A DNA stretch of 64,000 nt from an uncultured Clostridia bacterium (lineage in GTDB: Bacteria; Bacillota; Clostridia; TANB77; CAG-508): positions 93,580 through 157,579 of the forward strand of contig CAOXTD010000002.1 in assembly GCA_948560265.1 (NCBI GenBank), given 5' to 3'. This document shows positions 1 through 64,000 of this stretch, one piece after another. Within the stretch, counting starts at the first letter, position 1. The number at the start of each line of letters is the position of its first letter. The notes under the pieces are model-generated. The model did no database searches. It had not been told where the DNA came from and saw only the letters and a program-made list of their open reading frames with translations. A program made the position numbers and the translations under genes.

Positions 1-354
1 ACTATTTTCTGATAATGCTTTTGCTATTTTTAATTTTGTTTCTTCTCCTCCTGATAGATTATTACCTTCTACATTATGAACATTTAATTTACCTAATATA
101 GATTTATCTTCTATGTTGGTTATATCTATTTGCTCTAATTGTGGAATATATGATATTTTTCCATAAGTTTTAATCTCTGCTGTTTTTAATTCTATTTGTC
201 CTAATAAGACTTTTAATAATGTTGTTTTGCCACTACCATTTTTTCCTACTATTCCGATTTTATCATAGTTATATATTTCTAAATTATCAATATTTAAAAT
301 TTGTCTTCCATTATATTCTAAATCTATATTTTTTGCTTTTACTATTAAATCCAT
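1..354 (-). CDS. ABC-F family ATPase, N-terminal part (gene continues beyond the window start); resembles the Vga/Lsa/Msr-type ARE ABC-F N-terminus
   Basis: Reverse-strand translation MDLIVKAKNIDLEYNGRQILNIDNLEIYNYDKIGIVGKNGSGKTTLL... has Walker A GKNGSGKTT and the LSGGE signature. The ATG at 354-352 is preceded by an AAAGGAG ribosome-binding site (RBS). The gene is shorter than the 60-aa ORF-track cutoff because it is partial. Confidence 0.6.
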   Translation of the reverse strand, partial: MDLIVKAKNIDLEYNGRQILNIDNLEIYNYDKIGIVGKNGSGKTTLLKVLLGQIELKTAEIKTYGKISYIPQLEQIDITNIEDKSILGKLNVHNVEGNNLSGGEETKLKIAKALSENS

Positions 355-560
355 TTATTTACTCCTTTATTACATTTCGTATTTTTATACGAGTTACTGT
401 AATAATGTTCTTATCACGAAATAACTCGTGATCTTACCATATTCTTGGTATCATATTTATCTCTCCTCTACAACTTACTAATTGATGTTACTATTATATA
501 ATAAAAGACTGACATTATCAACTAATTATTAGCCCTATATATTGTAATTTTTCGAGATGA

Positions 561-1421
561 TTATCTAATTGAATCTTGAACTTGCTCTAATCCTTGTTTA
601 TCTGTTTTCTTTATTGCAATAAGCATAGTATTTGCAAATATTGATTCTATGTTATCTTCAGCGATATTATTTGTATATTGAAAAGTAAACTCATAATTAT
701 TTTCTTTTTCAACAGTATTTGCTAAACTTCTTTGTACTTTGACCGTTTTTACTTCTTCATCTTGAAATTTCCTAATTGTTAAGTATAAGTAATTTTCATC
801 ATTACTGTCAGCTACATTTACTACATTATATGTTTTTGTAAAAGTATAGCTTTCTGCTATACTATTTATTTCATTAGTTTTATTTTGAGAAATAATATTA
901 TTGATTGTTTCTAAATCTTCTGTTGAAATTGTCGCTTGTTTATCTCCTTTTTGTATTTCTTTGCAAGATTCTTTAATATAATAAATATCCTTATTTAATA
1001 TTATCTTGTGAGTATTTATTCCATTGCATATTTCTCCATTATATTTTGAATTTAATAATATATTTTCTATAATTCCTATATCTTTTATATCTGTAATAGT
1101 AATTGTTTGTCCTTCATATTCAATTTCAATAATATCAGCTTTTGGTAATTCATATTTCATAAACCAATTTCCCATTTTTACACCAATATTGCTTTCATAA
1201 GGCTCGTTTGGAGATACTCCAACATAACGAACTACTTTATAACCTAATCCCCAATAAGTTACTTTACTTCCATCATTGCTAACTACCTTTATGCAACACT
1301 TTGGCTCGTGTCCTGTTGTTACTCTAGCACTATCTGAATAATTTGTAATAATCCCTGCAACTATAAGTACAATTACCAATATTCCTATACTAATACCTAT
1401 TTTCTTTTTCATACGATACAT
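561..1421 (-). CDS. hypothetical membrane-anchored/secreted protein (N-terminal TM/signal)
   Basis: 286-aa ORF with an N-terminal hydrophobic segment KKIGISIGILVIVLIVAGII. No motif recognised. Confidence 0.45.
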   Translation of the reverse strand: MYRMKKKIGISIGILVIVLIVAGIITNYSDSARVTTGHEPKCCIKVVSNDGSKVTYWGLGYKVVRYVGVSPNEPYESNIGVKMGNWFMKYELPKADIIEIEYEGQTITITDIKDIGIIENILLNSKYNGEICNGINTHKIILNKDIYYIKESCKEIQKGDKQATISTEDLETINNIISQNKTNEINSIAESYTFTKTYNVVNVADSNDENYLYLTIRKFQDEEVKTVKVQRSLANTVEKENNYEFTFQYTNNIAEDNIESIFANTMLIAIKKTDKQGLEQVQDSIR

Positions 1422-1948
1422 CTCCCCACAATAATTTTTAATCTCAGCGATAACTTACTATTTATCGCTATCATTATAGCATATTATCAATAATTATTCC
1501 ATATACTTACACGAATTTTAATTCTAATTATCAAACTTCCAATTTTACGATTTTTTCTCTTATTTTTATTGTCTTTTTGCTATTTTTCGTAAAGCATATT
1601 TCTTATATTTTCCTCAAATTTTATAAAAAAACTATTATAAAAGCTAGTATTATAAATACATTGAAGGAATTTTACAAAAAAATGGAAGATAGTTACATAT
1701 TGCGACAGACATTTTAAATACTTATATGTATAATCTCCTTGAAATTTGTCTGTTGGATTTTGTAGTGATAATAAAATTCAATTAAACTAATAATTCCACT
1801 CTTTATTCGTACCAATTATATGACATAGAGTTTTATTAGTAGGCAAATTGTTTGTATTAAAGGAGGGTAGTTTTTTATTTATTTTGGGCCTAACTTCAAA
1901 ATTTCAATTAGGACAAGTTTCTAATTTAGAAATTTGGAGGTTATGTCT

Positions 1949-2434
1949 ATGAAAGACTATTTAAAAGATTCTTTATCTGATGAGGAGGAAAGATATATTT
2001 ATGGAATAATAAACAAAACCATTCTGAAATATTTTAGAAAAACAAATAAATTAGAAAAAGAAAGCATCTCTATAGATGATGATGATTTTCCAGAGGAGCT
2101 GTTGGCAACAGAAGATAAATACAACTTTGTTAATAAAAAACTTGAAACAAAAATACTAAGGGATATTTGTGCCTCAAAACCTTACTCTAAAGATGAAATG
2201 AAAGAAATTGTTGATACATTAGAAAATATAGCAGTAGAATTGGGACTTTCTATGTTTATAACACCATTGACTTTTAATGAAAAGTTAGTGGTGTTTTTAT
2301 TATATCTGAAAAAGTATCAGGTTAATCAAATTGCATTTTTGCTAGATGTAAATAGAAGAACAATTTGTAATAGGGTTAATTCATTCAAAAAGAAAGTAAG
2401 TGATGTAAAGGAGAATTTAAAAAATGGAAGATAA
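1949..2434 (+). CDS. sigma-70 region-4-like / HTH regulator (Tn916 Orf7-like position)
   Basis: C-terminal HTH QIAFLLDVNRRTICNRVNSFKKK. GGAGG RBS lies 8 nt upstream of the ATG at 1949 (the track ORF starts at a TTG at 1934). The gene precedes the xis-int module. Confidence 0.5.
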   Translation: MKDYLKDSLSDEEERYIYGIINKTILKYFRKTNKLEKESISIDDDDFPEELLATEDKYNFVNKKLETKILRDICASKPYSKDEMKEIVDTLENIAVELGLSMFITPLTFNEKLVVFLLYLKKYQVNQIAFLLDVNRRTICNRVNSFKKKVSDVKENLKNGR

Positions 2435-2612
2435 TAAATTTAATAATTACAATTTAACTAATGATGAAGTTAGCAAAATACTAATTGACTTTGAAAATAT
2501 AATTAAGTCAAAAGCATCAAAACTGGGAAAATATAAAGAAGATTGCGAGCAAGAAATAAAAATGCAAATATGTAAAGCACTTACTAAAAATAGAAAAAAA
2601 GAAAAAAATTAA
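2424..2612 (+). CDS. small hypothetical protein, overlapping the upstream gene (Orf8-like position)
   Basis: 62-aa ORF that overlaps the preceding gene by 11 nt. Coding status uncertain. Confidence 0.3.
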   Translation: MEDNKFNNYNLTNDEVSKILIDFENIIKSKASKLGKYKEDCEQEIKMQICKALTKNRKKEKN

Positions 2613-3123
2613 AAAAATTTTAAAAAACTTTCCCATTTTGGTTTTATATTGGAACTTATCTAGTAGAGGGGAAAAATAACAACTCAAATTTAAAAAGAAA
2701 GTGAGGTAAGTTCCAATGTGTTTTAAACTATTTATTTGTTATGCTGTTATTGCTTTTGAACATTTGCGAAAAGAATGTAGAATAAATAAAACGAAAATGA
2801 CAGCAAAAAAACTAGCAGATACAATTTGGCTTATGTACTATGTATATGACAAAAGAAAAATCAAAGAAATGGCTACAAATATTTTGAACAATTTGGAATT
2901 AACAGAATTATGAAAATATTTATATCATTTTTAATAATTTGTTGTGCAATTTTAAATGTTTTAGCAATAATTAATACAATTCGTTTTAAAAGGTTGAAAA
3001 TTAAAACTAGAAAAAAAGTTTATCATACACCAAGATTATCAGATTTACATGGAAAGGATTTTACAAACTATATAGATTATCTTACAGAAGGATTAAAGTG
3101 ATTTCTGTAGTTATCTATATGGA

Positions 3124-3621
3124 TTGTCATGTCAAAAAAGTGTTAGTAGATTTTTGCATTTTGGAGGTATGGAATTGAATAAAAGTAAGTTCAACAGAAA
3201 TGAAGAAATTTATAAATTATACTTTTACAGTAAAATGACATTTTCAGAGATTTCAAAAGTAGTTAACATTTCTATTAGTCAAGTTAGTAGAATTGTTAGA
3301 AAAAATGAAAATTATATAGATGAAAAAGCAAAAAGAATAAATGAAAATAAATTAAAAAACAAAGAATTTACAAAACAATTTATGAAGAAAAAAAGAAAAT
3401 CACAAACTATTGGAAATAGAGATGAAAAAGCTATTTTAGATTATTCGCACAATCAAGCAAGTTGTGAATTGTCTGGAAAGAGAACAATTAATAATCGAGC
3501 TTTTAGAAACTGGAACAGTAGTATCTATGAATTTCATCAAAAAACAAAGGAATACAGACTAAAAGAAGAATTTAAAAACAAAACTTCTTATGCTGTACCT
3601 AAAAAGATCAAATGGAATTGA
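3124..3621 (+). CDS. HTH DNA-binding protein (sigma region 4-like)
   Basis: MTFSEISKVVNISISQVSRIVRKNE is a helix-turn-helix motif. Basic C-terminus. Confidence 0.45.
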   Translation: MSCQKSVSRFLHFGGMELNKSKFNRNEEIYKLYFYSKMTFSEISKVVNISISQVSRIVRKNENYIDEKAKRINENKLKNKEFTKQFMKKKRKSQTIGNRDEKAILDYSHNQASCELSGKRTINNRAFRNWNSSIYEFHQKTKEYRLKEEFKNKTSYAVPKKIKWN

Positions 3622-3630
3622 GGGATTTTT

Positions 3631-4542
3631 ATGGGAGATATGAAAATATATGTTGTTTTAAATATTGATAATTTCAAAAAATTATGTGAGGAAAAACTAG
3701 GAGAAAACATAACTGCTGATGATTTTATTGCATTGGAAAGTTTAAAAAAAGAACAGGTACATTTAGTGCCTAAATTTAAAGCACTTATCGAAAAATACTA
3801 TATACGAGCTAATTCAGAAGAAAAGTCAGATTATGATATTTATATAAAAATAAAGGGTAACTGGTTTAAAAAAAATTTGATAGAGATTACAGAAAGAGAT
3901 ATTAAAGAATTACAAGATAATAACACTATAGAGGATCTAGAAGAATATGAATCTTGGAAAAATACTTTTGCTTATAAAATTATAGATGAAGATAAATTTA
4001 ATGATAGTATTTTACCTAAATTAACAGATGAAGAGATAATAGCATATTCTTCTATATTAAGCAGATTTAATAATGAAAATAATGATATTTTTCTTATTAA
4101 TTACAATGATAGATTTAAAATATTTGTACGTGATGCCAAAATTAATCAACTTCAATTAATGCCCTATACTACACTTAATAAAGAAGATTTATTAGATTTC
4201 ATAAAGAGGGATATTATTCAATATAGCAAATGTAGAATAAATGAAGAAAAAAGTCTAATTAAATTAGATGAAAATACTTATTTTTATACATTAAGTAGAA
4301 GATTCGCTTATGGAAATAGATTTTTAAGACAGATAAGAGATGGAAAGTATGTAGCAAGAGCTTTCTGTAATGATAAATTTAATAATAAAAGAGTTATACA
4401 TGCTTTTGGAGAAACAGAAAGAGAGGCAAAGGAAAAACTTAGAGAAAAAATATGTTTAATTATGGGACATAGAGCAGAAGATACAAAGAAAACAATGAAA
4501 GTATATGAAGAACTTATGGATAAAGATGATTATGATATATAG
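3631..4542 (+). CDS. hypothetical protein
   Basis: 303-aa ORF, operonic with the upstream HTH gene (9-nt gap). Confidence 0.45.
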   Translation: MGDMKIYVVLNIDNFKKLCEEKLGENITADDFIALESLKKEQVHLVPKFKALIEKYYIRANSEEKSDYDIYIKIKGNWFKKNLIEITERDIKELQDNNTIEDLEEYESWKNTFAYKIIDEDKFNDSILPKLTDEEIIAYSSILSRFNNENNDIFLINYNDRFKIFVRDAKINQLQLMPYTTLNKEDLLDFIKRDIIQYSKCRINEEKSLIKLDENTYFYTLSRRFAYGNRFLRQIRDGKYVARAFCNDKFNNKRVIHAFGETEREAKEKLREKICLIMGHRAEDTKKTMKVYEELMDKDDYDI

Positions 4543-4594
4543 CAGCTAAGATAAAAGGTTAAAATAATGTTTTTTATAGATAGGAGTGTAAAAG

Positions 4595-4786
4595 GTGGTT
4601 TCTACAGATGAAAAAATTGGTCTGAATATAAAAGAGGCAAGTAGATTAATGGGAATTAATGAGAAATTAATGTCAGAATTAACTCATGTAAAAGGATTCC
4701 CTTGTATAAAGTTCAAACGAAGAATTGTAATTAATAAATTGAGGTTACAAGAATGGTTTGATAAGAATAGTGGTAGATATTTTTAG
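4595..4786 (+). CDS. xis: excisionase (Xis-Tn-like, MerR-type HTH)
   Basis: 63 aa, KEASRLMGINEKLMSELTHVKGFPCIKFKRRIVINKLRLQEWF, immediately upstream of an integrase. This is the classic xis-int arrangement of Tn916-family elements. Confidence 0.7.
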   Translation: MVSTDEKIGLNIKEASRLMGINEKLMSELTHVKGFPCIKFKRRIVINKLRLQEWFDKNSGRYF

Positions 4787-4907
4787 TATCTATCATTATT
4801 TTTTTGCTCCTGGGGCTGACTTATTTTTTTGAGCACGTTATAATTAAGGAAAATCATTATATTTTGACTTATTCTGTTTTTCCTTAATTGGAGGGAGGAA
4901 AAATTTA

Positions 4908-6425
4908 ATGGTAAAACAGAATATAAATAATGATCAAGATAAAAATAAAGGAACTAGAAAGAAAAATGGTGAAGGTAACTTTAGAAAAAAAGGTAACAAA
5001 TGGGAAGGCAGAATATCAGTAAAGATAAATGGTCGTTCTGTTCAGAAATCAGTAAGTGGTGATACTGAAAGAGAGGCTAGAGATAAAGCCAAAGCATTAA
5101 AAAAGTTTTACGAAGAAAAAGAAAAAAAGTATGCTTATTTAAGAATAAAACAGTCTGAGGTAATATTAGAAGAATGGATTAAAATATGGGTAAAAGATTA
5201 TAAAAGATTAACTATTGCAGAATCCACTTTAGCAGGATATATATCTAAAATCAACTCATATATTAGACCTTATTTTAAAAATCGTAAAATTCAAGAAATC
5301 ACTAAACATGATATACAATTATTCATAAACCACTTATCCACTACAAAGGGGAAACAATCAAAAGATTTCTTATCTTTAAAAACAATTAAAGATACTGTAA
5401 AGATATTAAGAATGATTTTTGCTGATGCTGAGGAGGAAATGGAATTAATACCAACAAATCCAGTAAAGAAACCAAAATACCCTAAAAAACCAGCACCAAA
5501 AGAAAAAGAAATACTAAGTGTAGAAGAACAACTAGCAGTTACAAATATCTTATTATCAGAATATAATGGAATAGCTTTCTTAACATTATTTGTTTTAGGT
5601 GTTAGAGCAAGTGAATTATCAGGATTTTTATGGAAAGACTTAGATGACATTGTAAATGGAATACATGTAGAGAGAGGATTTCAAATCATAGATATTTATG
5701 ATGATGACTTGAATAAAGTTAGAGCAGAAAGAAAATATACTGAACTAAAATCTGAAACAAGTAATAGAATAGTACCAGTTATGCCTATATTAAAAGTAGC
5801 ATTAGAAAATTACAAAGCTGAAGTAATGAAACAATTAGGGATAACAGATGAAAGTATTTTAGACAATGAAAGTATGTTTAAAACTAAAAACGGAAATAAT
5901 ATTACAGCAGATTATCTAAGACATAGATTACATTATGTTTTAGACAAATATGGATATACCAAACACATTACAGTACACGAACTAAGACACACATTTGCAA
6001 CTCGTTGCCTAGAGGCTGGTGTTGATATGAAAACACTACAAACATTTTTAGGACATGCAGATTACAAATTGACTGCAAACACATACTCTCATGTATTAAG
6101 ACAAACAAAGAATAATCAAATACTAAAATACAATACTTATTTAACAGATACTATTCAAAAGAGTTTAGATGATGTTATGAATATAACAGAAGAAACTATA
6201 AAAGATCCAAAATTAAGACAAAAGGCTATTGATAATATGAAAAAGAATTTTGAATTATTAGTAGAGGCTAAACTAAGAGAAAGAGAAGAACAATTAAAAG
6301 AACAAAAAGAAGAAACAACAAGTGCTGAAAAAATTGCAGATACAAATATTGATAATAATGTTCAAAAAGAAAATGCAAAAAGATATATAGCAAAAAGAAC
6401 TATCAAAAGGAAAATACCTGCATAA
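4908..6425 (+). CDS. int: tyrosine recombinase / integrase (phage integrase family) with a K/E-rich C-terminal extension
   Basis: Catalytic region HELRHTFATRCLEAGVDMKTLQTFLGHADYKLTANTYSHV (R...HxxR...Y). 505 aa. Confidence 0.85.
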   Translation: MVKQNINNDQDKNKGTRKKNGEGNFRKKGNKWEGRISVKINGRSVQKSVSGDTEREARDKAKALKKFYEEKEKKYAYLRIKQSEVILEEWIKIWVKDYKRLTIAESTLAGYISKINSYIRPYFKNRKIQEITKHDIQLFINHLSTTKGKQSKDFLSLKTIKDTVKILRMIFADAEEEMELIPTNPVKKPKYPKKPAPKEKEILSVEEQLAVTNILLSEYNGIAFLTLFVLGVRASELSGFLWKDLDDIVNGIHVERGFQIIDIYDDDLNKVRAERKYTELKSETSNRIVPVMPILKVALENYKAEVMKQLGITDESILDNESMFKTKNGNNITADYLRHRLHYVLDKYGYTKHITVHELRHTFATRCLEAGVDMKTLQTFLGHADYKLTANTYSHVLRQTKNNQILKYNTYLTDTIQKSLDDVMNITEETIKDPKLRQKAIDNMKKNFELLVEAKLREREEQLKEQKEETTSAEKIADTNIDNNVQKENAKRYIAKRTIKRKIPA

Positions 6426-6577
6426 TTGGTCTTGACATATTCCAGTTTTACTGATAAAATAACTATAACATTAGCGGGGAATACTTAGGTTGTAATCTTT
6501 TAACAATTAGGGAAAAATTAGGGAAGATAATAAAATATCTTAGCAAACCCTATTGAAATAAGCAGTTTGAAAAATAT

Positions 6578-6632
6578 GCTCGTTGGGCTCATAACCCGAA
6601 GGTCGTAAGTTCGAGTCTTACCCCCGCAACCA
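6578..6632 (+). other. 3' fragment of tRNA-Met (anticodon arm CAT, variable loop, T-arm, acceptor 3' strand plus CCA) with no 5' half; candidate att site
   Basis: Sequence ...ttgggCTCATAAcccgaaggtcGTAAGTTCGAGTCTTACccccgcaACCA gives an anticodon stem TTGGG/CCCGA with loop CTCATAA, a T-arm GTAAG-TTCGAGT-CTTAC and a CCA end. No matching 5' acceptor strand (TGCGGGG) occurs upstream. Confidence 0.7.
6588..6603 (+). repeat. 16-bp core direct repeat CTCATAACCCGAAGGT (left copy, inside the tRNA fragment)
   Basis: Identical 16-mer at 27415-27430. The flanks also match: aaaaa(t)atgct upstream and TAAGTT downstream. Confidence 0.7.
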
Positions 6633-6643
6633 CAAATTTTATT

Positions 6644-6677
6644 AGAGTCGCAAGAGATTGTGGACTCTTATTTTTTT
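6644..6677 (+). terminator. rho-independent terminator downstream of the tRNA fragment
   Basis: Hairpin AGAGTC-gcaagagattgtg-GACTCT followed by a T9 run. Confidence 0.6.
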
Positions 6678-6808
6678 GACCTTGACGTAATTTTGACGTA
6701 AATGGGGACAGCTTGGGGACACAGGCTGTCAAAACCCTTTGAAATAGACTAAAACACGTCTTGTGGTTTTAAAAAAGCAACTTTTGTAATCATATTGAAA
6801 AAGAGTAA

Positions 6809-8011
6809 TTAGTTTTTATCTACCAATAAATTTTGCAAGACTATACCTGCACTTCTATTATGAGAAGCTAGGGGATGGACATAGAAATTGAATGTTGTAC
6901 TTATTTGAGCATGTCCTAATCTTGCTGCTACAACTGCTACATCTACATTTTGTGAAATAAGAAGAGTAGCATTTGTATGCCTGATACCATGAAAATTAAT
7001 TACAGGTAGTCCAATTCTTTTAATAAATTTACCAAACCATTTACTTACTGTATCTGGGTGCATAGGTTTTCCGTTATCTTGAACAAATAATCTATTAGAA
7101 TCGTGCCAGAATTCACCACAAAGTTCTTTTTGATTATCATACCATAACTTATATTCTTCTAACATTTCAACCACTGAATCAGGTATAGAAACATTTCTAT
7201 ATGAACTTGATGTTTTCGGTTCTTTTGTATATATACCTTTTTCAGGAAGATATTGGCTTGCTTTATTTATAGCAATTTCTTTATTCTTGAAATCAATATC
7301 ATTCCATTCAAGTCCCATTAATTCTCCAAGTCTTGCTCCTGTAAAAACATCTAAAATGATTGCAACTTTATACTTTATTTCATTTTCTTGAAGTGTATTC
7401 AAGTTATTTAAAAGAACTTTACATTGCTCATCATCATAGAATTTACGTTTTGCTCTAGAAGCTCTTGGCGGTTGAACTCTTTCAGCAGGGTTAAATGGTA
7501 TTAGTTGCCAATATACAGCTTTGTGTAGCATAGAACTTATTAATCTATGATGTTCTAGAATAGTTTTCTTAGATAATGGTTTTAAAGTTCTTTCTCCATT
7601 ATTTTTAGCAAGTCTTCTTATTTGTGTATCCTGTTCTAGCATATCATATAATTTCATAAGATCTGTTGGTTTGATTTTTTCTAAAGTAAAAGAACCTAAA
7701 TATGGTAAAATTCGAGTTTCTAGCATTCTTACATATCTTTTATATGTTGAAGGTGCTAATTCTTTTTCACCATAATTTATTTGCCATACATGAAAGAATT
7801 CTTCAAATGTTATAGGCTTTCCTTCTGGAATAAGTCCATGATTTGCTTCAGTTACAAATTCAGCTAATGCTATTTCTGCATCTTTGCGAGAACCATGAAT
7901 TGTTTTTGTTCTTTTAGCTCTAGAACCATCTAAATTCTTACCAGTTGATACTATTAACCTGTAAGTATTTTCACCTCTTTTTTCAATACTCCCAGCCATT
8001 GCCTTTTTCAC
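6809..8011 (-). CDS. int: tyrosine recombinase / integrase
   Basis: C-terminal HGIRHTNATLLISQNVDVAVVAARLGHAQISTTFNFYVHP (HxxR...Y). The N-terminal region looks like an SAM-like arm/core-binding domain. 400 aa. Confidence 0.85.
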   Translation of the reverse strand: MKKAMAGSIEKRGENTYRLIVSTGKNLDGSRAKRTKTIHGSRKDAEIALAEFVTEANHGLIPEGKPITFEEFFHVWQINYGEKELAPSTYKRYVRMLETRILPYLGSFTLEKIKPTDLMKLYDMLEQDTQIRRLAKNNGERTLKPLSKKTILEHHRLISSMLHKAVYWQLIPFNPAERVQPPRASRAKRKFYDDEQCKVLLNNLNTLQENEIKYKVAIILDVFTGARLGELMGLEWNDIDFKNKEIAINKASQYLPEKGIYTKEPKTSSSYRNVSIPDSVVEMLEEYKLWYDNQKELCGEFWHDSNRLFVQDNGKPMHPDTVSKWFGKFIKRIGLPVINFHGIRHTNATLLISQNVDVAVVAARLGHAQISTTFNFYVHPLASHNRSAGIVLQNLLVDKN

Positions 8012-8058
8012 CTCCTTTCGGCATAACTATGGGTGGGAGAGGATATGTATATATTTAT

Positions 8059-9198
8059 TTAAATATTTTTTTCATCGTATGTATCAAATTTATCAATACT
8101 TTTCTTCATCCATTCGTTTAATTCACTTTCAGTTGTTTTTCCTTTTTTATATTTTTTTAAGTTTTGTTGAGAAGATTGTTTCCATTGAGCAAAATATTTT
8201 GCTTTTTCGCTATAAGGATTTATTTTTCCTCTTTGAATTTGCATTAATATTCTTTGATATGTCTTCTTGTATAGCTTATAAGCTTCTACATCTCCAATAC
8301 TTTTTTTAAATGTTTCAGCAGCACCTATAACCCTACAAGATTTTTCATCCTTATAATAAACAATATCACAATATATTTCAGATTCTTTTGATGTAGGAAT
8401 AAAGTATTTACCACAATTTTGACATTTTTTAATAGTAACATATGTATTCATTGCAATTTCATTTAAAGAAACAAATATCATATTAGATAAGTATGATGAG
8501 TGATAAATGTGACTTGTTTTATAGCTTAGTTTTCCATCTTTGATACTTTTTCTAATTTTACTTGGATTAGCTAAGTTTGGACTTAATCCATCTGTTCCAT
8601 TAACAAATAAGGTATTAAAATATATATTTGTTTGTCTAGTATAATTGTATAAATCATTTCTTAAAGCATATGATAAAAACTTAATATGAGATAGTTCGTC
8701 CTTATAAGAATCGGAATTATCTAAATTATATACAAAGTTAATACACTCTTTAATTTTCTCTTGTAATTCTATAATCCTTTCTTTTGATTGCTCAAAAATT
8801 TCAGTATAATATTTAAAAAATTCACTAGGAATTTCACAAGATTTTGCTTTAGATATGTTAGTTACATATTCTTTTAATAGTTCAATTCCATAAAAACCAA
8901 AGAAAGTATTATAAGATGTTAGAGAATTTGAAAAGTCAGCATTTAAGAATCTAATTAGAAACATACCATATTTTTCTTCTAATGGATGAAAATAATCTCT
9001 TTTAACTAAAGTACAATTGGTGTTAGGAAATTTATATGTAGTATGTTCTAATAATATTTCTTTATATGTATTATTTATCTTTTTATTAAATGTTAAATTA
9101 CAATTCATTAAAGGTGTTACATAGAACTCCTTTTTTTCTTTTTTATTAAACCATATGACAAAACCATTATCAGTTGGTATTTCGGGGTTTTTAAACAT
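8059..9198 (-). CDS. hypothetical protein with a C-terminal zinc-ribbon-like CxxC...C motif
   Basis: 379 aa with CQNCGKYFIPTSKESEIYCD. Downstream of and operonic with int on the minus strand. Confidence 0.5.
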   Translation of the reverse strand: MFKNPEIPTDNGFVIWFNKKEKKEFYVTPLMNCNLTFNKKINNTYKEILLEHTTYKFPNTNCTLVKRDYFHPLEEKYGMFLIRFLNADFSNSLTSYNTFFGFYGIELLKEYVTNISKAKSCEIPSEFFKYYTEIFEQSKERIIELQEKIKECINFVYNLDNSDSYKDELSHIKFLSYALRNDLYNYTRQTNIYFNTLFVNGTDGLSPNLANPSKIRKSIKDGKLSYKTSHIYHSSYLSNMIFVSLNEIAMNTYVTIKKCQNCGKYFIPTSKESEIYCDIVYYKDEKSCRVIGAAETFKKSIGDVEAYKLYKKTYQRILMQIQRGKINPYSEKAKYFAQWKQSSQQNLKKYKKGKTTESELNEWMKKSIDKFDTYDEKNI

Positions 9199-9257
9199 TA
9201 CTTGTCAACTCCTTAGTATATTCTGTGAGAAATTTAAAATATATTTTATGAATTTTC

Positions 9258-9287
9258 TTGACTTTTAATAAAAAGGTATATATAATG
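9258..9287 (+). promoter_or_regulatory. sigma-A-type promoter (TTGACT, 17 bp spacer, TATAAT) for the xis-like/replication operon
   Basis: ttgacttttaataaaaaggtatatataat lies in the divergent intergenic region. Confidence 0.45.
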
Positions 9288-9431
9288 TGAATGTAAAAAA
9301 TCAAAAACATCTAATGTGAATTTCTCACAAAACTATTTTACAATAAATAAAATAAAAAATCAATAGATATCATGATTTTTTACAAAAGTTTTCAATTAAA
9401 TATGAATTTATAGGAAAGGGGGAATCTATCA

Positions 9432-9626
9432 GTGGTACAGGAAGTAAAAAGGACAACATTAACAATGAAAGAAGCAGCTGATTATTTAGGAATATCATAT
9501 TGGCTCATTAATCAATTAGCAAAAAGAAAGCAAATTCCTTGTTCTAAAGTCGGCGGAAAGTATTTATTCAGAGTGAAAGTATTAGATGAATATCTAACAC
9601 AAAAAGAAGAAGCATCGGTACAATAG
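9432..9626 (+). CDS. excisionase-family / HTH DNA-binding protein
   Basis: 64 aa, MKEAADYLGISYWLINQLAKRKQIPCSKVGGKYLFRVKVLDEYL, typical of Xis/AlpA-like HTH proteins. Confidence 0.6.
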   Translation: MVQEVKRTTLTMKEAADYLGISYWLINQLAKRKQIPCSKVGGKYLFRVKVLDEYLTQKEEASVQ

Positions 9627-9641
9627 GAAGGAGGTAAGAAG

Positions 9642-10139
9642 ATGGTACAAGTCCAGTGGCTAAAAGTTTACACAGATATTTTTGATAATGAGAAAATGAA
9701 GAAATTACTCAGAAATAGAGATGGGGACACTTATTTTAGAGTATGGATTCAACTTTTAACATTAGCAGCAAAAAGTAATCAACATGGAGCTATCTTACTT
9801 GGAGAAAATATTCCAATGTCAAAAGAAGATCTGGCTAAGGTTATGCACAAAACTTTGAATAAATTGGAAAAGATTATACAAGATTTACACAAACTTGACA
9901 TGATTATTGTTGAAAAAGATACAATCTGTATAAAAAATTGGGATATGTACCAAAGTGCCGATGAGTTAGAAAAGCTCCGAGAATCAAACAGAAGAAGACA
10001 ACAGAAATATAGAGAAAAACAGAAAGATAGTAACGTTATAGTAACATCAAGTAACACTGAAGATAAGAATAGAGAAGAAAAAAATAAGAATAGACAAGAT
10101 ATAAGTAATTTAGAAAATGAAAGTGGTTTTAAAGAGTAA
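9642..10139 (+). CDS. phage replisome organizer N-terminal domain protein (replication initiation)
   Basis: N-terminus MVQVQWLKVYTDIFDNEKMKKLLRNRDGDTYFRVWIQLLTLAAKSNQHGAILL matches the conserved replisome-organizer N-domain. Confidence 0.6.
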   Translation: MVQVQWLKVYTDIFDNEKMKKLLRNRDGDTYFRVWIQLLTLAAKSNQHGAILLGENIPMSKEDLAKVMHKTLNKLEKIIQDLHKLDMIIVEKDTICIKNWDMYQSADELEKLRESNRRRQQKYREKQKDSNVIVTSSNTEDKNREEKNKNRQDISNLENESGFKE

Positions 10140-10185
10140 AGAAGTAATTAATTTGAAAAAGAAAATTAGAATGGAAGGAGGAAAT

Positions 10186-10998
10186 ATGGTTCAGACAACA
10201 ACTTTAAATAAAGTAAATTGCAAATTTTGTGGTAAAGAGTTACAACAAAAAGAAGTGGTATTTGAATTAAATAATAGACAATTTTCAATAAAAGGACAAG
10301 CTGAAAGATGCAATTGTGAAGAGTCTAAAATATACTGGGAAAAGATTGATTATGAAAAAAAGCAAAAAGAAATCAAGGCAGAAATACAAAGAAAAAACGA
10401 TGTAATTAATAAATTATACAATAATAGCAAGATGAATATTAGATTAAAATCGTATAGTTTTAATAATTATAAAGTTACTTCTGAAAATAAAAAAGCTCTT
10501 AATAAAGCAAAAGAATATGCAGAAAATTATATTAAAAAAATAGAAAAAGGTAGCTTGTTTATAACAGGTGGAGTTGGAACTGGAAAAACACATTTAGCAG
10601 CAAGTATTGCTAATGAATTAATAAAAAATGAAATACCAGTTGTATTCGGAACATTAATTAATTTGTTAAATGATATTAAAGATAGTTATAGTTCAGATGG
10701 TGAAAAAGAAGGATATATTATTGAAAGATATTCCAAAGTGAACATGTTAATAATAGATGATTTAGGAAAAGAAAGACCAAGTGAATGGACACTAGAAAAG
10801 TTATTTACAATTATAAATAATCGTTATGAAAATAATTTACCAGTAATAATAACTACAAATTATAATCGAGATAAATTGAGAGAAAGGCTTTCAAATAATA
10901 AAAATTATGAGATTGCAGATTCAATAATTTCAAGATTATACGAGATGTGTAAAGGCATTGCTATTTATGGAAATGATAAAAGAAAAGAGTTAGTATAA
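10186..10998 (+). CDS. DnaC/IstB-like AAA+ helicase loader with N-terminal CxxC zinc-binding region
   Basis: Walker A GGVGTGKTHL, Walker B MLIIDDLG and sensor IITTNY. GGAAGGAGG RBS before the ATG at 10186. Confidence 0.7.
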   Translation: MVQTTTLNKVNCKFCGKELQQKEVVFELNNRQFSIKGQAERCNCEESKIYWEKIDYEKKQKEIKAEIQRKNDVINKLYNNSKMNIRLKSYSFNNYKVTSENKKALNKAKEYAENYIKKIEKGSLFITGGVGTGKTHLAASIANELIKNEIPVVFGTLINLLNDIKDSYSSDGEKEGYIIERYSKVNMLIIDDLGKERPSEWTLEKLFTIINNRYENNLPVIITTNYNRDKLRERLSNNKNYEIADSIISRLYEMCKGIAIYGNDKRKELV

Positions 10999-11189
10999 GT
11001 CTGCAAAACTAAAAATACTAACCCAATATTTATAAATATATTTTAATATAAAAGATAAAAAAAGTAAATAGAAATGACTAGAAAAGTACTTGGATTTTAA
11101 CAAAAAAAGTCCAAGTATTTTTCAAAATAGAGAATATATTTAATGAAAATAAGTACCAATTTAGGTACATATATTAGTGAATAATTGTA

Positions 11190-11265
11190 TTAGCAAGCAA
11201 TGAATTTCGTCAGCTCGAAATTCTATATGGGGAAAATCCCCAATCCCCTTTTTTAATGTGAAAGC
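11190..11265. promoter_or_regulatory. candidate oriT / regulatory region: clustered inverted repeats upstream of the relaxase gene
   Basis: GTACCaatttaGGTAC, GAATTTCGtcagcTCGAAATTC (8-bp perfect inverted repeat) and GGGGAaaaTCCCC lie within 80 bp of the relaxase start. Confidence 0.4.
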
Positions 11266-11268
11266 GAG

Positions 11269-12651
11269 GTGAAATTTAGAATGGCGACAACGAGTTTATG
11301 GAAGGTAGAAAGTAGAATAGATCATGTTGTAGATTATGCTACTGATAAAGATAAAACTAAAAATAAATATTATAATCAATTTAATAATTTTTCTAGTGTA
11401 AGAGATTTACTTTCGTACGCTACTAATCCAGATAAAACTGAAAAACAATTTTTTACAACAGGAATTAATTGCAAAGTAGAAGATGCAGTTAAGCAAATGG
11501 AACTTGTAAAAACATTATATGGAAAAGAAGATGGAATACTTGCTTTTCATGGTTACCAATCTTTTGATAAAGGAGAAGTTACTCCAGAAATTGCTCATGA
11601 AATAGGAGTTAGACTTGCTGAAGAAATGTGGGGAGATAGATTTCAAGTTGTAGTCTCAACTCATTTAAATACGGATCATATTCATAATCATTTTGTAGTA
11701 AATTCAGTTTCATTTAAAGATGGGCTTAAATACTATAGTGATTTAACTAATACAGCTTTACTAAGAAAAACATCAGACGATTTATGTGATGAATATGGAT
11801 TAAGAGTGCTAGAAGAAAAGACATGCAAATCTGGAATTAATTTTGAAAACTTTTATAAAAAATCTATTAGAGAATCGGATTATTATAAATTTGCAAAAGA
11901 AGATTTAGACTATGCAATAAAACATTCTTATACTCAAAAAGAATTCCATCAGTATTTATCATCAATGGAATATAGTTATTATTATAGAGCAAATAAATTA
12001 TGCATAAGGAGAGAACCGTATAAAAGAAATATCAGAGTTGAAAGAGCTTTTGGAGAAGAATATTCTGTAGAAAATATTAGACAAAGAATAATAGCAAATG
12101 ATTTTATTCCAAAAGAGAAAATAATTCCATATAAAAGAACTACTTTAAAGTTCTATGTAAGGAAAAGTGTTTTTAGAAAGGCATATAAACCTAAAGGAAT
12201 AATTGCTTTATATTATTACTATAGATTTTTATTGGGATTGCATAAAAGAAATAATGTGCAACATAAACTGACTCCAAAAATGAGAGAAGAAGTAAAAAAG
12301 ATGGATAGGTATTCAGAAAGAATAAGATTCTTGTGTAAATATAAATTAGAAACAATTGATAATGTAGATGAACTGAAAACAAAGAAGTTAAGAGAAAAGC
12401 AAGATATACTAAATACTAGAAATAGATTATATTATAAAAGAGGCAAAGTAGATAATGAAACAGAGAAAAATGAGATTACAAAACAAATAATTGCAGTTAC
12501 AACTGAGCTAAAAAGGGTAAAAAAGGAAATTAGAATGTGTGATGAAGTTACAGATAGTGTTTCTGGTATGAAGGAACAAATAAGAGAAACTGAAGAAAAA
12601 TCAAGGGAAAAGGAAAAACAAAAGAAGAAAGATAGAAAATATGAAAGATAG
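11269..12651 (+). CDS. relaxase / mobilization nuclease (MobA/VirD2-like, 3-His motif)
   Basis: HLNTDHIHNHFVVNSV is an HxDxxHxH-type metal-binding motif. The K/E-rich C-terminal coiled region is typical of Mob proteins. Confidence 0.7.
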   Translation: MKFRMATTSLWKVESRIDHVVDYATDKDKTKNKYYNQFNNFSSVRDLLSYATNPDKTEKQFFTTGINCKVEDAVKQMELVKTLYGKEDGILAFHGYQSFDKGEVTPEIAHEIGVRLAEEMWGDRFQVVVSTHLNTDHIHNHFVVNSVSFKDGLKYYSDLTNTALLRKTSDDLCDEYGLRVLEEKTCKSGINFENFYKKSIRESDYYKFAKEDLDYAIKHSYTQKEFHQYLSSMEYSYYYRANKLCIRREPYKRNIRVERAFGEEYSVENIRQRIIANDFIPKEKIIPYKRTTLKFYVRKSVFRKAYKPKGIIALYYYYRFLLGLHKRNNVQHKLTPKMREEVKKMDRYSERIRFLCKYKLETIDNVDELKTKKLREKQDILNTRNRLYYKRGKVDNETEKNEITKQIIAVTTELKRVKKEIRMCDEVTDSVSGMKEQIRETEEKSREKEKQKKKDRKYER

Positions 12652-12814
12652 TAATTAAATCTATTTCTCGAAATTTATATGTTTTGAGGAATAGATTTTT
12701 TTGTCGAAAAAAGTAGAAATAATTATAAGATTAAATTGTCGAATAATGTTGTGAAATTTATGGTTTTATGATATAAAATATACTAGAGAATTTATATTTA
12801 AAAGGAGCAGTATT

Positions 12815-14368
12815 ATGATAAATAACAGAGAAAGAGAAGAACTACATAAAGCAATATGGTCAATAGCAGATGATTTAAGAGGTTCAGTAGATGGATGGGA
12901 TTTTAAACAATATATTTTAGGTATAATGTTTTATAGATATATTTCAGAAAATATAACAAATTATATAAATGAGGGAGAAAGAAAAGCAGGAGATATATCT
13001 TTTGATTATGCTAAATTAAAAGATAATGAAGCAGAGACTGAAAGAGATAATCTTGTTAAAGAAAAAGGGTTCTTTATTCTACCATCAGAATTATTTGCAA
13101 ATGTAGTAAAAAGAGCAAGAGATGATGAAAATTTAAACGAAACATTAGAAAAGATATTTAATAATATAGAAAATTCCGCAAAAGGTGCTGAAAGTGAAGA
13201 TGACTTTTCAGGTCTATTTGACGATATAGATGTAAATAGTAATAAGTTAGGAGCTACAGTTACAAAAAGAAATGAGAAACTTGTAAAAATACTAGAAGGA
13301 ATAGCAAGTATCAATTTAGGAAATTATCAAGATAACCAAATCGATGCATTTGGAGATGCTTATGAATTTTTAATGAGTATGTATGCATCGAATGCAGGAA
13401 AATCAGGGGGAGAATTTTATACACCACAAGAAGTTAGTGAACTTTTAACTAAACTTGCTATTGTTGGGAAAACATCAGTAAATAAAGTATATGATCCTGC
13501 TTGTGGTTCAGGTTCATTACTATTAAAGTCTGCAAAGATATTAGGAAAAGAAAATGTTAGAAATGGTTTTTATGGACAAGAGATAAATTTAACTACATAT
13601 AATCTTTGCAGAATAAATATGTTCTTACATGATATTGGATATGATAAATTTAATATTGCATGTGAAGATACATTAGTTTCTCCACAACATTGGGACGATG
13701 AACCTTTTGAAGTAATAGTTTCAAATCCACCATATTCAATTAAGTGGGCGGGAGATGATAATGCAGTTTTAATAAATGACCCGAGATATTCACCAGCAGG
13801 TGTACTAGCTCCAAAATCAAAAGCAGATTTTGCATTCATTATGCATTCTCTTTCATGGTTAGCAACAAATGGTACTGCATCAATAGTATGTTTTCCTGGT
13901 ATTCTTTATAGAGGCGGATCAGAACAAAAAATAAGAAAATACTTAATTGATAATAACTTTGTTGATTGTATTATTCAATTACCTGATAATTTATTCTTTG
14001 GAACAAGTATTGCAACTTGTATAATGGTATTAAAGAAAAGCAAAAAAGATAATAGCACCTTATTTATAGATGCAACAAATGAGTGTGTTAAGGTAACAAA
14101 TAATAATAAATTAACTGATGATAATATAAATAATATTATAGAGATATTTAAAAATAGAGTAGATAAGGAACATATTGCAAAAATAGTATTGAATGAAGAA
14201 ATTGCCAAAAATGATTATAATTTATCAGTTGCAACTTATGTAGAAAAAGAAGATACAAGAGAAAAAATCGATATTATTGAATTAAATAAAGAAATAGATG
14301 AAATCGTTGAGAGAGAAAATAAACTTCGTATTGAAATAGCTAAAATAATTGCAGATATAGAGGTGTAA
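12815..14368 (+). CDS. hsdM: type I restriction-modification system methyltransferase subunit HsdM
   Basis: N6-adenine methyltransferase motif IV VSNPPYS, SAM-binding DPACGSGS and an HsdM N-terminal domain. 517 aa. Confidence 0.9.
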   Translation: MINNREREELHKAIWSIADDLRGSVDGWDFKQYILGIMFYRYISENITNYINEGERKAGDISFDYAKLKDNEAETERDNLVKEKGFFILPSELFANVVKRARDDENLNETLEKIFNNIENSAKGAESEDDFSGLFDDIDVNSNKLGATVTKRNEKLVKILEGIASINLGNYQDNQIDAFGDAYEFLMSMYASNAGKSGGEFYTPQEVSELLTKLAIVGKTSVNKVYDPACGSGSLLLKSAKILGKENVRNGFYGQEINLTTYNLCRINMFLHDIGYDKFNIACEDTLVSPQHWDDEPFEVIVSNPPYSIKWAGDDNAVLINDPRYSPAGVLAPKSKADFAFIMHSLSWLATNGTASIVCFPGILYRGGSEQKIRKYLIDNNFVDCIIQLPDNLFFGTSIATCIMVLKKSKKDNSTLFIDATNECVKVTNNNKLTDDNINNIIEIFKNRVDKEHIAKIVLNEEIAKNDYNLSVATYVEKEDTREKIDIIELNKEIDEIVERENKLRIEIAKIIADIEV

Positions 14369-14369
14369 A

Positions 14370-15617
<1,248 letters not shown>

Positions 15618-15627
15618 GGGGAAGAAA

Positions 15628-18600
15628 ATGAGTAAATATAATGTAGTAATTGAAACAAGTAATTCTACTGTTGTAGCTGAATATGAGCCTTTAAAAAGAA
15701 AATCGGATAGTTATCAAAGTGAAGCTGCACTTGAAAAAGAATTTATAAGAATGCTAACTGAACAGGGATATGATTATTTAGAAATTCACGAACAAGATGC
15801 TTTAGTTACAAATCTTCGTAAACAATTAGAATTATTAAATGATTATAAATTTACTGAAAGCGAATGGGAAAGATTTTTTAATAATAACATAGCAAATAAT
15901 AATGATGGTATTGTAGAAAAAACTAGAAAAATTCAAGAGGATCATATTCAAGTATTAAAAAAAGATGATGGAACAAGTAAAAACATTTATCTTTTAGATA
16001 AAAAGAATATTCATAACAATAGATTACAAGTCATAAATCAGTATGTTGAAAATAATGGGAACTATGATAATAGATATGATGTTACTATTCTTGTAAATGG
16101 AATTCCCTTAGTTCATGTTGAATTAAAAAGAAGAGGTGTTGCTTTAAAAGAAGCATTCAATCAAATAAATAGATATCAAAGAGACAGTTTTTGGGCAGGT
16201 AGTGGGCTTTATGAATATATACAGATATTTGTTATATCAAATGGAACAAATACAAAATATTATTCTAATACTACAAGAGAAAGCCATATAAAAGAACAGA
16301 GTAAAACTAGAAATAAGAGTAAAAAAACAAGTAATAGTTTTGAATTTACAAGTTATTGGGCAGATGCAAATAATAAAGTAATAAATGATTTAGTTGATTT
16401 TACTAGAACTTTTTTATCAAAACATACTATTTTGAATGTATTAACAAAATATTGTGTATTTACTTCTGAAGAACTTTTATTAGTAATGAGACCTTATCAA
16501 ATTGTCGCAACAGAAAGAATACTTAATAAAATAGAAGTATCTACTAATTATAAAAAAATGGGAACCATTGATGCGGGAGGATATATTTGGCATACAACAG
16601 GGTCTGGTAAAACACTAACATCTTTTAAGACAGCACAACTTGCAACTAATTTAGAATATATTGATAAGGTATTATTTGTGGTTGATAGAAAAGACTTAGA
16701 TTATCAGACAATGAAAGAATATGATAGATTTGAGAAAGGTGCAGCTAACGGTAATAGGAGTACAAAAGTACTTCAAAAACAATTAGAAGATACAACTTCA
16801 AAAATAATTGTTACAACTATTCAAAAATTAAGTGAATTTGTAAAAAGAAATCCAAGTCATCCAGTATTTCAAAAGCATTTAGTATTGATATTTGACGAAT
16901 GTCATCGTTCTCAATTTGGTGATATGCACAAAATGATAGTTAAGAACTTTAAAAATTACCATTTATTTGGGTTTACAGGAACACCTATATTTGCTAAAAA
17001 TGCCACTAATAAGTCTAATCCTGATTTTTGCACAACTGAGCAGGCTTTTGGAGATAAATTACATACATATACAATAGTTGATGCTATAAATGATGGAAAT
17101 GTACTTCCATTTAGAATTGATTATATAAATACAATTAAGAAAAAAGAAGGAATGACAGACAAAGAAGTACAAGCTATAAATACTGAAGAAGCTTTATCTT
17201 CTTATGAAAGAGTTAGCAATGTAGTAAGTTATATAATTGAACATTTTGATCAAAAAACAAAAAGAAATTCATTTTATGATTTAAAAGGACAAAGATTAAA
17301 TGGCTTCAATTCAATTTTTGCAGTAGCATCAATACCAATGGCAAAGAAATATTATTTAGAATTAAAAAAGCAATTAGAAGAAAAACATAAGGATTTGACT
17401 ATTGCAACGATATATTCTTTTGCAGCAAATGAAGAAGATACTACTGATGGAATATTAGATGATGAGGGATTTGAAACAGAATTATTAGACCAAAGTTCAA
17501 GAGAGTTTTTAGATTTTGCAATAGATGAATATAATAAAAAATTTAAAACAAACTTTTCGTCAGAGGGTAATGGTTTTCAAGATTATTATAAAGACTTATC
17601 AGATAGAGTTAAGAAGAGAGAAGTTGATTTGCTTATAGTTGTAAATATGTTTTTAACAGGTTTTGATGCTACAACATTAAATACATTATGGGTAGATAAA
17701 AACTTAAAACAACATGGACTAATACAAGCATATTCAAGAACTAATCGTATCTTAAACTCAGTAAAATCTTATGGCAATATAGTTTGTTTTAGAGATTTAC
17801 AAGAACAAACAAATGATGCAATTGCATTATTTGGAGATAAGGATGCATCAGGAATAGTTTTATTAAAATCTTATGAAGATTATTATTACGGGTATGAAGA
17901 TGATAAAGGTAAAAAACAAAAAGGATATGAAGAAAGAATAGCAGAGTTACTTCAAAAATATCCATTAGGAGAACAAATAGTAGGAGAACAAGCTCAAAAA
18001 GACTTTATTGTTTCTATGGGAAATATTTTAAGACTTAAAAATATATTATCTTCATTTGATAGATTTGAAGGAAATGAAATACTTTCTGAAAGAGATTTCC
18101 AAGACTACATAGGAACTTATACGGATTTATATGAAGAATTTAAATCCAGAAAAGATAATGGAGAAGTAGAAAGTATAAAAGATGATGTAGTATTTGAGAT
18201 GGAACTTGTAAAACAAGTAGAAGTAAATATTGATTATATATTGATGTTAGTTGCAAAATATCATCAATCAAATTGCACAGATAAAGAAATATTAGGTTCA
18301 ATTGATAAAGCAATAAAATCAAGTTTAGCACTTCGTTCTAAAAAAGAACTTATTGAAACATTTATATCAAAAATAAATACAAATACAGATGTAATGAGTG
18401 ATTGGACTAAATTTGTTAAAGAACAAGAAGAAATTGACCTAAGAAATTTAATTGAAGAAGAAAACTTGAATGATGAAGAAACAAGAAAATTTATAGATAA
18501 TGCATTTAGAGATGGACAAGTTAAAACAACAGGGACAGATATTGAAAAAATATTACCACCAATGAGAAGATTCGGCGGAGGTAATAGGGCAGAAAGAAAA

Positions 18601-18759
18601 GAATCAATAATTGAGAAAATAAAGAAATTCTTTGAAAAATATTTTGGAATTTGGAGTTCAAATAATAACGAAGATACTATAGTATATGATATTACAGAAG
18701 ATGATACTGAAAGCTTAGCAATGGTAGCTGAAGAAGGAGAAGAATATAAGCATGAATAA
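15628..18759 (+). CDS. hsdR: type I RM restriction subunit HsdR (SF2 helicase/endonuclease)
   Basis: 1043 aa with Walker A TTGSGKTLT, DEAH-like FDECHRSQ, an N-terminal nuclease domain and an HsdR C-terminal domain. Confidence 0.9.
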   Translation: MSKYNVVIETSNSTVVAEYEPLKRKSDSYQSEAALEKEFIRMLTEQGYDYLEIHEQDALVTNLRKQLELLNDYKFTESEWERFFNNNIANNNDGIVEKTRKIQEDHIQVLKKDDGTSKNIYLLDKKNIHNNRLQVINQYVENNGNYDNRYDVTILVNGIPLVHVELKRRGVALKEAFNQINRYQRDSFWAGSGLYEYIQIFVISNGTNTKYYSNTTRESHIKEQSKTRNKSKKTSNSFEFTSYWADANNKVINDLVDFTRTFLSKHTILNVLTKYCVFTSEELLLVMRPYQIVATERILNKIEVSTNYKKMGTIDAGGYIWHTTGSGKTLTSFKTAQLATNLEYIDKVLFVVDRKDLDYQTMKEYDRFEKGAANGNRSTKVLQKQLEDTTSKIIVTTIQKLSEFVKRNPSHPVFQKHLVLIFDECHRSQFGDMHKMIVKNFKNYHLFGFTGTPIFAKNATNKSNPDFCTTEQAFGDKLHTYTIVDAINDGNVLPFRIDYINTIKKKEGMTDKEVQAINTEEALSSYERVSNVVSYIIEHFDQKTKRNSFYDLKGQRLNGFNSIFAVASIPMAKKYYLELKKQLEEKHKDLTIATIYSFAANEEDTTDGILDDEGFETELLDQSSREFLDFAIDEYNKKFKTNFSSEGNGFQDYYKDLSDRVKKREVDLLIVVNMFLTGFDATTLNTLWVDKNLKQHGLIQAYSRTNRILNSVKSYGNIVCFRDLQEQTNDAIALFGDKDASGIVLLKSYEDYYYGYEDDKGKKQKGYEERIAELLQKYPLGEQIVGEQAQKDFIVSMGNILRLKNILSSFDRFEGNEILSERDFQDYIGTYTDLYEEFKSRKDNGEVESIKDDVVFEMELVKQVEVNIDYILMLVAKYHQSNCTDKEILGSIDKAIKSSLALRSKKELIETFISKINTNTDVMSDWTKFVKEQEEIDLRNLIEEENLNDEETRKFIDNAFRDGQVKTTGTDIEKILPPMRRFGGGNRAERKESIIEKIKKFFEKYFGIWSSNNNEDTIVYDITEDDTESLAMVAEEGEEYKHE

Positions 18760-18935
18760 AGAAGAATTATTGCCGTTTGTAAAATTTATAACAGAAATGG
18801 ATAAGAAAATGGTGGATGAGGATAGACAACATAATTTATCTAAAGAACAAAAAGAGATGATAAAACAATTTTTAGATCAATGTTATGAAAATTTTAAAAA
18901 TAGTAATTAAAGGAAGAATTATAAGATTTAAATAA

Positions 18936-18975
18936 GCAGACTCCAATGAGCCTGCTTTACCTTTATTATTTTTTC
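18936..18975. terminator. bidirectional rho-independent terminator between hsdR and the convergent small gene
   Basis: AAGCAG-actccaatgagc-CTGCTT followed by a T-rich run. Confidence 0.5.
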
Positions 18976-19109
18976 TTATGTGTATGTTTTGGTTGCCTTT
19001 GAGATAAAGCAGAACCAGCTACAGATTTTGTAGTTTTAGAAGTTCTACCATCTTTCAAAAGTTTTGATGCTTTTGAAGCAACACTTGAACTTGTTTTTTT
19101 ACAAGCCAT
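18966..19109 (-). CDS. small basic Lys/Ser/Thr-rich protein (47 aa), unknown function
   Basis: MACKKTSSSVASKASKLLKDGRTSKTTKSVAGSALSQRQPKHTHKKK with an AGGCGGTGA RBS. Below the 60-aa cutoff of the ORF track. Confidence 0.35.
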   Translation of the reverse strand: MACKKTSSSVASKASKLLKDGRTSKTTKSVAGSALSQRQPKHTHKKK

Positions 19110-19244
19110 AAGAATCACCGCCTTTCTGGGATAAAATTTTTCCTCCTTTGATTTTCATTAGAAAACTGATAACAATAAAATAATAGCAAAGCCCAAATAA
19201 AAGTCAACATTTTTGAATAATGAAACGGGACTGTAAAGGTCCCG

Positions 19245-19511
19245 TTATTGTAAATTTTCAGAAATCCAGTCCCATTGTTTTTGATTCAACCAACCTTTTA
19301 TAGGTTTGGTAACTTTGGTGATTATCATAGCATCATTCCCATCGAGATGAGATACGCATTTATCAGAAACTGTTTTTAAATCAGAAGAAGTTGAGATTAG
19401 GAATGTTGTAGTTAGATATTTGCACCATGTTCCAAAAGACTTAATATCATTTTCAACATTCTCCCTATTTTGTGTAGGTGAGTGTAAGTCATAAGATATC
19501 ATATAAATCAT
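19245..19511 (-). CDS. hypothetical 88-aa protein (beta-strand start MISYDL resembles Cas2/ferredoxin-like folds; unassigned)
   Basis: Internal Met of the 165-aa track ORF, with a GGAAGGAG RBS 8 nt upstream. The track ORF's N-terminal 77 aa overlap promoter DNA and are rejected. Confidence 0.45.
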   Translation of the reverse strand: MIYMISYDLHSPTQNRENVENDIKSFGTWCKYLTTTFLISTSSDLKTVSDKCVSHLDGNDAMIITKVTKPIKGWLNQKQWDWISENLQ

Positions 19512-19723
19512 AAGAAATTCTCCTTCCCATTCCAAAGAAGTCAAAAAGTGTTGACTGCTAACAATAGAAAGTGTTATAATACTTCTAATAATACTTTTGC
19601 GAGAAGTTATTAAGAAGCATTTCATGTTGTTTATAACACTTGGAATGCTTTTTATTGTTAAAGAGATTATACAACTTAGAAAATATAAAGTCAATATATT
19701 TTTAAAAAAATGTCCCAAAATTA

Positions 19724-19752
19724 TTGACATTTGTCCCAACAAAAAATATAAT
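19724..19752 (+). promoter_or_regulatory. consensus sigma-A promoter (TTGACA, 17 bp spacer, TATAAT) upstream of the AAA ATPase gene
   Basis: ttgacatttgtcccaacaaaaaatataat. Copies of TGTCCCAA flank the -35 element. Confidence 0.6.
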
Positions 19753-19768
19753 ATAGTAGGGTGATAAA

Positions 19769-20806
19769 ATGAAAAAGAAAAATGTATTAAATTTAATTAA
19801 ATATTATTCAGAAAAAAATGATGAAGCATTCAGAAATGAAGCGTATGAGATAGCTAGAGAATTTGATGAAACTGGAGATTTTCAATTATCTGAATATATA
19901 ATGGCATTACTGTCTAATGTTAATACTTTTGTACCACAAGGTAAAAATTACGATTTATCCTTTTTTATAAAAGTAGAACCAAGTCAATCATCTTTACCAT
20001 TACCAGAAAAGATAAAAGAAGATATTATAGGTATTATAAATGCTGTAGGGCATAATGCTGGAGTAAATAAATTTTTATTTGAAGGGGCTCCAGGTACAGG
20101 TAAAACTGAAACTGTAAAACAATTGGCACGCATATTAGAAAGAGATTTGTTTTCAGTAGAATTTGATACTGTAATAGATAGCAAATTAGGACAGACATCT
20201 AAAAATATTTCAGAACTATTTAAAGAAATACAAAATTTATCACATCCAGAAAAAATAATTATTTTATTTGATGAAATAGATTCAATTGCATTAGATAGAA
20301 TTAATAAAAATGATCTTAGAGAAATGGGAAGAGCAACTTCTGCAATTTTGAAAGGATTAGATACACTAAATGAAAATATTGTTTTTATAGCCACAACAAA
20401 TTTATATGAATCATTTGATAAAGCATTAGTTAGAAGATTTGACTCTGTAATTAATTTTAATAGATATGAAAAAGAAGATTTAATAGAAATATCGGAATAT
20501 TTATTAAATGAAGCATTAGATAAATTTAAATTTGCAGGACGAAATGTTAAATTATTTAGAAAAATAATGAATATGATGGAAGACATACCTTATCCAGGAG
20601 AATTAAAGAATATTATAAGAAGCTCAATAGCATTTAGCAATCCTAATGATGAATATGATTATTTGAAGAGATTATTTACATTGGTGAATAAAAATAGTAA
20701 TGGTAATCTGAAAGAATTACAAGACATAGGATTAACTGTTAGAGAAATTGAAATATTAACAGGAATTTCTAAAAGTCAAGTTTCAAGGGAAATAAAGGGT
20801 GAGTAA
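19769..20806 (+). CDS. AAA+ ATPase (IetA-like partner of an S8 peptidase)
   Basis: Walker A GAPGTGKTE, Walker B ILFDEID, sensor FIATTN and arginine finger RRFD. Overlaps the downstream S8 gene by 8 nt. Confidence 0.75.
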   Translation: MKKKNVLNLIKYYSEKNDEAFRNEAYEIAREFDETGDFQLSEYIMALLSNVNTFVPQGKNYDLSFFIKVEPSQSSLPLPEKIKEDIIGIINAVGHNAGVNKFLFEGAPGTGKTETVKQLARILERDLFSVEFDTVIDSKLGQTSKNISELFKEIQNLSHPEKIIILFDEIDSIALDRINKNDLREMGRATSAILKGLDTLNENIVFIATTNLYESFDKALVRRFDSVINFNRYEKEDLIEISEYLLNEALDKFKFAGRNVKLFRKIMNMMEDIPYPGELKNIIRSSIAFSNPNDEYDYLKRLFTLVNKNSNGNLKELQDIGLTVREIEILTGISKSQVSREIKGE

Positions 20807-23027
20807 AATGAATGAATTATTACAATTAAAAGGAAAATTTTTTCAAAAGTCAAATAATTCTAAGCCAGGACCATCAAATCTTCCTAAGGGGGAATATGTT
20901 AAAATTGATCACTTAAAAAACTTAGAAAAACAGTTATTAGATTTGCGAGAATTTTGGAATGATGAAAAATATCTAAATGGGGCATTGATAAGTGTATTTT
21001 ATAAAGATGTTGTAGCAAAAAGTAGAAGAGTTAAAGGATTTCTTTCAAAGGGAGTTAAAACAGCCAATAGTTCAATAGTTGGTGCAAAATTTACAGATGG
21101 AGATAAAAGAAAACATATTATAACACATTATATAACAAAGGAAGTATTAGAAGAAACAATTAATAGAATAAGTGAGTCGATAAAAATTATATCTGAAAAA
21201 TTTGGCAATGAAATTAATTATTATAATATAGAGCAAATAAACAAAAAGAATATTAATATAGAAAAATATGATATTGGCAGAAATAATTTTGTTAATATTG
21301 TAGTTGATTCATTTTATGTTGAAAAATTTTCAATTTTAGAGGAGAAAGATGATATAAATCAAAATTCACTTATTACAATATATAAGACAGATATTGATAC
21401 CAAAGAATTGTTAGAAAAAATAGGAATAAATATATTCTCATCAAGAATATTAGACGAAACGACTATATTTTTAACACCAGATCAATTAAAAATATTAAAA
21501 AATAATGCACCATATTTAATAGCAATGAAAGTGAGTGATTTATCTAATTATAATTATGAAGATTTTTTTGCAGTAGAAGATTTGAAACCAATCTCAATCC
21601 CAGAGCCAACTAATGAACCTATAATAGGAGTAATAGATACATTATTTGATAAAAGAGTTTATTTTTCAGATTGGGTAGAGTTTGTTGATAAAACAGATGT
21701 TAATATACCTATAGAAAATAAGGACTATGAACATGGAACGGAAGTAACATCAATTATAGTAGATGGACCACAAATTAATCCAGAAATGGATGATGGATGT
21801 GGGAGATTTAGAGTTAAACATTTTGGAGTAGCTAGAGCAACTCAAATGAGTTCATTTTCAATTTTGAAAGCAATAGAAGAAATTATTTCAAAAAATAAAG
21901 ATATACATGTTTGGAATTTATCTTTAGGATCTTCATTAGAAGTAAATTCTAACTTTATATCTCCAGAAGCTGCTTATTTGGATAAGATACAATATGAAAA
22001 TAATGTGATATTTGTTATTGCAGGAACAAATAAAACAAGAGAAGATATAGAGAGAATAGGTGCACCTGCAGACTCAATAAATTCTTTAGTTGTTAATTCA
22101 GTTAATATGAGAGGTGAACCAGCTACATATGCAAGAAAAGGTATAGTTTTATCTTTTTTTAACAAACCTGATATTAGCTACTATGGTGGAGATGAAGACA
22201 AATATATGAGAGTATGTGGACCGACTGGTGAAGGTAGGGTTACAGGAACATCATTTGCAGCACCTTGGATTGCTAGAAAGATGGCATATTTGATTGAGAT
22301 ATTAGGATTTCCTAGAGAAGTTGCAAAAGCATTACTTATAGATTCTGCAACTGGATGGAATGAGCAAAATTCAAATGAATTATCATGTTTAATCGGTTAT
22401 GGAATTGTACCTAAAAGAATTGAGGACATATTAAAGACATCTAATGATGAAATAAAATTTATTTTATCTGGCGAATCAGAAAAATATGATACATATAATT
22501 ACAATATTCCTGTACCAATATATGGAGATAAACATCCATTTATTGCTAAAGCTACAATGTGCTATTTTCCTAACTGTTCTAGAAATCAAGGGGTAGATTA
22601 CACTAATACAGAATTAGACATATATTTTGGGAGAATAGGAGAAAAAGGAATACAGTCTATAAATGAAAATACGCAATCAATAGAAGGAGAACATTACTTG
22701 AGAGAAGAAAATGCAAGAAAGTATTATAGAAAATGGGATAATGTAAAACATATTAGACAAGTATATAAAGAAGGAATAAGACCTAAAAAAGCTTATGGAA
22801 ACGGTATATGGGGAATTAGTATAAAAACTAAAGAAAGATTAGAAAAAAGAGATGGAGAAGGCATTAAATTTGGAGTTGTTGTAACTCTTAAAGAAATAAA
22901 TGGAGTAAATAGAATAGATGAATTTATCAATCTGTGTTCACTGAGAGGATGGCTAGTGAATAAGGTAAATGTAGAAAATCAAATCGATATATATAATAAA
23001 GCAGAAGAAGATATTGAATTTGAATAA
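20799..23027 (+). CDS. S8 family subtilisin-like serine peptidase (IetS-like), 742 aa with long N- and C-terminal extensions
   Basis: Catalytic triad in order Asp (VIDTLFD), His (HGTEVTSII), Ser (GTSFAAPWIA); Asn-containing segment AGTN. Confidence 0.75.
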   Translation: MSKMNELLQLKGKFFQKSNNSKPGPSNLPKGEYVKIDHLKNLEKQLLDLREFWNDEKYLNGALISVFYKDVVAKSRRVKGFLSKGVKTANSSIVGAKFTDGDKRKHIITHYITKEVLEETINRISESIKIISEKFGNEINYYNIEQINKKNINIEKYDIGRNNFVNIVVDSFYVEKFSILEEKDDINQNSLITIYKTDIDTKELLEKIGINIFSSRILDETTIFLTPDQLKILKNNAPYLIAMKVSDLSNYNYEDFFAVEDLKPISIPEPTNEPIIGVIDTLFDKRVYFSDWVEFVDKTDVNIPIENKDYEHGTEVTSIIVDGPQINPEMDDGCGRFRVKHFGVARATQMSSFSILKAIEEIISKNKDIHVWNLSLGSSLEVNSNFISPEAAYLDKIQYENNVIFVIAGTNKTREDIERIGAPADSINSLVVNSVNMRGEPATYARKGIVLSFFNKPDISYYGGDEDKYMRVCGPTGEGRVTGTSFAAPWIARKMAYLIEILGFPREVAKALLIDSATGWNEQNSNELSCLIGYGIVPKRIEDILKTSNDEIKFILSGESEKYDTYNYNIPVPIYGDKHPFIAKATMCYFPNCSRNQGVDYTNTELDIYFGRIGEKGIQSINENTQSIEGEHYLREENARKYYRKWDNVKHIRQVYKEGIRPKKAYGNGIWGISIKTKERLEKRDGEGIKFGVVVTLKEINGVNRIDEFINLCSLRGWLVNKVNVENQIDIYNKAEEDIEFE

Positions 23028-23054
23028 TACTAAAATTTGTGATAGGAGAAGAGA

Positions 23055-23624
23055 ATGAACAAAATAGATAATGTAGAATTTTATAAAGATTTATATTTGT
23101 TTGAAATTGCTAGAAAAGAAAATTTAAATTCTAAAATATCAACTTATATAGGACTTTTAACAGTGCTTGGAGGAATTGTTGTCTTTGAATTAGAGAATTT
23201 GTATCAAAATTTAAATGTTAATCCTATAATACAATTTGAACTTATAGTATTGATAATGATAATTTTAGGAATTAATATATATAACTTATATAAGGCTAAT
23301 CATGGTAAAGAATATAAATATTTAGATAATTCTATAGAAGTAAAAAAAGCATTTGTTGAATTGGAAAGATATTATCAGCAATATTATGAATATTTTAAAA
23401 ATGGAGAAGAAACAATAGATTCTTTAATAGAAAGAAAAAAGAAAGAAAAGCTAATAGAAATGTATATTCAATGTAGTGAAGAAAATGCTAGAGTAAATGA
23501 TATTAGGAATGAAGAAACTATGAGATTTATAAATTTTTTTATAATTTCTCTAATTATAGTAGGTATTATAGGAATATATTGTATAACTGTAAAGAAGCCT
23601 ATAGATATTAATATTTTATACTAG
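23055..23624 (+). CDS. membrane protein (2-3 TM helices), unknown function
   Basis: Hydrophobic segments LLTVLGGIVVF, LIVLIMIILGI and FIISLIIVGIIGIYCI. Confidence 0.5.
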   Translation: MNKIDNVEFYKDLYLFEIARKENLNSKISTYIGLLTVLGGIVVFELENLYQNLNVNPIIQFELIVLIMIILGINIYNLYKANHGKEYKYLDNSIEVKKAFVELERYYQQYYEYFKNGEETIDSLIERKKKEKLIEMYIQCSEENARVNDIRNEETMRFINFFIISLIIVGIIGIYCITVKKPIDINILY

Positions 23625-23838
23625 GAGGTGAATTATTATGTCAGATAGTGATACAAAAAAAGAAGTGGATAAAGTTACTCCACCACCAGAACCACAATTA
23701 CCAACTAAGACTTTATGCGAGAGTTTTTCAAAGAAAAACTCTAAAAATACAGAGAAAAGATAGTTAAAAATATAGATATTATTAAATGTAATTGAATAGT
23801 ATAAAATTTAACTAATAAATACAAAATAATTATAATAT

Positions 23839-23880
23839 TAAAGTGCAATTTTTACACTTAAAGTGCAAAAATTGCACTTT
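23839..23880. promoter_or_regulatory. tandem palindromic operator-like sites (AAGTGCA-N5-TGCACTT, twice) overlapping the promoter of the fic gene
   Basis: aaagtgcaatttttacactt followed by aaagtgcaaaaattgcacttt, immediately downstream of a TATAAT at 23831. Confidence 0.55.
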
Positions 23881-23936
23881 AAATATTGATATTATATCTT
23901 ACAACTGATATAATATATATGTAGGAGGTATTTCTA

Positions 23937-25007
23937 ATGGATAAGAAAAAAGATTGGAATTTAGAATTATCAGAATATATTAAACAGGGTGAGCCAAATC
24001 GAGTAGAAAAGACCAAAACATGGGAAACAGCAATAGGTTTGCAAGATGTAGATGGATTAAAACCTTCAAAATACTTAATAAAAACTGCAAAAGAACACAT
24101 TGAAGGAACAATAGATATCGAAGAAGTAAAAACAAGAATAGATGAATACTATGAAGTTCAAGGCAGTAGAAAAAACTTTGAAAAAGAAAACGAAGAAGCT
24201 GATAAAGTTGCAGTAAGAATAACAGAAATATTAAGTGAAAAAGCATTTAATTTTTCACCAACAGAACTATTAAATATTCATAAAAGATTATTCAAAAATA
24301 TATTTGATGGAGCAGGAGTATATAGAGATTATAATTTTACTAAAAAAGAATGGGTATTAAATGGAGATACAGTAATATATGCACCATTTGATACAATAAA
24401 AGAAACATTAGAATACGATTTTGAACAAGAGAAAACCTTTTCATATAAAGGATTAAGCTTAGATGAATCTATAAAACATCTATGTAAATTCACATCAAAT
24501 ATATGGCAAGTACATCCATTTTGCGAAGGAAATACAAGAACAACAGCAGTATTTATAATTAAGTATTTAAGAACTTTTGGATTTAATATTAATGATGAAG
24601 TATTTGCTGAAAACTCATGGTATTTTAGAAATTCATTAGTAAGAGCAAATTACAAAAATTTTGAAAAAAATGTATTTGAAGATACATCATTTTTGGAAAA
24701 GTTCTTTTATAACTTGCTAACAAATGCTAACAATGAATTAAAAAATAGATATACACATATAGATAATATTCAAAGTGCAAATGAAAATAATTTAAAGGGT
24801 AATAATTACACTTTAGAAGAACAGGCAATTATAAACATATTAGAAAATAATCCAGCAACTACTCAAGAAGAAATAGCAAAGCAAATTAATAAATCTTTGA
24901 GAACCATTAAAACATATATGGCAGAAATGCAAGATAAAGGACTGATAGAAAGAAAAAATGGAAAAAAGAATGGTGAATGGATAGTGAAAGGTATAACATT
25001 TAAGTAA
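23937..25007 (+). CDS. Fic/DOC family protein with degenerate active-site motif and C-terminal winged-HTH
   Basis: HPFCEGNTRTTAV versus canonical HxFx(D/E)GNGRxxR. The C-terminal wHTH is LEEQAIINILENNPATTQEEIAKQINKSLRTIKTYMAEMQDKGLI. Confidence 0.7.
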   Translation: MDKKKDWNLELSEYIKQGEPNRVEKTKTWETAIGLQDVDGLKPSKYLIKTAKEHIEGTIDIEEVKTRIDEYYEVQGSRKNFEKENEEADKVAVRITEILSEKAFNFSPTELLNIHKRLFKNIFDGAGVYRDYNFTKKEWVLNGDTVIYAPFDTIKETLEYDFEQEKTFSYKGLSLDESIKHLCKFTSNIWQVHPFCEGNTRTTAVFIIKYLRTFGFNINDEVFAENSWYFRNSLVRANYKNFEKNVFEDTSFLEKFFYNLLTNANNELKNRYTHIDNIQSANENNLKGNNYTLEEQAIINILENNPATTQEEIAKQINKSLRTIKTYMAEMQDKGLIERKNGKKNGEWIVKGITFK

Positions 25008-25052
25008 ATATAATAAATACTAAAAATAGATTCAGTAGAAGGAGAAAATCAA

Positions 25053-26477
25053 ATGGAAAAGAAAGTCGAACATCCAAGAGTATTTATATCTTACTCATGG
25101 TCAAGTAAAGAATATGAAGAAAAAGTCATGGATTTAGCAGTGAAATTACAAGGAGATGGAATTGAAGTTATTATTGACAAATGGATTATGCAACCTGGTA
25201 ATGATACAATAAATTTTATGGAGAAGTGTGTTAAAGATCCTGAAGTTAATTTTGTTTTGATGTTATTAGATAAAAAATATACTGAAAAAGCAGATAGCAG
25301 AAGTGGAGGAGTAGGAATAGAAACTCAAATTATTTCAAATGAAGTATATAATAATGTTGAACAAAGTAAATTTATACCTATTGTTTTTGATAGAGATGAT
25401 GAAGGAAAAATATATGTACCAATTTATCTAAAGAGTAAATTTCACTATGATTTAACACAAGATAATTCTGATGAAGAATATGTAAAGTTAGTAAAACAAA
25501 TATATGGAAGACAAATATATTATAAACCAGAGCTAGGAAATAAACCTAGTTGGGTTGATGAAAGTTTAAATAGTCCGAGTGCTTTAAAATTAAAAATATT
25601 ACAAAATAAGAATAATAAGAGTAGCTTCAATTCTTTGGAAGAAGAGATAAAAAAATCATCTTTAGGTGAAGATGAAACTGAGATTATAGAAAAAGCAGAA
25701 AAAAATAGAGTAATTATAGAAAAATACAATAATTCGATAGAATATAGGAATGCATTAATAGAGATATTTTTTAATAAATATACAGAAGATAATTTTATTG
25801 ATGAAACTTGTGATTTTTATGAGAATATTAAAAACTGGAATAAGCAAAATAGTGGTATAAAACAAGAAATATGGGATGCTTTTATCCATGAAACCTTTAT
25901 ATATTTAATAGCAGTTTTATTAAAAATGAAACAATATAGAACAATAAATATATTTATTACTAAAAGCTATTTTCAACAAGGATATGAGGATAACATTACA
26001 AGTTCTAATAAGTATTTTTATAGTCATAATTATGATATTATCCAAGAATCAAAATGTGAGTTAGATGATAAAAAATATTATAGTGGAATGGCACAAATAT
26101 GGATAGAAAATATTTATGAACCTAAAATAACGAAACAAGAGTTTACCCAGGCAGATGTATTAATTTACAATTTAAATATATTATTATTAAATAAAGAAGA
26201 TTGGTATTGGTTTCCAATTACTTATGTATATAATGGAAATTTTGGATTTAATAGTTCTTTAAAAGATTTTAGCATAAGACTAAAATCTAAATATGAAGTG
26301 AATAAGATGAAAGAATTATTTGGAGTTAACACAATAGAAGAATTAAAAAAATTATTTGATGCAATGAAACCATTTATAGAAAATAGACAAGAAAGGTATA
26401 GATATATAACAGCTTTTGAATATGCAGATTTAATTACAGATTATGTAAAAGTAAATGAAATTGGTATGTTAAATTAA
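25053..26477 (+). CDS. TIR-like (DUF1863/SEFIR-type) N-terminal domain protein with ~340-aa uncharacterised C-terminal region
   Basis: N-terminus RVFISYSWSSKEYEEKVMDLAVKLQGDGIEVIIDKW matches the FISYS TIR-like signature. 45-nt gap after fic, with a GAAGGAG RBS. Confidence 0.55.
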   Translation: MEKKVEHPRVFISYSWSSKEYEEKVMDLAVKLQGDGIEVIIDKWIMQPGNDTINFMEKCVKDPEVNFVLMLLDKKYTEKADSRSGGVGIETQIISNEVYNNVEQSKFIPIVFDRDDEGKIYVPIYLKSKFHYDLTQDNSDEEYVKLVKQIYGRQIYYKPELGNKPSWVDESLNSPSALKLKILQNKNNKSSFNSLEEEIKKSSLGEDETEIIEKAEKNRVIIEKYNNSIEYRNALIEIFFNKYTEDNFIDETCDFYENIKNWNKQNSGIKQEIWDAFIHETFIYLIAVLLKMKQYRTINIFITKSYFQQGYEDNITSSNKYFYSHNYDIIQESKCELDDKKYYSGMAQIWIENIYEPKITKQEFTQADVLIYNLNILLLNKEDWYWFPITYVYNGNFGFNSSLKDFSIRLKSKYEVNKMKELFGVNTIEELKKLFDAMKPFIENRQERYRYITAFEYADLITDYVKVNEIGMLN

Positions 26478-26489
26478 AAAAATATATAA

Positions 26490-26520
26490 ATAAAGTCCGA
26501 ATTATTCGGACTTTATTTAT
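26490..26520. terminator. bidirectional terminator
   Basis: AAAGTCCGAAT/ATTCGGACTTT perfect hairpin flanked by A/T runs. Confidence 0.6.
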
Positions 26521-26522
26521 TG

Positions 26523-26819
26523 CTATTCCTCAAAACATCCCATAACTAACTGAGAACCATCCACAAATCCATTTCTATAATACTTTTCAGTAATATAAGT
26601 CAAATACCTCATAAAATCATCATAAAGAAGATCAAGTTGTTTCTCTACATAAGTTCTATTCTGTTTAGGAATATTCTTCAAAATATTCTCCTTAAAAAAA
26701 TCAAATTTAAATTCATTTTCTCTATCTTGTTTATCTGCATAACACAAACAAGTTTCTTCTCTAAAATCAAACCATTCTTTCAAAATATCATTTTCATTAA
26801 CATTTCTAAAATTAACCAT
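26523..26819 (-). CDS. hypothetical protein co-located with TnpV (TnpW-like position)
   Basis: 98 aa, directly downstream of the TnpV-like gene on the minus strand. Confidence 0.4.
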   Translation of the reverse strand: MVNFRNVNENDILKEWFDFREETCLCYADKQDRENEFKFDFFKENILKNIPKQNRTYVEKQLDLLYDDFMRYLTYITEKYYRNGFVDGSQLVMGCFEE

Positions 26820-26831
26820 ATCTAATTCCTC

Positions 26832-27185
26832 CTACATATATAAAATCTCATTAAAAACAATTTCCTCAGCTCTATTTTTAATATTATTCATAGCCTGAAC
26901 CCATTCCATTTGATGATGCTCTTTTAAATTTTCATCAATATGTTCAAGTTCAGCAAATTGTTTTATAAGTTGATTTACTTTGTCAGTAGTACTTTTATCT
27001 ATCTCAATTAAATGTTGCTTTAAAGTACCGCTTATAAGCAATTCAGTATATAGACCTTTCTTAAAATCTTTTAAATAGTTTAATCTTAACCTTCCATATT
27101 TACCAATACTTCCTTTAGGTTGCTTAGGTAAATATAAGTCAGGAATTAAATAATCTCCTTCTCTGTGATAAATAATTTCATTCAT
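26832..27185 (-). CDS. TnpV-like transposon-encoded protein
   Basis: MNEIIYHREGDYLIPDLYLPKQP resembles the TnpV N-terminus (xYxxVGDYLLPDLxLP). GGAGG RBS before the ATG at 27185; the longer track ORF start is rejected. Confidence 0.6.
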   Translation of the reverse strand: MNEIIYHREGDYLIPDLYLPKQPKGSIGKYGRLRLNYLKDFKKGLYTELLISGTLKQHLIEIDKSTTDKVNQLIKQFAELEHIDENLKEHHQMEWVQAMNNIKNRAEEIVFNEILYM

Positions 27186-27414
27186 TTTCAAAACCTCCAA
27201 ATTATAAAAAATTAAAATGTCCCCAATTTGCAAATGCTATTTTGAATCTATTGTGATACAAGGCTTTTCAGACCTTGGGGACACAATGGGGACAAAAGCA
27301 CCAAAAAATGTCCTAAAAACGCACAAAAGTTCTATAAATTAAAATAGCTACAAACGTTGATATTTAGATAAAAACTTAACTTTTCATTAAATTACAAAAA
27401 ATGCTGCTTAAATC

Positions 27415-27430
27415 CTCATAACCCGAAGGT
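27415..27430 (+). repeat. 16-bp core direct repeat CTCATAACCCGAAGGT (right copy); its right flank is a degenerate tRNA T-arm-like sequence
   Basis: Perfect match to 6588-6603. The surrounding ~45 bp is an imperfect copy of the tRNA-Met 3' region (tttaagttgaaattc vs cgtaagttcgagtc). Confidence 0.7.
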
Positions 27431-27616
27431 TTTAAGTTGAAATTCAACTAATACCCTTAAAAATCAGGAAAATCTAAAAAATATTACAATATTCATTTTT
27501 AATATTTTCCCCATCACTACAATATTTCTACAAACAGTATTTATTTCTCTAGGTAAGAATGATATAATAGTAGAAATCGATTTTATGCAACAAAAAACAA
27601 AGGAAAAAAGAAGTAA

Positions 27617-30316
27617 ATGGATATACATAAATATTTAATAAGGATAAAAGAGGAAGATAAAACGGAAGAAGTTTCCAACTATAGTGTAGACAATGAATAT
27701 GCACATATTAACTTTAAGAATAGTGAAATATCATATACGTATTTAAAGAAAGACATCCAAATCTATAAAAATCCAATAGAAATAGATACTCAGAAATATA
27801 AATTAATGATTAGTCATGGCTATGTATATAATGTTATCAAAGTAATTAAATTTGATTTATATTATAGGATCTTTTTCCAAGATGGCACCTCAATTGTAAT
27901 CCAGGAAGATGAGTTGCAACTAATAGAAAACAATAATACGCAAGCATTATCTATGAATAAATTTGACTATTACAAAGAAATATCCGATATAGTTAGTGTG
28001 AAAACAGAAGAAGGAAACTCAATACTTACTAATGAATATAAAAAGATTAATTTTATATCCAAAAATACAGCCTTATATAAATATTTAAATCCAAAATTCT
28101 CAAATCATAAAATAGGTTTCAATTTCAATAATACTATTTTCCCATTTGGAGCAAATAAATCGCAGTTTAAAGCAGTAAAATGTGCTATGGCTAGTCAAAT
28201 TAGTATTATAGAAGGGCCACCTGGCACAGGAAAAACGCAAACAATATTAAATATCATAGCTAATATTATTAGAAATGGTCAAACAGTAGCGGTAGTATCT
28301 AATAACAATGCTGCAACAGAGAATGTCTATGAAAAATTACAAAAATATCATTTAGATTATTTATGCGCGAAATTAGGCAAAAGAGATAATAAAGAAGAGT
28401 TTATTCAAAATCAAACAGGTCAATATCCTAAATTTTCAGGGGAATTAGCAAATGAAGAGCTAATACAAAATCAGATTATAACTCTAAATCGAGATATGAA
28501 TAGTATATTTGAAATTCAGAATAAGATAGCTAAAATGAGAGAGGAATTAAGTGAAATTAAAACACAACATGAATATTTTAATAAACAACAAAGAGAAGAT
28601 GAAATAATTGTGCCAAAAATTAGAGACGTTAATAAAATTGCTTCAGATGATATTATGAAATTAAAAGTAGAGATTGAAGAAATATCAAAAGTAAATCTTT
28701 GGTTCAAAATAAAGTCGCAATTCTTATATGGAATAGGAAATAGAAAATTTTACAAAAGGACGAAACAAGATGTTATTCAAAGCTATAATAAGTTATTTCT
28801 TATGATAAAAGAAATGGAATTAGAACAAGAAATAAAAAGCAATGAACGAAAATTAAAATCATTAGGAAATAATAGATTAGATTTATTAACAGAAAATTCC
28901 ATGAAATTATTAAATGAACATTTGAGAAAAAAATATGGTCAAAGAACAGAAAGGAAAATATATAAAGCATCAGATTTATATAATGCATCAACAAACTTTA
29001 ATTCTGAGTATCCAATTGTGTTTAGTACAACCTATTCCATTAAAAAATGTTTAAATGAAAATTACAAATTTGATTATATTATTATGGATGAAGCATCACA
29101 AGTGGATCTAATTACAGGAGTTTTAGCTTTATCAGTTGCAAAAAATGCAGTAATAGTAGGAGATTTGAAACAATTACCAAATGTTATTACAACAGAAAAT
29201 AAAAAACTAATAGAAGAGATTTCAAAGAAATATCAAATAGAAAGTAAATATGATTATTTACAACATAGTTTTTTATCATCAGTAAGTCAAACTGTAACTG
29301 ATGCACCAAGAACGCTACTACAAGAACATTATAGATGCCATCCAAAAATCATACAATTTTGCAACAAAAAATTTTATGATGATAAACTCGTTATTATGAC
29401 AGAAGATCAAGGAGAAAAAGATGTGCTTAAAGCATATATAACAACAAAAGGCAATCATGCAAGAGATCATGTTAATTATAGGCAAATTGATGTCATAGAA
29501 AAAGAAATTATGTCAGAGCTCACAAAAGAAATTGATATCAATGATATAGGAGTGATCTCCCCATACAGAGATCAGAAAAAGGAGTTAGATAAGAAATTCA
29601 ATTCCAAATTGAAAATTGATACGATTCATAAATTTCAGGGGAGAGAAGAAGAAGCAATTATCATAACAACTGTAGATAATGAAATAGGGAAATTTGTTGA
29701 CGACCCTAAAATGTTAAATGTTGCAGTAACGAGAGCGAAAAGATATTTACGACTAGTGGTATCAGATAATGAAAAAAATCAAGGAACGAATATAGATGAC
29801 TTATTAAAATATATACAATATAATAATTTTGAGATAGTGAAAAGTAAAACAAAATCTATTTATGATTTACTATATAAAGAAAATAGACAAAAACGTATGG
29901 AGTATTTAAAAAACAAAAAAAGAGTTTCAGATTATGATTCTGAAAATTTAACCTATCATCTAATAGAGAACATTCTAAAAGAAAATGGATACAACAACTT
30001 AGATGTAGCTGTTCATGTTCCTTTGATAGATATTATAGAGACAGATGAGCTTTTAAATGAAGAAGAAAAGAAATTTGTTAGTAATAAATGGACTCATATT
30101 GATTTTGCTATTTTTAATAAAATGGATAAAAGACTAGTTATTGCAGTAGAAGTAGATGGATATTATTTTCATAAAGAAGGAACAAAACAGCAAGAAAGAG
30201 ACAATATTAAAGGAAGGATTTTGAAAAAATATGAAATTCCACTAGTGAGACTTAACACTACTGGAAGTGAAGAAAAGAAAATACTAGAAGAAAAGATTAA
30301 GGAAATTTTCACTTAA
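27617..30316 (+). CDS. SF1 (Upf1/DNA2-like) helicase fused to a C-terminal DUF559/Vsr-like restriction-endonuclease-fold domain
   Basis: Walker A GPPGTGKTQ, motif II IIMDEASQ, VGDLKQLPNV and motif VI NVAVTRAKRY. The C-terminus THIDFAIFNKMDKRLVIAVEVDGYYFHK is a DUF559-like PD-(D/E)xK. Confidence 0.7.
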   Translation: MDIHKYLIRIKEEDKTEEVSNYSVDNEYAHINFKNSEISYTYLKKDIQIYKNPIEIDTQKYKLMISHGYVYNVIKVIKFDLYYRIFFQDGTSIVIQEDELQLIENNNTQALSMNKFDYYKEISDIVSVKTEEGNSILTNEYKKINFISKNTALYKYLNPKFSNHKIGFNFNNTIFPFGANKSQFKAVKCAMASQISIIEGPPGTGKTQTILNIIANIIRNGQTVAVVSNNNAATENVYEKLQKYHLDYLCAKLGKRDNKEEFIQNQTGQYPKFSGELANEELIQNQIITLNRDMNSIFEIQNKIAKMREELSEIKTQHEYFNKQQREDEIIVPKIRDVNKIASDDIMKLKVEIEEISKVNLWFKIKSQFLYGIGNRKFYKRTKQDVIQSYNKLFLMIKEMELEQEIKSNERKLKSLGNNRLDLLTENSMKLLNEHLRKKYGQRTERKIYKASDLYNASTNFNSEYPIVFSTTYSIKKCLNENYKFDYIIMDEASQVDLITGVLALSVAKNAVIVGDLKQLPNVITTENKKLIEEISKKYQIESKYDYLQHSFLSSVSQTVTDAPRTLLQEHYRCHPKIIQFCNKKFYDDKLVIMTEDQGEKDVLKAYITTKGNHARDHVNYRQIDVIEKEIMSELTKEIDINDIGVISPYRDQKKELDKKFNSKLKIDTIHKFQGREEEAIIITTVDNEIGKFVDDPKMLNVAVTRAKRYLRLVVSDNEKNQGTNIDDLLKYIQYNNFEIVKSKTKSIYDLLYKENRQKRMEYLKNKKRVSDYDSENLTYHLIENILKENGYNNLDVAVHVPLIDIIETDELLNEEEKKFVSNKWTHIDFAIFNKMDKRLVIAVEVDGYYFHKEGTKQQERDNIKGRILKKYEIPLVRLNTTGSEEKKILEEKIKEIFT

Positions 30317-30349
30317 AATTAAATTAAAATAATATAAGGAGATAATATT

Positions 30350-30703
30350 ATGAAAAATATATTAATAGAATACCCAAAATGTTCGACATGTCAAAAAGCA
30401 AAAAAGTGGTTAGAAGCCAATAATATTGCATTTGTAGATAGAAACATTATAACAGAAACGCCATCTATAGAGGAGCTAACAGAATGGATAGAGAAAAGTG
30501 GACAAGAAATAAGAAAGTGGTTTAATACCAGCGGACTAAAATATAAAGAATTAAACTTAAAAGAAAAACTGCCAACTATGTCTGACAAGGAAAAAATAGA
30601 ATTACTAGCAAGTGATGGAATGCTCATAAAAAGGCCAATATTCATATCAAATAAAGGAATAGTAAACGGCTTTCAAGAAGCAAAATGGAAGGAAACAATA
30701 TAA
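30350..30703 (+). CDS. ArsC/Spx family protein (CxxC thiol-disulfide redox fold)
   Basis: MKNILIEYPKCSTCQKAKKWLEANNIAFVDRNI...GMLIKRPIFI is Spx/YffB-like. 117 aa. Confidence 0.7.
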   Translation: MKNILIEYPKCSTCQKAKKWLEANNIAFVDRNIITETPSIEELTEWIEKSGQEIRKWFNTSGLKYKELNLKEKLPTMSDKEKIELLASDGMLIKRPIFISNKGIVNGFQEAKWKETI

Positions 30704-31293
30704 TGCAACAAGAAACAGAAGAATTGACTCACCTTTATAATCAATGCCTAACAGAACTTGCTTCCATAGGAATTGACATAAACAATAAAGAAATAATTGG
30801 GACAATTGATATTAAGCTAGCAAAAAGAGCAAGCAAAAGATATGGTTGTTGCAAACAGGAAAATCCAGATGAAAAATATAAAATCATACAAAAAAGAGGA
30901 TATCATAAAATAATCAAATACGAAAAATTTCAGAGCCATCATATTGAAATTAGCAATTGGGTTATGAAGTTAAACAATGATATCATTAAAAATACAATTA
31001 TGCATGAACTAATACATTGCATTCCTTTTTGCAATAACCATGGAAAAGAGTTCAAGAAATATGCTAAATATATTAATCAAAAATTAGGATATCATATTAC
31101 TACCAAAGGAAATATAGAGGAAGATTATAAAGCAAGCCAACTAGAATATGTGGAACAAAATGACTACAAATATAAGATTCAATGCCAAAATTGTGGTCAA
31201 GTTATTTATCGAAAAAGATTGAATCCTAGTTTGATAAAAAGATATCGTTGTGGAAAATGTAAAGGAAAGCTAAAATTAATAGAAGAAAAATAG
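30703..31293 (+). CDS. SprT-like zinc metalloprotease domain protein with C-terminal zinc ribbon
   Basis: HELIHC (HExxH) plus CQNCG...CGKCKG. The start overlaps the upstream stop (TAATG). Confidence 0.65.
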   Translation: MQQETEELTHLYNQCLTELASIGIDINNKEIIGTIDIKLAKRASKRYGCCKQENPDEKYKIIQKRGYHKIIKYEKFQSHHIEISNWVMKLNNDIIKNTIMHELIHCIPFCNNHGKEFKKYAKYINQKLGYHITTKGNIEEDYKASQLEYVEQNDYKYKIQCQNCGQVIYRKRLNPSLIKRYRCGKCKGKLKLIEEK

Positions 31294-31330
31294 CAAGGGT
31301 AGAAGAAAATATGCTCTTGCTATTTTTGAA
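31294..31330 (+). terminator. rho-independent terminator
   Basis: AGCAAG-ggtagaagaaaatatgct-CTTGCT followed by ATTTTTG. Confidence 0.5.
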
Positions 31331-31666
31331 AAAAATCTTGATAAGAATAAGTTTTGGATAAAATTTAATTAGGGAACTTATTTTATCTATTAACATAATT
31401 ATATCACTAAAGTAAGGTCGAAATTTGTAGAAATTGGTCAACAGACTACAAAAAGATAAAAAACATGATAAATACTATAACGAACACTAAAAAAATGTCA
31501 AAAAAAGTAGAAAATTGACGAAAATAAGTAAATGAACAAACTAGGTGAAACAAAATTTACAAAAGTGCTTGCAAAAGCAAATACAATTCGTTACAATAAT
31601 ATTATTATTTCAATTGATTTATTTCAAAAAATTATTTCAAAAAACAATCCAAAGGAGAAATTTAAA

Positions 31667-33205
31667 ATGTTATCTATTACAAAATCTATGACCTTGCATG
31701 GACTACAAGGCTTTTTAATTGACGTGCAAGTAGATGTTTCAGCAGGAATGCCAGCATGGGATGTTGTAGGACTCCCCGATACCAGCGTAAGAGAAGCTAA
31801 GGAAAGAGTTAGGACAGCTATTAAAAATTCAGGATATGAATTATTTAGTAGAAAAATTGTAGTTAACTTAGCACCAGCAGATATCAAAAAAGAAGGCTCT
31901 ACTTTTGATTTGCCAATTGCAGTTGGGATATTAATGAGTTTAGAAATTATCTATGGCAAAGGAAATCAAGACACTTTATTAATAGGAGAACTATCTTTAA
32001 ATGGAAACCTTAATCCAATTGAAGGCGCATTACCAATTTGTATTGAAGCTAAAAAGTTAGGAATTAAGAAAGTAATTTTACCACAAGCGAATGCAAAAGA
32101 AGCGTCTATCATAGAAGGGATAGAAATATTAGGAGCCTATGACTTAACAGAAGTAGTAAATTATTTTAATGGAGATAGTAAAATACAAAGTTATCATACA
32201 GACTGGAAAGAATGTACAAAAAATAGGCAACAAGAGTCATTAGACTTTGCAGATGTCAAAGGACAAGAAAATGTTAAAAGAGCAGTAGAGGTTGCTGCTG
32301 CAGGAGGGCATAATTGTTTACTTATTCGGAAGCCCAGGTTCCCGGAAAAACAATGATAGCTAAAAGAATTCCATCCATATTACCAGATTTGAGTTTTGAA
32401 GAAGCCTTAGAAATTACTAAAATTCATAGTATAGCAGGAATTTTAAAATCAGAAATTCCAATCATTACAACTAGACCATTTCGTTCACCTCATCATACTA
32501 TTTCAGCCACCTCGTTAATAGGAGGTGGAAGAATTCCAAAACCAGGAGAAATTAGTTTATCACATTATGGTGTTTTATTCTTAGACGAACTCCCAGAATT
32601 TAATCAACATACTTTAGAAGTCCTGCGAGGACCATTAGAAGATGGAACAGTCACAATTAGTAGAGTAAATGCTAGCTTTACATATCCTTGTGAGTTTATG
32701 TTTGTTGCATCCATGAATCCATGTCCTTGTGGATATTATGGTTCACCAGATAAAGAATGTTCTTGCAACCCGCAAACAATCAGTAAATATATGGGAAAGA
32801 TAAGTCGGACCTTTATTAGATAGAATTGATATTCAAATAGAAGTAAGCCCCGTCAAATATGAAAAATTAGGCAAAGAAGAAAAGACAGAAACCTCACAAG
32901 AAATTAAGAAAAAGGTGAATCAAGCAAGAGAGATTCAGAGGAAGAGATATAAGGAAGAAGCAATTTTCTCTAATGCAGCTTTAACTCCAAAACTAATAGA
33001 GAAATATTGTAAATTAGATGAAGAAAGCAAGAAAATACTAGAAATAGCCTTTGAAAAATTAGGACTTAGTGCTAGAGCTTATGGACGTATTTTAAAAGTA
33101 GCAAGGACTATTGCAGATTTAGTTGGTTCAGAGCAAATACAAAAAAATCACATAGCAGAAGCTATACAATATAGAAGTTTAGATAAAAAATATAGGAGGA
33201 ATTAG
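31667..33205 (+). pseudogene. comM: comM/yifB (Mg-chelatase-like AAA+ competence protein) disrupted by three +1 frameshifts
   Basis: Three ORFs (31667-32356, 32314-32823, 32915-33205) together encode a YifB/ComM-like protein. The Walker A region reads LLI|R...PGKTMIAK instead of LLIGSPGSGKT. Single extra C before GGA at ~32328, ~32343 and ~32806. Confidence 0.75.
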
Positions 33206-33206
33206 T

Positions 33207-33255
33207 GTCAGATTGGGGACGTTCCTTTTTCTGACACTTTTGTCAGATTGGGGAC
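33207..33255 (+). repeat. two direct copies of GTCAGATTGGGGACG, 19 bp apart, between comM and dprA
   Basis: Copies at 33207-33221 and 33241-33255. The first is part of a GTCAGA...TCTGAC hairpin. Confidence 0.7.
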
Positions 33256-33280
33256 GCACCTTACAGCACAAAAAAAGAAA

Positions 33281-34126
33281 ATGGAAATTATAATACGAAG
33301 GGATGAGTACTATCCAAAACGACTATTACAAATACAGAATCCGCCAGAAAGGCTATATGTAGAAGGAGATAAAAAATTATTAAATCAAGACGCTATTGCC
33401 ATTGTAGGGACAAGAAACTATACAAAGTATGGGGAAAAATATGCCAGCAAGTTTGCAAGAGAATTATCCCAAAAAGGCATTAGTATTGTCAGTGGGCTAG
33501 CTAGAGGTATTGATTCTATTGCTCATATCAATTCCATGGAACAAGAAGGGAAAACAATTGCAGTATTAGGAAGCGGATTCAATCATATTTATCCAGAAGA
33601 AAATAGATATTTATATCAAAAGATTATAGAAAATGGAGGCTGCATTGTGACAGAATATCCGCCAGAAACACTAGTAGATAAAGCAAAATTTCCTAAAAGA
33701 AATAGAATTATTAGTGGGCTAGCCATGGGAGTTTTAGTAATAGAAGCAAGGTATAGAAGCGGGACTTCTATTACAGCTAAACATGCTATTAGTCAACACA
33801 AAGAGGTATTCTGCATACCACATCCACTAGATACTCCAACAGGATATATACCTAATTTGCTAATTCAACAAGGAGCTCAAATAGTTACTTCAGGAAGTGA
33901 CATTTTGCAATACTATAACGAAGACGAAAAATATCAGGGACAAGAAGTGTCACAAGAATATCAAGAAGTATATAACTTAATTGGGAAATTACCAATTTCA
34001 GCCAATAATATTGCTAGAATGCTAAATATAGAGATAGCAAGAGTAACAGAAGCTTTATTTATGTTAGAATTAGACGGATTTATCAAGCAATTGCCAGGAA
34101 ATGTATATATTAGAAACTATAAATAG
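33281..34126 (+). CDS. dprA: DNA processing protein DprA (Smf)
   Basis: IAIVGTRNYTKYGEKYASKFARELSQKGISIVSGLARGIDSIAH is the DprA Rossmann-like motif. The ATG at 33281 is preferred over the TTG at 33248. Confidence 0.85.
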   Translation: MEIIIRRDEYYPKRLLQIQNPPERLYVEGDKKLLNQDAIAIVGTRNYTKYGEKYASKFARELSQKGISIVSGLARGIDSIAHINSMEQEGKTIAVLGSGFNHIYPEENRYLYQKIIENGGCIVTEYPPETLVDKAKFPKRNRIISGLAMGVLVIEARYRSGTSITAKHAISQHKEVFCIPHPLDTPTGYIPNLLIQQGAQIVTSGSDILQYYNEDEKYQGQEVSQEYQEVYNLIGKLPISANNIARMLNIEIARVTEALFMLELDGFIKQLPGNVYIRNYK

Positions 34127-34141
34127 AAAAGGAAAAATGAC

Positions 34142-34495
34142 ATGTATGAAAGACACGAATTAGGCAGAGAAGGAGAAGAAACTGCAACAAAATATTTAGA
34201 AAAACAAGGTTATCAAATCATCCAAAGGAACTTTTCATGTAAACAAGGAGAAATTGATATTATTGCAAAAGACAAGAATGAATATGTATTTATTGAAGTG
34301 AAGACACGACAAAATACACATTATGGTATGCCATGTGAAGCAGTACATAGTCGAAAGCAAAAACATATCTGGTATGCAACGAAATATTACCTGTATCTTC
34401 ATAAGTTAGAAAGTCAATATATTCGATTTGATGTGGTAGAAGTGTATAAGAAAAAGGGTGAGTTTTATATTAATCACATTAAGCAGATTAAGTAA
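34142..34495 (+). CDS. yraN: YraN family (UPF0102) endonuclease-like protein
   Basis: GREGEETATKYLEKQGYQIIQRNFSCKQGEIDIIAKDKNEYVFIEVKTR. Confidence 0.75.
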   Translation: MYERHELGREGEETATKYLEKQGYQIIQRNFSCKQGEIDIIAKDKNEYVFIEVKTRQNTHYGMPCEAVHSRKQKHIWYATKYYLYLHKLESQYIRFDVVEVYKKKGEFYINHIKQIK

Positions 34496-34641
34496 AAATA
34501 AAACAATTCGAAAAAATATGAGGGGAAAACAAAAAAGTATGCTAAAATTAAATCTTAATATAGATATATTAGAAAAATCCATTAACCATTTCCAACAAAA
34601 CCGTATACAATATATCAAACAAAAAATAAAGGAGGACAAAT

Positions 34642-35601
34642 ATGCTAGGAACAATAGGAAACACACCACTAATTAAAATTAAATACCAATATAAACAAAA
34701 AACAAACTACATATATGCGAAATTAGAAAGCTATAACTTAACAGGAAGCATCAAAGACAGAACAGCTTATTACATTATTACAAAGGCCAAGCAAAGAGGA
34801 ACTCTAAAAGAAGGAATGCCCATTATAGAAGCAACAAGTGGCAACACTGGAATTTCGTTATCAGCCTTAGGAAAATATTATCATCATCCAGTATATATTT
34901 TTATGCCCAATTGGGTAAGCAAGGAAAGAATACAATTAATGAAAAGTTATGGGGCACAAGTCACCACATTTTCACATGAGCAGGGAGGCTTCAAAAGGTG
35001 TATCCAAGAAGCACAGAAATTAGCAAAAAGAATCAATGGTTTTCTAGCCAACCAATTTGCTAATCAAGATAATTTATTAGCACAATATGAAACAACAGGA
35101 CAAGAAATTGTTAATCAAGTGCCAGAAGATATTGGTGGATTTGTGTCAGGAGTAGGAACTGGTGGAACTCTCATGGGAATAGGAAAAAAGATAAGAAGGA
35201 GTTATCCAGAAGCAAAGGTGGTTGCTATTGAGCCAGATAGTATGCCATTAATTTCTAAAAATAGAATCATAGGACCACATAAAATAGAAGGAATAGGTGA
35301 TGACTTTATTCCCGCCTTAATTGACAAAAACGAAATAGATAAAGTCATTTTAATTCATGATATGGACGCCATTAATATGTCAAGAAAGCTATCAACTGAC
35401 TTAGGACTAGGAGTTGGAATTTCCTCAGGAGCTAACTTTTTAGGTTGTATTCTATTACAAAACGAAATAAAAACGCCAGTCGTTACAGTCTTTGCAGATG
35501 ACAACAAAAAGTATTTAAGCACAGATTTAAGCAAACCAATAGACGAAAACGAGAAATATATTTCAAATCAAGTAAAATTAATAACATATGAAGTGTGCTA
35601 A
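34642..35601 (+). CDS. PLP-dependent cysteine synthase family protein (CysK/CysM-like)
   Basis: PLP-lysine motif SIKDR, TSGNTG and the glycine loop GTGGT. Confidence 0.75.
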   Translation: MLGTIGNTPLIKIKYQYKQKTNYIYAKLESYNLTGSIKDRTAYYIITKAKQRGTLKEGMPIIEATSGNTGISLSALGKYYHHPVYIFMPNWVSKERIQLMKSYGAQVTTFSHEQGGFKRCIQEAQKLAKRINGFLANQFANQDNLLAQYETTGQEIVNQVPEDIGGFVSGVGTGGTLMGIGKKIRRSYPEAKVVAIEPDSMPLISKNRIIGPHKIEGIGDDFIPALIDKNEIDKVILIHDMDAINMSRKLSTDLGLGVGISSGANFLGCILLQNEIKTPVVTVFADDNKKYLSTDLSKPIDENEKYISNQVKLITYEVC

Positions 35602-35658
35602 TCACATAAATAAGCTTCTCTCATAAGATATATAAAACTTATGAAAGGAGCTTTTTTT

Positions 35659-36900
35659 ATGGTACAAAGAAAAATAAAAGAAATATTTATCATTTTAGTA
35701 TGTTTTAGTTTTTTATTCTATGTATTACCAACTACATCTCAAGCATTTGGTCCGTCAGATGATGTCCTTTATGAAGGAATAGATGTCAGTAACTATCAAG
35801 GTGAAATTGATTTCAAGAAAGTGAAAGAAGCTGGCATTCAAGTAGTATATATTAAAGCAAGCGAAGGCACCTATTACATAGACCCATATTTAGAAAGAAA
35901 CTATCAAAAAGCAAAAGAAAATGGCTTAAAAGTTGGGCTATACCATTATGTTGTAGCAAGAACAGAAGAAGAAGCAAAAAGAGAAGCAAGATTTTTTGTA
36001 GCACGAGCCTCAGGAAAAGACTTAGATTGCAAGTTAGCCATGGATTTTGAAACATTTGGAAGTCTAAATAAAACAGAAATTAATAAAATAGGAATTACAT
36101 TTTTAAGAGAAGTAGAGAGACTAAGCGGAAAACAAGCAATTTTATATAGTAATGCATACACAGCAAGTAATATATGGTCAGGTGAAAACACGAAATATCC
36201 TTTATGGGTAGCAGAATATGGAGCAGAGCGACCAAGCAATAGTGGTACTTGGAAGAGTTGGGCAGGGTGGCAATATGCTGATAATGGAAGAATAAATGGA
36301 ATTAGGGGATATGTGGATAGAGATAAATTCACAAAAGAAGTATTCTTAGGCGACAACTCTACCATTCCACCAGTAGATCCGCCAGATGATGGAGGAGGAA
36401 ATGAGCCAACGCCAGAAAAAACAAAAAAGATTACCATTAAGTGGGGAGATACTTTATCAGAACTTGCTGTAAAATACAATACTACAGTATCAGAATTAGT
36501 CAAGCTAAATAATATTGCAAATCCAAATCTCATTTATGCAGGTAATACCTTAATTGTACCAGTGAAAAATACAGGTGGAAGTTCTGGAGGAATAGAAATA
36601 TATACCATACAAAAAGGGGATACTTTATCCCATATTGCACAAAGATATAATACAACAGTCCAACAAATAGCATCAGACAACAATATTCAAAACATTCACT
36701 TAATTCATTCTGGACAAAAACTACAAATACGAACTAGCTGTTACGGTGATTGTGGACATAGACTTTATACTGTTAGAAAAGGAGACACATTATGGAGCAT
36801 CGCAAGAAGATTTAACACAAGTATTGCCAATATTGTAAGAATTAATCATATCCAAAATCCAAACCGAATTCACCCAGGGCAAATGTTTAGAATAAGGTAG
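35659..36900 (+). CDS. GH25 family lysozyme (muramidase) with N-terminal signal peptide and three C-terminal LysM domains
   Basis: GIDVSNYQGEIDFKKVKEAGIQVVYIKASEG is the GH25 motif. Three ~45-aa LysM repeats (GDTL...I...NNI). Confidence 0.8.
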   Translation: MVQRKIKEIFIILVCFSFLFYVLPTTSQAFGPSDDVLYEGIDVSNYQGEIDFKKVKEAGIQVVYIKASEGTYYIDPYLERNYQKAKENGLKVGLYHYVVARTEEEAKREARFFVARASGKDLDCKLAMDFETFGSLNKTEINKIGITFLREVERLSGKQAILYSNAYTASNIWSGENTKYPLWVAEYGAERPSNSGTWKSWAGWQYADNGRINGIRGYVDRDKFTKEVFLGDNSTIPPVDPPDDGGGNEPTPEKTKKITIKWGDTLSELAVKYNTTVSELVKLNNIANPNLIYAGNTLIVPVKNTGGSSGGIEIYTIQKGDTLSHIAQRYNTTVQQIASDNNIQNIHLIHSGQKLQIRTSCYGDCGHRLYTVRKGDTLWSIARRFNTSIANIVRINHIQNPNRIHPGQMFRIR

Positions 36901-36961
36901 CACAAAATTATGTAACCTTTCATAAAATACAATATGATGAATTTAAAACTAGGAGGTACTT

Positions 36962-37705
36962 ATGAAAGAAGTATTAAAACTAAAGAAAGTAAGCAAAAGG
37001 TACCAAGCGAAAAATGGAGAAGTAGAAGCTTTATCTAATATCAGTTTTTCCGTTAAAGAAGGAGAATTTGTCAGCATTATTGGCCCAAGTGGATGTGGAA
37101 AATCAACACTCCTTTCCATTATTGCAGGATTAGAACCGAAAACAGAAGGGGATATCCAAATAGATGGAAACACAGGGTATATGCTTCAAAAAGATAGTTT
37201 ATTAGAATGGAGAAGCATTTATGACAATGTTTTATTTGGCTTAGAAATAGGTCATAAGAAAACAAAAGAAAATGAAGCATATGTATTAGAACTACTCAAA
37301 AAATATGGACTCTATGAATTCAAGGACAAATATCCAACCCAACTTTCAGGAGGAATGAGGCAAAGAGCAGCACTCATTAGAACACTTGCTATCAAGCCGA
37401 ATATACTATTGTTAGACGAAGCCTTTTCCGCATTAGATTATCAAACTAGAATTATGGTTACCAATGATATCTTTCAAATATTGAAAAATGAAAATATAAC
37501 AGCTGTCATAGTAACACACGACATATCAGAAGCAATCAGTATGTCAGACAGAGTAGTAGTGCTATCGAAAAGACCAGCAACAGTTAAAAGCATACACAAT
37601 ATTGAATTTGAAATGGATAACAGAAACCCTATCAACTGTAGAGAAAGCCCTAAATTTAGCAAATACTTTGACACAATATGGAAGGAGCTAGATGTACATG
37701 CGTGA
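36962..37705 (+). CDS. ABC transporter ATP-binding protein (nitrate/sulfonate/taurine family)
   Basis: Walker A GPSGCGKST, signature LSGGMRQR and Walker B LLLDEAF. Confidence 0.8.
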   Translation: MKEVLKLKKVSKRYQAKNGEVEALSNISFSVKEGEFVSIIGPSGCGKSTLLSIIAGLEPKTEGDIQIDGNTGYMLQKDSLLEWRSIYDNVLFGLEIGHKKTKENEAYVLELLKKYGLYEFKDKYPTQLSGGMRQRAALIRTLAIKPNILLLDEAFSALDYQTRIMVTNDIFQILKNENITAVIVTHDISEAISMSDRVVVLSKRPATVKSIHNIEFEMDNRNPINCRESPKFSKYFDTIWKELDVHA

Positions 37706-38510
37706 AAAAAACATATCAGAAGATAGAAAAAAATACTTAAGAAAAGTAAAAAAAGGAAAAATAGCAGTAATTGTTACCCAATTACTCATTCTACTCCTAT
37801 TTATAATAGGGTGGGAAATCCTTGCAAATCAAGGAATAATCGACAGTTTCATCACAAGCCAACCTTCTAGAATTTTAAACACATTTTTAAATTTATCATC
37901 CAATGGCTTATTAGAACATTTAGGAGTAACTTTAACCGAAACCTTAATTGGCTTTATTTCTGGTGTTCTCTTAGGAATTGCTATTGCCATTTGCTTATGG
38001 TGGTCCCCTTTTCTATCAAAGGTGTCAGAACCATATTTAGTAGTATTAAATAGCTTACCAAAAGTAGCACTTGGTCCAGTTATTATTATCTGGGTAGGAG
38101 CAGGAATGGGAGCTATTATTACAATGGGGCTCGCAATTTCTTTAATCGTAACCGTGTTGGAAATTTTAAATGGCTTTTTAAATACAGACAAAGAATTAAT
38201 CAAAATGGCACAAACTTTTGGAGCAAGCAAGCTTCAAATTTTAACCAAAATTGTTATTCCTGCTAATATTACCACCTTTTTTAACTCATTAAAAGTTAAC
38301 ATTGGTTTATCATTAGTAGGAGTAATTACAGGAGAATTCCTAGTATCTAAAGCAGGTTTAGGATACCTAATTGTCTATGGTGGTCAGGTATTCCAACTAG
38401 ACCTAGTTATGACAGGTGTGATTATTCTAGCCATTATGGCTGCTGTTATTTATGAAGCAATTATACTTCTAGAAAAATTTGTGATGAAGAAAATGTCAAA
38501 GAGAGGATGA
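37692..38510 (+). CDS. ABC transporter permease (SsuC/TauC-like)
   Basis: About 6 TM helices and the EAA-like loop region. Confidence 0.75.
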   Translation: MYMREKNISEDRKKYLRKVKKGKIAVIVTQLLILLLFIIGWEILANQGIIDSFITSQPSRILNTFLNLSSNGLLEHLGVTLTETLIGFISGVLLGIAIAICLWWSPFLSKVSEPYLVVLNSLPKVALGPVIIIWVGAGMGAIITMGLAISLIVTVLEILNGFLNTDKELIKMAQTFGASKLQILTKIVIPANITTFFNSLKVNIGLSLVGVITGEFLVSKAGLGYLIVYGGQVFQLDLVMTGVIILAIMAAVIYEAIILLEKFVMKKMSKRG

Positions 38511-39532
38511 AAAACTTGAAAAAATATTTAATTACTATTTTAGTTATTGCAGTAGTAGCAGTTGTAATGACAACTTGTATACTATTGAATAAAAAGGAAG
38601 AAACAGTAGATTTAAAAACAATTCGTGTAAATGAAGTAACACGTTCTGTATTCTATGCTCCACAATATGTAGCTATTAATAATGGTTACTTTGAAGAAGA
38701 GGGGCTAAAAATAGAATTAACAACTGGTCAAGGTGCTGACAAGGTAATGACAGCAGTATTAGCAGGTCAAAGTGATATAGGATTTGCTGGACCAGAAGCT
38801 TCTATTTATGTATATAACGAAGGAAAAGAAGATTATACACAAGTATTTGCACAAATGACACAAAAAGATGGCTCCTTCTTAGTAAGTAAAGAGAAAACAG
38901 ACAAATTTAGTTGGCAAGACTTAAAAGGAAAAACCGTTATTCCAGGAAGAAAAGGCGGAGTTCCTTATATGACTTTTGAATATGTACTTAAGAAAAATGG
39001 GTTAAATCCACAAAAAGATTTAGTATTAGACGACAGTATTAAATTCGACTTAATGGCAGGAGCATTTGCAGGTGGAGACGCAGAATATGTAACTCTATTT
39101 GAACCAACAGCATCCATGACAGAAGCAGCAGGAAAAGGTTATGTAGTAGCATCAGTAGGAGAGGCATCAGGAGAAATTCCATATACAGCCTATTTCGCAA
39201 AGAAAAGCTATATGGAACAAAATCCAGAAGTCATCCAAGGATTTACAAATGCCATTTATAAAGGAGAAAAATGGGTAAAAGAACATACGGCAGCAGAAAT
39301 TGTAGAAGTGATTAAAGACTTTTTCCCAGATACAGATGTAAAAATGCTTGAAGCAGCTGTTCAAAGCTATATGGACATTGACGCTTGGAAAAGCGATCCT
39401 ATTTTAAAGAAAGAATCTTTTGATTTACTACAAACAGTTATGAAAGAAGCAGGAGAATTAGAAAAAGAAGGAGACTATGACAAAATAGTTAATAATAGTT
39501 ATGCAGAAAAGGCAATTAAAGAAGTAAAATAG
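38507..39532 (+). CDS. ABC transporter substrate-binding protein (NMT1/SsuA-like), membrane-anchored
   Basis: N-terminal TM/signal, NMT1-like fold, operonic with the ATPase and permease. Confidence 0.7.
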   Translation: MKNLKKYLITILVIAVVAVVMTTCILLNKKEETVDLKTIRVNEVTRSVFYAPQYVAINNGYFEEEGLKIELTTGQGADKVMTAVLAGQSDIGFAGPEASIYVYNEGKEDYTQVFAQMTQKDGSFLVSKEKTDKFSWQDLKGKTVIPGRKGGVPYMTFEYVLKKNGLNPQKDLVLDDSIKFDLMAGAFAGGDAEYVTLFEPTASMTEAAGKGYVVASVGEASGEIPYTAYFAKKSYMEQNPEVIQGFTNAIYKGEKWVKEHTAAEIVEVIKDFFPDTDVKMLEAAVQSYMDIDAWKSDPILKKESFDLLQTVMKEAGELEKEGDYDKIVNNSYAEKAIKEVK

Positions 39533-39544
39533 GAAATTATAGTT

Positions 39545-39590
39545 CGTCGACCTATGATAGTGCAAAAACACTGGGAGGTCGACGAATTTT
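39545..39590 (+). terminator. rho-independent terminator
   Basis: TTCGTCGACC-loop-GGTCGACGAA followed by TTTTC. Confidence 0.6.
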
Positions 39591-39886
39591 CAAATGTGCC
39601 TGTGGAGAGCATTTTAGGAAGAAGTTAGAATTTTTATATATTAGAGTTTAAATTCACATTATGAAAAAATACTAGAGGACGTAAAAGAATTTCAATTTAA
39701 ATATATTAGAACCAAAACTTAGAAAATACAGAATCTTTAGTGCTAAAAGAATAATATATTTAATAAAAAAACACTGGAAAATTTCTAACAAATTTCTTGC
39801 AATTTCGACTAAAGAAAATTATAATAAAGATATCAAAAAGAGAGAAAGTCCCAAAACAAAAATAAAAAAATAAGGGGAAATAAAAT

Positions 39887-42058
39887 TTGCAAGTAATCAA
39901 AAGAGATGGAAGAGTAGTTGAATTTAATATAGAAAGAATAGTTAAGGCGGTAACAAAAGCTATGGCGCAAACACCAGAAGGAATAGATATCGACTTAGCT
40001 AACAAAATAGCGATATCTGTACAAAAACAATTTGAAGACAAGCCACAAACTACGGTTTATGAAATTCAAGACGCTGTAGAAAAAAAGCTAATGGCATCTT
40101 CTAGAAAAGAAGTAGCTCAAAGTTATATTACATATCGCTATAACCGAGATGTAGCAAGAAAATCCAAAACAAAAGAAGTATTTTTAGATATCATTAGTGC
40201 CAAAGCAAATGAAGGAAAGAAAGAGACATTCAGTAGAAATACAGATACTCCTACTGGTATGATGATGAAATTTGCATCAGAAACAACAAAGCCATTTGTA
40301 GATGACTTTTTATTATCTCGCGAAGCAAGAGAAGCAGTAAAAAATAATTACATTTTTGTTCATAACGAAGACTATTACCCAACTAAATCTTTAACTTGTC
40401 TACAACACCCCCTAAACAAAATATTAGAAAATGGATTTAATATAGGAACAAGTAGTTCAAGACCAGCGCAAAGAATTGAAGCAGCATGTGCACTGGCATT
40501 TATCACTATGGGAATCGTTCAAAACGAAATGCATGGGGGACAAGCTATACCAGCATTTGACTATTATTTAGCACCATATGTTAAAATGACTTTCTGCGAA
40601 GAAGTAGAAAAAATTGCAAATTTATTAGGAAAGGATTTATCAGACCTATTAGATTATCAACCAGAAGAATATATTACTAAAGATTTAAATAAATTAACAG
40701 GAAAACAAAGAGACTTACAAGCAGCAATTAATAATACAGTATTTCGTGTACATCAAGCAATAGAGGGTTTTATTCATAATATGAACACTATCCATTCAAA
40801 AGGTGGAAATCAGGTAGTAGATAGTAGTATTAATTATGGAACAGACACTTCTCCAGAAGGAAGATGTATCATTAGGGAATTGTTACTCTCTACAGAGCAA
40901 GGGATAGGCAACCAAGAAACACCAACTTATCCAACTCAAATTTGGAAGAAAAAGAGAGGAATTAATTATTTACCACAAGATAAAAACTATGATTTATATC
41001 AATTAGCCTGCCAAATTGCAAGTAAACGCTACATGCCAAACTTTTTAAACTTAGACGCGAGTTTTAATCAAAACGAAAATTGGCAAGAGAAAGACAACAA
41101 CAGATATCAATACGAATGTGCAGTCATGAGAGGGAGAACAAGAGTATTTGAAAATAGACATGGTGAAAAGACAGCTATAGGAAGAGGAAATCTTTCTTAC
41201 ACAACAATTAATTTACCAAAAATTGCCATAAAATCAGCCATAGAGGCACAAGGAAAATTAGGAGTTTCCTTTGAACTAGGAAAAGTGGAAAACAAAGTAA
41301 TACCAGATTCTTACAATAAGACTGTAAAAAAGATTTTTATACAAAAATTAGAAGAATATGCAGAAATAGCAGGAAAGCAATTATACGAAAGATACAATTT
41401 CCAATGTACAGCAATTGCTAAACAATTTCCTCTTCTTATGTCAGGGCTATGGCAAGAAAGTGAAAAATTGAAAGCATTCGACAAAACTGCCGCTGTTTTA
41501 AAACATGGAACTTTAAGTATCGGCTATATAGGACTAGCAGAATGCCTAACTGCATTGACAGGAAAACACCATGGAGAAACGAAAGAAGCCCAAGAACTAG
41601 GCATAGAAATAATTACAGATTTAGAAGAAATAGCAATGCAACTATCAGAAAAATATAACTTAAATTATAATATACTTGCTACTTCACATTCAAAATTACA
41701 AGAAAAGTTTTTAAAAAGAGATCAAAATAAATTTGGAATGATTATAGGAGTAACAGATAAAGAAGCATATACCAATGGAAATTCCTTACCAGCAGATTAT
41801 AATGGAACACTAGAAGAAAAAGCTAAAATAGAAGGGCCATATCATAAGCTAACCAAAGGAGGAAATAAGTTTTGGGCAATAATGGAAGCACAAGACATAG
41901 AAAATCCAGAAAGCTTACAGAAATTAGCAAATATAATAGAACAATATGATATCGGTTATACTAGCGTTCAAGTAAAGAAAATCAAATGCTCACATTGTGG
42001 CTATGAAAGTACTAATTTTCAACTAGAAAATTGCCCGAAATGTGGAAGCAATCTCTAA
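39887..42058 (+). CDS. nrdD: anaerobic ribonucleoside-triphosphate reductase NrdD-like (ATP-cone N-terminus, C-terminal Cys4 zinc ribbon); TTG start
   Basis: ATP-cone VIKRDGRVVEFNIERIVKAV, class III RNR core and C-terminal CSHCGY...CPKCGS. Confidence 0.7.
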   Translation: MQVIKRDGRVVEFNIERIVKAVTKAMAQTPEGIDIDLANKIAISVQKQFEDKPQTTVYEIQDAVEKKLMASSRKEVAQSYITYRYNRDVARKSKTKEVFLDIISAKANEGKKETFSRNTDTPTGMMMKFASETTKPFVDDFLLSREAREAVKNNYIFVHNEDYYPTKSLTCLQHPLNKILENGFNIGTSSSRPAQRIEAACALAFITMGIVQNEMHGGQAIPAFDYYLAPYVKMTFCEEVEKIANLLGKDLSDLLDYQPEEYITKDLNKLTGKQRDLQAAINNTVFRVHQAIEGFIHNMNTIHSKGGNQVVDSSINYGTDTSPEGRCIIRELLLSTEQGIGNQETPTYPTQIWKKKRGINYLPQDKNYDLYQLACQIASKRYMPNFLNLDASFNQNENWQEKDNNRYQYECAVMRGRTRVFENRHGEKTAIGRGNLSYTTINLPKIAIKSAIEAQGKLGVSFELGKVENKVIPDSYNKTVKKIFIQKLEEYAEIAGKQLYERYNFQCTAIAKQFPLLMSGLWQESEKLKAFDKTAAVLKHGTLSIGYIGLAECLTALTGKHHGETKEAQELGIEIITDLEEIAMQLSEKYNLNYNILATSHSKLQEKFLKRDQNKFGMIIGVTDKEAYTNGNSLPADYNGTLEEKAKIEGPYHKLTKGGNKFWAIMEAQDIENPESLQKLANIIEQYDIGYTSVQVKKIKCSHCGYESTNFQLENCPKCGSNL

Positions 42059-42111
42059 TTTCATAAAAAATTATAATCTATAATTTAAAATAAAAATGGG
42101 AGGAAAAAAGA

Positions 42112-43059
42112 ATGAATCAAATTAAAGTTTTTGCTTGTCCAACAGCTGAAGAATTTACAAAAGAAGTTTGTGAAAGTCTAGGATTACCAATGGGAAAGAT
42201 AGAGTGTTACAAATTTGCGAATGATAACAATTTTGTACAATACAAAGAGACTGTCAGAGAACAAGATATTTACTTAATTCAAACTACTCAGCCACCAGTT
42301 AATGAAAGAATTATGGAACTACTCATCATGGTAGATGCTGCTAAAAGAGCATCAGCAGGAAGAATTAATGTAGTATTACCATATTTTATCTACTCTAGAT
42401 CAGATAAAAAGGATCAGCCACGTATACCAGTAACAGCAAGACTATTGGCAGAATTATTAGAAGCAGCAGGAGTAGACAGAGTAATCACATGTGACTTGCA
42501 CAATCCAGCCATTCAAGCATACTTTAATATTCCTTGTGATCGTTTAACAGGACAACATTTGTTACAATCTTATTTTGATGCTAAAAATATTGAAAACAAA
42601 GTGGTTATTGCAACAGACGCAGGAAGTTCTAAAAAAGCCTATAAATATTCTACATATTTCAAATGTCCAATGGCTCTTATTGACAAAAGGAGAGCAGGAA
42701 ATGATGATAAAGCAGTCGCAGCCAATATTATAGGAGAGGTAAAAGACCAAACAGCTCTTATCTTTGATGATGAAGTTAGCACAGCAGGAACTATGGTAGA
42801 GGCAGCAAGAATTTTAAAAGAAAATGGAGCAAACGAAATTTATGCAGCTTGTACGCATGGAATCTTATGTGGACCAGCAATTGAAAGAATACAAAACTCA
42901 CCAATCAAAGAATTAGTAATAACCAATACAGTACCATTAACAGAGAAGAAACAAATAGAAAAGATAAAAGTATTGTCTATAGCGCCATTATTTGCAGAAG
43001 CAATCAAAAGGATAAACGAAGCAAAACCATTAGGAGATTTATTTGAATTTGATAAATAA
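42112..43059 (+). CDS. prs: ribose-phosphate pyrophosphokinase (PRPP synthetase)
   Basis: Prs family with the PRPP-binding loop. Confidence 0.85.
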   Translation: MNQIKVFACPTAEEFTKEVCESLGLPMGKIECYKFANDNNFVQYKETVREQDIYLIQTTQPPVNERIMELLIMVDAAKRASAGRINVVLPYFIYSRSDKKDQPRIPVTARLLAELLEAAGVDRVITCDLHNPAIQAYFNIPCDRLTGQHLLQSYFDAKNIENKVVIATDAGSSKKAYKYSTYFKCPMALIDKRRAGNDDKAVAANIIGEVKDQTALIFDDEVSTAGTMVEAARILKENGANEIYAACTHGILCGPAIERIQNSPIKELVITNTVPLTEKKQIEKIKVLSIAPLFAEAIKRINEAKPLGDLFEFDK

Positions 43060-43082
43060 AGCTAGACAACCTATTGACAAAA

Positions 43083-43111
43083 TTCATGGATAAAGGTATA
43101 ATATGTAACGT
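43083..43111 (+). promoter_or_regulatory. sigma-A promoter (TTGACA, 17 bp spacer, TATAAT) for rpsU
   Basis: ttgacaaaattcatggataaaggtataat. Confidence 0.55.
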
Positions 43112-43189
43112 ACGAAAGTTTAAAAATATCGTGCAACAAGAAAATCCCACACGTAAGAGTGTAATTACTGAAGGGAGGGGAATAAAATT

Positions 43190-43360
43190 ATGTCAGAAGT
43201 TAAAGTTAATAATGGAAATATAGAAGATGCCTTAAAAAGATTTAAAAGACAATGCGCAAGAAATGGAGTATTGCAAGAAGTTAGAAAAAGAGAACATTAT
43301 GAAAAACCAAGCGTAAAAAGAAAAAAGAAATCAGAGGCAGCTAGAAAAAGAAAATTCTAA
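43190..43360 (+). CDS. rpsU: 30S ribosomal protein S21
   Basis: [56 protein letters not shown]. 56 aa, below the ORF-track cutoff. Confidence 0.9.
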
Positions 43361-43429
43361 GAAAAAATGGGAGGGTTGAAAGTTAGATAAATAATTTTCA
43401 ACCCTTTTTTGAAAAAAGGAGAGAAAAGT

Positions 43430-43870
43430 ATGCTAAAAGAAAAATTATTAGAAGACTTAAAAGAATCTATGAAAGACAAAAATGTAACTCGTAAAAATGT
43501 AGTGCAAATGGTAAGAGCAGCAGTTTTGCAAGTAGAAAAAGACAAGCAAATAGAAGTAACAGATGAACAAATTGTAGAAATTATTGCAAAAGAAGCTAAA
43601 AAAAGAAGAGACTCCATACCAGACTATGAAAAAAGTGGAAGAGAAGACTTATTAAAACAAATTAATGAAGAGATTGCTATTTTAGAAGAATACTTACCGG
43701 AGCAATTATCACAAGAAGAAATAGAACAAAAAGTAAAAGAAATTATACAAGAAGTAGGTGCTAGTTCTATAAAAGATATGGGAATGGTAATGAAAACAGC
43801 AAAAGAAAGATTAGGGCTATCCGCCGATGGAAAAGCAATCAATGATGCAGCTAAAAAAATGCTAAGTTAA
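43430..43870 (+). CDS. yqeY: GatB/YqeY domain protein
   Basis: YqeY-like sequence and the conserved rpsU-yqeY neighbourhood. Confidence 0.75.
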   Translation: MLKEKLLEDLKESMKDKNVTRKNVVQMVRAAVLQVEKDKQIEVTDEQIVEIIAKEAKKRRDSIPDYEKSGREDLLKQINEEIAILEEYLPEQLSQEEIEQKVKEIIQEVGASSIKDMGMVMKTAKERLGLSADGKAINDAAKKMLS

Positions 43871-43881
43871 TAAAAATGAGA

Positions 43882-43915
43882 AATGTGAAATCAGCAATGA
43901 TTTTACATTTTTTGC
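43882..43915 (+). terminator. rho-independent terminator
   Basis: ATGTGAAATCA-gcaa-TGATTTTACAT followed by TTTTT. Confidence 0.5.
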
Positions 43916-44040
43916 ATTTAAGAAGAATGTAGAAAATTTACTCTAATTTTTCATAAATCAACTTGTATAAATTTACAAAAATAGATTATAATGTAAATAT
44001 GCGTTAGCAAAATCAAAGATAAAAGAAAAGAGGAAAAAAC

Positions 44041-45315
44041 ATGAATTATCAAAAAGAAGAAATCAAACAAGGAATTACTCTTCATCAAATTCATACAGAA
44101 AACTTTAAAACTAATTTATATGCCATCTTCTTAGCGATTCCATTAGAAAGAGAAAAGGTTACTTTAGATGCATTAATAGGAGCTGTGTTAAGACGAGGAA
44201 CACAAAGATTTCAAACTCAAGAAGCTATTAGTAAAGAATTAGAGAGAATGTATGGAGCTAGCTTCAACTGCGGAATTGAAAAAACAGGAGATAACCATAT
44301 ACTAAAATTCTATTTAGAAACATTAAGTGAAGAATTTTTACCAGAGCCAGAAAAGCTAAATGAAAAATGCTTATCCATTCTTTTTGATATAGCATTCAAC
44401 CCTTTAACGGTAAATGGAGCTTTCAAGCCAGAATATGTGGAAGGTGAAAAGAAAAATTTAAAACAAATTATTGAGTCAAAAATAGACAATAAAGCGAAAT
44501 ATGCTTATGATAGATGTATTGAAGAAATGTACAAAAATGAGCCATATGGATTATATAAATTTGGTTATATAGAAGATATAGATAGTATTACATCAGAATT
44601 ATTGTATCAACGCTATCAAGAATTAATTGCAAAATGTAAAGTGGATATCTTTTGTTCAGGAAGGTTAAATGAACAAGAAACCATAAAGCAAATCAAAGAA
44701 AACAAAAATATTCAAAAATTACAGGAAAGAAAACCACAATATGTAATTAATAACGAAATCACAGAAGGCAAAAAAGAAGTTCAACCAAACAACATAGAAG
44801 AAAGCATGCAAATAATACAAGGAAAGCTAGTAATAGGATTAGACATTTTAAATACGCAAGAAAACTCTCGCTTTATAGCATCTGTTTATAATGCTATCTT
44901 AGGTGGAGGAGCTAATTCAAAATTATTCCAGAATGTACGCGAAAAACAAAGTCTAGCATATACAGCAGGATCCAACTACTTAAGAACTAAAAACAGCATT
45001 TTTATTCGTTGCGGTATAGAAATTGCAAATTACCAAAAAGCATTAGAAACGATAAAAGAACAGTTAACAGATATCGCAAATGGAGAATTTTCAGAAGAAG
45101 ACCTAGAAAATGCCAAAAGACTAATTGTTTCTTCAGTAGATGCTATTTCAGAAGAACAAGATACAGAAATTACGTATTATTATGGGCAAGAACTATCAGA
45201 TAGATTTATGAGTATAGAAGACTACAAAAAACAAATTTTAGAAGCTACAAAAGGGCAAGTAATAGAACTTGCAAAAGACGTTAAAATTAACACAATTTAC
45301 TTTTTAAAGGATTAG
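44041..45315 (+). CDS. M16 family peptidase-like protein (insulinase family, non-catalytic partner; no HxxEH)
   Basis: M16 domain architecture, paired with a downstream M16 gene that does carry HxxEH. Confidence 0.65.
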   Translation: MNYQKEEIKQGITLHQIHTENFKTNLYAIFLAIPLEREKVTLDALIGAVLRRGTQRFQTQEAISKELERMYGASFNCGIEKTGDNHILKFYLETLSEEFLPEPEKLNEKCLSILFDIAFNPLTVNGAFKPEYVEGEKKNLKQIIESKIDNKAKYAYDRCIEEMYKNEPYGLYKFGYIEDIDSITSELLYQRYQELIAKCKVDIFCSGRLNEQETIKQIKENKNIQKLQERKPQYVINNEITEGKKEVQPNNIEESMQIIQGKLVIGLDILNTQENSRFIASVYNAILGGGANSKLFQNVREKQSLAYTAGSNYLRTKNSIFIRCGIEIANYQKALETIKEQLTDIANGEFSEEDLENAKRLIVSSVDAISEEQDTEITYYYGQELSDRFMSIEDYKKQILEATKGQVIELAKDVKINTIYFLKD

Positions 45316-45333
45316 TGAAAGGAAATAAAGTAG

Positions 45334-46611
45334 ATGAAAATCATAGAAAGTTCAAAAATAAAAGAAAAAGCTTATATTGAAAAATTAGAAAATGGAATGA
45401 CAGTCATCATTATTCCAAGAAAAAATACAAAAAAGAAATACATTATTTGGGGCACACATTTTGGATCAATTGATAATCACTTCATCATGCCACAAACAGG
45501 AGAAGAAGTATATATTCCAGATGGAGTAGCACACTTTTTAGAACATAAAATGTTCGAACAAGCGAATGGAACAAATAGCTTAGACACATTAATGGCATTA
45601 GGAATAGACGCAAATGCCTATACGACGAATGATCATACAGCATATCTATTTGAATGTACAGAACATTTTTATGAAGGACTAGATGAATTAATGGATTATG
45701 TACAAAATCCATACTTCACAGACGAAAATGTAGAAAAAGAAAAAGGAATTATTGGGCAAGAAATTAAAATGTATGATGATGAACCAGCATGGCAATTGTA
45801 CATGAATGCACTAGACTGTATGTATCGTGAAAATCCTATTAAAATTGATATAGCAGGAACAGTAGAATCTATTAGCGAAATAACACCAGATGTACTATAT
45901 AAATGCTATAACATTTTTTATCACCCATCTAATATGGCAATGGCAATATGTGGAAACTTTGAACCAGAAGAAATACTAAAGGAAGTAAAGAAACGTTTAA
46001 TTACTAAAGAAAATCAAGGAGAAATAAAAAGAATTTATCCAGTACAAGAAGATAAAATAAACAAGAAAGAAAAAACAGTGCAAATGGAAGTGAGTCTTCC
46101 AATGTTTATGATAGGATATAAGGATGTAGAAAATAGCCAAGAAAATAGAATTCAAAAGCATATTGCAATTGAAATATTACTAAATATGATAATTGGGAAA
46201 AGTTCAGATTTATATCAAGAATTATACGAAAAAGGAATACTACTTAGCCAGCCAGACCTAGACTATGAATTTGCAGACCAATATGCACATATATGTATAT
46301 CTGGTTTTACAAAAGAGCCACGATTAGTAAAAGAAAGAATAGACCAAACAGTAAAGCAAATGCAAGAAAATGGTATAGATGAAGAACATTTTAATCGCAT
46401 CAAAAAGAAAATCTATGGAGATTATGTAGTAGAATATAACAGTACTTCTGAAACAGCAAGAATGTTTTTAGCAGATAATATGAAACAAATAAATAGTTTT
46501 GACTATATTGAAGAATTTGAAACCGTAACAAAAGACTATACACAGACTGTGTTAAACAATATCTTCAAAGAAGAAAATGAAGTTCTTTCTATAGTAGAGC
46601 CAAATAAATGA
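45334..46611 (+). CDS. M16 family zinc peptidase (HxxEH motif)
   Basis: HFLEHKMFE inverted zincin motif. Confidence 0.75.
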   Translation: MKIIESSKIKEKAYIEKLENGMTVIIIPRKNTKKKYIIWGTHFGSIDNHFIMPQTGEEVYIPDGVAHFLEHKMFEQANGTNSLDTLMALGIDANAYTTNDHTAYLFECTEHFYEGLDELMDYVQNPYFTDENVEKEKGIIGQEIKMYDDEPAWQLYMNALDCMYRENPIKIDIAGTVESISEITPDVLYKCYNIFYHPSNMAMAICGNFEPEEILKEVKKRLITKENQGEIKRIYPVQEDKINKKEKTVQMEVSLPMFMIGYKDVENSQENRIQKHIAIEILLNMIIGKSSDLYQELYEKGILLSQPDLDYEFADQYAHICISGFTKEPRLVKERIDQTVKQMQENGIDEEHFNRIKKKIYGDYVVEYNSTSETARMFLADNMKQINSFDYIEEFETVTKDYTQTVLNNIFKEENEVLSIVEPNK

Positions 46612-46617
46612 TAAGAT

Positions 46618-46657
46618 AAGACAAAACCAAGCCTAATGCACTAGGCTTGGTTTATTT
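46618..46657 (+). terminator. rho-independent terminator
   Basis: AACCAAGCCTA-atgca-CTAGGCTTGGTT followed by TATTTATT. Confidence 0.65.
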
Positions 46658-46877
46658 ATTAAATAGCGGTTAATTTTGAAATTTAGTGTCATCAAAAATC
46701 AAACAAAATCGAAAGAGAAAAAATACTGTCGAAAAAAATAAAAAAAAGAAGAAAAATGTCATACGAAAATCACTGAAAATACTACAAAATGAGTGAAAAC
46801 TAATTGACTAATATGTAAAAATATGGTATTTTAAATATATACTAAAGACGAAAAAACAAAAAAGAGGAGTGATTCAT

Positions 46878-47072
46878 ATGTTAAATGAAGAAATTTGTAA
46901 ATTAAGGGAAAAACTAAATGACAGCATACTAAATGAACCAGATTACAATATCACTTATCAAATCAGTGTGGAGCTAGATCAATTAATAGCACAATATTAT
47001 AGCTCACAAATGAAACTAGCAACACAAACAAATGGAAAACAAAGGGAAAAACAAATGGTAACAAAAAAGTAA
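46878..47072 (+). CDS. Spo0E-like sporulation regulatory protein (aspartyl-phosphate phosphatase family)
   Basis: MLNEEICKLREKLNDSIL...ISVELDQLIAQYY. GAGGAG RBS 8 nt before the ATG at 46878. Confidence 0.6.
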   Translation: MLNEEICKLREKLNDSILNEPDYNITYQISVELDQLIAQYYSSQMKLATQTNGKQREKQMVTKK

Positions 47073-47295
47073 ATGAATGATGCAGACATGCAGAATATAG
47101 AAAAAAGCAATTAGGATAAAATTTATCCTAGTTGCTTTTCTGCATAATAGAAAATTATTACAAAAACATGACGTTTTTATGACATTTATGTAACAATAGA
47201 GAAAAAACTAAAAAGATATGCTATGATAAAAGTACTTGAAAACAAATAAAAAGTAAGGTATAATAAGAAACAATGTCAAAAGAAAAGGAAGAAAA

Positions 47296-47670
47296 ATGAT
47301 TAAGAAAAAAAGCTTATTTATTATAGTTATCTTAATATTAGGTTTTATGATGTTTTTTCCAAGTACTATAACAGCAATTAGTGACCCAATTACAGATCCA
47401 AATGCATATAAACCAGGTAGCATTAATACAAGTGATGCAAATGTAGTGGCTCAAAAAGGAGGAATAATATTTAATATTATATCTACGCTTGGTATTATTG
47501 TTGCAGTAATTACGATTATTGTAATTGGAATTAAGTATATGGTTGGAAGTGTTCAGGAAAAAGCAGAATACAAAAAAACAATGATTCCATATTTGGTGGG
47601 AGTTGTTATGATAATAGGAGTTAGCGGAATTTTAAAACTAATAGCAAAATTAGCAACTAATATTGAATAA
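47296..47670 (+). CDS. pilin-like small membrane protein (VirB2/TrbC-like candidate), paralog 1
   Basis: Signal peptide plus two hydrophobic helices separated by KYMVGSVQEKAEYKKTMIPY. Confidence 0.5.
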   Translation: MIKKKSLFIIVILILGFMMFFPSTITAISDPITDPNAYKPGSINTSDANVVAQKGGIIFNIISTLGIIVAVITIIVIGIKYMVGSVQEKAEYKKTMIPYLVGVVMIIGVSGILKLIAKLATNIE

Positions 47671-47756
47671 AAAAACATAAAATATTGAAAAATAAACAAA
47701 TATATTGTATAATAATATACAAAAATAAAGAATTAAAAGAAAGGATAGTAATAAAA

Positions 47757-48149
47757 ATGAAAATTTGGAAATACTTTGCTGTAATTTTAATAGCCACATT
47801 TTTATTATTGTCATTTTCTATGAGTTATTCTCATACTAATGCAGCAGCACTTAGTAATATAGTATCAGGAGCAGACAGTTTCATACAAAATGGACAAGGT
47901 AATTCTAAGATTGATAATGAAGACATTCATAATTTATCAGACTCCATTTACAATATTTTATTAATAATTGGAACAATTGTAGCCATGATTGTAGGAGTAG
48001 TCTTAGGTATTCAATTTATTACAGGAAGTGTAGAAGCGAAAAGCAAGGTAAAAGAATCTTTAATACCATATGTAGCAGGCTGTGTTGTTATTTTTGGAGC
48101 ATTTGGTATTTGGAAATTAGTAATCACTATCTTACAGGGGCTTAATTAA
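47757..48149 (+). CDS. pilin-like small membrane protein, paralog 2
   Basis: Same architecture, with the conserved loop FITGSVEAKSKVKESLIPY. Confidence 0.5.
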   Translation: MKIWKYFAVILIATFLLLSFSMSYSHTNAAALSNIVSGADSFIQNGQGNSKIDNEDIHNLSDSIYNILLIIGTIVAMIVGVVLGIQFITGSVEAKSKVKESLIPYVAGCVVIFGAFGIWKLVITILQGLN

Positions 48150-48245
48150 TTTATAGTTAAACTAAAAAATAAAAAGATTTTAATATTATTCCAAAAATTA
48201 TTGGAATAAATCAAATAAATATAAAAATAAAGGGAGGAAAAAACT

Positions 48246-48608
48246 ATGCAAAAAACAATGAAACTAATTAGTATTTTATTAATGGTTGTAATGATTTGCT
48301 TTACATTAAGTACAGTTGCTAAAGCAGCTCCTAATGTTGATAGTATCGTAGGAATAATGGATAACCAAACTGCTAATGGTGCAGAAAATGTTGCATCAAT
48401 TGGTGGACAAATTGCTGATATTATTACAACAGTAGGAATCGTTGTAGCTGTTATTGTTATATTAATTTTAGGTATTAAATACATGATGGGAAGTGCATCA
48501 GAAAAAGCAGAATACAAGAAAACAATGATTCCATATGTAGTTGGAGCTATGCTAATTTTAGGTGGATCAGCTATTGTAAAAATTTTATTTTCAATTCAAA
48601 TTGTTTAA
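48246..48608 (+). CDS. pilin-like small membrane protein, paralog 3
   Basis: Same architecture, with the loop KYMMGSASEKAEYKKTMIPY. Confidence 0.5.
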   Translation: MQKTMKLISILLMVVMICFTLSTVAKAAPNVDSIVGIMDNQTANGAENVASIGGQIADIITTVGIVVAVIVILILGIKYMMGSASEKAEYKKTMIPYVVGAMLILGGSAIVKILFSIQIV

Positions 48609-48640
48609 TAATATTACAAAAACATTACGAATATATTACA

Positions 48641-48670
48641 AATATATTAAAAGTGCACAAAAAGTGCACT
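48641..48670 (+). terminator. rho-independent terminator after the pilin-like genes
   Basis: AAAGTGCAC-aaa-AAGTGCACTTT followed by T8. Confidence 0.65.
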
Positions 48671-48784
48671 TTTTTTTGCTTTTTAGTTACAATTTTCGTG
48701 TTTATTTGCTATAATATATGATAAGCATAAATAGAATTATGAAAAACAAAAGAGACTTGAGAAACAAAGGAGGACAAGCAGCTT

Positions 48785-49129
48785 ATGGGCACATATAATT
48801 TACCCAGAAATGTAAAAGGTGAAGGCAGAATTTTATTTATTTTTACCACTAAAAGTTTAATATATTCTGTAATAGCAGCAGCCATAGGTCTACCATTTTA
48901 TTTTATCTTCTCTAGCTTTGGAATGACAATGGTTGGAATTGCCTGCGTAGCTATTTTCGCAGTAATTGGGTTTACAATAGGAACTCTAAAAATGCCAGAG
49001 TTAGGAAAGTTTGAGTTTTCTAAAAAAACAGGTGGAGAAAATTTGGATGATATTATCAAAAGAGCAATTACTTTCAAAATGAAAGGAAAGAAAGTATATA
49101 TCTACAAGGAGGGTGAAAATAATGATTGA
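48785..49129 (+). CDS. VirB3/PrgI-like conjugal transfer membrane protein
   Basis: ~114 aa with 2 TM helices, immediately upstream of the T4SS ATPase region. Confidence 0.5.
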   Translation: MGTYNLPRNVKGEGRILFIFTTKSLIYSVIAAAIGLPFYFIFSSFGMTMVGIACVAIFAVIGFTIGTLKMPELGKFEFSKKTGGENLDDIIKRAITFKMKGKKVYIYKEGENND

Positions 49130-50357
49130 AATGATTACAATAATATTAGCAATTGTATTAATTGCCATGGTAATGCTACTTGCCGTCCTTTGCATGTTAT
49201 ACTTTAAATCGAAAAATAAACAACCAGAAACAGCTAAAAGTACTTCAACAATTTCAAATAAAAAAGAAATTAAAACCAGTAAAAACTATTCAGTAGAATC
49301 TGCTTTTGATTTTATGGAATTTGATACTGTAGAAGATAATATGATTTCTACAAAAAATGGTGGAAAATATGTCATGGTAGTAGAATGTCAAGGTATTAAC
49401 TATGACTTGATGTCAGAAGTAGAAAAAAATGCAGTAGAAGAAGGATTTATTCAATTTTTAAATACCCTAAGACATCCTATTCAAATTTACACACAAACGA
49501 GAACAATTAACCTAGAAAGCAGTATTCAAACATATCGTGATAAAGTAAAAGAAATAGAAGAAGAATTAGAAAAAGAAAAAAGAAAATATGAGCAAATGGT
49601 TAATTCAGGCAATTATACTAACGAACAACTAAATGCAGCATTTTATGATTTAACCAAAACTACTAATCTATATGAATATGGAAAAGATATTATCTATACC
49701 ACTGAAAAGATGAGCTTAAATAAGAATGTACTAAATCAAAAATATTACATCATCATTCCATATTACCCAGAAGAACTAGGAGAAAACAACTTTGATAAGC
49801 AAGAAATTAGAAATTTAGCTTTTTCAGAATTGTACACAAGAGCACAATCTATTGTTAGAACTTTATCCGTATGTGGTATTACAGGAAAAGTGCTAGACTC
49901 TAATGAATTAGTAGATTTACTATACATAGCATACAACAGAGATGATGCAGAAATCTATGGAATTGACAAAGCAATTGAAGCAGGATATAACGAACTATAT
50001 TCTACAGCACCAGATGTAGTAGATAAGAAAATGAAAGCACTAAATGAACAAATTGAAAAAGCAGCTTTTGAAAAAGCAAATCAAAAAGTAATAGAAGCAA
50101 AAACAGAAAAGCAAAAAGCTTTTGAACAAAAACAAGAGAATCAGGAGGATCTAATAGCACAATTAGCTTCCATCATTGTAGAGCAAAATAGAGGCGCTAT
50201 TGGAAATGATATTGCAGATAATGCTATTGAAAAAATTCAAGAAGAAAAACAAAAGAGAAGAGGAAGGCCTAAAAAACAAACTTCAGAAAGTACAGAAGAA
50301 GGAGGCGTAGGAGCAAATGAGAAAGAAGGAAGAGATAGAAGTACAAAAACAGCATAA
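49113..50357 (+). CDS. T4SS-associated membrane-anchored protein (N-terminal TM, coiled-coil), unknown role
   Basis: N-terminal TM helix. Position in the cluster between the VirB3-like and VirB4 genes. Confidence 0.45.
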   Translation: MKIMIEMITIILAIVLIAMVMLLAVLCMLYFKSKNKQPETAKSTSTISNKKEIKTSKNYSVESAFDFMEFDTVEDNMISTKNGGKYVMVVECQGINYDLMSEVEKNAVEEGFIQFLNTLRHPIQIYTQTRTINLESSIQTYRDKVKEIEEELEKEKRKYEQMVNSGNYTNEQLNAAFYDLTKTTNLYEYGKDIIYTTEKMSLNKNVLNQKYYIIIPYYPEELGENNFDKQEIRNLAFSELYTRAQSIVRTLSVCGITGKVLDSNELVDLLYIAYNRDDAEIYGIDKAIEAGYNELYSTAPDVVDKKMKALNEQIEKAAFEKANQKVIEAKTEKQKAFEQKQENQEDLIAQLASIIVEQNRGAIGNDIADNAIEKIQEEKQKRRGRPKKQTSESTEEGGVGANEKEGRDRSTKTA

Positions 50358-52287
50358 TGATTACACAAAACCAAATGAATATAAAATTTTGAAGAAAAAA
50401 ACGATTAAAGAATTAATCTCACCAGCAGGAATAGACACAAGTAATATTGACCATTTAGAAATTATTTCTAATGTCACAAGGTATGCAAGAAGCTTCTTTG
50501 TATCAGCACTTCCTAGAATGTGTACCTTCCCTGAATTATTTAGAGATATGTATTTATTCGGAGATATTAATACCTCTATTTATATTAATCCAATTCAAGA
50601 ATCTAGATCACAAAACGAATTAAATAGAGTTATCAACGAATTGGAAACAGAAAGAATTGTAGCAGCAGACAAAGGAAATATTAATAGAGAAAGTACATTG
50701 GGTCAAAAAAGATTAGAAGCAGAACAATTGAGAGATGAAATTGCAGCAGGATTTAACAAACTGTATGAAGCATCCATTGTTGCAACTTTATTTGCCTATA
50801 GCTTAGAAGACCTAGATAAATACACAAAATTATTAGCAACCGAAATGTCAAAATCATTAGTAAATATTAAAACTGCATGGGGAATGCAAGAAGAAGCATT
50901 TAAGTCCAATTTACCTTTAATGGAAGATAAAATTAAAAAGACACATACTTTTGATAGACGTTCTATGGGAACAGTTTTCCCATTCACAACATCAGAAGTA
51001 GGACATCCAACTGGAATTCCTCTAGGAATCAATAAACAAACAGGAGTGCCAATTCTTTTTGATAACTTCCATAACTCACTTACTAACTACAATATGGTTA
51101 TTTTCGCTAAATCTGGTGCTGGTAAATCAGTAACTATGAAAACTTTAATTTCTCGCAGCGCAGTGTTAATGGGAATTCAAAGTTTAGCACTAGACGCTGA
51201 AGGTGAGTATAGTATTGTAGCAGAGAGTCTAGGAGGTATTAACGTTGTTTTATCACCTACTTCAAAAACAATTATCAATATATTTGATATTGAAACAGAG
51301 GTAGTAAAAGATGAAATTACAGGAAAAGAAAGACTAGTATTAAATGTAGAAAATAAGGTGGAAGACGTAACACAAGCATTGCTTACTATGGCAAGAGGAA
51401 GTACTAGAAGTCAAGAAGTAAACGAACTTACGAAACAAATCATAGCCGAATCAGTAGCAGAAGAATATATAGCACATGGAATTAACAGTGATCCTAACAG
51501 CTTATACGATGCAACCTCTGGTTTAGCAAATGGAAATATGCTAGGAAGAGAAAGAAAACAAATGCCCACCATTGGTTCTTGGTACAAAAGAATTCAAGCA
51601 AAAGCAGCAGCAAATACAAATCAAGATTATAGCTTCCATTATAGTTATTTACTAAAGGTTATGAAACAATATATCAGAGAGTATGATGGACAAATGGCAT
51701 ACTTTGATGGACAATCTACCTTTGATTTATTAGATGGAACACTATTTATTAACTTAGATATTTCGCAACTAGAAGAAAGATTTGCAAGACCTTTAGCACA
51801 ACAAATTCTACTTGCTTGGATTTGGGAAAAGTATGTTAAGAAAAATAGTGAAGATAGATCAAAAGCTTCTAAGAAAAGAGTTTTAGTAGATGAAGCATGG
51901 ATGTTATTACCATATCCAGAGGCAGTAGATTTCCTAAACACCATGGCAAGACGTGCCAGAAAAAGAAATGTATCTTTAGCTATTATTTCTCAAAGATTTC
52001 AAGACTTTTATGAGAAACCAGAAGCGCAAGCGGTACTAACTTCTTCAGACACAAAGTTATTCTTAGCACAAGATAAATCAGAAATTCAATACTTAAAAGA
52101 GGTATTCAAATTAAGTGAAGGGGAATCAAGCTTTTTAATTACTTGTTTCAAAGGAGAAGGACTATTAAAAGTAGGAGCAGATAGCGCTATTATTCAAATA
52201 CAGCCAACTGCAAAAGAATTCGAATTCGTAGAAACAAACTTAAATAAATTAGCACAGAAGAAAAATAAACAAGCAATAAATTATTAG
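50317..52287 (+). CDS. VirB4/TraE/PrgJ-family T4SS ATPase
   Basis: Walker A FAKSGAGKS and Walker B VLVDEAWML. Confidence 0.8.
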   Translation: MRKKEEIEVQKQHNDYTKPNEYKILKKKTIKELISPAGIDTSNIDHLEIISNVTRYARSFFVSALPRMCTFPELFRDMYLFGDINTSIYINPIQESRSQNELNRVINELETERIVAADKGNINRESTLGQKRLEAEQLRDEIAAGFNKLYEASIVATLFAYSLEDLDKYTKLLATEMSKSLVNIKTAWGMQEEAFKSNLPLMEDKIKKTHTFDRRSMGTVFPFTTSEVGHPTGIPLGINKQTGVPILFDNFHNSLTNYNMVIFAKSGAGKSVTMKTLISRSAVLMGIQSLALDAEGEYSIVAESLGGINVVLSPTSKTIINIFDIETEVVKDEITGKERLVLNVENKVEDVTQALLTMARGSTRSQEVNELTKQIIAESVAEEYIAHGINSDPNSLYDATSGLANGNMLGRERKQMPTIGSWYKRIQAKAAANTNQDYSFHYSYLLKVMKQYIREYDGQMAYFDGQSTFDLLDGTLFINLDISQLEERFARPLAQQILLAWIWEKYVKKNSEDRSKASKKRVLVDEAWMLLPYPEAVDFLNTMARRARKRNVSLAIISQRFQDFYEKPEAQAVLTSSDTKLFLAQDKSEIQYLKEVFKLSEGESSFLITCFKGEGLLKVGADSAIIQIQPTAKEFEFVETNLNKLAQKKNKQAINY

Positions 52288-52295
52288 GGGGAATT

Positions 52296-52667
52296 ATGGA
52301 GAAATTAATGGCAAACCATAAGTTAACACAAAAGATATTTCTATCAATAATCGTAGTGTTATTGCTTAGTTTTGCTGTGCCCGTAAGATCACAAGCAGGA
52401 ATAGGAGGAATCTTACTAGATCCGCTCTTTGACTTGGTAGGAACTATATTAGATGTTTTCGTAGGAGCACTGCAAGCATTCTTAGTAGATGGAGAATTCA
52501 ATAATAGTGAAGATTCAAGTGGATTGAACTTTTACTTAGCAGACAAAGATGATTTTATGTCGAAGATAGATGATGAATATAAAGAATTTAAATATTCTAC
52601 TGGAAACGGAGAGGCACAAATTACAATCAATGCCGATGAGTTAGATAAAAGTATTTGGCGGAAATAG
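52296..52667 (+). CDS. small secreted/membrane protein of the T4SS cluster
   Basis: N-terminal signal/TM IFLSIIVVLLLSFAVPV. Confidence 0.4.
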   Translation: MEKLMANHKLTQKIFLSIIVVLLLSFAVPVRSQAGIGGILLDPLFDLVGTILDVFVGALQAFLVDGEFNNSEDSSGLNFYLADKDDFMSKIDDEYKEFKYSTGNGEAQITINADELDKSIWRK

Positions 52668-52686
52668 TACATATGCAATTCCAGTT

Positions 52687-54984
52687 ATGAGATATTCACC
52701 AGAAAAGATTTTCTCAGGGAAAATTCCAGCTCTAGATATTAACTTTGTTGATCCAGTTGACTGGGAAGATGATGACATGAATGAACGTTCTATTACACAA
52801 GCACTACATAGTACCATTGCTTCTTGGTACGTATCATTAAGAAATTTAGCAGTAGTAGCATTAATGCTAGTATTAGTATATGTAGGTATTAGAATTGTTA
52901 TTAGTAGTACAGCATCAGACAAAGCAAAATATAAGCAAATGTTAATAGATTGGCTTATTGCTCTATGTATTCTATTTTGTTTACATTATATCATGACATT
53001 TACAACAACGATTGTAAATGAAATTACAGGAGCAATCACAGGAGCCCAAGATAGCAATGGAAATAATGTAGCAGTTAAAGTAGAAGGAGATTCAGATGGG
53101 ACAGTAGAATTTAATACAGATTTGATGGGATTGATTCGTTTCAAAATGCAAGCACCAAATGTATCAGGCAAGATTTTGTATTTGATTTTATACTTAGCAA
53201 TGGTAATTTACACATTCATGTTTACTTTTTACTATTTAAAAAGGGTACTTACAATTGCATTTTTAACACTAATTTCTCCATTAGTAGCAATGACGTATCC
53301 AATAGACAAAATAAGAGATGGAAAAGCGCAAGCTTTTGATATGTGGTTAAAAGAATATGTATTTAATGCATTGTTGCAACCATTTCATTTAATTATTTAT
53401 AGTATTTTTGTAGGCTCTGCAATTGATTTGGCAGCTAAAAATCCATTATTTGCAATTGTTGCGCTAGCCTTTATCACACCAGCTGAAAAGATACTACGTA
53501 AATTCTTCGGATTTGAAAAGGCAAGCACAGCGGGAGCATTAGGAGCTGTTGCCAGCGCAGCAGGTGGAGCTGCTGTTATGAATCATATGAGAAATCTTAT
53601 GGCACCTAAAAAAGGTGGTGGCGGTGGTAGCGGAAATAAAGGTATCAAAACTAAAAATAAACCAGAAGGTGCTGCACCATCTTTAGAAGAAGCATTTGGT
53701 AATGGAAGTAGTGGAGATAGCTCAAATACGTCAAGCGATACACAATCTCCAAGGGAAGCTAATCAACCAACATTAGGAGGAGGACAAGACTGGGACCAAA
53801 ATGGAGGTGGCGGAGGAGAAAGTTCAAATACACATGAACCGACACAAACACCTTCAGGAGGAGAAAATGGAGGACAAGGAGGAAATCCTCCACCAGAACC
53901 AACGCCTCCACCAGAACCACCAGATTCAGGTTCGGGTTCAGATGGCATCCATTTAAAAGATACTGCTTTTGAATGGTCTGATAATGATACAAGAGGAGCA
54001 GGAGCATATCTAGGAGGAATTGCAAGATCAGGTGCTTCGTGGGCAGGTAACAAAATTGCCAATTCAGCTGCGGGACAAGGAGCCATAAGATTTGGTAGAA
54101 GTGTCGCGGGTAGTGCAAGAAGCGTAAGAGATATGGCTGCTGCAAGAGCACGTCAAGTAGGTGCATTAGCATCAGCAGGAGCTCATAAGGTAGGAGATTT
54201 CGGAAGAACTTATATACCAAAGCCTATTAGAAATTCAGCAGGTACTTTAGCAAGAGCAACAGGACATGCAGCAGTAGGCGCAGCAAAAGCAGCAGGACAT
54301 GCAGCTTTAGGTGCAGGAAATGTAGCGTTACAAACAGGCGTGACAGCAGGAAAGGCAGCACTAAAAGCAGCACCTGGAGCAATACTAGGTATGGCAGCAG
54401 GTATTGCAAGTGATGACTTAAGCGACATTGGAAAATACACATTAGCAGGAGCAGCATTAAGTAGTACAATAGGATCAAGTGCAGTAGCACAAGCAGGTTC
54501 TTTTGTAGCAGACAGTTATAGACAAGGCTCTGGAAGAGCTTATGAAGCAGCACTAAAACAAAGAAAAGAAAGCTACGTACAAGATAATGAAGAATTGTAT
54601 AAGCAGAAATATCCAGATGCTTCTAAGAAAGAATTAAAAGCGAAGTTGGAACAAGGAGCATACTATGACAGTATTGGAATTGAAGGAAAAGACACTTTAA
54701 AAGCTGTAAAATTAGAAGATAAAATAAAGAAAGAAATGGCTCAAGCAGGAGTAGCCGAAGAGGAGGCAAACAGAAGAGCACAAGCGCAAACAGCAGCGAT
54801 TATGAAAGAAGTAAAAGATTATAGTGCAAAAGACTTAAGAGAAGAAAGTACGGTAAGAGATTTAAGAACAGACCTATCAAAACGATTAGAAAGTCAAGGA
54901 TTAACAGGAAATGAAAAAATGAAAACAGTTGATATGATTGTAAGAGAAATGAAATCTGTTCGAGGAGTTAAAAACGATTTTTAA
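52687..54984 (+). CDS. VirB6/TrbL/TcpH-like polytopic membrane protein with G/S/P/A-rich low-complexity region and coiled-coil C-terminus
   Basis: Multiple TM helices in the N-terminal half, then a low-complexity region (GGGGGSGNKG...PPPEPTPPPEPP). Confidence 0.6.
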   Translation: MRYSPEKIFSGKIPALDINFVDPVDWEDDDMNERSITQALHSTIASWYVSLRNLAVVALMLVLVYVGIRIVISSTASDKAKYKQMLIDWLIALCILFCLHYIMTFTTTIVNEITGAITGAQDSNGNNVAVKVEGDSDGTVEFNTDLMGLIRFKMQAPNVSGKILYLILYLAMVIYTFMFTFYYLKRVLTIAFLTLISPLVAMTYPIDKIRDGKAQAFDMWLKEYVFNALLQPFHLIIYSIFVGSAIDLAAKNPLFAIVALAFITPAEKILRKFFGFEKASTAGALGAVASAAGGAAVMNHMRNLMAPKKGGGGGSGNKGIKTKNKPEGAAPSLEEAFGNGSSGDSSNTSSDTQSPREANQPTLGGGQDWDQNGGGGGESSNTHEPTQTPSGGENGGQGGNPPPEPTPPPEPPDSGSGSDGIHLKDTAFEWSDNDTRGAGAYLGGIARSGASWAGNKIANSAAGQGAIRFGRSVAGSARSVRDMAAARARQVGALASAGAHKVGDFGRTYIPKPIRNSAGTLARATGHAAVGAAKAAGHAALGAGNVALQTGVTAGKAALKAAPGAILGMAAGIASDDLSDIGKYTLAGAALSSTIGSSAVAQAGSFVADSYRQGSGRAYEAALKQRKESYVQDNEELYKQKYPDASKKELKAKLEQGAYYDSIGIEGKDTLKAVKLEDKIKKEMAQAGVAEEEANRRAQAQTAAIMKEVKDYSAKDLREESTVRDLRTDLSKRLESQGLTGNEKMKTVDMIVREMKSVRGVKNDF

Positions 54985-55007
54985 AATAACAAAGGAGAGC
55001 TATAACA

Positions 55008-55958
55008 ATGATTAAGTTATTAAGATACTGGAACCAAAACAAAAGAAAGACATTAATAACGATTGCAGTTATAGCTCTCATTATTATTGTCATACAAATA
55101 GCAAATAGTGTAATAAAAAGGCGAAATGAAAGAGATAAGAATGAAATAAAACAAAGTACAGTAGCAAATGATATTACAAAACCAAATGAATCTATTATAT
55201 CGCAAGATAAATTAACAGAAAAAGAAACAAAAGAAAACTCAGATTTTATAGAACAGTTTGTCAGCTTTTGCAATCAAAAAAAAGCGGATGATGCTTATAG
55301 TTTATTATCAGATGATTGTAAAAATGAATTATATCCAACAAAAGAATTATTTGTTAATAATTATATGAATCAAATTTTTGAAGAAACAGTCAACTATGAA
55401 TTACAATTATGGTATACAGTCTCCAACTGTTATACATACCGCATTACATATAATAAAGGAAATTTATTGCAAACAGGTGGACAAGGTAATAGTAGCAACT
55501 TTTTAGATTATATTACTTTGCTAAAACAAAATGGAGAATATAAATTAAACATTAATAAATTTATTCGTAGGCAAACATTAAGTAAGCAAGGTGGCAGTAA
55601 TGGAATCAATATTACTATTAATAGTAAATGTATTTATGTAGATTATGAAATTTATAACATGACTGTACAAAACAATACACAAAATACCATTTTATTAAAT
55701 GATGGAACAAATGCCAATAATTTTAGCTTAATAGGCAGAAATAATAGTACTTTCTCTTCTGTTATTTCTGAATTACCAATGAGTAGTTTAACACTAGATT
55801 CACAATATAGAAAAACAATAAATATAAAATTCAATAAAATCTATATGACACGAAGTGAACTAGATGCTATGCAAATGGCCAATATCTATTTAAATAAACA
55901 ACAATATGATATAAAACAAGAAAATGCAGAAAAAATCACAATAAAAATAAATCTATAA
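55008..55958 (+). CDS. membrane-anchored T4SS component (VirB8/TcpC-like candidate)
   Basis: N-terminal TM helix plus a ~280-aa extracytoplasmic domain. Size and position fit VirB8-like proteins. Confidence 0.4.
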   Translation: MIKLLRYWNQNKRKTLITIAVIALIIIVIQIANSVIKRRNERDKNEIKQSTVANDITKPNESIISQDKLTEKETKENSDFIEQFVSFCNQKKADDAYSLLSDDCKNELYPTKELFVNNYMNQIFEETVNYELQLWYTVSNCYTYRITYNKGNLLQTGGQGNSSNFLDYITLLKQNGEYKLNINKFIRRQTLSKQGGSNGINITINSKCIYVDYEIYNMTVQNNTQNTILLNDGTNANNFSLIGRNNSTFSSVISELPMSSLTLDSQYRKTINIKFNKIYMTRSELDAMQMANIYLNKQQYDIKQENAEKITIKINL

Positions 55959-55990
55959 AAGTAAAAAGCAAAGGAAGGTGAGGCGATTGA

Positions 55991-56308
55991 ATGACGAAGT
56001 TAGGAGATAAACTAAAACAAGCAGGAAAAGAAGAGATAAAGAATAAAACAAAATCCACAATCAAAAAACTTTTAATCAAAGCGATACCATTTATTGCCAT
56101 AATTTTAGTAGGGCTTATGGTAGCATCTTGCCTTATTGCTTTAGTAAATATTATCAAAGAAACAGCACAAGGGATTATTAATGCCATTGTAGACTTTTTT
56201 AAAGGACCTCAAACTGTAATCGAAATTAGTGATGAACAATTAGACCAACTCATAGCCGTCATAGAGGCTACGGGAATAGATTTAGAAGATCTGGAATTAC
56301 TGCGGTGA
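55991..56308 (+). CDS. small membrane protein of the T4SS cluster
   Basis: One TM helix, LIKAIPFIAIILVGLMVASCLIALV. Confidence 0.4.
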   Translation: MTKLGDKLKQAGKEEIKNKTKSTIKKLLIKAIPFIAIILVGLMVASCLIALVNIIKETAQGIINAIVDFFKGPQTVIEISDEQLDQLIAVIEATGIDLEDLELLR

Positions 56309-56372
56309 TATCGATTATGAAGCACCAGACAGAGAAGAGGAAATAAAAAAAGCAAAAAGAAAATATATTAGA

Positions 56373-58778
56373 ATGTTTTTCGAAGCACAAATTATGACAC
56401 AAGAATTAAAAAGAGGAAATGACAATCTAGATAAACAAGGACGTGTATTCTTGTATCCAGAATCAACATTAGGACAAGATAATCTTACTCCTTATCAAAC
56501 GCTAACTTATATTAAGTACCAATCAGATGATGCAAGTGAAAATACATTCAAAAAGAAATTAGAAGCAAACGCAAAGGATATACAAAATTATTTCTCTGTC
56601 AATGATAATGGAGAATTAGTTTTAGCGACTTTACAAACAACAGTAGTCAAAACAGAAAGTAAAACAGATGGAGACTGGTTTGCTGATAAAGATACTACTA
56701 CAACATATTTTGCAACAGAAGTAACCGTAGATTACAAAAGCATGATTTCACAATATGCAACACCAATGAACTTCTTTTTAGAATTAGGAATGGTAGTAAG
56801 AAATCCAGAGTTTTTAGCAGCAGTAGTAGATTTGGTAAAAAGCAAAACAAATATACAACTAACAGTTTTAAATACAACATCTGTAGATGTTACTACACAA
56901 GTAGACAAAACAACCACTCATGTGCGTACAAGAACAATTGTTACAGATCCAACAGGTCAAGCACCAGATACACCAGTGGAAACTAGTTCAGATAAAACAA
57001 CGACAACAACTACTACTACAACAGTAACAACCGTTTCGCCAGTAGTTAGAGTAACTTCTGTAGATACATGGCTATGCAGCCAAAAAATTACATATAGTAA
57101 AATTCCAGGAACAGCAATAGAAGACGACTATCTCATTCCGCAAGAAAGCGAAGATGCAAAATCATTAGGTGATGACGAAACAGTGGAAGAATCAGTTTCT
57201 TGGATAACAAGAGAAGATTCTACGGTACATACATCCATTACTAGAGATACATATGATTCTGGTATTGCATCAGACTATACAGACAATACAGACGAATTCA
57301 TTAAACTATTAGATATTAAATATAGAATTCCAAATTCAAAAGAGAAAAGAACAGCAGGTGAATACTTAAAAACAGATGCAGAACTATTTTTCCAATTACT
57401 AAGCCAAAATCCAGAGACACAAGGCATGGAATTAGTCATGAGATATATCATGCAAAAATATACTGGTAAAGACTATGGTGCAGGAGACTTTAATTTTGGT
57501 ATATTTGATGTAGTTTATCCAATGGGAGGAGGCGGAGTATCTCCTTTTGGATCAACTTTAGAAAGAGAAGAATTTATTCGACTAGCACAAGCATATAGTA
57601 ATGATAGTGACTATGTGAAATACATGGCAAAATATGCAGGAGATTTCTATGATATTTGTACCAAATACAATATTAACCCTGCTTTGGCTTATGCACACGC
57701 CTGTCTAGAAACTGGAAATGGAAGCAGTAGTGGATGCAAAAACAATAAAAACTATTTTGGGTATGCTCATTATAATAACTCAAGCAGTGGAAAAGGCTAC
57801 AGTAGTGTAAAAGAATCTATAGAAGATTATTGTAGATGGATTATCAGTAACTCTACGCCAGGAAATAGCGCTTATGCAGAAAATGTAAAAAGAGCGGCAG
57901 AATATGCTACTGGCAATGCAAAATTAAAAGGAACACCAGATAAAAATATTTATGTATTATACTGTAGATATGCTTATTTAGGTGATACACATATTGCAAA
58001 TGAGCCAAGCTTTGCGAGTCCAGCAGGTATAGACTATTATATATCACATGGAAGCAACTGGGGAACTGGTGGTCGTATTTACACTTACTACATGTATGAA
58101 AAAGGTGGATTATATACAGGAGAATATAGTACAAGATGTGGACATCCCAATGGTTCAGACCCAACTACTATTGCAGAAAGAGCAGATTATGCAGTATATT
58201 CATGTAATCAAAGAATTAATATTGCAAAAGCTATCTTTGGTGACAACTGTTTTGTAGGAAGTGGAGGAACTTTAGTAGAAGCAGCTTATGAAGTTGCAGA
58301 CCATTTCTTGAATTCAGGTGTAACAGTACATTATGCAGGAAGCAGTGTACTAGAGGCTACTAACAATGGAAGATATTGCATATTTAATGACATACAAGGT
58401 GCATGGGATAAGCCAATTCAAGATCCAAGCCGATATGGTGTTGTTTGTGCAACTTATGTAAGCTTAGCAATATGGAAAGCAGGATTAATAGATGAAGCAA
58501 CAATTAACCAATATGCATATAATGGTTGTTCAGGAGTAAAAAGCATGCTAGAAAACAGTTCTTATGCAAGCCAATGGCAAAGAATAACAAATACAGGGGA
58601 CTTGCAAGAAGGAGATATTGTTTTCATTGATGGCCATGTATATATCTATATGGAAGGCGGAAAATGTTTAGACCAAAATTACTGTGTAGTAAGTAGTAGC
58701 GGAAGTGACAATAGAGGCACATTATTAAATGCAAGTTTAGGAAGCTTCCAAGTAGCATTTAGATATACAGGGGGCTAA
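56373..58778 (+). CDS. VirB1-like bifunctional peptidoglycan hydrolase (GH73-type glucosaminidase plus C-terminal CHAP/NlpC-P60-like domain), PrgK/TcpG/Orf14-like
   Basis: Central YAHACLETGNGSS resembles a GH73 domain. The C-terminus has Cys...His (CATYVSLAIW...DGHVYIY). Thr-rich linker TTTTTTTTVTTV. Confidence 0.65.
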   Translation: MFFEAQIMTQELKRGNDNLDKQGRVFLYPESTLGQDNLTPYQTLTYIKYQSDDASENTFKKKLEANAKDIQNYFSVNDNGELVLATLQTTVVKTESKTDGDWFADKDTTTTYFATEVTVDYKSMISQYATPMNFFLELGMVVRNPEFLAAVVDLVKSKTNIQLTVLNTTSVDVTTQVDKTTTHVRTRTIVTDPTGQAPDTPVETSSDKTTTTTTTTTVTTVSPVVRVTSVDTWLCSQKITYSKIPGTAIEDDYLIPQESEDAKSLGDDETVEESVSWITREDSTVHTSITRDTYDSGIASDYTDNTDEFIKLLDIKYRIPNSKEKRTAGEYLKTDAELFFQLLSQNPETQGMELVMRYIMQKYTGKDYGAGDFNFGIFDVVYPMGGGGVSPFGSTLEREEFIRLAQAYSNDSDYVKYMAKYAGDFYDICTKYNINPALAYAHACLETGNGSSSGCKNNKNYFGYAHYNNSSSGKGYSSVKESIEDYCRWIISNSTPGNSAYAENVKRAAEYATGNAKLKGTPDKNIYVLYCRYAYLGDTHIANEPSFASPAGIDYYISHGSNWGTGGRIYTYYMYEKGGLYTGEYSTRCGHPNGSDPTTIAERADYAVYSCNQRINIAKAIFGDNCFVGSGGTLVEAAYEVADHFLNSGVTVHYAGSSVLEATNNGRYCIFNDIQGAWDKPIQDPSRYGVVCATYVSLAIWKAGLIDEATINQYAYNGCSGVKSMLENSSYASQWQRITNTGDLQEGDIVFIDGHVYIYMEGGKCLDQNYCVVSSSGSDNRGTLLNASLGSFQVAFRYTGG

Positions 58779-58796
58779 AAAATAAGGAGGGATTAG

Positions 58797-60176
58797 ATGA
58801 AAAAAGGAATTATCATATTAACAGTCTTATCTATTATAGTAGCAATCGTTTTAATAGTCCTTTTTGTTCAAAAGGGTAATATAGAAAATAAACTTCAACA
58901 GAATACTACTGTAAGCGAAATAGAGAATCCCTCCGAAAAAGAGGAAATCAATCAATTAGAAGTTGTTTCAGTAAGAAGTGAATTTTTATTAGTAGAAAAT
59001 TGCATCAAAACTTTTTATCAAAATTATGCAGCTATTAATAGTTCAGGAGAACAACTTGAGAGAGTATACAATTTACTAGATAACGATTATATACAAGAAT
59101 TTAATATCACAAAAGAAAACTTAATTGGTAAATACGGAAATAGTAAAACAATAGAAGTAGATGTTACAAAAATATATGGTATGGCTTTAGAAAGTAATCA
59201 ACATATTTATTTTGCATATGGATACTTAAGAGATACCAGTTCATCTCAAATAGCAGACTTAGCAATTGCCATTAGAATAGACAATAGTAATCAAACATTT
59301 TCAGTATTACCATATGAATATTTACAAAAGAACAACTATCTAAATGTAACAGAACAAAGCAAAATAGAGATAAACAAAACAGAAAAAATTGAAAATAAAA
59401 CATATAATGTATATGAAAATAAGTATCAAAGTGAAGAAGACTATGTAACAAAACTATTTGAAAATTATATGAATAGAGCTTTGTATCATACAGAACTTGC
59501 TTATCAGTCCTTAAATACACAATATAGTCAAAAAAGGTTTGGAAATTTACAAAATTACAAAAACTTTGTAGAAAAAAATAGAGAATTATACTTATCTTAT
59601 AGTATGACAAATGCGAAAAAGCCAGAAGAATTTAGCAATATGCAAGAATACTTAATGTATTTAGATACTTATCAAACTGTTAAATTAAAATCTTACCAAG
59701 TAAGTAGACAAAATAATATTACACAATATGTATGTATTGATAACCAAGACAACTATTATATTTTTCAAGAAACAGCACCAATGCAATACAATGTTATCTT
59801 AGATACTTATACTATTGACCTACCAGAATTCATAGAAAAATATAATAATATGACAGAAGAGCAAAAGGTATTATTTAATATTCAAAAGTTCTTTGAAGCA
59901 ATTAATGGGCAAGACTACCAATATGCATACAACAAACTAGATGTAACTTTTAGAAATAATAATTTCGGAAGCCTAGCAGAATTTGAAGCATATGCCAAAA
60001 AGAATTTCTTTAGCGAGAATGCATTAGCAGCAGGAAAGGCAGAAAAGCAAGGAAACCTTTATTTATATGATATTACGATTAGTGATGCTAGTAAGAAAGA
60101 TACCAGTACAAAGAAAAAGAATTTTGTTATGCAATTAAAAGAGGGAACAGACTTTATAATGTCCTTTGGAATTTAA
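58797..60176 (+). CDS. membrane-anchored protein of the T4SS cluster, unknown function
   Basis: N-terminal TM helix GIIILTVLSIIVAIVLIVLFV. Confidence 0.4.
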   Translation: MKKGIIILTVLSIIVAIVLIVLFVQKGNIENKLQQNTTVSEIENPSEKEEINQLEVVSVRSEFLLVENCIKTFYQNYAAINSSGEQLERVYNLLDNDYIQEFNITKENLIGKYGNSKTIEVDVTKIYGMALESNQHIYFAYGYLRDTSSSQIADLAIAIRIDNSNQTFSVLPYEYLQKNNYLNVTEQSKIEINKTEKIENKTYNVYENKYQSEEDYVTKLFENYMNRALYHTELAYQSLNTQYSQKRFGNLQNYKNFVEKNRELYLSYSMTNAKKPEEFSNMQEYLMYLDTYQTVKLKSYQVSRQNNITQYVCIDNQDNYYIFQETAPMQYNVILDTYTIDLPEFIEKYNNMTEEQKVLFNIQKFFEAINGQDYQYAYNKLDVTFRNNNFGSLAEFEAYAKKNFFSENALAAGKAEKQGNLYLYDITISDASKKDTSTKKKNFVMQLKEGTDFIMSFGI

Positions 60177-60188
60177 GGGGGCGAGAAA

Positions 60189-61526
60189 ATGCCAGAAAAT
60201 AAACAACAAGATACATTAAAAAAAATGTTAGAAATAGGAGATCTAATTGAACAAGGAAGAGAGAATGAGGACACACAAGTAGGAACTATCAATTATTATA
60301 AAGATTTTATTTTTCAAGGGAGCAATTTAGCTGAAACAGATATCTTTGTAGCCAAAATAGAAAATATAAAAGAAAATACAAATACATATGAGCTATATTC
60401 TGGTAAAACAAATACTTTAATTGCGACTGTAGATGAACAAGGAAAATTACATTTCATGCCAGAATATATAGAAAGTTTAAAACAGATTGATGAAGGACTT
60501 ACACAAATGCTTCATTTAGAAGACCTAGATTTTCAGCTTCCAGAGGAACTAGAAAAAGAAGATAAGGTATTAACGAGAGAAGAAAGAATACATCTTTCTT
60601 CTCAAAAAATGAAAACAACAAAAGAAGGAAAGACAAAAGGAGAAAACGGTACAAAAGAATTAGAAAAAGAAGAACAAGGAAAATCTCCAGAAGAAGAACA
60701 AAAACAGCGAATAGCAAAAGCAAAAAAAGTCCCAAGTCATAACATATTAATGATAAGAGAAAATAGCAATTTTTATAAAGATCACCCAAATCTAGAACCA
60801 AACCTATACTTCTATCGTGATACACAAGGTGTAGTAAAAGCTGAATACATTGACGGTAATGGACAACCTCAGCCTTCCAAATATTTTGAAGTTTCTACTA
60901 CTTCACTAAGACAAGAAACCGTTAGTATTGGAAATGACGGAAACCCTGTTACTAAAGAAGTACCTCATCAAGTCATGAAAACAAAAGGACTTAATAATGT
61001 AGACAAAGACATTAGAGATATTAGAATTAATATTAAAATTGATAGTTATGGTTATTTAGATATTGAAGAAGCAAGACAAGGGCAAAACGGAGATTGGTTA
61101 TCACATGATATAGAAACAAAAGGAAGAAACTATAATTCACATGCAGTCAATCAAACCACTTCTATTCGTACAAGAGCAGCTGACCCAGATAGACAAACCG
61201 AAGCCTATGAAAAAGCAGCCAATACAGGACTAAAAGAAGACGGAATAGAATATAGCGAAATGTATTTAATTCAGCATCCAAATGAATTTATCGAAAGTTT
61301 AATACAAGAAGGATATCAGAAACCAGAAGCAGTACAGATTTTAAATTATATGGTAGGACAAGAAGGCTTAAACTTAGACCAGGCAAAACAAAGAGTAAAT
61401 GAAGAAATTGAACAAGGAAAATTTGAAAAGGAAGAGCAAAAGGAGAAAGAGCCAATAGAGCAAGGAGATGAAGAAGAAGGAAGAACACCATGGGGAGATG
61501 CAGAAGACAGAAGAAGTAGAAGATAA
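60189..61526 (+). CDS. hypothetical E/K-rich soluble protein
   Basis: 445 aa with charged low-complexity stretches. Confidence 0.4.
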   Translation: MPENKQQDTLKKMLEIGDLIEQGRENEDTQVGTINYYKDFIFQGSNLAETDIFVAKIENIKENTNTYELYSGKTNTLIATVDEQGKLHFMPEYIESLKQIDEGLTQMLHLEDLDFQLPEELEKEDKVLTREERIHLSSQKMKTTKEGKTKGENGTKELEKEEQGKSPEEEQKQRIAKAKKVPSHNILMIRENSNFYKDHPNLEPNLYFYRDTQGVVKAEYIDGNGQPQPSKYFEVSTTSLRQETVSIGNDGNPVTKEVPHQVMKTKGLNNVDKDIRDIRINIKIDSYGYLDIEEARQGQNGDWLSHDIETKGRNYNSHAVNQTTSIRTRAADPDRQTEAYEKAANTGLKEDGIEYSEMYLIQHPNEFIESLIQEGYQKPEAVQILNYMVGQEGLNLDQAKQRVNEEIEQGKFEKEEQKEKEPIEQGDEEEGRTPWGDAEDRRSRR

Positions 61527-61601
61527 GCAGCAGAACGAAAAATAAAATAAAATTACGTATAAAAATCACTTTTTAAAATATAATTTAAAAGGTGATTTTT
61601 T

Positions 61602-64000: not shown

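Follow-up and report, generated by a model that had tools for sequence, protein, structure and literature searches.

The 64-kb stretch of DNA analysed here (the window) was found to contain the junction of a tandem array, in which two unrelated site-specific integrative elements, A and B, occupy one initiator tRNA-Met gene; we put the probability of this reading at about 0.85. The genes for the integrases IntA (4908-6425, plus strand) and IntB (6809-7999, minus strand) lie on either side of a 55-nt 3′ piece of an initiator tRNA-Met gene (6578-6632, plus strand), and a copy of the core within this piece recurs on the same strand at 27415-27430. An earlier note on this DNA had described two different tyrosine integrases facing one tRNA fragment and its terminator, and this description holds, as each element has an integrase gene of its own, both products match Pfam Phage_integrase, and the two are 25% identical. 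The boundaries of the array and its repeats were observed directly, as were empty sites, split junctions and the occurrence of each element independently of the other; A and B are each also found alone at the target, B at an intact tRNA.

The tRNA piece starts at the 3′ D-stem strand and includes everything through the terminal CCA, has the anticodon CAT and begins 152 nt past the stop codon of IntA. ARAGORN called no tRNA over the whole window, and the Rfam tRNA score of the piece was 22.3 bits against a gathering score of 29, as expected because the piece is a fragment. Its 48-nt core occurs once in the window and in none of 100 shuffles. Just after the piece there is a hairpin with a T-run (6644-6677; fold −11.4 kcal/mol, z = −2.7), which was not picked up by a simple terminator scan with a loop limit of 8 nt, and we attribute this to a loop exceeding that limit. 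Such a piece might be a decayed or deleted tRNA pseudogene unrelated to the integrases, whose genes would then be adjacent by chance, and tRNA fragments are common in bacterial genomes (PMC9897764). This explanation is hardly credible, since both elements have their conservation limits inside the fragment, with single-nucleotide precision, and the same architecture recurs with three other integrases. The piece is instead the chimeric internal att site of the tandem array, with attR of A fused to attL of B. Conservation of A stops at 6597 and that of B starts at 6588, so that nt 6578-6587 come from A, nt 6588-6597 are common to A and B, and nt 6598-6632 are contributed, together with the terminator, by B. 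The 55-nt fragment is not a target that the two share passively, but combines the identity segment of A with a tRNA 3′ end that belongs to B.

The right-hand 6.6 kb of element A, which is cut by the window start, occupies positions 1-6597 (plus strand). Loci from different genomes that carry the same IntA (L014-L023) match this part at 99.8-100% identity, which in every case stops at 6632-6637 or at the adjoining element; leftward from the right end of A, colinear copies reach at least 19.6 kb. A swappable cargo cassette (541-1484, minus strand) here holds a 286-aa gene without assigned function. The same 0.95-kb cassette is present at 99% identity in the unrelated contexts L001 and L002, and the slot is taken in other A copies by Imm33, DUF6483 or a tet-like/PadR/glyoxalase/Erm-like block. 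A conserved regulatory block (1934-4542, plus strand), present in every A copy, encodes two sigma-70-region-4-like or HTH proteins (1934-2434 and 3124-3621), small ORFs and a 303-aa protein, with weak matches in Pfam and NCBIfam.

The integration and excision module of A in the window consists of int and a putative xis. IntA, a tyrosine integrase of 505 aa whose last 100 aa or so form a Lys/Glu-rich tail, matches Pfam Phage_integrase (1.1e-18) and SAM_3, and the identical protein was found in 481 index blocks. The integrase half of the xis-int pair proposed earlier is thereby confirmed, whereas the excisionase half, the 63-aa ORF XisA (4595-4786, plus strand), scores below threshold (HTH_17, 24.1 bits; cut-off 27) and is plausible but unproven as a Xis; it lies directly upstream of the integrase gene in all A copies. 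An outward-facing promoter-like site at the right end of A (6432-6460, plus strand; TTGACA-17-TAAAAT with TG, 11 of 12 positions) was recognised by consensus match alone. Further along this right arm are two AATTAGGGA repeats 11 nt apart (6503-6526, plus strand). TTAGGGA occurs five times in the whole 64-kb window, two of them here, and three further copies lie within 340 nt of the left junction of A in L045, where the rest of the 20.7-kb sequence has none except one overlapping copy on the opposite strand of the same arm. Both arms of A carry AATTAGGGA motifs, and these repeats are candidate arm-type sites of IntA.

The identity segment of A is GCTCGTTGGGCTCATAA (6578-6594, plus strand). Copies of A are conserved up to GCTCGTTGGGCTCATAACCC, the remainder of the tRNA piece differing by host or neighbour, and the A sequence ends at 6597 across 10 different contexts. 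Ten distinct right ends of A were conserved up to ...AAAAATATGCTCGTTGGGCTCATAACCC and were followed by different tRNA 3′ parts, which show compensating changes in the T stem (GTAAG/CTTAC, GTAGG/CCTAC, GATAG/CTATC and GGTAG/CTACC). In two species, empty sites were available (L026/27/30/32 and L036/37/46/48), and an intact tRNA-Met(CAT) is found there exactly where occupied relatives have the end of A; attR in the first species is a hybrid, with TTGGG from A and CCCTG from the host. The suggestion of an insertion hotspot is well supported by these empty sites, as well as by at least three integrase families (B, B′ and D) that converge on the end of A in other genomes. Element A stands alone at the target in L014/L025 and L017/L035, and every copy seen was in a tRNA-Met gene or a fragment of one.

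At the other end of A, the tRNA 5′ part ending in ...GGGCTCATAA is followed directly by ATACCGAC in at least four contexts, and the attL junctions of L045/L049, L121, L122, L124 and L018 all read from the tRNA 5′ part through GGGCTCATAA into ATACCGACATACG, A beginning immediately past CTCATAA. ARAGORN found no tRNA at these same attL junctions, so that the tRNA is never restored there. Element A therefore splits the tRNA-Met gene rather than rebuilding it. The crossover appears to be confined to GGGCTCATAA, in the region of the anticodon loop, within which we infer its exact position. A single contig of GCA_948701455.1 contains both junctions of A, which are in direct orientation with about 64 kb between them. 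The left junction of A in the source genome is presumably like those in other genomes carrying A. The earlier note had placed the 5′ half of the tRNA beyond the left element, in agreement with the 5′ part at the left junction in other genomes; it had allowed the intact tRNA to lie beyond that element or to have been destroyed, and of these the evidence favours destruction. The refuting case that the note had named, an intact tRNA just left of position 1, is contradicted by L119, an A copy colinear with the window that extends 13.1 kb further left and contains element genes only, with no tRNA.

In other copies, the left part of A codes for a T4SS coupling protein, which was called as two separate ORFs, as well as for a PrgI-like protein, a primase, a sortase and an adhesin, and some copies carry tet-like, Erm-like and ABC-F cargo genes. 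Because of the coupling protein, primase, sortase and adhesin, A is probably a conjugative element (ICE), a large one of about 64 kb. In the parts of A that were read (about 41 of about 64 kb), no VirB4-type ATPase or relaxase was found. Neither the 19.6 kb at its right nor the 21 kb at its left (about 41 kb together) yielded a compensating tRNA gene. The mid-part of about 23 kb outside the sequence read could hold a replacement tRNA, or the 64 kb could comprise more than one element.

Element B spans 6588-27430 (20.8 kb), and its ends are formed by a 16-nt core, CTCATAACCCGAAGGT, at 6588-6603 and, as an exact repeat on the same plus strand, at 27415-27430, the latter being attR of B, with which the array ends. 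Conserved sequence starts exactly at 6588 in eleven distinct left ends of the B type, whose left flanks are unrelated. The tRNA 3′ remainder (6604-6632) and the terminator hairpin, both on the plus strand, are borne by B and kept in all B-type copies regardless of the left flank. In L057, where B is alone, an intact tRNA-Met is built from the 5′ part of the host and the 3′ part of B. The left arm of B carries TGGGGACA-N3-TGGGGACA (6703-6721, plus strand), and the right arm carries GGGGACA motifs (27218-27294), one of them inverted (27218) and two forming a direct pair (27276-27294). GGGGACA occurs six times on the plus strand of the window and once inverted, and four of the six make up the two pairs at the two ends of B. 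The TGGGGACA pair is conserved in B and B′ copies, and such pairs may be the arm-type sites of IntB.

The gene for IntB, given previously as 6809-8011, is upheld (ORF on the minus strand; Phage_integrase 1.5e-28 and SAM_3), but its start had to be corrected. The true start is almost certainly the ATG at 7999 and not the GTG at 8011, which falls within the AAAGGAGG ribosome-binding site; the 396-aa product is identical in 324 index blocks, whereas the 400-aa product is not on record. A gene for a DUF6076 protein (8059-9198, minus strand; Pfam), the conserved partner of IntB, is next to the gene for the integrase in the majority of B and B′ copies. All genes from there to the right end except the last are on the plus strand. 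XisB (9432-9626) matches HTH_17 (2.8e-11), Tn916-Xis (5.8e-6) and the TIGR01764 excisionase model (44 bits, cut-off 28.8), and excisionase activity is presumed for it as for XisA. A replication module of a replisome organiser and a DnaC/IstB-like ATPase (9642-10998; Pfam) and a relaxase of the MobA/VirD2 type (11269-12651; PF03432, 7.5e-38) follow. The cargo comprises four defence systems, namely a type I restriction-modification system (hsdM, hsdS and hsdR; 12815-18759; Pfam) and, at 19769-26477 (PADLOC and Pfam), IetA and IetS (19769-23027), a Fic/PDC-S72 protein (23937-25007) and bSEFIR (25053-26477). A TnpV-family gene (26832-27233, minus strand; PF14198, 3.9e-40) is located at the right end. 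No T4SS domain was detected in the scanned ORFs of 6588-27430. Since IntB, XisB and a relaxase are present without mating-pore genes, B is a mobilizable element (IME).

Conspecific contigs with two other element types begin to be identical to the window exactly at 27415. Past the right core, in the place expected for the tRNA 3′ remainder, there is a degenerate relic (TTTAAGTTGAAATTCAAC..., 27431-27470, plus strand), which by eye matches the true remainder at 10 of 18 positions and is identical in all 10 conspecific loci. The relic is thus not the remainder that a simple history predicts, and it is fixed in this species.

This right flank bears on where B is inserted. Rather than at the original tRNA-Met locus, B might be at a secondary (pseudo) att site, a tRNA-core-like sequence upstream of a helicase gene. 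In addition to the flank past the core, which is not tRNA remainder, the non-tRNA left flank of many B-type copies, the core-only relics in other Clostridia genomes and the varied contexts in which the helicase gene is found are in line with this. We nevertheless regard a pseudo-site as quite improbable, because the end of A is fused directly to the core of B and A was only ever seen entering genuine tRNA-Met, and because several of the non-tRNA left flanks belong to arrays in which an intact tRNA lies a few kb off (L055/L060/L061). The earlier wording 'tandem or nested' likewise leaves room for B inserted within A, with A resuming to the right of B. The outer end of A is not visible from the window alone, and mobilizable elements elsewhere are often inside conjugative elements (PMC5704250). 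However, in L014 and L017 the host chromosome comes straight after the CCA end of A, a boundary confirmed by the empty sites, and the DNA to the right of 27415 is common to conspecific contigs that have other elements leftward and no A sequence. Nesting is therefore very improbable, and the tandem half of that wording is retained, with A stopping at 6597 in its 10 contexts and B running from 6588 to the core at 27415-27430.

The tandem array probably arose as follows. IntA, probably with the help of XisA, would recombine GCTCGTTGGGCTCATAA, exchanging strands within the 7-nt anticodon loop or beside it. The attP of A would be without a tRNA 3′ part, and integration would therefore split the gene, leaving the tRNA 5′ part at the far-left end of A and the 3′ part past its right end. 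IntB would use the 16-nt core, which overlaps the segment of A, and the attP of B would hold the tRNA 3′ remainder and terminator beside the integrase gene, so that B would rebuild the tRNA when landing in an intact gene. Element A would require GCTCGTTGGG, which is 5′ of the loop and absent from fragments left by B-type elements. Thus, A would enter only an intact gene, while B-type elements would enter any fragment that keeps the core. This presumed rule for the order of the array would account for A always being closest to the tRNA 5′ half. Excised circular junctions (attP of A or of B) were not found in two collection scans for each.

The order of events itself may have been different. The A-B pair may have come as one composite, or B may have preceded A, with the array resulting from en-bloc transfer of an earlier accretion. 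By our reasoning from the junctions, either order of insertion leads to the same final sequence; the CTCATAA loop is common to the cores of A and B, and whole composites are reported in a review to excise and transfer (PMC5704250). These histories are unlikely, though less so than the alternatives above, because A and B each occur alone or with other partners in many genomes, and because three element types in this species make use of the same right-hand relic, in keeping with insertions that occurred repeatedly and independently. They would alter only the history and not the identity of the structure as a tandem array.

Tandem ICE-IME accretion is already known. One example is the IME_Sag2603_tRNAlys composite of Streptococcus agalactiae, in which tandem accretion of an ICE and an IME at a tRNA gene has left a chimeric att site inside the array (PMC5704250). 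The present array resembles it in that two elements are neighbours within a single tRNA gene and are separated by a chimeric attI, and in that the tyrosine integrases are less than 30% identical, the att sites differ and each element has its own recombination module. It differs in that the target is the initiator tRNA-Met, the conjugative element is on the 5′ side and splits the gene, and the cores of A and B overlap in the anticodon loop; the array is also known here from sequence alone. Islander class A consists of islands at tRNA genes with an anticodon-centred attP, and 125 tandem arrays at one tRNA gene are recorded (PMC4383910). Element B agrees with this class in its anticodon-loop crossover, in carrying the tRNA 3′ part, and in regenerating the gene at one end with a displaced fragment at the other. 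With regard to the crossover, hybrid junctions confine that of A to GGGCTCATAA and the core of B starts at the loop. Element A shares the sublocation, but the gene is not regenerated, and A was not placed in this class because no tRNA was found at any of its left junctions. The array as a whole departs from the class in its degenerate terminal fragment.

A parallel to the disruption by A is the tRNA-dependent lysogeny of mycobacteriophages, in which a tyrosine integrase uses an attB within a tRNA gene (Guerrero-Bustamante and Hatfull 2024, PMC10865867). The attP of these phages shares a short core only, and hence no functional tRNA is rebuilt (PMC10865867). Integration of A also disrupts the tRNA gene, and the L047 element, like those phages, has its own full tRNA-fMet beside the disrupted copy. 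Element A differs from them as a probable conjugative element and not a phage, with no compensating tRNA in the roughly 41 kb read. As for the Tn916-family label given to A previously, the right-end order of sigma-like regulator, small ORFs, xis and int, all outward, does resemble Tn916/Tn1549, and Tn1549 Int (6EMY) is a distant relative of both integrases (E = 2e-8 for IntA and 2e-15 for IntB). This likeness of gene order is loose, and the label is not supported. Evidence against membership of A in Tn916/Tn1549 comes from the distant Int, the lack of a match of XisA to Tn916-Xis (PF09035) and insertion at tRNA-Met only, which contrasts with the many AT-rich sites of Tn916. In addition, A is about 64 kb long and has different transfer genes.

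Elements A and B have apparently not been described before. Boundaries at the nucleotide level are now available for two very widespread elements of gut Firmicutes, whose integrases are unchanged throughout the index blocks counted above (481 for IntA and 324 for IntB), and with the att sites known, A and B can be tracked, and their excision tested, in metagenomes. Integration as a rule regenerates its target, and the splitting of the initiator tRNA gene by a probable conjugative element is a departure from this; it raises the question of initiator tRNA gene dosage in the hosts. Tentatively, and with a probability well below one half, A may be the conjugative-element counterpart of non-restoring tRNA integration, which reversibly splits the initiator tRNA gene and relies on redundant host copies or on a replacement tRNA in its mid-part; the order of the array would be fixed by the cores of A and of the B-type elements, which are offset and overlap, and on departure of A the gene would become complete again through a 3′ half supplied by B-type elements. 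The element so described is widely spread in the gut and has resistance-type cargo in some copies.

The earlier note placed two integrase genes on either side of a tRNA fragment, and this was confirmed: the ORFs at 4908-6425 (+, 505 aa; IntA) and 6809-8011 (-; IntB) each match the Pfam Phage_integrase and SAM_3 N-terminal domains, and a 55-nt fragment and a terminator hairpin lie between them. Most of the window is low-GC DNA (~24-34%), and the two proteins share 25% identity across 328 residues. The most likely start of IntB is the ATG at 7999 (396 aa), since the GTG at 8011 sits inside AAAGGAGG, the ribosome-binding site, the record look-up for the 400-aa product from that GTG was empty, and the 396-aa product was found in 324 blocks of the searched sequence index. 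The comparison with Tn916, which was also made from the sequence, holds for gene order but for nothing beyond it; a small ORF at 4595-4786 matches HTH_17 below threshold. At IntA residues ~400-505 (6109-6425) there is a Lys/Glu-rich C-terminal extension, ~100 residues past the catalytic domain and unusual among tyrosine integrases, and its DNA gives low-complexity repeat matches elsewhere in the window (families D1 and D3).

The fragment at 6578-6632 (GCTCGTTGGGCTCATAACCCGAAGGTCGTAAGTTCGAGTCTTACCCCCGCAACCA) is the final 55 nt of a tRNA-Met(CAT), of the initiator type judging by C1 opposite A72 and the GGG/CCC anticodon stem in full genes at other loci. ARAGORN called no tRNA in the whole window and Rfam found nothing there at the gathering threshold; on the fragment itself, the Rfam tRNA model gave a sub-threshold 22 bits. 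Downstream, at 6644-6677, is a hairpin with a T-run (-11.4 kcal/mol, z = -2.7). A second full copy of the fragment was absent from the window, where the exact-match script returned only a repeat of a 16-nt core, CTCATAACCCGAAGGT, located at 6588-6603 and repeated exactly at 27415-27430. In the stretch that separates the GGGGACA repeats from the IntB stop codon, Rfam gave a weak tracrRNA match (6739-6817; 25.3 bits, gathering score 70, E = 0.058), probably due to chance in AT-rich DNA.

The two copies of the core delimit element B. Just inside each of them is a pair TGGGGACA-N3-TGGGGACA (6703-6721 and 27276-27294), and beyond those pairs GGGGACA has two further plus-strand copies in 64 kb and one inverted copy at 27218. 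In 11 distinct B-type left ends, drawn from loci whose integrase is identical to IntB or is a relative at 56% identity, conservation starts exactly at CTCATAACCCGAAGG and takes in the tRNA 3′ remainder, then the terminator, then the pair of GGGGACA motifs, and the left flanks are mutually unrelated. The right boundary is independently supported by ten contigs with an identical flanking helicase (27617-30316): five carry B's own arm, one carries a third arm type, and four have a different element on the left, with identity to the window starting exactly at 27415. At L057, a locus in another genome, the left flank of B is a genuine tRNA 5′ part and an intact tRNA-Met is called by ARAGORN, indicating that B carries the tRNA 3′ part and regenerates the gene, as is usual for islands with an anticodon-centred attP (PMC4383910). 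Between the cores are genes for IntB, a DUF6076 protein, an excisionase (TIGR01764, 44 bits), a replisome organiser, a DnaC-like ATPase, a MobA/VirD2-type relaxase, a type I R-M system, IetA and IetS, a Fic/PDC-S72 protein, bSEFIR and TnpV, and no mating-pore domain was found among them. These 20.8 kb have the gene set of a mobilizable element. DUF6076 has no mention in the searchable literature.

Element A, a probable conjugative element to the left, treats the tRNA gene differently. Its IntA protein is found, identical, in 481 index blocks. Ten distinct A right ends match the window exactly as far as ...TTTGAAAAATATGCTCGTTGGGCTCATAACCC, past which there are differing tRNA 3′ parts with compensating T-stem changes and then unrelated DNA. 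Empty sites in two species have an intact tRNA-Met exactly where relatives have A's end, and in the first species the native gene reads GCTCGCAGGGCTCATAACCCTGAGG versus GCTCGTTGGGCTCATAACCCTGAGG at the occupied site, so that A contributes the 5′ side of the loop and the host its 3′ side. The other end was located in GCA_948701455.1, in which the chromosomal gene flanking the empty site on its far side is found ~64 kb from A's right end on the same contig; the left junction there is CGCGAGGTGGAGCAGTTGGCAGCTCGTTGGGCTCATAA followed directly by ATACCGACATACG..., and no tRNA is called. The same left junction occurs in L121, L122, L124 and L018, with other upstream flanks or another host anticodon stem (GTCGGG), which confines the crossover of A to GGGCTCATAA. 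Repeats of AATTAGGGA adjoin both A junctions and are almost absent elsewhere, tying the two ends to one attP. The attP of A has only ~17 nt in common with the gene and brings no 3′ part with it, and A splits the tRNA gene. This splitting is worth following, as is the very wide distribution of both A and B.

In its left 21 kb, A has genes for a sortase, an adhesin of 1736 aa, a primase of DnaG type, a T4SS coupling protein and a PrgI-like protein; in its right 19.6 kb are genes for ABC transporters and small regulators, together with the recombination module. Neither of these stretches, which are separated by ~23 kb of A, contains a tRNA gene. A tRNA-fMet gene inside A, if found, would make this a case of tRNA-dependent integration by a conjugative element, and its absence together with several chromosomal copies would mean that the loss is tolerated. 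Another element, at L024, is related to A but turned out to be a different one.

The fragment is therefore the internal att site between A and B in a tandem array, and it is a chimera, with 6578-6587 from A, 6588-6597 common to both, and 6598-6632 and the terminator from B. The arrangement is tandem and not nested, because the chromosome directly follows the CCA end in A-only genomes and from 27415 rightwards the sequence is that of the species' own locus. The same order of IntA, fragment and converging integrase is also seen with two other integrases, B′, which shares 56% identity with IntB, and D, which is unrelated (26-27% identical to IntA and to IntB); at L019 a third element and then a second fragment follow, and L005 appears to have at least two elements ahead of the relic, the degenerate sequence from 27431. 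The locus is an insertion hotspot, and the earlier reading of sequential insertions was right in essentials, with A ending and B starting inside the fragment and B′ and D recurring at the end of A.

The tandem-array model predicts CGCG(A/G)GGTGGAGCAGTTGGCAGCTCG..GGGCTCATAA joined to ATACCGACATACG at ~57 kb before the first position of the window, and ordinary chromosome on the far side of that junction. The predicted attP sites are ...TTTGAAAAATATGCTCGTTGGGCTCATAAATACCGACATACG... for A and ...GCTGCTTAAATCCTCATAACCCGAAGGTCGTAAGTTCGAG... for B, and excision of A would restore a tRNA from the host 5′ part, the core and the 3′ part of B; a composite circle of A and B may also form. Searches for the exact junctions gave 0 matches (A attL and attP in two scans of metagenome_contigs and in viral_contigs; B attP in viral_contigs), and so no excision product of A or B was seen in these collections. 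A would require GCTCGTTGGG, 5′ of the loop, and since B-type fragments lack it, A would enter an intact gene only; B-type elements may enter any fragment that retains the core. Such an order rule, which we infer from these sites, would fit the loci seen, in all of which A lies closest to the tRNA 5′ half.

Array structures of this kind are known. Tandem accretion of ICEs and IMEs at tRNA genes is treated as common in a review, which describes such an array for IME_Sag2603_tRNAlys, where the elements are separated by a chimeric attI and their integrases are <30% identical (PMC5704250); the A-B array resembles it in its tRNA gene target, chimeric att and integrases of 25% identity. Islander lists 125 cases in which tRNA genes harbour tandem arrays (PMC4383910), and B is like its anticodon-centred islands in carrying the tRNA 3′ part and regenerating the gene. 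Certain mycobacteriophages integrate into tRNA genes without restoring them and carry a compensating tRNA (PMC10865867). A resembles these in the first respect, but nothing like their compensating tRNA is present in the ~41 kb of A that was read. Apart from the tRNA piece and a stretch at 75% identity within a Fusobacterium record, PLSDB gave no annotated relative of A or B. A further element lodged in this tRNA-Met gene was seen at L047 (~9570-9860, minus strand), where the host copy is disrupted at ...CTCATAACCCA and the element has its own complete tRNA-fMet ~190 nt inside, the pattern described as tRNA-dependent lysogeny.

After the right-hand core of B, where the tRNA remainder would be expected, the sequence is TTTAAGTTGAAATTCAAC..., which shares 10 of 18 positions with the true remainder and is identical in all ten conspecific contigs. 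This relic could be what decay has left of an old terminal fragment, or it could reflect a rearrangement of the locus. We also considered whether it might be the left end of another non-restoring element; no tRNA 3′ piece lies further right in the window, and no other tRNA-Met piece was found in the window, including all the DNA to the right of the relic, which has core-looking genes (dprA, comM). The flanking helicase has best matches of 71-72% identity in genome_contigs, in varied contexts, and so its scan gave no explanation for the relic. Positions 27431-27448 of the relic include a mismatch-free inverted repeat of 7 nt whose arms are 1 nt apart (AGTTGAA A TTCAACT). Core-only pieces, CTCATAACCCGAAGG and then non-tRNA sequence, occur in other Clostridia genomes (L066 20838, L106 20108, L110 7761), and at L072 12810, in a further Clostridia genome, a shorter core, CTCATAACCCG, is likewise followed by non-tRNA sequence; these matches suggest that core-only relics or secondary sites are widespread.

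Three PADLOC models, MkoA, MkoC and Hhe, match the helicase (AAA_11, AAA_12, DUF2726) that directly follows the array on its right, and from its unrelated neighbourhoods elsewhere it may itself be island cargo. Further on, comM, a Mg-chelatase-like competence gene at 31532-33205, is broken up into three ORFs of 274, 169 and 96 aa and is followed by dprA; it is similarly split in all conspecific contigs and is thus probably a fixed pseudogene.

Within A, the T4SS coupling-protein gene (L121 16496-17955; also L122 and L123) is called as two ORFs, 293 and 164 aa long, in three out of four copies of A, the contig of the fourth stopping short of the gene, and may be frameshifted or naturally split. 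At L018 (15616-21518) the left 5.9 kb of A and the tRNA 5′ half are inverted, with 99.97% identity to L045, and lie only 4 kb to the right of IntA behind a short B′-like module, which reflects either a large inversion over most of A or a chimeric metagenome assembly. The gene at 541-1484 encodes a 286-aa protein with no family match in Pfam, NCBIfam or PADLOC, and it occupies a cargo slot that in other copies of A holds Imm33, DUF6483, or a block of tet-like GTPase, PadR, glyoxalase and Erm-like methylase genes. The 0.95-kb cassette containing it is 99% identical in unrelated contexts, beside helicase genes at L001 and beside TnpV and a relaxase at L002.

Follow-up and report, generated by a model that had tools for sequence, protein, structure and literature searches.

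A defence-carrying island at an initiator tRNA-Met gene is very probably an integrative mobilizable element and the distal unit of a tandem array

Is the integrase-bearing island that an earlier note described in the 64,000-nucleotide stretch of clostridial DNA analysed here (the window) a mobile element, and where does it end? The answer we reach is that positions 6588-27430 are very probably one copy of an integrative mobilizable element (IME) inserted in an initiator tRNA-Met gene, at its anticodon loop, and that of the units in a tandem array this copy is the distal one. The proposed boundary was a 16-bp perfect direct repeat present exactly twice, and this was borne out: CTCATAACCCGAAGGT lies on the plus strand at 6588-6603 and 27415-27430, no third match was found in the window at up to two mismatches, and the expected number of copies is 0 (100 shuffles gave 0). 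The further claim of about 45 bp of flanking similarity holds on the right but is weak overall, and the left side needs gaps; compared in register, 10/20 flanking positions are identical on the right and 6/20 on the left. The similarity on the right is genuine, since a decayed tRNA T-arm makes up this flank.

We compared the island with related loci in other hosts. Homology to the island ends on the left at 6585-6588, or at 6578 where the true tRNA 5' half adjoins, and on the right at 27429/27430. In L022-L030 the backbone (genes for the integrase, a DUF6076 protein, an excisionase-type protein, replication proteins and a relaxase) is 94-97% identical at the nucleotide level, with unrelated chromosomal genes beyond the left end. 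In L129/130/136 and L135, which represent other chromosomal contexts, it is the right part, from IetS through SEFIR to TnpV, that is 98.6-100% identical in nucleotide sequence, with shared cargo, and there homology ends at 27430/27429. These end points show both copies of CTCATAACCCGAAGGT to be true recombination junctions that have been used repeatedly in nature; the crossover is located inside CTCATAACCC(GAAG). One related contig, L132, speaks against this picture: there, the island end joins non-tRNA DNA after just CTC. The island unit measures 20,827 bp.

The left copy does lie inside a tRNA-Met 3' fragment, as had been noted, but the fragment belongs to the island and is not the chromosomal tRNA end. 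It is an initiator tRNA-Met 3' fragment (~6578-6652) that runs from the 3' strand of the D-stem to CCA, and the left core spans the tRNA-fMet anticodon loop (CTCATAA), the 3' anticodon stem and the start of the variable loop. ARAGORN found no complete tRNA anywhere in the window, and Rfam matched no more than part of a tRNA (6569-6621, model positions 10-63 of 71), at 22.3 bits, short of the gathering score (29). This genome has its intact tRNA outside the window, >10 kb beyond the left edge. The first part of the P' arm (6604-6678, plus strand) combines the tRNA-fMet 3' half, whose T-arm, acceptor and CCA extend to 6652, with a terminator hairpin that includes a T-run (6641-6678). In 20 loci this tRNA half and terminator, TAGAGTCGCAAGAGATTGTGGACTCTTATTTTTTT, adjoin the integrase gene int2 at constant spacing, regardless of the sequence left of the core, and the T-stem variants are compensatory (GTAAG/CTTAC, GATAG/CTATC, CCAGG/CCTGG, GTAGG/CCTAC). 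This pattern across loci marks the tRNA 3' half and terminator at the left end as an island-borne P' arm. Direct insertion into the tRNA rebuilds the gene, as in L023, where an intact tRNA-Met lies 177 bp from an identical integrase; in L125, a tRNA 5' half is joined to the island P' arm. Outside the island on the right, the chromosomal B' flank (27431-27460, plus strand; TTTAAGTTGAAATTCAAC...) is what is left, in decayed form, of the tRNA-fMet 3' half that was displaced. It is identical in 10/10 same-species loci, whatever the content on its left, and related species show an intact-to-decayed tRNA series at the matching position upstream of arsC.

Both arms carry short repeats. The P' arm repeats (6682-6721, plus strand) comprise TTGACGTAA twice (6682, 6693) and TGGGGACA twice (6703, 6714), with 11-bp phasing in both pairs, and are candidate arm-type binding sites for the integrase or an accessory protein. 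In the P arm (27218-27294), TGGGGACA is found at 27276 and 27287, again with 11-bp phasing, and as an inverted copy at 27218. The window holds six occurrences of TGGGGACA against 0.51 expected, five of them at the island ends. The tandem pair is also present in the integrase-less islands L003 and L016, at core distances of -137/-126 as against -139/-128.

What, then, lies to the left of the left core? A second tyrosine integrase gene, absent from the earlier note, is located directly beside it at 4908-6425 (plus strand). Its 505-aa product is 25% identical to the island integrase, and it belongs to a separate upstream integrative element, el1, whose right part spans 1-6587 (plus strand) and which has phased repeats of its own (ATTAGGGAA, twice at ~6508-6530). 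Homology to el1 from other hosts runs into the left core from the left. The left repeat forms a hybrid junction between el1 and the island, at once attL of the island and attR of el1, and no chromosomal tRNA end. Within the tandem array, el1 holds the tRNA-proximal position and the island the distal one.

Alternatively, the mobile unit could be the whole composite (el1 and the island, perhaps more), excised and transferred in one piece from the intact tRNA to 27430, with the core copy at 6588 an internal scar that is rarely used. An identical junction between el1 and the island does occur in another assembly (L032, 100% over 11.4 kb), although this may be the same strain; island relatives also follow el1 in L015 and L017, and in ICE/IME/CIME arrays tandem composites are described as being transferred (PMC5704250). 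However, the island without el1 and el1 without the island are each found in many contexts, each stopping at the core, and both internal cores are perfect. We therefore consider it unlikely that the composite is the unit, and prefer the island as a unit of its own.

The site itself is polymorphic. Same-species strains with 99.6-100% identical downstream flanks (95% in L008) have at least five different contents there; the empty-site comparison that had been proposed yielded different contents between near-identical flanks, but no strictly empty site (intact tRNA, then chromosomal flank) among the related loci compared. Same-species homology starts exactly at 27415 in L001, L002 and L010, at 27368 in L003 and at 27397 in L008. 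In the first three of these loci, a second core, CTCATAACCCGAAGag, is present at the boundary between their upstream island and a 4.2-kb unit. The site serves at least three lineages of integrase, as well as several units that have no integrase. Neither an excised circle nor an attP junction was found, with 0 matches in IMG/VR and none among ~40 contigs carrying int2 or the P' arm.

These data bear on whether the island might be an immobile, domesticated defence island, the product of a single integration with decaying machinery, where site diversity arose by homologous recombination between strains and not by site-specific recombination. Such a history would fit a site that is always occupied, a circular form that was not seen, and a decayed chromosomal tRNA remnant, from which it follows that occupation is old. 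Against it, all backbone ORFs, both cores and the arm repeats are intact, and same-species homology breaks no more than 47 bp from the core, exactly there in L001, L002 and L010, rather than at variable positions. Moreover, exactly the same integrase protein, Int2, is encoded by 324 collection blocks from many chromosomal contexts, and three further chromosomal contexts share the right part and its cargo at 98.6-100% identity, which implies that it spread horizontally in recent times. We regard domestication as very improbable, and a mobile island as the better account.

The gene content is that of an IME. Pfam matches confirm the integrase, TnpV, replication genes and relaxase that had been named, in the positions described. 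Int2 (6809-7999, minus strand; 396 aa; Phage_integrase 1.5e-28, and SAM_3) has its true start at the ATG at 7999, behind the RBS AAAGGAGG, and retains the R, HxxR, H and Y residues. The neighbouring backbone gene (8059-9198, minus strand) encodes a DUF6076 protein (Pfam 3.6e-17) with no relative among solved structures; it adjoins int2 in the close-backbone loci L022-L025 and L028-L030 and in L015/L017, and is missing from the divergent L021/L026/L027 type. A 64-aa excisionase-family HTH protein (9432-9626, plus strand; NCBIfam TIGR01764 'excise' 1.9e-11), called as HTH_17 in related loci, is a candidate recombination directionality factor. The replication module (9642-10998, plus strand) encodes a replisome organizer (9642-10139; Phage_rep_org_N 4.2e-29) and a DnaC/IstB-like helicase loader (10117-10998; IstB_IS21 5.1e-20; called as 270 aa in related loci), and PHROGs assigned the same two functions. 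The MobA/VirD2-type relaxase (11281-12651, plus strand; 456 aa from the ATG at 11281; PF03432 7.5e-38) has weak NCBIfam SAG1250/MobP matches; apart from the Pfam nuclease domain, its placement in a family is weak. As to the candidate oriT, the better one is the block at 11185-11250 (plus strand) directly upstream of the relaxase gene, with inverted repeats GAATTTC..GAAATTC and GGGGAAAATCCCC, which is nearly invariant even in relatives whose backbone is ~73% identical. Another hairpin, at 11081-11123, is stronger (z = -4.75), but these relatives lack it; it is probably not oriT and more likely a terminator.

At the right end, where "TnpV/TnpW-like genes" had been proposed, the TnpV label stands and the TnpW label is unsupported. 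The TnpV-family protein (26832-27185, minus strand; 117 aa from the ATG at 27185; Pfam 3.9e-40) is found, as the exact protein, in four chromosomal contexts. The conserved 98-aa protein beside it (26523-26819, minus strand) has no Pfam, NCBIfam, PHROG or PADLOC family match; it has >800 homologous clusters, all unnamed, and in 18/80 related-species loci a homologue is located upstream of arsC, after the cargo and before the core.

No gene for a type IV secretion system (T4SS) or coupling protein was found inside the island; T4SS genes are located elsewhere in the window, where a conjugative element occupies 47-62 kb. Because the integrase, excisionase-type HTH protein and relaxase are present and a T4SS is absent, the organisation is that of an IME, a reading of the earlier note that is upheld by this gene content together with independent insertions ending at both repeats. 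The island probably spreads by hitch-hiking on conjugation. One could also picture a phage satellite, a PICI-like island or a defective prophage, induced and packaged by a helper phage rather than mobilized by conjugation, with the phage-type replication module and integrase as its core. The integrase, excisionase, replisome organizer and DnaC-like loader do match PHROG families and ~21 kb is compatible with satellites, but IMEs are known to have such replication genes too (PMC5704250), neither Pfam nor PHROGs revealed a terminase, capsid, portal or packaging-redirection gene, the relaxase and its upstream inverted-repeat block are conserved in the backbone, and the arm-plus-terminator pattern had 0 matches in 2.9 million viral contigs. 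Of the readings considered, helper packaging is the least probable, and we retain the IME.

Backbone homology to other hosts ends at 12651-12833, where the cargo begins. The type I RM, AAA and S8 peptidase, Fic and TIR/SEFIR genes were recovered by Pfam, and matches to known systems (Pfam, PADLOC) substantiate the description of stacked defence cargo. The cargo starts with a complete type I RM system (12815-18759, plus strand), formed by hsdM (12815-14368), hsdS (14370-15617) and hsdR (15628-18759), with Pfam matches to N6_Mtase (1.6e-114), Methylase_S (6.1e-55) and HSDR_N/SWI2_SNF2/EcoR124_C. A 165-aa ORF (19245-19742, minus strand) has phrog_1090 (unknown function, 3.1e-21) as its sole match. 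IetAS (19769-23027, plus strand) follows, with the AAA ATPase IetA (19769-20806; PADLOC 9.1e-40) and the S8 peptidase IetS (20799-23027; 1.7e-62), which also match Pfam AAA and Peptidase_S8. Next is a 189-aa putative membrane protein (23055-23624, plus strand) with weak matches only (PADLOC 2TM effector, 1.8e-4). The third system (23937-25007, plus strand) is a SoFic-like Fic and winged-HTH protein (PADLOC candidate PDC-S72 1e-125, SoFic 5.4e-14; Pfam Fic and HTH_24), and the fourth (25053-26477, plus strand) is bSEFIR, a TIR/SEFIR-domain defence protein (PADLOC 1.6e-85; Pfam SEFIR and TIR_2). The last two had been called a Fic-TIR pair; both genes are present, but comparison of related loci does not support obligate pairing.

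From homology, we infer mobilization, replication and defence activity for the island, and propose how these might fit together. Int2, as a heterobivalent tyrosine integrase, would bind the phased TGGGGACA sites on both arms and exchange strands within the anticodon-loop core. In this window, the P' arm end is joined to the el1 arm, and the right end abuts the decayed chromosomal 3' half. The 64-aa HTH protein would direct excision, possibly with TnpV or the 98-aa protein, giving a predicted attP junction of ...TGCTGCTTAAATC-CTCATAACCCGAAGGT-CGTAAGTTCGAGTC... and a predicted rejoined site of ...ATGCTCGTTGGG-CTCATAACCCGAAGGT-TTTAAGTTGAAATTC... The excised circle could be kept by theta replication via the replisome organizer and DnaC-like loader, and the relaxase would nick the 11185-11250 block for transfer through the T4SS of a co-resident conjugative element, such as that at 47-62 kb. 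Host defence against phages or plasmids may come from the 13.7-kb cargo region (type I RM, IetAS, SoFic-like Fic, bSEFIR), and cargo would be exchanged between element copies while the backbone and right-end module stay constant.

How does the island compare with known elements? The names TnpV and TnpW come from Tn4451/Tn4453, mobilizable transposons of clostridia. Like these, the island encodes a TnpV-family protein; unlike them, it lacks a TnpX-type large serine recombinase, has a MobA/VirD2 relaxase (PF03432) in place of Mob_Pre/TnpZ and a 98-aa ORF that matches no family, and inserts site-specifically in a tRNA by way of a tyrosine integrase.

Closer counterparts are Firmicutes IMEs with a tyrosine integrase, canonical relaxase and replisome-organizer/DnaC module, such as Tn6104 of Clostridioides difficile and streptococcal IMEs (PMC5704250). 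Likened by description, they resemble the island in that a site-specific tyrosine integrase is accompanied by an excisionase-type protein, in having a relaxase but no T4SS, in their variable passenger genes, in a theta-replication module of phage type that is proposed to keep the excised circle, and in inserting, with direct repeats, into a tRNA gene in its 3' part. The island differs in its host, an uncultured low-GC gut Clostridia lineage, in its target, the initiator tRNA-Met anticodon loop, in the DUF6076, TnpV and unnamed 98-aa proteins of its backbone, and in a cargo of four defence systems. Its array resembles the tandem accretion of ICESt1/CIME in Streptococcus thermophilus and the composite islands at tRNA-Lys in S. 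agalactiae (PMC5704250): head-to-tail elements are separated by copies of the same core, distant integrases (25% identity) have one target, and the array also includes units that lack an integrase but are flanked by att copies. Here, in contrast, at least three integrase lineages are involved, and the integrase-less L003 and L016 keep island-type TGGGGACA repeats at equal core distance. Finally, surveys of defence islands on chromosomally integrated mobile elements (PMC10201445, PMC10121019) describe the same stacking of RM and abortive-infection-type systems in cargo at a tRNA hotspot and the same cargo turnover between near-identical backbones. There is no categorical difference from these; the island is a genuine mobile element whose kind is well known, and an example from a little-studied host clade.

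Just two copies of the 16-mer CTCATAACCCGAAGGT, hereafter the core, lie in the 64-kb window, one at 6588-6603 and the other at 27415-27430, both on the + strand. No third match was found in the window at up to two mismatches, and there were none in 100 shuffles. The two copies lie, as the earlier note had claimed, at the ends of the island, a unit of 20,827 bp. The placement of the left copy inside a tRNA-Met 3' fragment also holds: the fragment spans ~6578-6652 and reads GCTCGTTGGG-CTCATAA-CCCGA-AGGTC-GTAAGTTCGAGTCTTAC-CCCCGCA-ACCA, with the core corresponding to the tRNA anticodon loop and 3' stem. The ~45 bp of imperfect similarity said to flank the repeats is modest, the in-register identity around the two copies being 10/20 on the right side and 6/20 on the left. 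ARAGORN found no complete tRNA in the window, and the Rfam tRNA match is partial and sub-threshold (model positions 10-63 of 71; 22.3 bits vs a gathering score of 29). The CAT anticodon, the three G:C pairs closing the anticodon stem and a C1xA72 mismatch are established marks of an initiator tRNA-Met; the mismatch is present in the intact tRNA gene of related loci. Williams reportedly classed tRNA-targeting tyrosine-integrase elements in 2002 by their sublocation in the gene, including the anticodon loop. The island falls into this anticodon-loop class, in that the anticodon stem-loop contains its core, and the tRNA sequence beyond the crossover, up to the 3' end, is supplied anew by the element.

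The right core copy is a real junction, as comparison of strains makes clear. An ArsC-family protein encoded downstream of it (30350-30703) has an identical sequence on many metagenome and MAG contigs, from which ten same-species loci could be compared with the window. Nine of the ten match the window at 99.6-100% identity over the downstream core genes (helicase-DUF2726, arsC, sprT, comM, dprA and the genes beyond); the exception, L008, is 95% identical. In all ten, the 16-mer occurs once ~200 bp upstream of the helicase gene and is followed by the same flank, TTTAAGTTGAAATTCAAC. To the left of the core, five loci (L004-L007 and L009) have window-type content, while three (L001, L002 and L010) have a 4.2-kb integrase-less unit encoding a DUF4143 ATPase, a metallo-beta-lactamase fold protein and small ORFs, beyond which lies either a Fic + 79-aa or Fic + HNH variant of the island or an AAA_15 / Mrr-STAND island. 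L003 has a DUF87-ATPase island, whose left arm it has in common with L008. Homology to the window begins exactly at 27415 in L001, L002 and L010, and 47 bp and 18 bp before that position in L003 and L008, respectively. Because a second core, CTCATAACCCGAAGag, is found at their internal junction, L001, L002 and L010 are tandem arrays. A look-up with the helicase as anchor agreed with this: five or more different contents lie left of the core.

Two of the downstream genes deserve separate mention. The SF1 helicase fused to DUF2726 (27617-30316) lies between the right attachment site (attR) and arsC in every strain of the species and has partial PADLOC matches to Mokosh MkoA/MkoC; a fragmented homologue, 71% identical, is found in L025 (11433-14122) on the island's opposite, tRNA-proximal side. 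This gene may be a remnant of an older island. The Mg-chelatase-like competence gene comM (31532-33205) is split into three ORFs of 274, 169 and 96 aa, and is also split in several same-species loci, pointing to either a fixed pseudogene or recoding.

We then turn to the island's occurrence in other genomes. The exact protein sequence of its tyrosine integrase, Int2, is found in 324 collection blocks. Between the core and the relaxase gene, the backbone of L022-L030 is 94-97% identical to the window; it ends at 6585-6588, beside unrelated chromosomal genes, or at 6578 where a true tRNA 5' half adjoins. In L023, ARAGORN detects an intact tRNA-Met 177 bp from the int2 stop codon, made of the host 5' half, the core and the island 3' half, and in L125 a tRNA 5' half is likewise joined to the left end of the island (its P' arm). 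Beyond the core, all 20 loci with int2 or the arm pattern have a tRNA 3' half plus the terminator TAGAGTCGCAAGAGATTGTGGACTCTTATTTTTTT. Since these are constant whatever adjoins on the left, they belong to the element as its P' arm. The T-stem variants carried by elements are compensatory (GTAAG/CTTAC, GATAG/CTATC, CCAGG/CCTGG and GTAGG/CCTAC), as would be expected for a tRNA half that is kept functional. At the other end, the exact protein sequence of TnpV, encoded by the last gene of the island, occurs in four chromosomal contexts; in L129/L130/L136 and in L135 the part from IetS to TnpV is 98.6-100% identical to the window and ends at 27430/27429. Because homology in other contexts stops at the left and right cores, both island ends are defined by independent insertions. 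The presence of near-identical copies in at least four chromosomal contexts is indirect evidence for excision and helper-dependent transfer.

Past the relaxase gene (from 12651-12833), the cargo of L022-L030 differs from that of the window, and includes other type I restriction-modification (RM) systems, AbiJ, reverse transcriptases and a ThsA-macro protein. In the L021/L026/L027 type only the integrase end is common to the window (at 98%), the backbone being ~73% identical; between the two lie a radical-SAM gene in L021 and Gabija-like genes in L026 and L027. This divergent branch has TnpV between the DnaC-like loader and a shorter relaxase, and an extra 4-kb unit between the element and the intact tRNA-Met. 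One further junction is aberrant: at ~5769 of L132 (reverse strand), the island's right arm, 100% identical to 24725-27417 of the window, joins non-tRNA DNA after just 'CTC' of the core, beside an acyl-ACP thioesterase gene. The explanation may be insertion at a secondary site, a deletion, or an artefact or chimera of assembly. An apparent Fusobacterium relative in the plasmid collection (H1, an F. vincentii chromosome filed as a plasmid) matches hsdR rather than the backbone, and we therefore dropped a cross-phylum spread of the backbone.

To the left of the island lies another element, el1 (window 1-6587), with a second tyrosine integrase that the earlier note had not described. This 505-aa integrase, Int1 (4908-6425, + strand), stops 160 bp short of the left repeat and is just 25% identical to Int2; its exact sequence is found in 481 collection blocks from many hosts. 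The right arm of el1 is constant and ends in ...ATATGCTCGTTGGG|CTCATAACCC, and past it the tRNA-fMet 3' half differs by locus (CCCTGAGgtcgtagg..., CCCAAAGgtcgatag..., CCCAAAGgtcggtag... or CCCGAAGgtcgtaag...), with unrelated host genes or other elements beyond. A constant right arm followed by locus-specific tRNA 3' halves identifies el1 as an independent, broad-host element in the same anticodon loop. Position 6588 is thus the attR of el1 fused to the attL of the island: the el1 P arm, the core and the island P' arm. The left copy is tRNA-like on both sides because the el1 arm includes GCTCGTTGGG; the displaced chromosomal 3' half that flanks the right copy accounts for the degeneracy on its right side. 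No tRNA was found left of the window within the 10-kb flanks reached via int1 and a 283-aa ORF, so that el1 is longer than 16 kb; the intact tRNA must be located where el1 begins on the far left, over 10 kb outside the window. The cargo of el1 is variable, with ABC-F ATPases and, at other loci, tet(M)-like, erm-like (RrnaAD) and PadR genes. The 283-aa ORF (561-1412) has no family match, is identical in 422 collection blocks and occurs in at least four unrelated mobile-element contexts, including T4SS-bearing elements, a relaxase element and other integrase elements.

An empty site, with an intact tRNA-Met and a single core, had been proposed as a check in related genomes. None was found. The chromosomal junction pattern CATAACCCGAAGGTTTTAAGTTGAAATTCAAC had no match in JGI metagenome contigs, look-ups anchored on ArsC and the helicase showed occupied sites only, and relatives recovered in an ArsC scan also have a core copy upstream of arsC. 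For the excised circle, the predicted attP is ...AAAAAATGCTGCTTAAATC|CTCATAACCCGAAGGT|CGTAAGTTCGAGTCTTACCCCCGCAACCA... and the predicted rejoined site is ...GAAAAATATGCTCGTTGGG|CTCATAACCCGAAGGT|TTTAAGTTGAAATTCAACTAATACCC...; the attP junction pattern and the P' arm pattern had no matches in IMG/VR, and none of the 20 contigs with int2 or the P' arm had the island's own P arm left of the core.

The site is also an old hotspot. The ArsC scan of genome contigs matched solely uncultured gut Clostridia or 'Clostridium sp.' MAGs, at no more than 81% identity; with a best match of 81% at the amino acid level, the window's species is without a representative among them. In 30 of 77 of these species-level loci, arsC is preceded, at no more than 10 kb, by a + strand core. 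The 3' half trailing this core fails a simple intactness test in 26 of the 30, and ranges from nearly intact to unrecognisable. Homologues of the island's 98-aa ORF were found between cargo and core upstream of arsC at 18 loci. In L012 and L019, a third type of integrase (400 aa, accompanied by a Mob_Pre relaxase) follows el1 at the same core.

The island arms contain short repeats. TGGGGACA occurs six times in the window, vs 0.51 expected. Five of the copies lie at the island ends: as a pair at 6703 and 6714 in the P' arm, as a pair at 27276 and 27287 in the P arm (the right end of the island), both with 11-bp phasing, and as an inverted copy at 27218 in the P arm. TTGACGTAA occurs twice in the P' arm (6682 and 6693). 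Analogous pairs, phased at 11 bp and different in sequence, occur in other elements at the site: ATTAGGGAA in el1, TTGGGCNCA in the 4.2-kb unit and ATTGGGTAA in another. We regard these phased repeats as candidate arm-type sites for heterobivalent integrases. In the integrase-less islands of L003 and L016, the same TGGGGACA pair lies at -137/-126 from the core, vs -139/-128 in the window, which suggests that Int2-type enzymes move some of the integrase-less units in trans. Two integrase-less units are bounded by two cores: the 4.2-kb unit of L002 (2880-7066), which encodes a 97-aa homologue of the 98-aa ORF, and a 9.3-kb unit of L016 (11725-20982), which has the island's phased TGGGGACA pair and encodes an OLD/Gabija-like ATPase-TOPRIM protein, UvrD fragments, a DpnII-like protein and a KAP NTPase.

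The first island gene encodes Int2 (6809-7999, - strand; Pfam 1.5e-28). We place its start at ATG 7999, as used by gene callers, in place of GTG 8011. It is followed in island order by genes for a DUF6076 protein, a 64-aa excisionase-family HTH protein (9432-9626; TIGR01764), a replisome organizer with a DnaC-like loader, and a MobA/VirD2 relaxase (11281-12651; PF03432, 7.5e-38). The type I RM system that comes next is complete, with full-length HsdM (N6_Mtase and HsdM_N), HsdS (two Methylase_S target-recognition domains) and HsdR (HSDR_N, SWI2_SNF2 and EcoR124_C) by Pfam. After a 165-aa ORF with no assigned function come an AAA ATPase and an S8 protease encoded by adjacent genes that overlap by 8 nt, which by homology are assigned as a putative IetAS defence system (PADLOC IetA 9.1e-40 and IetS 1.7e-62). 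A 189-aa ORF, likewise without an assigned function, separates IetS from a SoFic-like Fic + winged-HTH protein (PADLOC candidate system PDC-S72, 1e-125; SoFic, 5.4e-14), which is followed by bSEFIR (PADLOC 1.6e-85); the SoFic-like protein and bSEFIR are predicted single-gene systems, each with an HMM match over most of its length. We infer a defence function for all four cargo systems.

The Fic gene and its neighbour had been described as a Fic-TIR pair, a description that did not survive comparison between strains: since the Fic + winged-HTH gene is followed by different genes across strains, there is no fixed pair. This gene is ~91% identical at the nucleotide level between the window (23937-26477 with bSEFIR), L001 (508-1850) and L002 (50-1935), and its downstream neighbour is bSEFIR, a 79-aa ORF and an HNH_2 nuclease, respectively. 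Fic-wHTH may be a module with exchangeable downstream partners. The 98-aa ORF between bSEFIR and TnpV (26832-27185, - strand) had been called TnpW-like, and we could not uphold this, as it has no match in Pfam, NCBIfam, PHROGs or PADLOC. Its more than 800 homologous clusters are all without names, and its AlphaFold2 model (30-sequence alignment) is all-helical and of low confidence (pLDDT 64.7, pTM 0.45). DUF6076 and TnpV gave nothing significant against solved structures.

No T4SS or T4CP domain was found between 6.6 and 27.4 kb among all listed coding-strand ORFs of at least 70 aa, and the island thus has no complete conjugation apparatus of its own. A block at 11185-11250 contains two inverted repeats and is almost invariant in relatives with 73% backbone identity, which makes it a better oriT candidate than a hairpin at 11081-11123. 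The latter is stable (z = -4.75) but absent from those relatives, and is probably a terminator. Within the window, T4SS genes are found only at 47-62 kb. This Firmicutes-type cluster (47200-62400) encodes three pilin-like proteins, a PrgI-like protein, a VirB4/TraG-P-loop ATPase, a TrbL-like 765-aa protein, a glucosaminidase/NlpC-P60 cell-wall hydrolase and an amidase. It belongs to a conjugative element that could act as a helper for island mobilization.

Altogether, the comparisons demonstrate site-specific insertion in the tRNA-fMet anticodon loop with the crossover within CTCATAACCC(GAAG), a tRNA 3' half supplied by the element, the accretion of elements in tandem, the recent spread of near-identical copies between genomes, and a constant backbone on which the cargo turns over. 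From what is known of such families, Int2 would catalyse both integration and excision, helped by the Xis-like HTH protein; the excised circle would undergo transient theta replication; and mobilization would depend on the relaxase and oriT and proceed via a helper T4SS.

These data exactly delimit an apparently active family of integrative mobilizable elements (IMEs) in uncultured gut Clostridia, complete with its two att junctions and candidates for the arm repeats and the oriT; our literature search found no paper on DUF6076 or on this family. Hundreds of public assemblies carry the identical integrase, so the family commonly serves to move defence systems between gut anaerobes, among them type I RM, IetAS, Gabija-like systems, reverse transcriptases and SEFIR/Fic. 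The tRNA-fMet site of the window's species is a hotspot, hypervariable at the level of strains, that can be used to type strains and to mine for new defence cargo. A bolder reading, which we consider rather improbable, is that the tRNA-fMet-arsC stretch in this clade of Clostridia works as a docking platform that is never vacant. One 10-14-bp anticodon-loop core would serve three or more unrelated lineages of tyrosine integrase, and integrase-less defence cassettes, carrying just a P-arm module with the 98-aa gene and integrase-matching phased repeats, would be reshuffled in trans, somewhat as in a large-scale integron. With the native 3' half of this initiator-tRNA copy decayed, the tRNA would depend on 3' halves from mobile elements, and complete emptying of the site would be counter-selected.

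The island has the IME-defining features that are testable in silico: an integrase with a 16-bp perfect direct repeat and ends verified by independent insertions, a relaxase with a candidate oriT block, and no T4SS of its own. Calling it an integrative mobilizable element was correct and well delimited. It is not a member of the Tn4451/Tn4453 family, with which only TnpV is common. Those elements use the large serine recombinase TnpX and the Mob_Pre relaxase TnpZ, whereas the island relaxase is of PF03432 and no Resolvase or Recombinase domain was found in the island; nor is their TnpW matched by its 98-aa ORF. The island also differs from phage satellites and PICIs, as no packaging or capsid-redirection genes were found in it (Pfam, PHROGs) and its arm pattern is absent from IMG/VR; it is without satellite or prophage hallmarks. 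IMEs with tyrosine integrases and canonical relaxases have been described, as have IMEs with a replisome organizer and DnaC (Tn6104 and streptococcal IMEs), tandem accretion at one att site, distantly related integrases of common specificity and integrase-less CIMEs (PMC5704250). Defence cargo on integrated elements is well documented (PMC10201445, PMC10121019). Current concepts are left unchanged; IMEs, accretion in tandem, cis-mobilizable units without an integrase and integrated elements with defence cargo are all established. The more unusual features are those of the hotspot: converging integrase lineages, integrase-less units with matching repeats, and a decayed native tRNA half.

Follow-up and report, generated by a model that had tools for sequence, protein, structure and literature searches.

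An IetAS-type ATPase and subtilase gene pair of a divergent subfamily on a clostridial mobilisable element, with a candidate operator at its promoter

The window analysed here, a 64-kb stretch of DNA from an uncultured Clostridia bacterium, carries two adjacent genes that probably constitute a complete two-gene IetAS module, belonging to a divergent and widespread subfamily and borne on a mobilisable element. By sequence and by analogy with other members of the family, the subtilase IetS would be a toxic effector and the ATPase IetA its antitoxin, the two serving in abortive infection or addiction, and IetA would in addition most probably repress its own operon. The toxin and antitoxin roles, the anti-phage activity, the abortive infection and the triggering by a phage protein are all carried over from other IetAS members. 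We infer that the present copy is active, that IetA binds a pair of TGTCCCA boxes at the promoter and that it in some way restrains IetS.

IetAS was first reported on the Agrobacterium Ti plasmid as a toxin-antitoxin pair that stabilises the plasmid, the protease being the toxin and the ATPase its antitoxin, and Gao et al. 2020 described it as an anti-phage system, both as cited in PMC13069673. Its action against phage depends on protease activity, and ietA mutants proved impossible to construct (PMC13069673). The same paper, from 2026, states that the anti-phage mechanism is unknown, and describes ietHAS, in which IetAS is joined by an SNF2 helicase. One IetAS from B. cereus works through abortive infection and turns toxic on expression of SPbeta YosG (bioRxiv 10.1101/2022.08.27.505566).

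Family membership and gene structure

The sequence-only reading of this locus had recognised the architecture of IetAS, and profile searches agree with it. By PADLOC, the best match of IetA was PDLC02196 over its full length (E 9.1e-40) and that of IetS was PDLC02197 over residues 259-730 (E 1.7e-62), with five more IetS models also matching; this check, which the reading had proposed, places the pair in the IetAS family and not in a housekeeping protease-maturation family. The best NCBIfam matches were 'anti-phage ATPase IteA' (110.8 bits) and 'S8 family anti-phage peptidase IteS' (153.5 bits), and PHROGs 3757 and 3964 match both proteins at full length. The genes are adjacent and co-directional, ATPase first, behind a single upstream promoter. 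Their linkage is strict: the two genes lie side by side, tightly coupled, in 16 of 16 genome loci and in each of the 12 viral-contig loci that include both ends, with flanking genes that vary from locus to locus. These data support the view, drawn from sequence, that the pair is an intact member of the IetAS family within a divergent subfamily. We regard the subfamily as divergent because the scores fall far under the NCBIfam equivalog cut-offs of 510 bits for IteA and 900 bits for IteS, neither of which was reached; these models are narrow, and scores below such cut-offs also account for the public labels 'AAA family ATPase' and 'S8 family peptidase'. A CBASS-associated TRIP13/HORMA regulator was considered for the ATPase and rejected, as the PADLOC TRIP13 match (5e-21) is weaker than that to IetA (9e-40) and HORMA and cyclase genes are absent nearby.

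The pair resembles Agrobacterium IetAS in its coupled, co-directional genes, in the order of AAA+ ATPase and subtilase of about 740 aa, in the N- and C-terminal extensions and intact triad of the protease, and in its carriage on mobile DNA. For comparison with the founding genus we used the pair of the Agrobacterium plasmid pAtG3_79a. By BLASTP, the proteases share 24% identity over 434 aa (E 2e-22), both being 739 aa long, and the ATPases share 33% over the AAA core (E 4e-19), with an HTH-like C-terminal tail on each; the N-domain of IetS showed no detectable similarity to the Agrobacterium type in pairwise comparison. Given these identities and the scores below cut-off, function is extrapolated across a large distance. 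The subfamily itself is abundant and horizontally spread, with thousands of homologues in clostridia, bacilli, spirochaetes, fusobacteria, plasmids and prophages. The pair is present on plasmids of C. perfringens, Macrococcus, Enterococcus and Agrobacterium, as well as on phages and prophage-like contigs. A search for near-identical DNA in plasmids found none.

Both open reading frames named by the sequence-only reading are present on the forward strand, one of 345 aa from an ATG (19769..20806) and one of 742 aa from a GTG (20799..23027), but the 8-nt overlap that it had described gives way to a likelier arrangement. Since full-length IetS homologues are all 738-741 aa long and begin with MN(E/N)LLQLKG, translation of ietS likely starts at ATG 20808 and not at the GTG; IetS is most likely a 739-aa protein whose gene begins after a 1-nt gap (Table 1). 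The sequence AAGGGTGAG lies directly before this ATG, and the ietA stop codon occupies 20804-20806. Across relatives the junction varies from -8 to +3 nt and coupling is always tight, and a similar GGTGA or GGAGG stands at the position equivalent to the AGGGTGA of ietA. The description of a two-gene operon behind a consensus promoter holds, given this coupling and a sigma-70 site that matches the consensus at 12 of 12 positions.

Table 1. Features of the ietAS locus; coordinates are positions within the 64-kb window
Feature	Position	Strand	Description
Box 1 (TGTCCCAA)	19711..19718	+	Directly ahead of the -35 hexamer; putative half-site of an operator
Sigma-70-type promoter	19724..19752	+	TTGACA 19724-19729, 17-nt spacer, TATAAT 19747-19752; direct reading
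Box 2 (TGTCCCAA)	19732..19739	+	Within the promoter spacer, ending 7 nt ahead of the -10
Shine-Dalgarno-like AGGGTGA	19758..19764	+	4 nt 5' of the ietA ATG; direct sequence reading
ietA	19769..20806	+	345-aa classical-clade AAA+ ATPase, ATG start
IetA C-terminal three-helix HTH-like module, residues 314-343	codons 20708..20797	+	Predicted from AF2 model and conservation
ietS	20808..23027	+	Probable 739-aa cytoplasmic S8 subtilase; alternative GTG start at 20799 gives 742 aa

Architecture of the protease and the ATPase

The Pfam family Peptidase_S8 (PF00082) covers residues 273-535 of the 742-aa ietS frame (E 2e-33). In 739-aa numbering, D277, H309, the oxyanion residue N408 and S482 are invariant in 48 homologues and line up with their equivalents in the Agrobacterium protein, in keeping with the intact Asp-His-Ser triad noted earlier. 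The S8 domain (about 263-540) is preceded by a family-specific α/β N-domain (about 29-245) and a low-confidence linker (246-260), and is followed by a β-sandwich C-domain (about 541-722). The large extensions that had been described are thus real: about 260 aa precede the S8 domain and about 200 aa follow it, and a Pfam scan at E<=10 matched neither. A phmmer search of the N-domain against 1.84 billion representatives returned 419 relatives, all with the domain at the N-terminus and none with it in another architecture; full-length relatives measure 730-770 aa, and the shorter sequences appear to be fragments of contigs. We found no signal peptide and no predicted DNA-binding domain in IetS, and a sequence search for solved structures found none of an IetS relative. 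An I9-type inhibitory propeptide at residues 176-262, where a β-α-β-α-β pattern is followed by a disordered linker, was considered and is unsupported: searched as a profile against PDB sequences, the stretch matched nothing but a P450, by chance (E 1.7), and a Pfam scan of 17 members at E<=10 gave no Inhibitor_I9. The subtilases KP-43 and Kex2/furin, which have a C-terminal β-barrel or P domain, are secreted and made as pro-enzymes. IetS differs from them in being cytoplasmic, in its 245-aa family-specific N-domain and in its ATPase partner.

IetA comprises an N-terminal three-helix bundle (3-48), a flexible linker, an AAA+ core (66-232), a lid (233-310) and a C-terminal HTH (314-343), and its AF2 model has a pLDDT of 83. 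Residues 103-231 match Pfam AAA (PF00004, E 2.8e-26). The Walker A motif GAPGTGKT (K112), the Walker B motif FDEID (D168/E169), the sensor-1 residue N211 and the arginine pair R222/R223 are invariant across 45 homologues, which bears out the ATP-binding motifs, sensor and arginine finger assigned earlier. With Foldseek, the top matches of the model were 55LCC, katanin, Rpt subunits, Vps4, p97 and TRIP13, so that the nearest structures are protein-remodelling AAA+ rings. The pore-loop reads KLG and the usual aromatic residue is missing, which makes classical substrate threading by IetA uncertain. The C-terminus is predicted, from the structure model, to be a nearly invariant helix-turn-helix with SKSQVSRE as its recognition helix. 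It is the most conserved region of the protein, scoring 0.85 overall and 0.94 in the recognition helix against 0.81 in the AAA core; its Pfam matches, to MarR_2, HTH_23 and HTH_28, are weak and below cut-off (E 0.006-0.07).

Promoter boxes and candidate autoregulation

The ietAS promoter is the sole 12/12 match to the sigma-70 consensus between positions 18500 and 24200, and two TGTCCCA boxes flank its -35 hexamer. Their starts are 21 nt apart here and 20 or 21 nt apart in all relatives. The pattern GTCCC-N(14-17)-GTCCC occurs a single time in the 64-kb window, against an expected 0.01. All 31 subfamily loci compared, representing 25 distinct sequences, carry the box pair once, upstream of ietA; these loci come from at least five phyla and have unrelated flanks, and the position of the boxes relative to -35 and -10 is constant. 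Among candidates for DNA binding, the HTH of IetA alone accompanies the boxes. IetAS subfamilies with a different recognition helix have other upstream repeats, or none. In this the present subfamily differs from the IetAS of Agrobacterium and of B. cereus m1293 (for the latter, the first 500 nt of the system, covering the promoter region), whose promoters lack the boxes and carry palindromes instead.

The near-invariance of the IetA HTH and the bracketing of the -35 by the box pair in 31 of 31 loci suggest antitoxin-like autorepression, in which IetA would repress its own operon through its C-terminal HTH. Seated on two boxes two helical turns apart around the -35, it would exclude RNA polymerase. 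More broadly, and tentatively, it is quite possible that IetA is a DNA-binding AAA+ antitoxin: a phage trigger that engages or depletes it would release the protease and derepress the operon at once, since a single protein whose HTH reads the boxes would both restrain the protease and set transcription of the operon. Other subfamilies would follow the same logic with operators of their own, such as the palindromes of Agrobacterium and B. cereus. A literature search on the IetA HTH, its operator or such regulation returned nothing relevant.

The boxes might instead be bound by IetS or a host protein, or be an element of promoter architecture, with the C-terminal helices of IetA serving protein-protein contacts. 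The HTH assignment does lie under the Pfam threshold, and HTH dimers more usually use palindromes than direct repeats. However, conservation within IetA peaks at the recognition helix, no DNA-binding domain is predicted in IetS, and a shared host factor is unlikely because the boxes accompany the operon in at least five phyla and amid unrelated flanks; we judge this alternative improbable.

Repression by IetA would have parallels in type II toxin-antitoxin systems, where the HigA and MqsA antitoxins bind operators within their own promoters; an HTH antitoxin and repeated sites overlapping its own -35/-10 are common to both cases. Those systems use a small labile antitoxin and a palindrome, whereas here we find a 345-aa AAA+ ATPase and candidate direct-repeat sites 20-21 nt apart. 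DnaA and bacterial enhancer-binding proteins such as NtrC likewise have a C-terminal HTH after their AAA+ module, and DnaA boxes, like the TGTCCCA boxes, are asymmetric direct repeats. Unlike in these proteins, the IetA core is of the classical Cdc48/Vps4/katanin/Rpt-like kind; the resemblance is one of layout, not homology. A role as a sigma-54 enhancer-binding protein was rejected, as the nearest sequences and structures are of Cdc48/Rpt/Vps4/katanin type and the promoter is a perfect sigma-70 consensus.

Genomic setting and proposed function

An integrative mobilisable element carries the pair as cargo among its defence genes, much as the sequence-only reading had it in placing the genes on a mobile island beside restriction-modification and Fic/TIR genes. 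A type I RM system lies upstream, and Fic-HTH (PDC-S72) and bSEFIR (TIR/SEFIR) genes lie downstream; integrase, relaxase and TnpV surround the pair in the same low-GC segment, and the element has replication genes too. A search of positions 1-34000 for attachment sites found no convincing long direct repeats.

In uninfected cells, by analogy with other members, IetA would act as a ring-forming classical AAA+ ATPase that holds IetS harmless. Such control would be upset by a trigger that a phage encodes or when the element is lost; the freed IetS, a cytoplasmic subtilisin-type protease, would then cleave cellular or phage proteins, and the cell would stop growing or die ahead of phage release.

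Whether the module extends beyond two genes turns on orf189 and orf41, which lie downstream of ietS and encode a 189-aa protein with two TM segments and a 41-aa peptide. They could be extra IetAS components in a three- or four-gene system, like the helicase of ietHAS, which shares with this locus the IetA/IetS core and an accessory gene within the operon. The gap between ietS and orf189 is 27 nt long, holds neither promoter nor terminator and has an RBS of its own; the block from promoter to orf41 travels as a single 4.2-kb unit, at 90% identity, in three related loci (L002-L004); and PADLOC gives a weak '2TM effector' match (E 1.8e-4). Against this, both genes are missing, through a clean 721-bp indel, from a locus that is 96% identical (L001), they are missing from all more distant IetAS loci, and elsewhere they follow Thoeris, MqsA-Panacea and VanZ genes. 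Sequence comparison thus marks orf189 and orf41 as a separate cassette that is not IetAS-specific; there is no helicase here, in contrast to ietHAS, and a larger system is very improbable.

Two other readings concern what the pair does. It may be mainly an addiction module that stabilises its mobile element or plasmid by post-segregational killing, with phage defence absent or incidental. Such a function was the first to be demonstrated for IetAS, with the Agrobacterium Ti plasmid, as cited in PMC13069673; in C. perfringens, 56-kb plasmids carry subfamily homologues beside ParA/ParB, as does a Macrococcus plasmid beside RepB; and the present element has integrase, replication and relaxase genes. 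We nonetheless consider this reading rather unlikely, since defence genes (type I RM, PDC-S72, bSEFIR) directly adjoin the pair, the pair occurs also on phages and prophage-like contigs, and other IetAS members protect against phage (PMC13069673; bioRxiv 10.1101/2022.08.27.505566). Addiction and phage-defence roles can coexist. The remaining reading, a housekeeping or secretion-linked protease system such as a RiPP/lantibiotic leader peptidase, a type VII secretion mycosin accompanied by EccA, or a Csp protease of spore germination assisted by an ATPase, draws on the structural neighbours of IetS, which include EpiP, NisP, PatA, CspB and MycP3, and on weak NCBIfam matches to mycosin (2e-5) and EccA (2.6e-4). 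Those matches score 23.9 against a cut-off of 278.75 bits and 19.7 against 466.65 bits and reflect generic S8/AAA likeness; IetS has no signal peptide, no RiPP, ESX or germination genes lie nearby (for ESX, none in the window), and the best family matches are to IetA and IetS in both PADLOC and NCBIfam. Family matches, sub-cut-off scores and gene neighbourhood together effectively refute it, and we give it almost no credence.

IetAS itself is known, and the locus is categorically nothing new; the new detail is the conserved TGTCCCA box pair together with the IetA HTH. The locus also reveals a very large subfamily hidden under the generic labels of public databases, in a defence or addiction system that is validated yet mechanistically unsolved. 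The HTH and the boxes form a concrete hypothesis that can be tested cheaply. If it is true, IetA would be an antitoxin that acts both as an ATP-driven remodeller and as an operon repressor, and its autorepression would offer a reporter-fusion handle on the phage signal that the system senses.

The ietAS pair, its family and its surroundings

Profile searches in PADLOC and NCBIfam rank IetA and IetS models best for the two proteins, in keeping with the IetAS-like architecture proposed in the sequence-only reading. In PADLOC, the ATPase matches IetA PDLC02196 over its full length (9.1e-40) and the protease matches IetS PDLC02197 (1.7e-62) along with five other IetS models. The best NCBIfam matches are 'anti-phage ATPase IteA' at 110.8 bits and 'S8 family anti-phage peptidase IteS' at 153.5 bits, both below the equivalog cut-offs of 510 and 900 bits, respectively. 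The two proteins also match PHROGs 3757 and 3964 over their whole lengths (7.7e-73 and 1.7e-137). The Agrobacterium plasmid pAtG3_79a encodes a pair consisting of a 381-aa ATPase and a 739-aa S8 peptidase; the proteases share 24% identity over 434 residues that include all catalytic residues, and the ATPases 33% over the core. On the basis of these scores and alignments, we assign the locus to the IetAS family, within a subfamily distant from the curated exemplars.

Both open reading frames are present as first called, and their consensus promoter is the sole 12/12 sigma-70 site within 18500–24200. The proposed 8-nt overlap between them, by comparison, is not favoured by homologue starts. Full-length IetS homologues are all 738–741 aa with the N-terminus MN-LLQLKG, an ATG at 20808 is preceded by AAGGGTGAG, and the ietA stop codon occupies 20804–20806; IetS is therefore most likely a 739-aa protein encoded 1 nt downstream of ietA. 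As the junction in relatives can be anything between an 8-nt overlap and a 3-nt gap, the conserved feature is tight coupling.

The pair resides in a low-GC segment (24–29% GC up to ~31 kb versus 30–39% beyond), together with an integrase, a relaxase, TnpV and the restriction-modification (RM), Fic and TIR genes, which agrees with its earlier placement in a mobile island beside RM and Fic/TIR genes. No boundary defining the ends of the island was found.

Features of the ietAS locus and its surroundings (nucleotide positions in the window; residues in the predicted structures)
Feature	Position	Strand	Remarks
Second tyrosine integrase	4908-6425		opposite orientation to next
Tyrosine integrase	6809-8011	-	followed by DUF6076 protein, replisome organiser and DnaC-like ATPase, in that order
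MobA/VirD2 relaxase	11269-12651
Type I RM system	12815-18759
Terminator-like hairpin	19246-19224		by 88-aa gene
Small gene	19245-19511	-	88 aa, divergent from ietA
Box 1	19711-19718	+	TGTCCCAA; abuts -35
-35 hexamer	19724-19729	+	TTGACA; 17-nt spacer
Box 2	19732-19739	+	TGTCCCAA; in spacer, ends 7 nt before -10
-10 hexamer	19747-19752	+	TATAAT
ietA	19769-20806	+	345 aa, ATG start
ietS as first called	20799-23027	+	742 aa, GTG start
orf189	23055-23624		189 aa, two predicted TM segments
orf41	23638-23763		41 aa, own strong RBS
Inverted repeat	23838-23882		22 nt, 95% complementary, 1-nt loop
Fic-HTH promoter	23886-23914		11/12
Fic-HTH gene	23937-25007		PADLOC PDC-S72, 1e-125
TIR/SEFIR gene	25053-26477		474 aa; PADLOC bSEFIR, 1.6e-85
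TnpV	26832-27233	-
SF1 helicase	27617-30316		899 aa, C-terminal DUF2726 nuclease-like domain
comM/yifB	31532-33205		three consecutive ORFs
dprA	33248-34126
765-aa protein	52687-54984
IetA three-helix bundle	residues 3-48		N-terminal; then disordered linker, AAA+ core and lid
IetA C-terminal module	residues 314-343		three helices
IetS N-domain	residues ~29-245		alpha/beta, confidently predicted
IetS linker	residues 246-260		low confidence; followed by S8 domain
IetS C-domain	residues ~541-722		all-beta

Several neighbours merit description in their own right. The two opposed integrases at the left of the low-GC segment, for which no att repeats were found, suggest two adjacent or nested integrated elements. 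The 88-aa gene has a full-length PHROG 1090 match (4.8e-22) and a weak Cas2d-like PADLOC match at its N-terminus (1.7e-4), and constitutes a 380-bp indel relative to L001, a 96%-identical locus. The inverted repeat directly upstream of the Fic-HTH promoter is probably an operator bound by the winged HTH of the Fic protein itself, and may in addition be a terminator for the ietAS transcript. The bSEFIR gene is an additional single-gene defence system within the same island. The helicase-DUF2726 fusion has partial Mokosh MkoA/MkoC, ProA and Hhe model matches, all far under cut-offs; it could act in defence as a single gene and lies at the island edge. There, just upstream of dprA and where GC rises, the Mg-chelatase-like competence ATPase gene comM/yifB is split into ORFs matching model positions 4–220, 223–379 and 414–499, reflecting either a pseudogene or sequencing frameshifts. 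On the right-hand side of the window, weak matches of the 765-aa protein to the ICE/conjugation transmembrane families Mbov_0396 and pLS20_p028 hint at a second conjugative element.

Architecture of IetA and IetS

Residues 103–231 of IetA match Pfam PF00004 (AAA; E 2.8e-26), and the Walker A (GAPGTGKT) and Walker B (FDEID) motifs, sensor-1 N211 and the arginine pair R222/R223, seen already in the bare sequence, are invariant across 45 homologues. In both sequence and predicted structure (pLDDT 83), IetA is closest to the classical group of protein-remodelling rings, including Cdc48/p97, Rpt subunits, Vps4, katanin, 55LCC and TRIP13. The pore-loop position is occupied by an invariant K139-L140-G141, lacking the usual aromatic residue.

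IetS matches Pfam PF00082 (S8; E 2e-33), with D277, H309, N408 and S482 invariant across 48 homologues; the Asp-His-Ser triad is intact, as had been proposed. The predicted structure of IetS has a pLDDT of 78. Mean column conservation in the C-domain (0.78) equals that in the catalytic domain (0.79) and is lower in the N-domain (0.64). This N-domain matches no Pfam family, no fold clearly resembles it, and a search of 1.84 billion representatives located it solely at the N-terminus of IetS-sized proteins. Sequence search yielded no solved structure of any IetS relative. Since no signal peptide was seen at its N-terminus, IetS is a cytoplasmic subtilase.

Promoter boxes and the C-terminal module of IetA

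Two TGTCCCA-type boxes bracket the -35 hexamer of the ietAS promoter. The 64-kb window contains GTCCC-N(14-17)-GTCCC a single time, where 0.01 occurrences would be expected. Among the first 20 loci, 15 have one copy and no more, located directly ahead of ietA on the coding strand; the remaining five have no upstream DNA, show a GTCCT variant or fall within the Agrobacterium subfamily. Allowing GTCC[CT], the pair is present in 14/14 viral-contig loci having upstream DNA and, overall, in 31/31 subfamily loci (25 distinct sequences), with a spacing of 20 nt in 18 loci and 21 nt in 13. The T preceding and the A following the core, positions outside the search pattern, are kept in 20–24 of the 25 distinct sequences. 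Box-bearing loci span clostridia, bacilli, spirochaetes, Leptotrichiaceae, Lachnospiraceae, Ruminococcaceae and Coriobacteriaceae, and include one proteobacterial MAG and one plasmid, with IetA identity down to 52% and unrelated flanks. Because the boxes persist across such distant hosts and flanks, any factor that binds them must travel with the operon, and the helix-turn-helix-like (HTH) C-terminal module of IetA is the only candidate. Conservation within the protein peaks at this module's recognition helix, SKSQVSRE (0.94, versus 0.81 for the AAA core); the module's Pfam matches (MarR_2/HTH_23/HTH_28) are all sub-threshold. We infer that boxes and HTH may together constitute antitoxin-style autorepression, of which we found no description in the literature searched.

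Other IetAS subfamilies fit this pattern loosely. The pAtG3_79a IetA also has an HTH-like C-terminus, though its recognition helix differs, and AAATAACTAT-N18-ATAGTTATTT lies ahead of its operon (2080–2125 of locus L019). The experimentally validated B. cereus m1293 ietAS has an upstream palindrome, ATGCTCATTC-N5-GAATGAGCAT, in the first 500 nt of the construct, according to the supplement of 10.1101/2022.08.27.505566. The repeats in these two operons likewise lie just upstream of ietA but differ from the boxes of our subfamily. Upstream of an E. durans protein with GISKSSVQRY lie TGGGACA and TGTCCCG as an inverted pair, and no boxes precede a Macrococcus protein whose recognition helix is different.

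A mobile two-gene module with a probable role in defence or addiction

IetS-like clusters number more than 7,600 and IetA-like clusters more than 6,300 among the matches listed, with named sources that include C. beijerinckii, Sedimentibacter, Turicibacter, Fusobacterium varium, Sulfurospirillum and C. perfringens; a few sequenced phages also carry IetS-like genes. Across 18 genome loci and 15 viral-contig loci, ietA and ietS adjoin in every case that includes both ends, amid flanks that vary among resolvases, a C5 methyltransferase, toxin-antitoxin genes and IS elements. ietAS is a module of two genes, complete in itself and spread horizontally.

A three- or four-gene system that includes orf189/orf41, the two genes downstream of ietS, is unlikely, even though no promoter or terminator was seen between them and ietS. 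They form a clean 721-bp indel right after ietS relative to L001, the junction of which shows GATAG microhomology, are missing from every more distant IetAS locus examined, and recur elsewhere (185–192 aa plus 38–41 aa) behind ThsA/ThsB (Thoeris), MqsA-SocA/Panacea and VanZ genes; on these grounds, we regard them as a separate cassette outside IetAS. orf189 has a weak PADLOC '2TM effector' match (E 1.8e-4). The family is rare (12 clusters, no Pfam match) and may represent a small module for defence or toxicity, so far unrecognised, that accompanies defence operons at their 3′ end. The scores, the gene context and the absent signal peptide exclude a protease with a housekeeping, RiPP, type VII secretion or germination role.

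In other IetAS members, according to PMC13069673, IetS acts as toxin and IetA as antitoxin, defence requires protease activity, and ietA mutants could not be constructed. A B. cereus system aborts infection, with SPbeta YosG as trigger (10.1101/2022.08.27.505566). By analogy, IetA, as an ATP-driven ring, would hold cytoplasmic IetS inactive while its HTH would keep the strong ietAS promoter repressed. Once a phage trigger, or the element's loss, had lifted this control, freed IetS would cleave essential proteins and stop growth. The family-specific IetS N-domain, the flexible 246–260 linker and the IetA three-helix bundle are candidate means of restraint. That ietAS serves as an addiction module alone is plausible, with C. 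perfringens homologues adjoining ParA/ParB on 56-kb plasmids, and addiction is compatible with a defence role.

The pair adds a new member to a known defence/addiction system and belongs to a large, poorly labelled subfamily in it, whose homologues are publicly annotated just as 'AAA family ATPase' and 'S8 family peptidase'. Its putative autoregulation through the HTH and TGTCCCA boxes is the single lead that we judge worth a bench test.

Follow-up and report, generated by a model that had tools for sequence, protein, structure and literature searches.

The window considered here is a stretch of 64,000 nucleotides of clostridial DNA. On its forward strand an intact gene (27617..30316) begins with ATG and encodes a protein of 899 aa, recognized as a helicase-nuclease from the list of open reading frames, the translation and Pfam matches to AAA_11, AAA_12 and DUF2726. 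To its left lies what the gene content identifies as an integrative mobilisable island with defence cargo (6588..27438). The mobility genes of the island encode an integrase, a DUF6076 protein, a replisome organiser, a DnaC/IstB-like ATPase and a MobA/VirD2 relaxase, and the cargo (locus L003) includes a type I restriction-modification (R-M) system, an AAA protein with an S8 peptidase, Fic, SEFIR/TIR and TnpV genes. The att repeat CTCATAACCCGAAGGT is found at 6588-6603 and 27415-27430 and extends to 22 matches over 24 positions (6588-6611 versus 27415-27438); two matches were obtained where 0.11 are expected, a count that was reached in 1 of 100 shuffles. The left copy is contained in a truncated tRNA-fMet on the forward strand (6569..6635; anticodon CAT, without the 5' acceptor arm), which matches positions 10-63 of the 71 of the Rfam tRNA model with 22.3 bits and an E-value of 0.017. 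The right copy (27415..27438, forward strand) is, according to the repeat search and strain comparison, a decayed remnant of the 3' part of tRNA-fMet. At the att site only the truncated tRNA-fMet is present; an intact tRNA was found neither in the window (ARAGORN; Rfam at the gathering score) nor in 14 related loci.

Homology between strains starts exactly at the right att repeat. In all contigs of the same species the helicase gene begins about 200 bp after the att core, and the cargo to the left of the core varies, with type I R-M and TIR genes, DUF87, a combination of RNase_T, AAA_15 and Mrr-nSTAND3, or MBL-fold genes in different strains. In the window the gene starts 178 bp past the end of the repeat, close to the 190 bp that the initial annotation had given. 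Downstream of the helicase gene follow an ArsC/Spx-family gene (30350..30703, forward strand; 117 aa, Pfam ArsC, E 1.5e-17), which begins within 33 bp and without an intervening terminator-like site, and then sprT. A scan of the region for promoters and terminators returned promoter-like sites at chance level and no terminators.

Comparison with sister lineages defines a swappable cassette of 3.3 kb (27443..30741, forward strand, from blastn) that contains a conserved upstream region, the helicase-nuclease gene, the arsC-like gene and the very start of sprT. In sister loci L109 and L111 the sequence aligns with window positions 26512-27442 and again with 30742-34488, at about 90% identity, and the genes between these two segments are unrelated. 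The lineage to which they belong (L109-L112), whose DprA is 86% identical, keeps sprT-comM-dprA. In place of 27443-30741 it has, with sharp junctions on both sides, a conflict gene for a 1728-aa protein with an AEP-TOTE primase and a reverse transcriptase, a frameshifted form of that gene, or a gene for a 748-aa protein. By this comparison, the conserved chromosome to the right of the island starts only at sprT. A downstream copy of the att core as the other boundary of the cassette was rejected, since no further copy was found downstream of the helicase gene with up to three mismatches allowed. The description of the gene as lying just outside the island is literally correct but misleading, because the gene is cargo of a variable cassette. 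In another set of relatives (L113-L116) the helicase orthologue is part of one array with ApeA-HEPN, MazG-like, GIY-YIG and SLFN-g3/ResIII helicase genes, and the arsC-like gene is missing beside it.

Domain architecture of the 899-aa protein

The characteristic SF1 motifs, already recognized in the initial annotation, are all found in the translation: GPPGTGKT at aa 200-207, DEASQ at 491-495, QLPNV (motif III) at 519-523 and VTRAKR (motif VI) at 704-709. Their residues are invariant or nearly so among 40 homologues of 54-87% identity. Pfam places AAA_11 at aa 179-525 (E 5e-25; 89 bits versus a cut-off of 27) and AAA_12 at aa 554-715 (E 5e-29; 102 bits versus 27). The helicase core as a whole comprises aa 179-735 (28151..29821, forward strand), with Walker A at 28214-28237 and motif II, DEASQ, at 29087-29101 of the same strand. 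Profile matches of the core to the PDB are with IGHMBP2, Dna2, Sen1 and Upf1 (E 1e-29 to 1e-21), and Foldseek returns the same set with E-values around 1e-16, a probability of 1.00 and identities of 12-17%. By Pfam scores, motifs and predicted fold, the motor is a Upf1-like SF1B helicase. RecA1 contains a long helical insertion (aa 280-445; 28454..28951, forward strand), for which AF2 predicts helices at 280-324, 343-355, 361-370, 383-416 and 420-440. Its mean pairwise identity is 44%, versus 70-75% for the RecA domains; together with the N-terminal beta domain (43%) it forms the fastest-evolving part of the protein. The G+C content of the gene is 26.3%, compared with 24-31% for the genes of the island and 30-35% for those from comM onward.

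The motor is followed by a PD-(D/E)xK nuclease domain of the DUF2726 family with a Vsr-like fold (aa 774-896; 29936..30304, forward strand), so that the proposed fusion of helicase and nuclease holds. The match to DUF2726 (PF10881) covers profile positions 7-125 of 126 with an E-value of 1e-17 and 64.4 bits, against a cut-off of 24.7 bits. Five residues of this domain, D829, E845, D847, H852 and K865, are invariant in 40 of 40 homologues and, from the PD-(D/E)xK pattern, are candidate catalytic residues. A match to MTES_1575 is weak (21 bits, under the cut-off of 38), as it is in many homologues, and neither DUF559 nor DUF4011 matches the 899-aa protein in Pfam at E<=1. The expected AAA_11 and AAA_12 domains were thus recovered and the expected DUF4011 and DUF559 were not. 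A classification of the PD-(D/E)xK enzymes puts DUF2726 together with Vsr and DUF559 (PMC3424549), which makes the initial term Vsr-type correct at the level of the superfamily, and the family label DUF559 wrong. In the literature on DUF2726 or PF10881 in connection with helicases or defence, we found no functional study.

The N-terminus had been described as about 170 uncharacterised residues, and in agreement with this aa 1-178 have no match in Pfam. AF2 predicts that aa 1-105 (27617..27931, forward strand) form a tandem of two beta units, each with five strands and a length of about 50 aa (pLDDT around 90 in both models); in these models the units are small beta-barrels, a pair specific to this family. 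A Foldseek search of the PDB returned nothing significant for this domain, the best hits being weak ones to tandem Agenet/SH3/KOW folds (E 0.04). The domain is carried by 327 cluster representatives, and among the best 150 of these matches almost every one is either a fragment or the N-terminus of a protein of about 900 aa, for which reason we rejected the idea of a shuffled module that also occurs on other effectors. A helical linker (aa 106-178; 27932..28150, forward strand), assigned from the AF2 secondary structure and of low confidence if modelled by itself, connects the beta domain to the motor.

Homologues and their neighbourhoods

Full-length homologues are patchily distributed over at least 588 species genomes of many phyla, with groups in Clostridia, Helicobacter/Campylobacter, Bacteroides, Fusobacterium, Treponema, Bacilli and Negativicutes. 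Among the matches listed, the best GTDB representative is Clostridium sp. 26_21 with 71% identity. A relative that shares the architecture and has another N-terminus (WP_000256231.1) occurs in 12% of complete Escherichia coli genomes, and homologues also occur on plasmids and megaplasmids. A phage origin was rejected, since none of 50,697 phage records contains a full-length copy. Within the species, the gene is present in every contig examined, the identical 899-aa protein is found on 23 contigs, and all 10 contigs shown that have the identical ArsC neighbour carry the gene. Nonetheless, this presence does not make it a core gene, as judged from the replacement of its slot in the sister lineage. 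Frameshifted copies are split into 149 and 709 aa (L018) or, across a whole clade, into 219 and 689 aa. They indicate that the gene is dispensable, which does not by itself point to a function. The second form also accounts for an apparent natural short version of 674-689 aa that lacks the N-terminus; this reading was rejected, because a frameshift has divided one and the same gene into ORFs of 219 and 689 aa.

The surroundings of the homologues are equally diverse. A 70%-identical homologue is located between SEC-C or Fic genes and TnpV with type I R-M, and a 62%-identical one adjoins AIPR and type I R-M. A census of about 280 neighbour genes at 80 loci, based on naive greedy ORF calls, yielded 142 Pfam families upstream and 132 downstream, and no recurrent partner gene. 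Among the commonest neighbour families are ResIII, DUF3427, PLDc_2, AAA_21, AAA_15, Mrr_cat and GmrSD_N, and PADLOC called type IV, I and III restriction endonucleases, PbeA, JetC/JetD, BrxA/BrxB, AriA, AbiLi and PDC candidates. By simple listing, restriction genes of types I, III and IV are found among the neighbours, as are Wadjet, BREX, PARIS, AbiL and ApeA genes, and many neighbours in other species are ordinary NUDIX, GNAT or MerR genes. In no case among the 80 loci from other species is sprT, comM, dprA or yraN near the helicase gene. A uniformly present core gene in a conserved housekeeping context, which according to the initial annotation would speak against defence, is thus not what is found, and the sister lineage with other conflict genes in the same slot contradicts it as well. 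The pattern is that of an accessory gene, with a patchy distribution and a presence/absence polymorphism in a hotspot of the compared genomes.

Possible functions

An intact motor joined to a DNA-cutting domain, in a slot that in relatives is filled by other anti-virus genes, makes defence the most likely function. Our main reading, to which we give a probability of roughly 0.6, is that of a stand-alone helicase-nuclease directed against phages or plasmids, whose exchangeable cassette belongs to a tRNA-fMet-linked defence hotspot. The genomic context favours such a role, and the 899-aa protein is plausibly the product of an unnamed single-protein defence gene, of a kind of system that is already known. 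No curated defence model of PADLOC or NCBIfam matches it over its full length, the alignments being restricted to the helicase core and far under the cut-offs. Membership in ProA, PLuB and PDC-S37 was rejected on the same grounds. That the protein might be the founder of a widespread and still unnamed family of single-protein defence systems of about 900 aa, combining tandem beta-barrels, an SF1B motor with a long helical insert, and DUF2726, with the fast-evolving N-terminus as a new sensor of a phage or plasmid trigger, is a more tentative proposal, for which we put the odds a little below even.

The position of the gene directly upstream of genes of DNA metabolism, in which it is fixed within the species and not separated by a terminator-like site, could suggest a housekeeping enzyme of repair, recombination or competence that works with sprT, comM, dprA and yraN in a Dna2-like manner, and Dna2 is indeed among the closest solved relatives. 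We consider this improbable. The census found these genes near the helicase at 0 of 80 loci from other species, and the sister lineage retains sprT-comM-dprA with unrelated genes in the slot of the helicase. Moreover, all strains examined have only a broken pseudogene of comM, the cross-phylum distribution is patchy, the G+C content is island-like and the gene is already seen to be absent from many close relatives. Somewhat better placed, though still unlikely, is a role for the mobile elements themselves, either as a helicase for replication, transfer or maintenance of an integrative element or plasmid, or as a weapon between elements. In three different species the helicase gene adjoins att remnants of tRNA-fMet, genes for TnpV, Fic and type I R-M are repeatedly found nearby, copies reside on plasmids and megaplasmids, and an integrase lies within 10 kb at 7 of the 80 loci. 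These links are not conserved, however, with a relaxase at only 1 of 80 loci and a replication initiator at none; there is no recurring neighbour, and the gene stays constant while the elements to its left change. Replication and transfer helicases are not known to have a fused endonuclease, which counts against this explanation, and where elements compete, the activity would in practice not differ from defence.

It is also conceivable, if distinctly unlikely, that the motor tracks phage transcripts or R-loops in the manner of Upf1, Sen1 and IGHMBP2 and that the nuclease cuts RNA-DNA hybrids. The RNA helicases IGHMBP2, SETX/Sen1 and Upf1 are among the nearest solved structures, and RNA tracking has been proposed for Mokosh, whose MkoA and MkoC helicase regions are the best PADLOC matches. 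Yet the DNA enzyme Dna2 belongs to the same clade, the sequence does not separate tracking of RNA from that of DNA, and Vsr, DUF559 and DUF2726 are folds of DNA endonucleases. Least credible of all is that the gene is a relic, left over from an old island and now decaying without a current function. It is cargo of an old cassette with a degenerate left att, and the frameshifted copies would fit such decay, but the ORF in the window is intact, the identical protein recurs on the 23 contigs, and every helicase and nuclease motif is invariant over homologues of 54-87% identity.

For the defence reading, we infer the polarity and substrate of the motor and the role of the N-terminal domain as follows. 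The motor would probably load on single-stranded DNA, less likely on RNA or R-loops, that is exposed in replication or recombination intermediates of the invader. By analogy with Dna2, IGHMBP2, Sen1 and Upf1, it would then translocate 5'->3' at the expense of ATP and so deliver the C-terminal endonuclease to the nucleic acid for cutting. The N-terminal beta domain and the helical insert probably contribute to the recognition of a trigger or substrate or to autoinhibition, comparable to what is seen in Hna, DdmD and DruE. For the trigger, a phage SSB would be a natural candidate by analogy with Hna, Nhi and Hachiman. The outcome might be direct clearance of the invader or abortive infection. 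Should the gene indeed act in defence, the known systems would be joined by a compact helicase-nuclease family that is common in the gut and that combines a motor of the Mokosh/Hhe type with a different nuclease and with a sensor-like domain that has no known structural relative. If not, it is an ordinary accessory helicase. The relative in E. coli makes the defence hypothesis cheap to test.

Comparison with known helicase-nuclease systems

Several systems combine a helicase and a nuclease in a comparable way. Type II Mokosh (MkoC), which the initial annotation had named as similar, is likewise a single gene for a COG1112/Upf1-like helicase followed by a C-terminal nuclease, and the helicase region has its best PADLOC matches with MkoA (E 4.5e-48) and MkoC (E 9e-46). 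Of the 1136 positions of the MkoC profile only 639-943 are matched. The defining nuclease of Mokosh is of the PLD family (Millman et al.), whereas the window protein has the PD-(D/E)xK domain DUF2726 and no PLD match in Pfam. The match to the models is limited to the helicase core, and membership was rejected. Hhe (PADLOC PDLC02194, NCBIfam NF042953) is likewise a single polypeptide with an AAA_11/AAA_12 Upf1-like motor of the same clade. Its C-terminal restriction-endonuclease fold is Vsr-like, the fold group to which DUF2726 is assigned, and the model searches gave no alignment to the nuclease part of Hhe. Hhe is, however, a DUF4011-containing anti-phage helicase with a Vsr-type endonuclease, whose models have 1800-1900 positions, while the window protein lacks DUF4011, is only half as long and carries an N-terminal beta domain of its own. 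The NCBIfam model aligns to the helicase core only (E 1e-20), with 97.7 bits versus an equivalog cut-off of 2000 bits, and the best stretch with the PADLOC model is just 78 residues. Membership in Hhe was therefore rejected as well, and from their sequences we regard the two as distantly related architectures.

Other single-protein systems are more remote. Hna is a helicase-nuclease of abortive infection with an SF2 motor and an autoinhibition that is relieved by a phage factor (PMC13381803). The order of its parts, a helicase and then a C-terminal PD-(D/E)xK nuclease in a stand-alone effector, is that of the window protein, but the SF1B Upf1-like motor of the latter excludes it from Hna, and no relationship in sequence was detected. 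In Nhi the nuclease is N-terminal and the helicase belongs to a different SF1 family. Its model is absent from the PADLOC matches of the 899-aa protein, and Nhi is a plausible functional analogue, as a single multifunctional nuclease-helicase that degrades phage replication intermediates (PMC11084316). The closest solved structures to the motor are those of the eukaryotic housekeeping enzymes IGHMBP2, Dna2, Sen1/SETX and Upf1. Of these, Dna2 shares with the window protein the combination of a Upf1-like motor and a PD-(D/E)xK nuclease; in Dna2 the nuclease is placed N-terminal to the motor and comes from another PD-(D/E)xK family.

With respect to position, the closest parallel is core defence hotspot 1 (cDHS1) of Pseudomonas aeruginosa, which has a DUF4011 gene on its right flank that is constant in the species (PMC10250203). 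Both genes encode Upf1-like helicases at the species-constant edge of a varied defence hotspot, although the DUF4011 protein is a different and much larger protein from another phylum. The flank gene of the window is replaceable in sister lineages, for which the passages considered here give no counterpart at cDHS1 (PMC10250203). A hotspot border that is conserved within one species may therefore be exchangeable cargo across sister lineages, which bears on how the borders of hotspots, such as the DUF4011 flank of cDHS1, are to be defined.

Domain architecture and predicted fold

The helicase-nuclease is encoded by an ATG-initiated open reading frame of 899 codons at 27617..30316 (+), as the initial annotation had placed it, and the SF1 motifs read there are found in the translation (GPPGTGKT at residues 200-207, DEASQ at 491-495, QLPNV at 519-523 and VTRAKR at 704-709). 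Pfam assigns AAA_11 to residues 179-525 (E 5e-25), AAA_12 to residues 554-715 (E 5e-29) and DUF2726 (PF10881) to the C-terminus (residues 774-896, E 1e-17, score above cut-off), where MTES_1575 matches weakly, below its cut-off. Neither DUF559 nor DUF4011 matches the protein in Pfam, and residues 1-178, earlier described as uncharacterised, are without any Pfam match. The C-terminal domain had been taken for a DUF559/Vsr-type nuclease. Since DUF2726 is grouped with Vsr and DUF559 in the classification of PD-(D/E)xK proteins (PMC3424549), the nuclease type was right but the family label was wrong, and the observation is confirmed with this one domain relabelled. In the literature, no paper was found that ties DUF2726 helicases to a tested function.

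An AlphaFold2 model of the full protein (built on 40 homologues, mean pLDDT 77.5) and a second predicted model of residues 1-178 alone show two tandem five-stranded beta units (residues 1-105, pLDDT ~90) and a helical linker (residues 106-178). In the full model the linker is followed by two RecA domains, with a helical insertion of ~165 residues (280-445) in this part, and the fold ends in an alpha/beta nuclease domain. The nearest solved proteins, by sequence profile and by fold, are IGHMBP2, Dna2, Sen1/SETX and Upf1. For the N-terminal beta domain Foldseek returned no significant structural match (best E 0.04), only a faint likeness, below significance, to tandem Agenet/SH3/KOW barrels. A query with residues 1-178 against 1.84 billion representative proteins gave 327 matches, the best 150 of which are nearly all fragments or N-termini of ~900-aa proteins, so this domain is specific to the helicase-nuclease family. 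Together with the helical insert it is the most variable part of the protein (43-44% mean pairwise identity in 37 full-length homologues, compared to 70-75% for the RecA domains and 62% for the nuclease). All helicase motifs and the nuclease residues D829, E845, D847, H852 and K865 are invariant in the homologues (n=40).

The island edge and the exchangeable cassette

The att repeat noted earlier is real: CTCATAACCCGAAGGT occurs at 6588 and 27415 (two copies, 0.11 expected), and the helicase-nuclease starts 178 bp past the right copy. A truncated tRNA-fMet lies at 6569-6635 (anticodon CAT, without the 5' arm, Rfam tRNA model positions 10-63); no intact tRNA was found within the 64-kb window. 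Two tyrosine integrases (4908..6425, + and 6809..8011, -) face this fragment, an arrangement that points to a tandem of two integrative elements. The one on the right (6588-27438) encodes DUF6076, a replisome organiser, a DnaC/IstB-like ATPase and a MobA/VirD2 relaxase. Its further cargo consists of a type I R-M system, an overlapping pair of AAA ATPase and S8 peptidase (19769..20806 and 20799..23027), a Fic/HTH protein (23937..25007), a 474-aa SEFIR/TIR protein (25053..26477) and TnpV (L003, one of the compared loci). By this gene content it is a mobilisable defence island, as had been assumed. The 16-nt tRNA-fMet core is also present 2.5-3.1 kb 5' of a helicase homologue in two other species (L019:3893-3908, L106:2881-2896).

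Twenty-three contigs from gut metagenomes and MAGs encode exactly this 899-aa protein. The downstream order (arsC-like, sprT-like, broken comM, dprA, yraN) is constant in all ten of them that were displayed. The upstream cargo varies among these, from the island of the window to MBL-fold + DUF4143, DUF87 or RNase_T + AAA_15 + Mrr-nSTAND3 genes, and strain-to-strain homology starts exactly at the att core, ~200 bp 5' of the gene. In a separate set of ten displayed contigs, chosen by the identical ArsC-like protein, all have the helicase, which in one of them is split into 149 + 709 aa. Seen within the species alone, the gene thus resembles a fixed right-hand boundary of a hotspot. At 26.3%, its G+C content is like that of the island genes (24-31%), not that of the genes from comM onward (30-35%).

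Sister lineages were found via DprA orthologues. In L109-L112 (DprA 86% identical) sprT-comM-dprA-yraN is kept and the helicase is absent. Their blastn matches to the window cover 26512-27442, which holds a small ORF, TnpV and the att core, and 30742-34488, with ~90% identity. The 3.3 kb between these matches are replaced by a 1728-aa AEP-TOTE primase + reverse-transcriptase gene in L109 and L110, by that gene again in L111, where frameshifts divide it into three ORFs and it ends in a PRTase-CE tail, and by a 748-aa protein without Pfam match in L112. L113-L116 (DprA 89%) carry a helicase orthologue (86% nucleotide identity) with sprT directly 3' of it, without the arsC gene; upstream, separated from it by just 118 nt, lie SLFN-g3/ResIII helicase, GIY-YIG, MazG-like and ApeA-HEPN genes. 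As the slot is refilled by unrelated genes or lacks arsC in sister lineages, the helicase (plus arsC in the species of the window) is an exchangeable cassette, and the conserved chromosome starts at ~30742. The right junction in the blastn comparison falls within the sprT start, and no att copy bounding the cassette on this side was found.

Several other features of these loci were recorded. The primase/reverse transcriptase fusion (1728 aa; L109:1234-6420, L111:1044-6240) has a weak PRTase-CE tail. A second variable site follows yraN (~34495-34642): a PALP-family gene occupies it in the window, and a complete type I CRISPR-Cas operon (Cas6, CXXC_CXXC, DevR, Cas5d, Cas3, Cas4, Cas1, Cas2) in L109-L116, preceded in one lineage by HicB and two unknown genes. 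The Mg-chelatase-like competence gene comM is broken into three ORFs (31532..32356, 32314..32823, 32915..33205) in every strain of the species and at other points in the sister lineages; the neighbouring dprA is intact. Between comM and dprA lies a 22-nt direct repeat (33206-33227 and 33241-33262; 20/22 matches, copies 35 nt apart). The same-species split helicase is L018:244-2921, and in a whole clade of homologues a frameshift divides the gene into two overlapping ORFs of 219 and 689 aa (L106:5367-8070; proteins P0073-P0111). Such copies may reflect decay, sequencing error or a functional split.

Homologues and their neighbourhoods

When one genome per species was scanned, at least 588 were found to carry a relative. 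The top 80 are complete or almost complete in length (40-71% identity) and represent Clostridia, Helicobacter/Campylobacter, Bacteroides, Fusobacterium, Treponema, Paenibacillus, Halobacillus, Desulfitobacterium and Pectinatus. The conserved housekeeping setting that, by the initial annotation, would refute a defence role is not seen in these 80 loci from other species: in none is a sprT, comM, dprA, yraN or PALP gene near the helicase. An integrase lies less than 10 kb away in seven of them. For the two closest genes on either side (~280 proteins, simple ORF calling), 142 Pfam families were counted upstream and 132 downstream, and no partner gene recurs. The commonest families by raw count include ResIII, DUF3427, PLDc_2, RE_NgoFVII, AAA_21, AAA_15, nSTAND3, Mrr_cat and GmrSD_N. 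Matches to PADLOC-DB (2023 version) among the neighbours comprise type IV, I and III restriction enzymes, PbeA, JetC/JetD, BrxA/BrxB, AriA, AbiLi, AbiO and several PDC candidates.

A 70% identical homologue is flanked by SEC-C or Fic genes on one side and by TnpV and type I R-M on the other; its neighbours vary by strain, and the tRNA-fMet core recurs 3.1 kb upstream of it. The family may often travel with tRNA-fMet-targeting elements, or settle beside them. A 62% identical homologue adjoins AIPR and type I R-M. Full-length copies occur on plasmid records of Bacteroides, Parabacteroides, Arthrobacter and Caballeronia; a search of 50,697 phage records gave none. Of 5426 complete E. coli genomes, 648 carry a relative of the same architecture (893 aa, AAA_11-AAA_12-DUF2726) that is 33% identical across residues 150-884; its only annotation is 'AAA domain-containing protein'. 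It is found beside ibrA/ibrB-like (PAPS-reductase/IbrB-like) genes in an island rich in IS elements (L119:9001-11682 on the AR_0069 chromosome; also L117). In Clostridium sp. 26_21 a 661-aa SLFN-g3 (DUF2075-type) helicase, weakly matching AbiO, lies directly 5' of the homologue (L026:7905-9887); in L113, too, the orthologue follows a similar SLFN-g3/ResIII helicase.

Proposed function and relation to named systems

Judged from sequence and gene neighbourhood, a role in defence is the best-supported explanation of the helicase-nuclease, with a probability of roughly 0.6. By homology, the motor would move 5'->3' along single-stranded nucleic acid at the expense of ATP, and the Vsr-like domain would cut DNA; as there is no conserved partner, a single polypeptide would both sense and kill. 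In the likeliest model, the enzyme loads onto single-stranded DNA in an invader's replication or recombination intermediates and then cleaves as it translocates. Alternatively, the motor may track RNA or R-loops, as has been proposed for Mokosh. The fast-evolving N-terminal barrels and helical insert would set specificity, or keep the enzyme inactive until a trigger arrives.

The protein is not a member of any named system. Mokosh is defined by a COG1112 helicase and a PLD nuclease, joined in one protein in type II (Millman et al. preprint), and the suggested resemblance to type II does not hold: MkoA and MkoC match in the helicase region only, and the nuclease is of a different fold (DUF2726 instead of PLD), so the protein is not Mokosh. 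Hhe, a DUF4011 helicase with a Vsr-type endonuclease (97.7 bits, cut-off 2000), ProA (159 bits, cut-off 1500) and PDC-S37 (far below cut-off) were rejected as motor-only matches, and the E. coli, Bacteroides and sister-lineage homologues give the same motor-only, below-cut-off pattern against known models. In cDHS1 of P. aeruginosa (PMC10250203), a core gene for a DUF4011 helicase forms the right flank, which resembles the hotspot edge seen within the species of the window. Hna, a single-protein abortive-infection system (PMC13381803), has the same domain order, but its motor is SF2, unlike that of the helicase-nuclease. Hna, DdmD and DruE are helicase-nucleases of the kind proposed here, with set specificity or release by a trigger; this kind is already known, and the protein of the window would be a variant of it.
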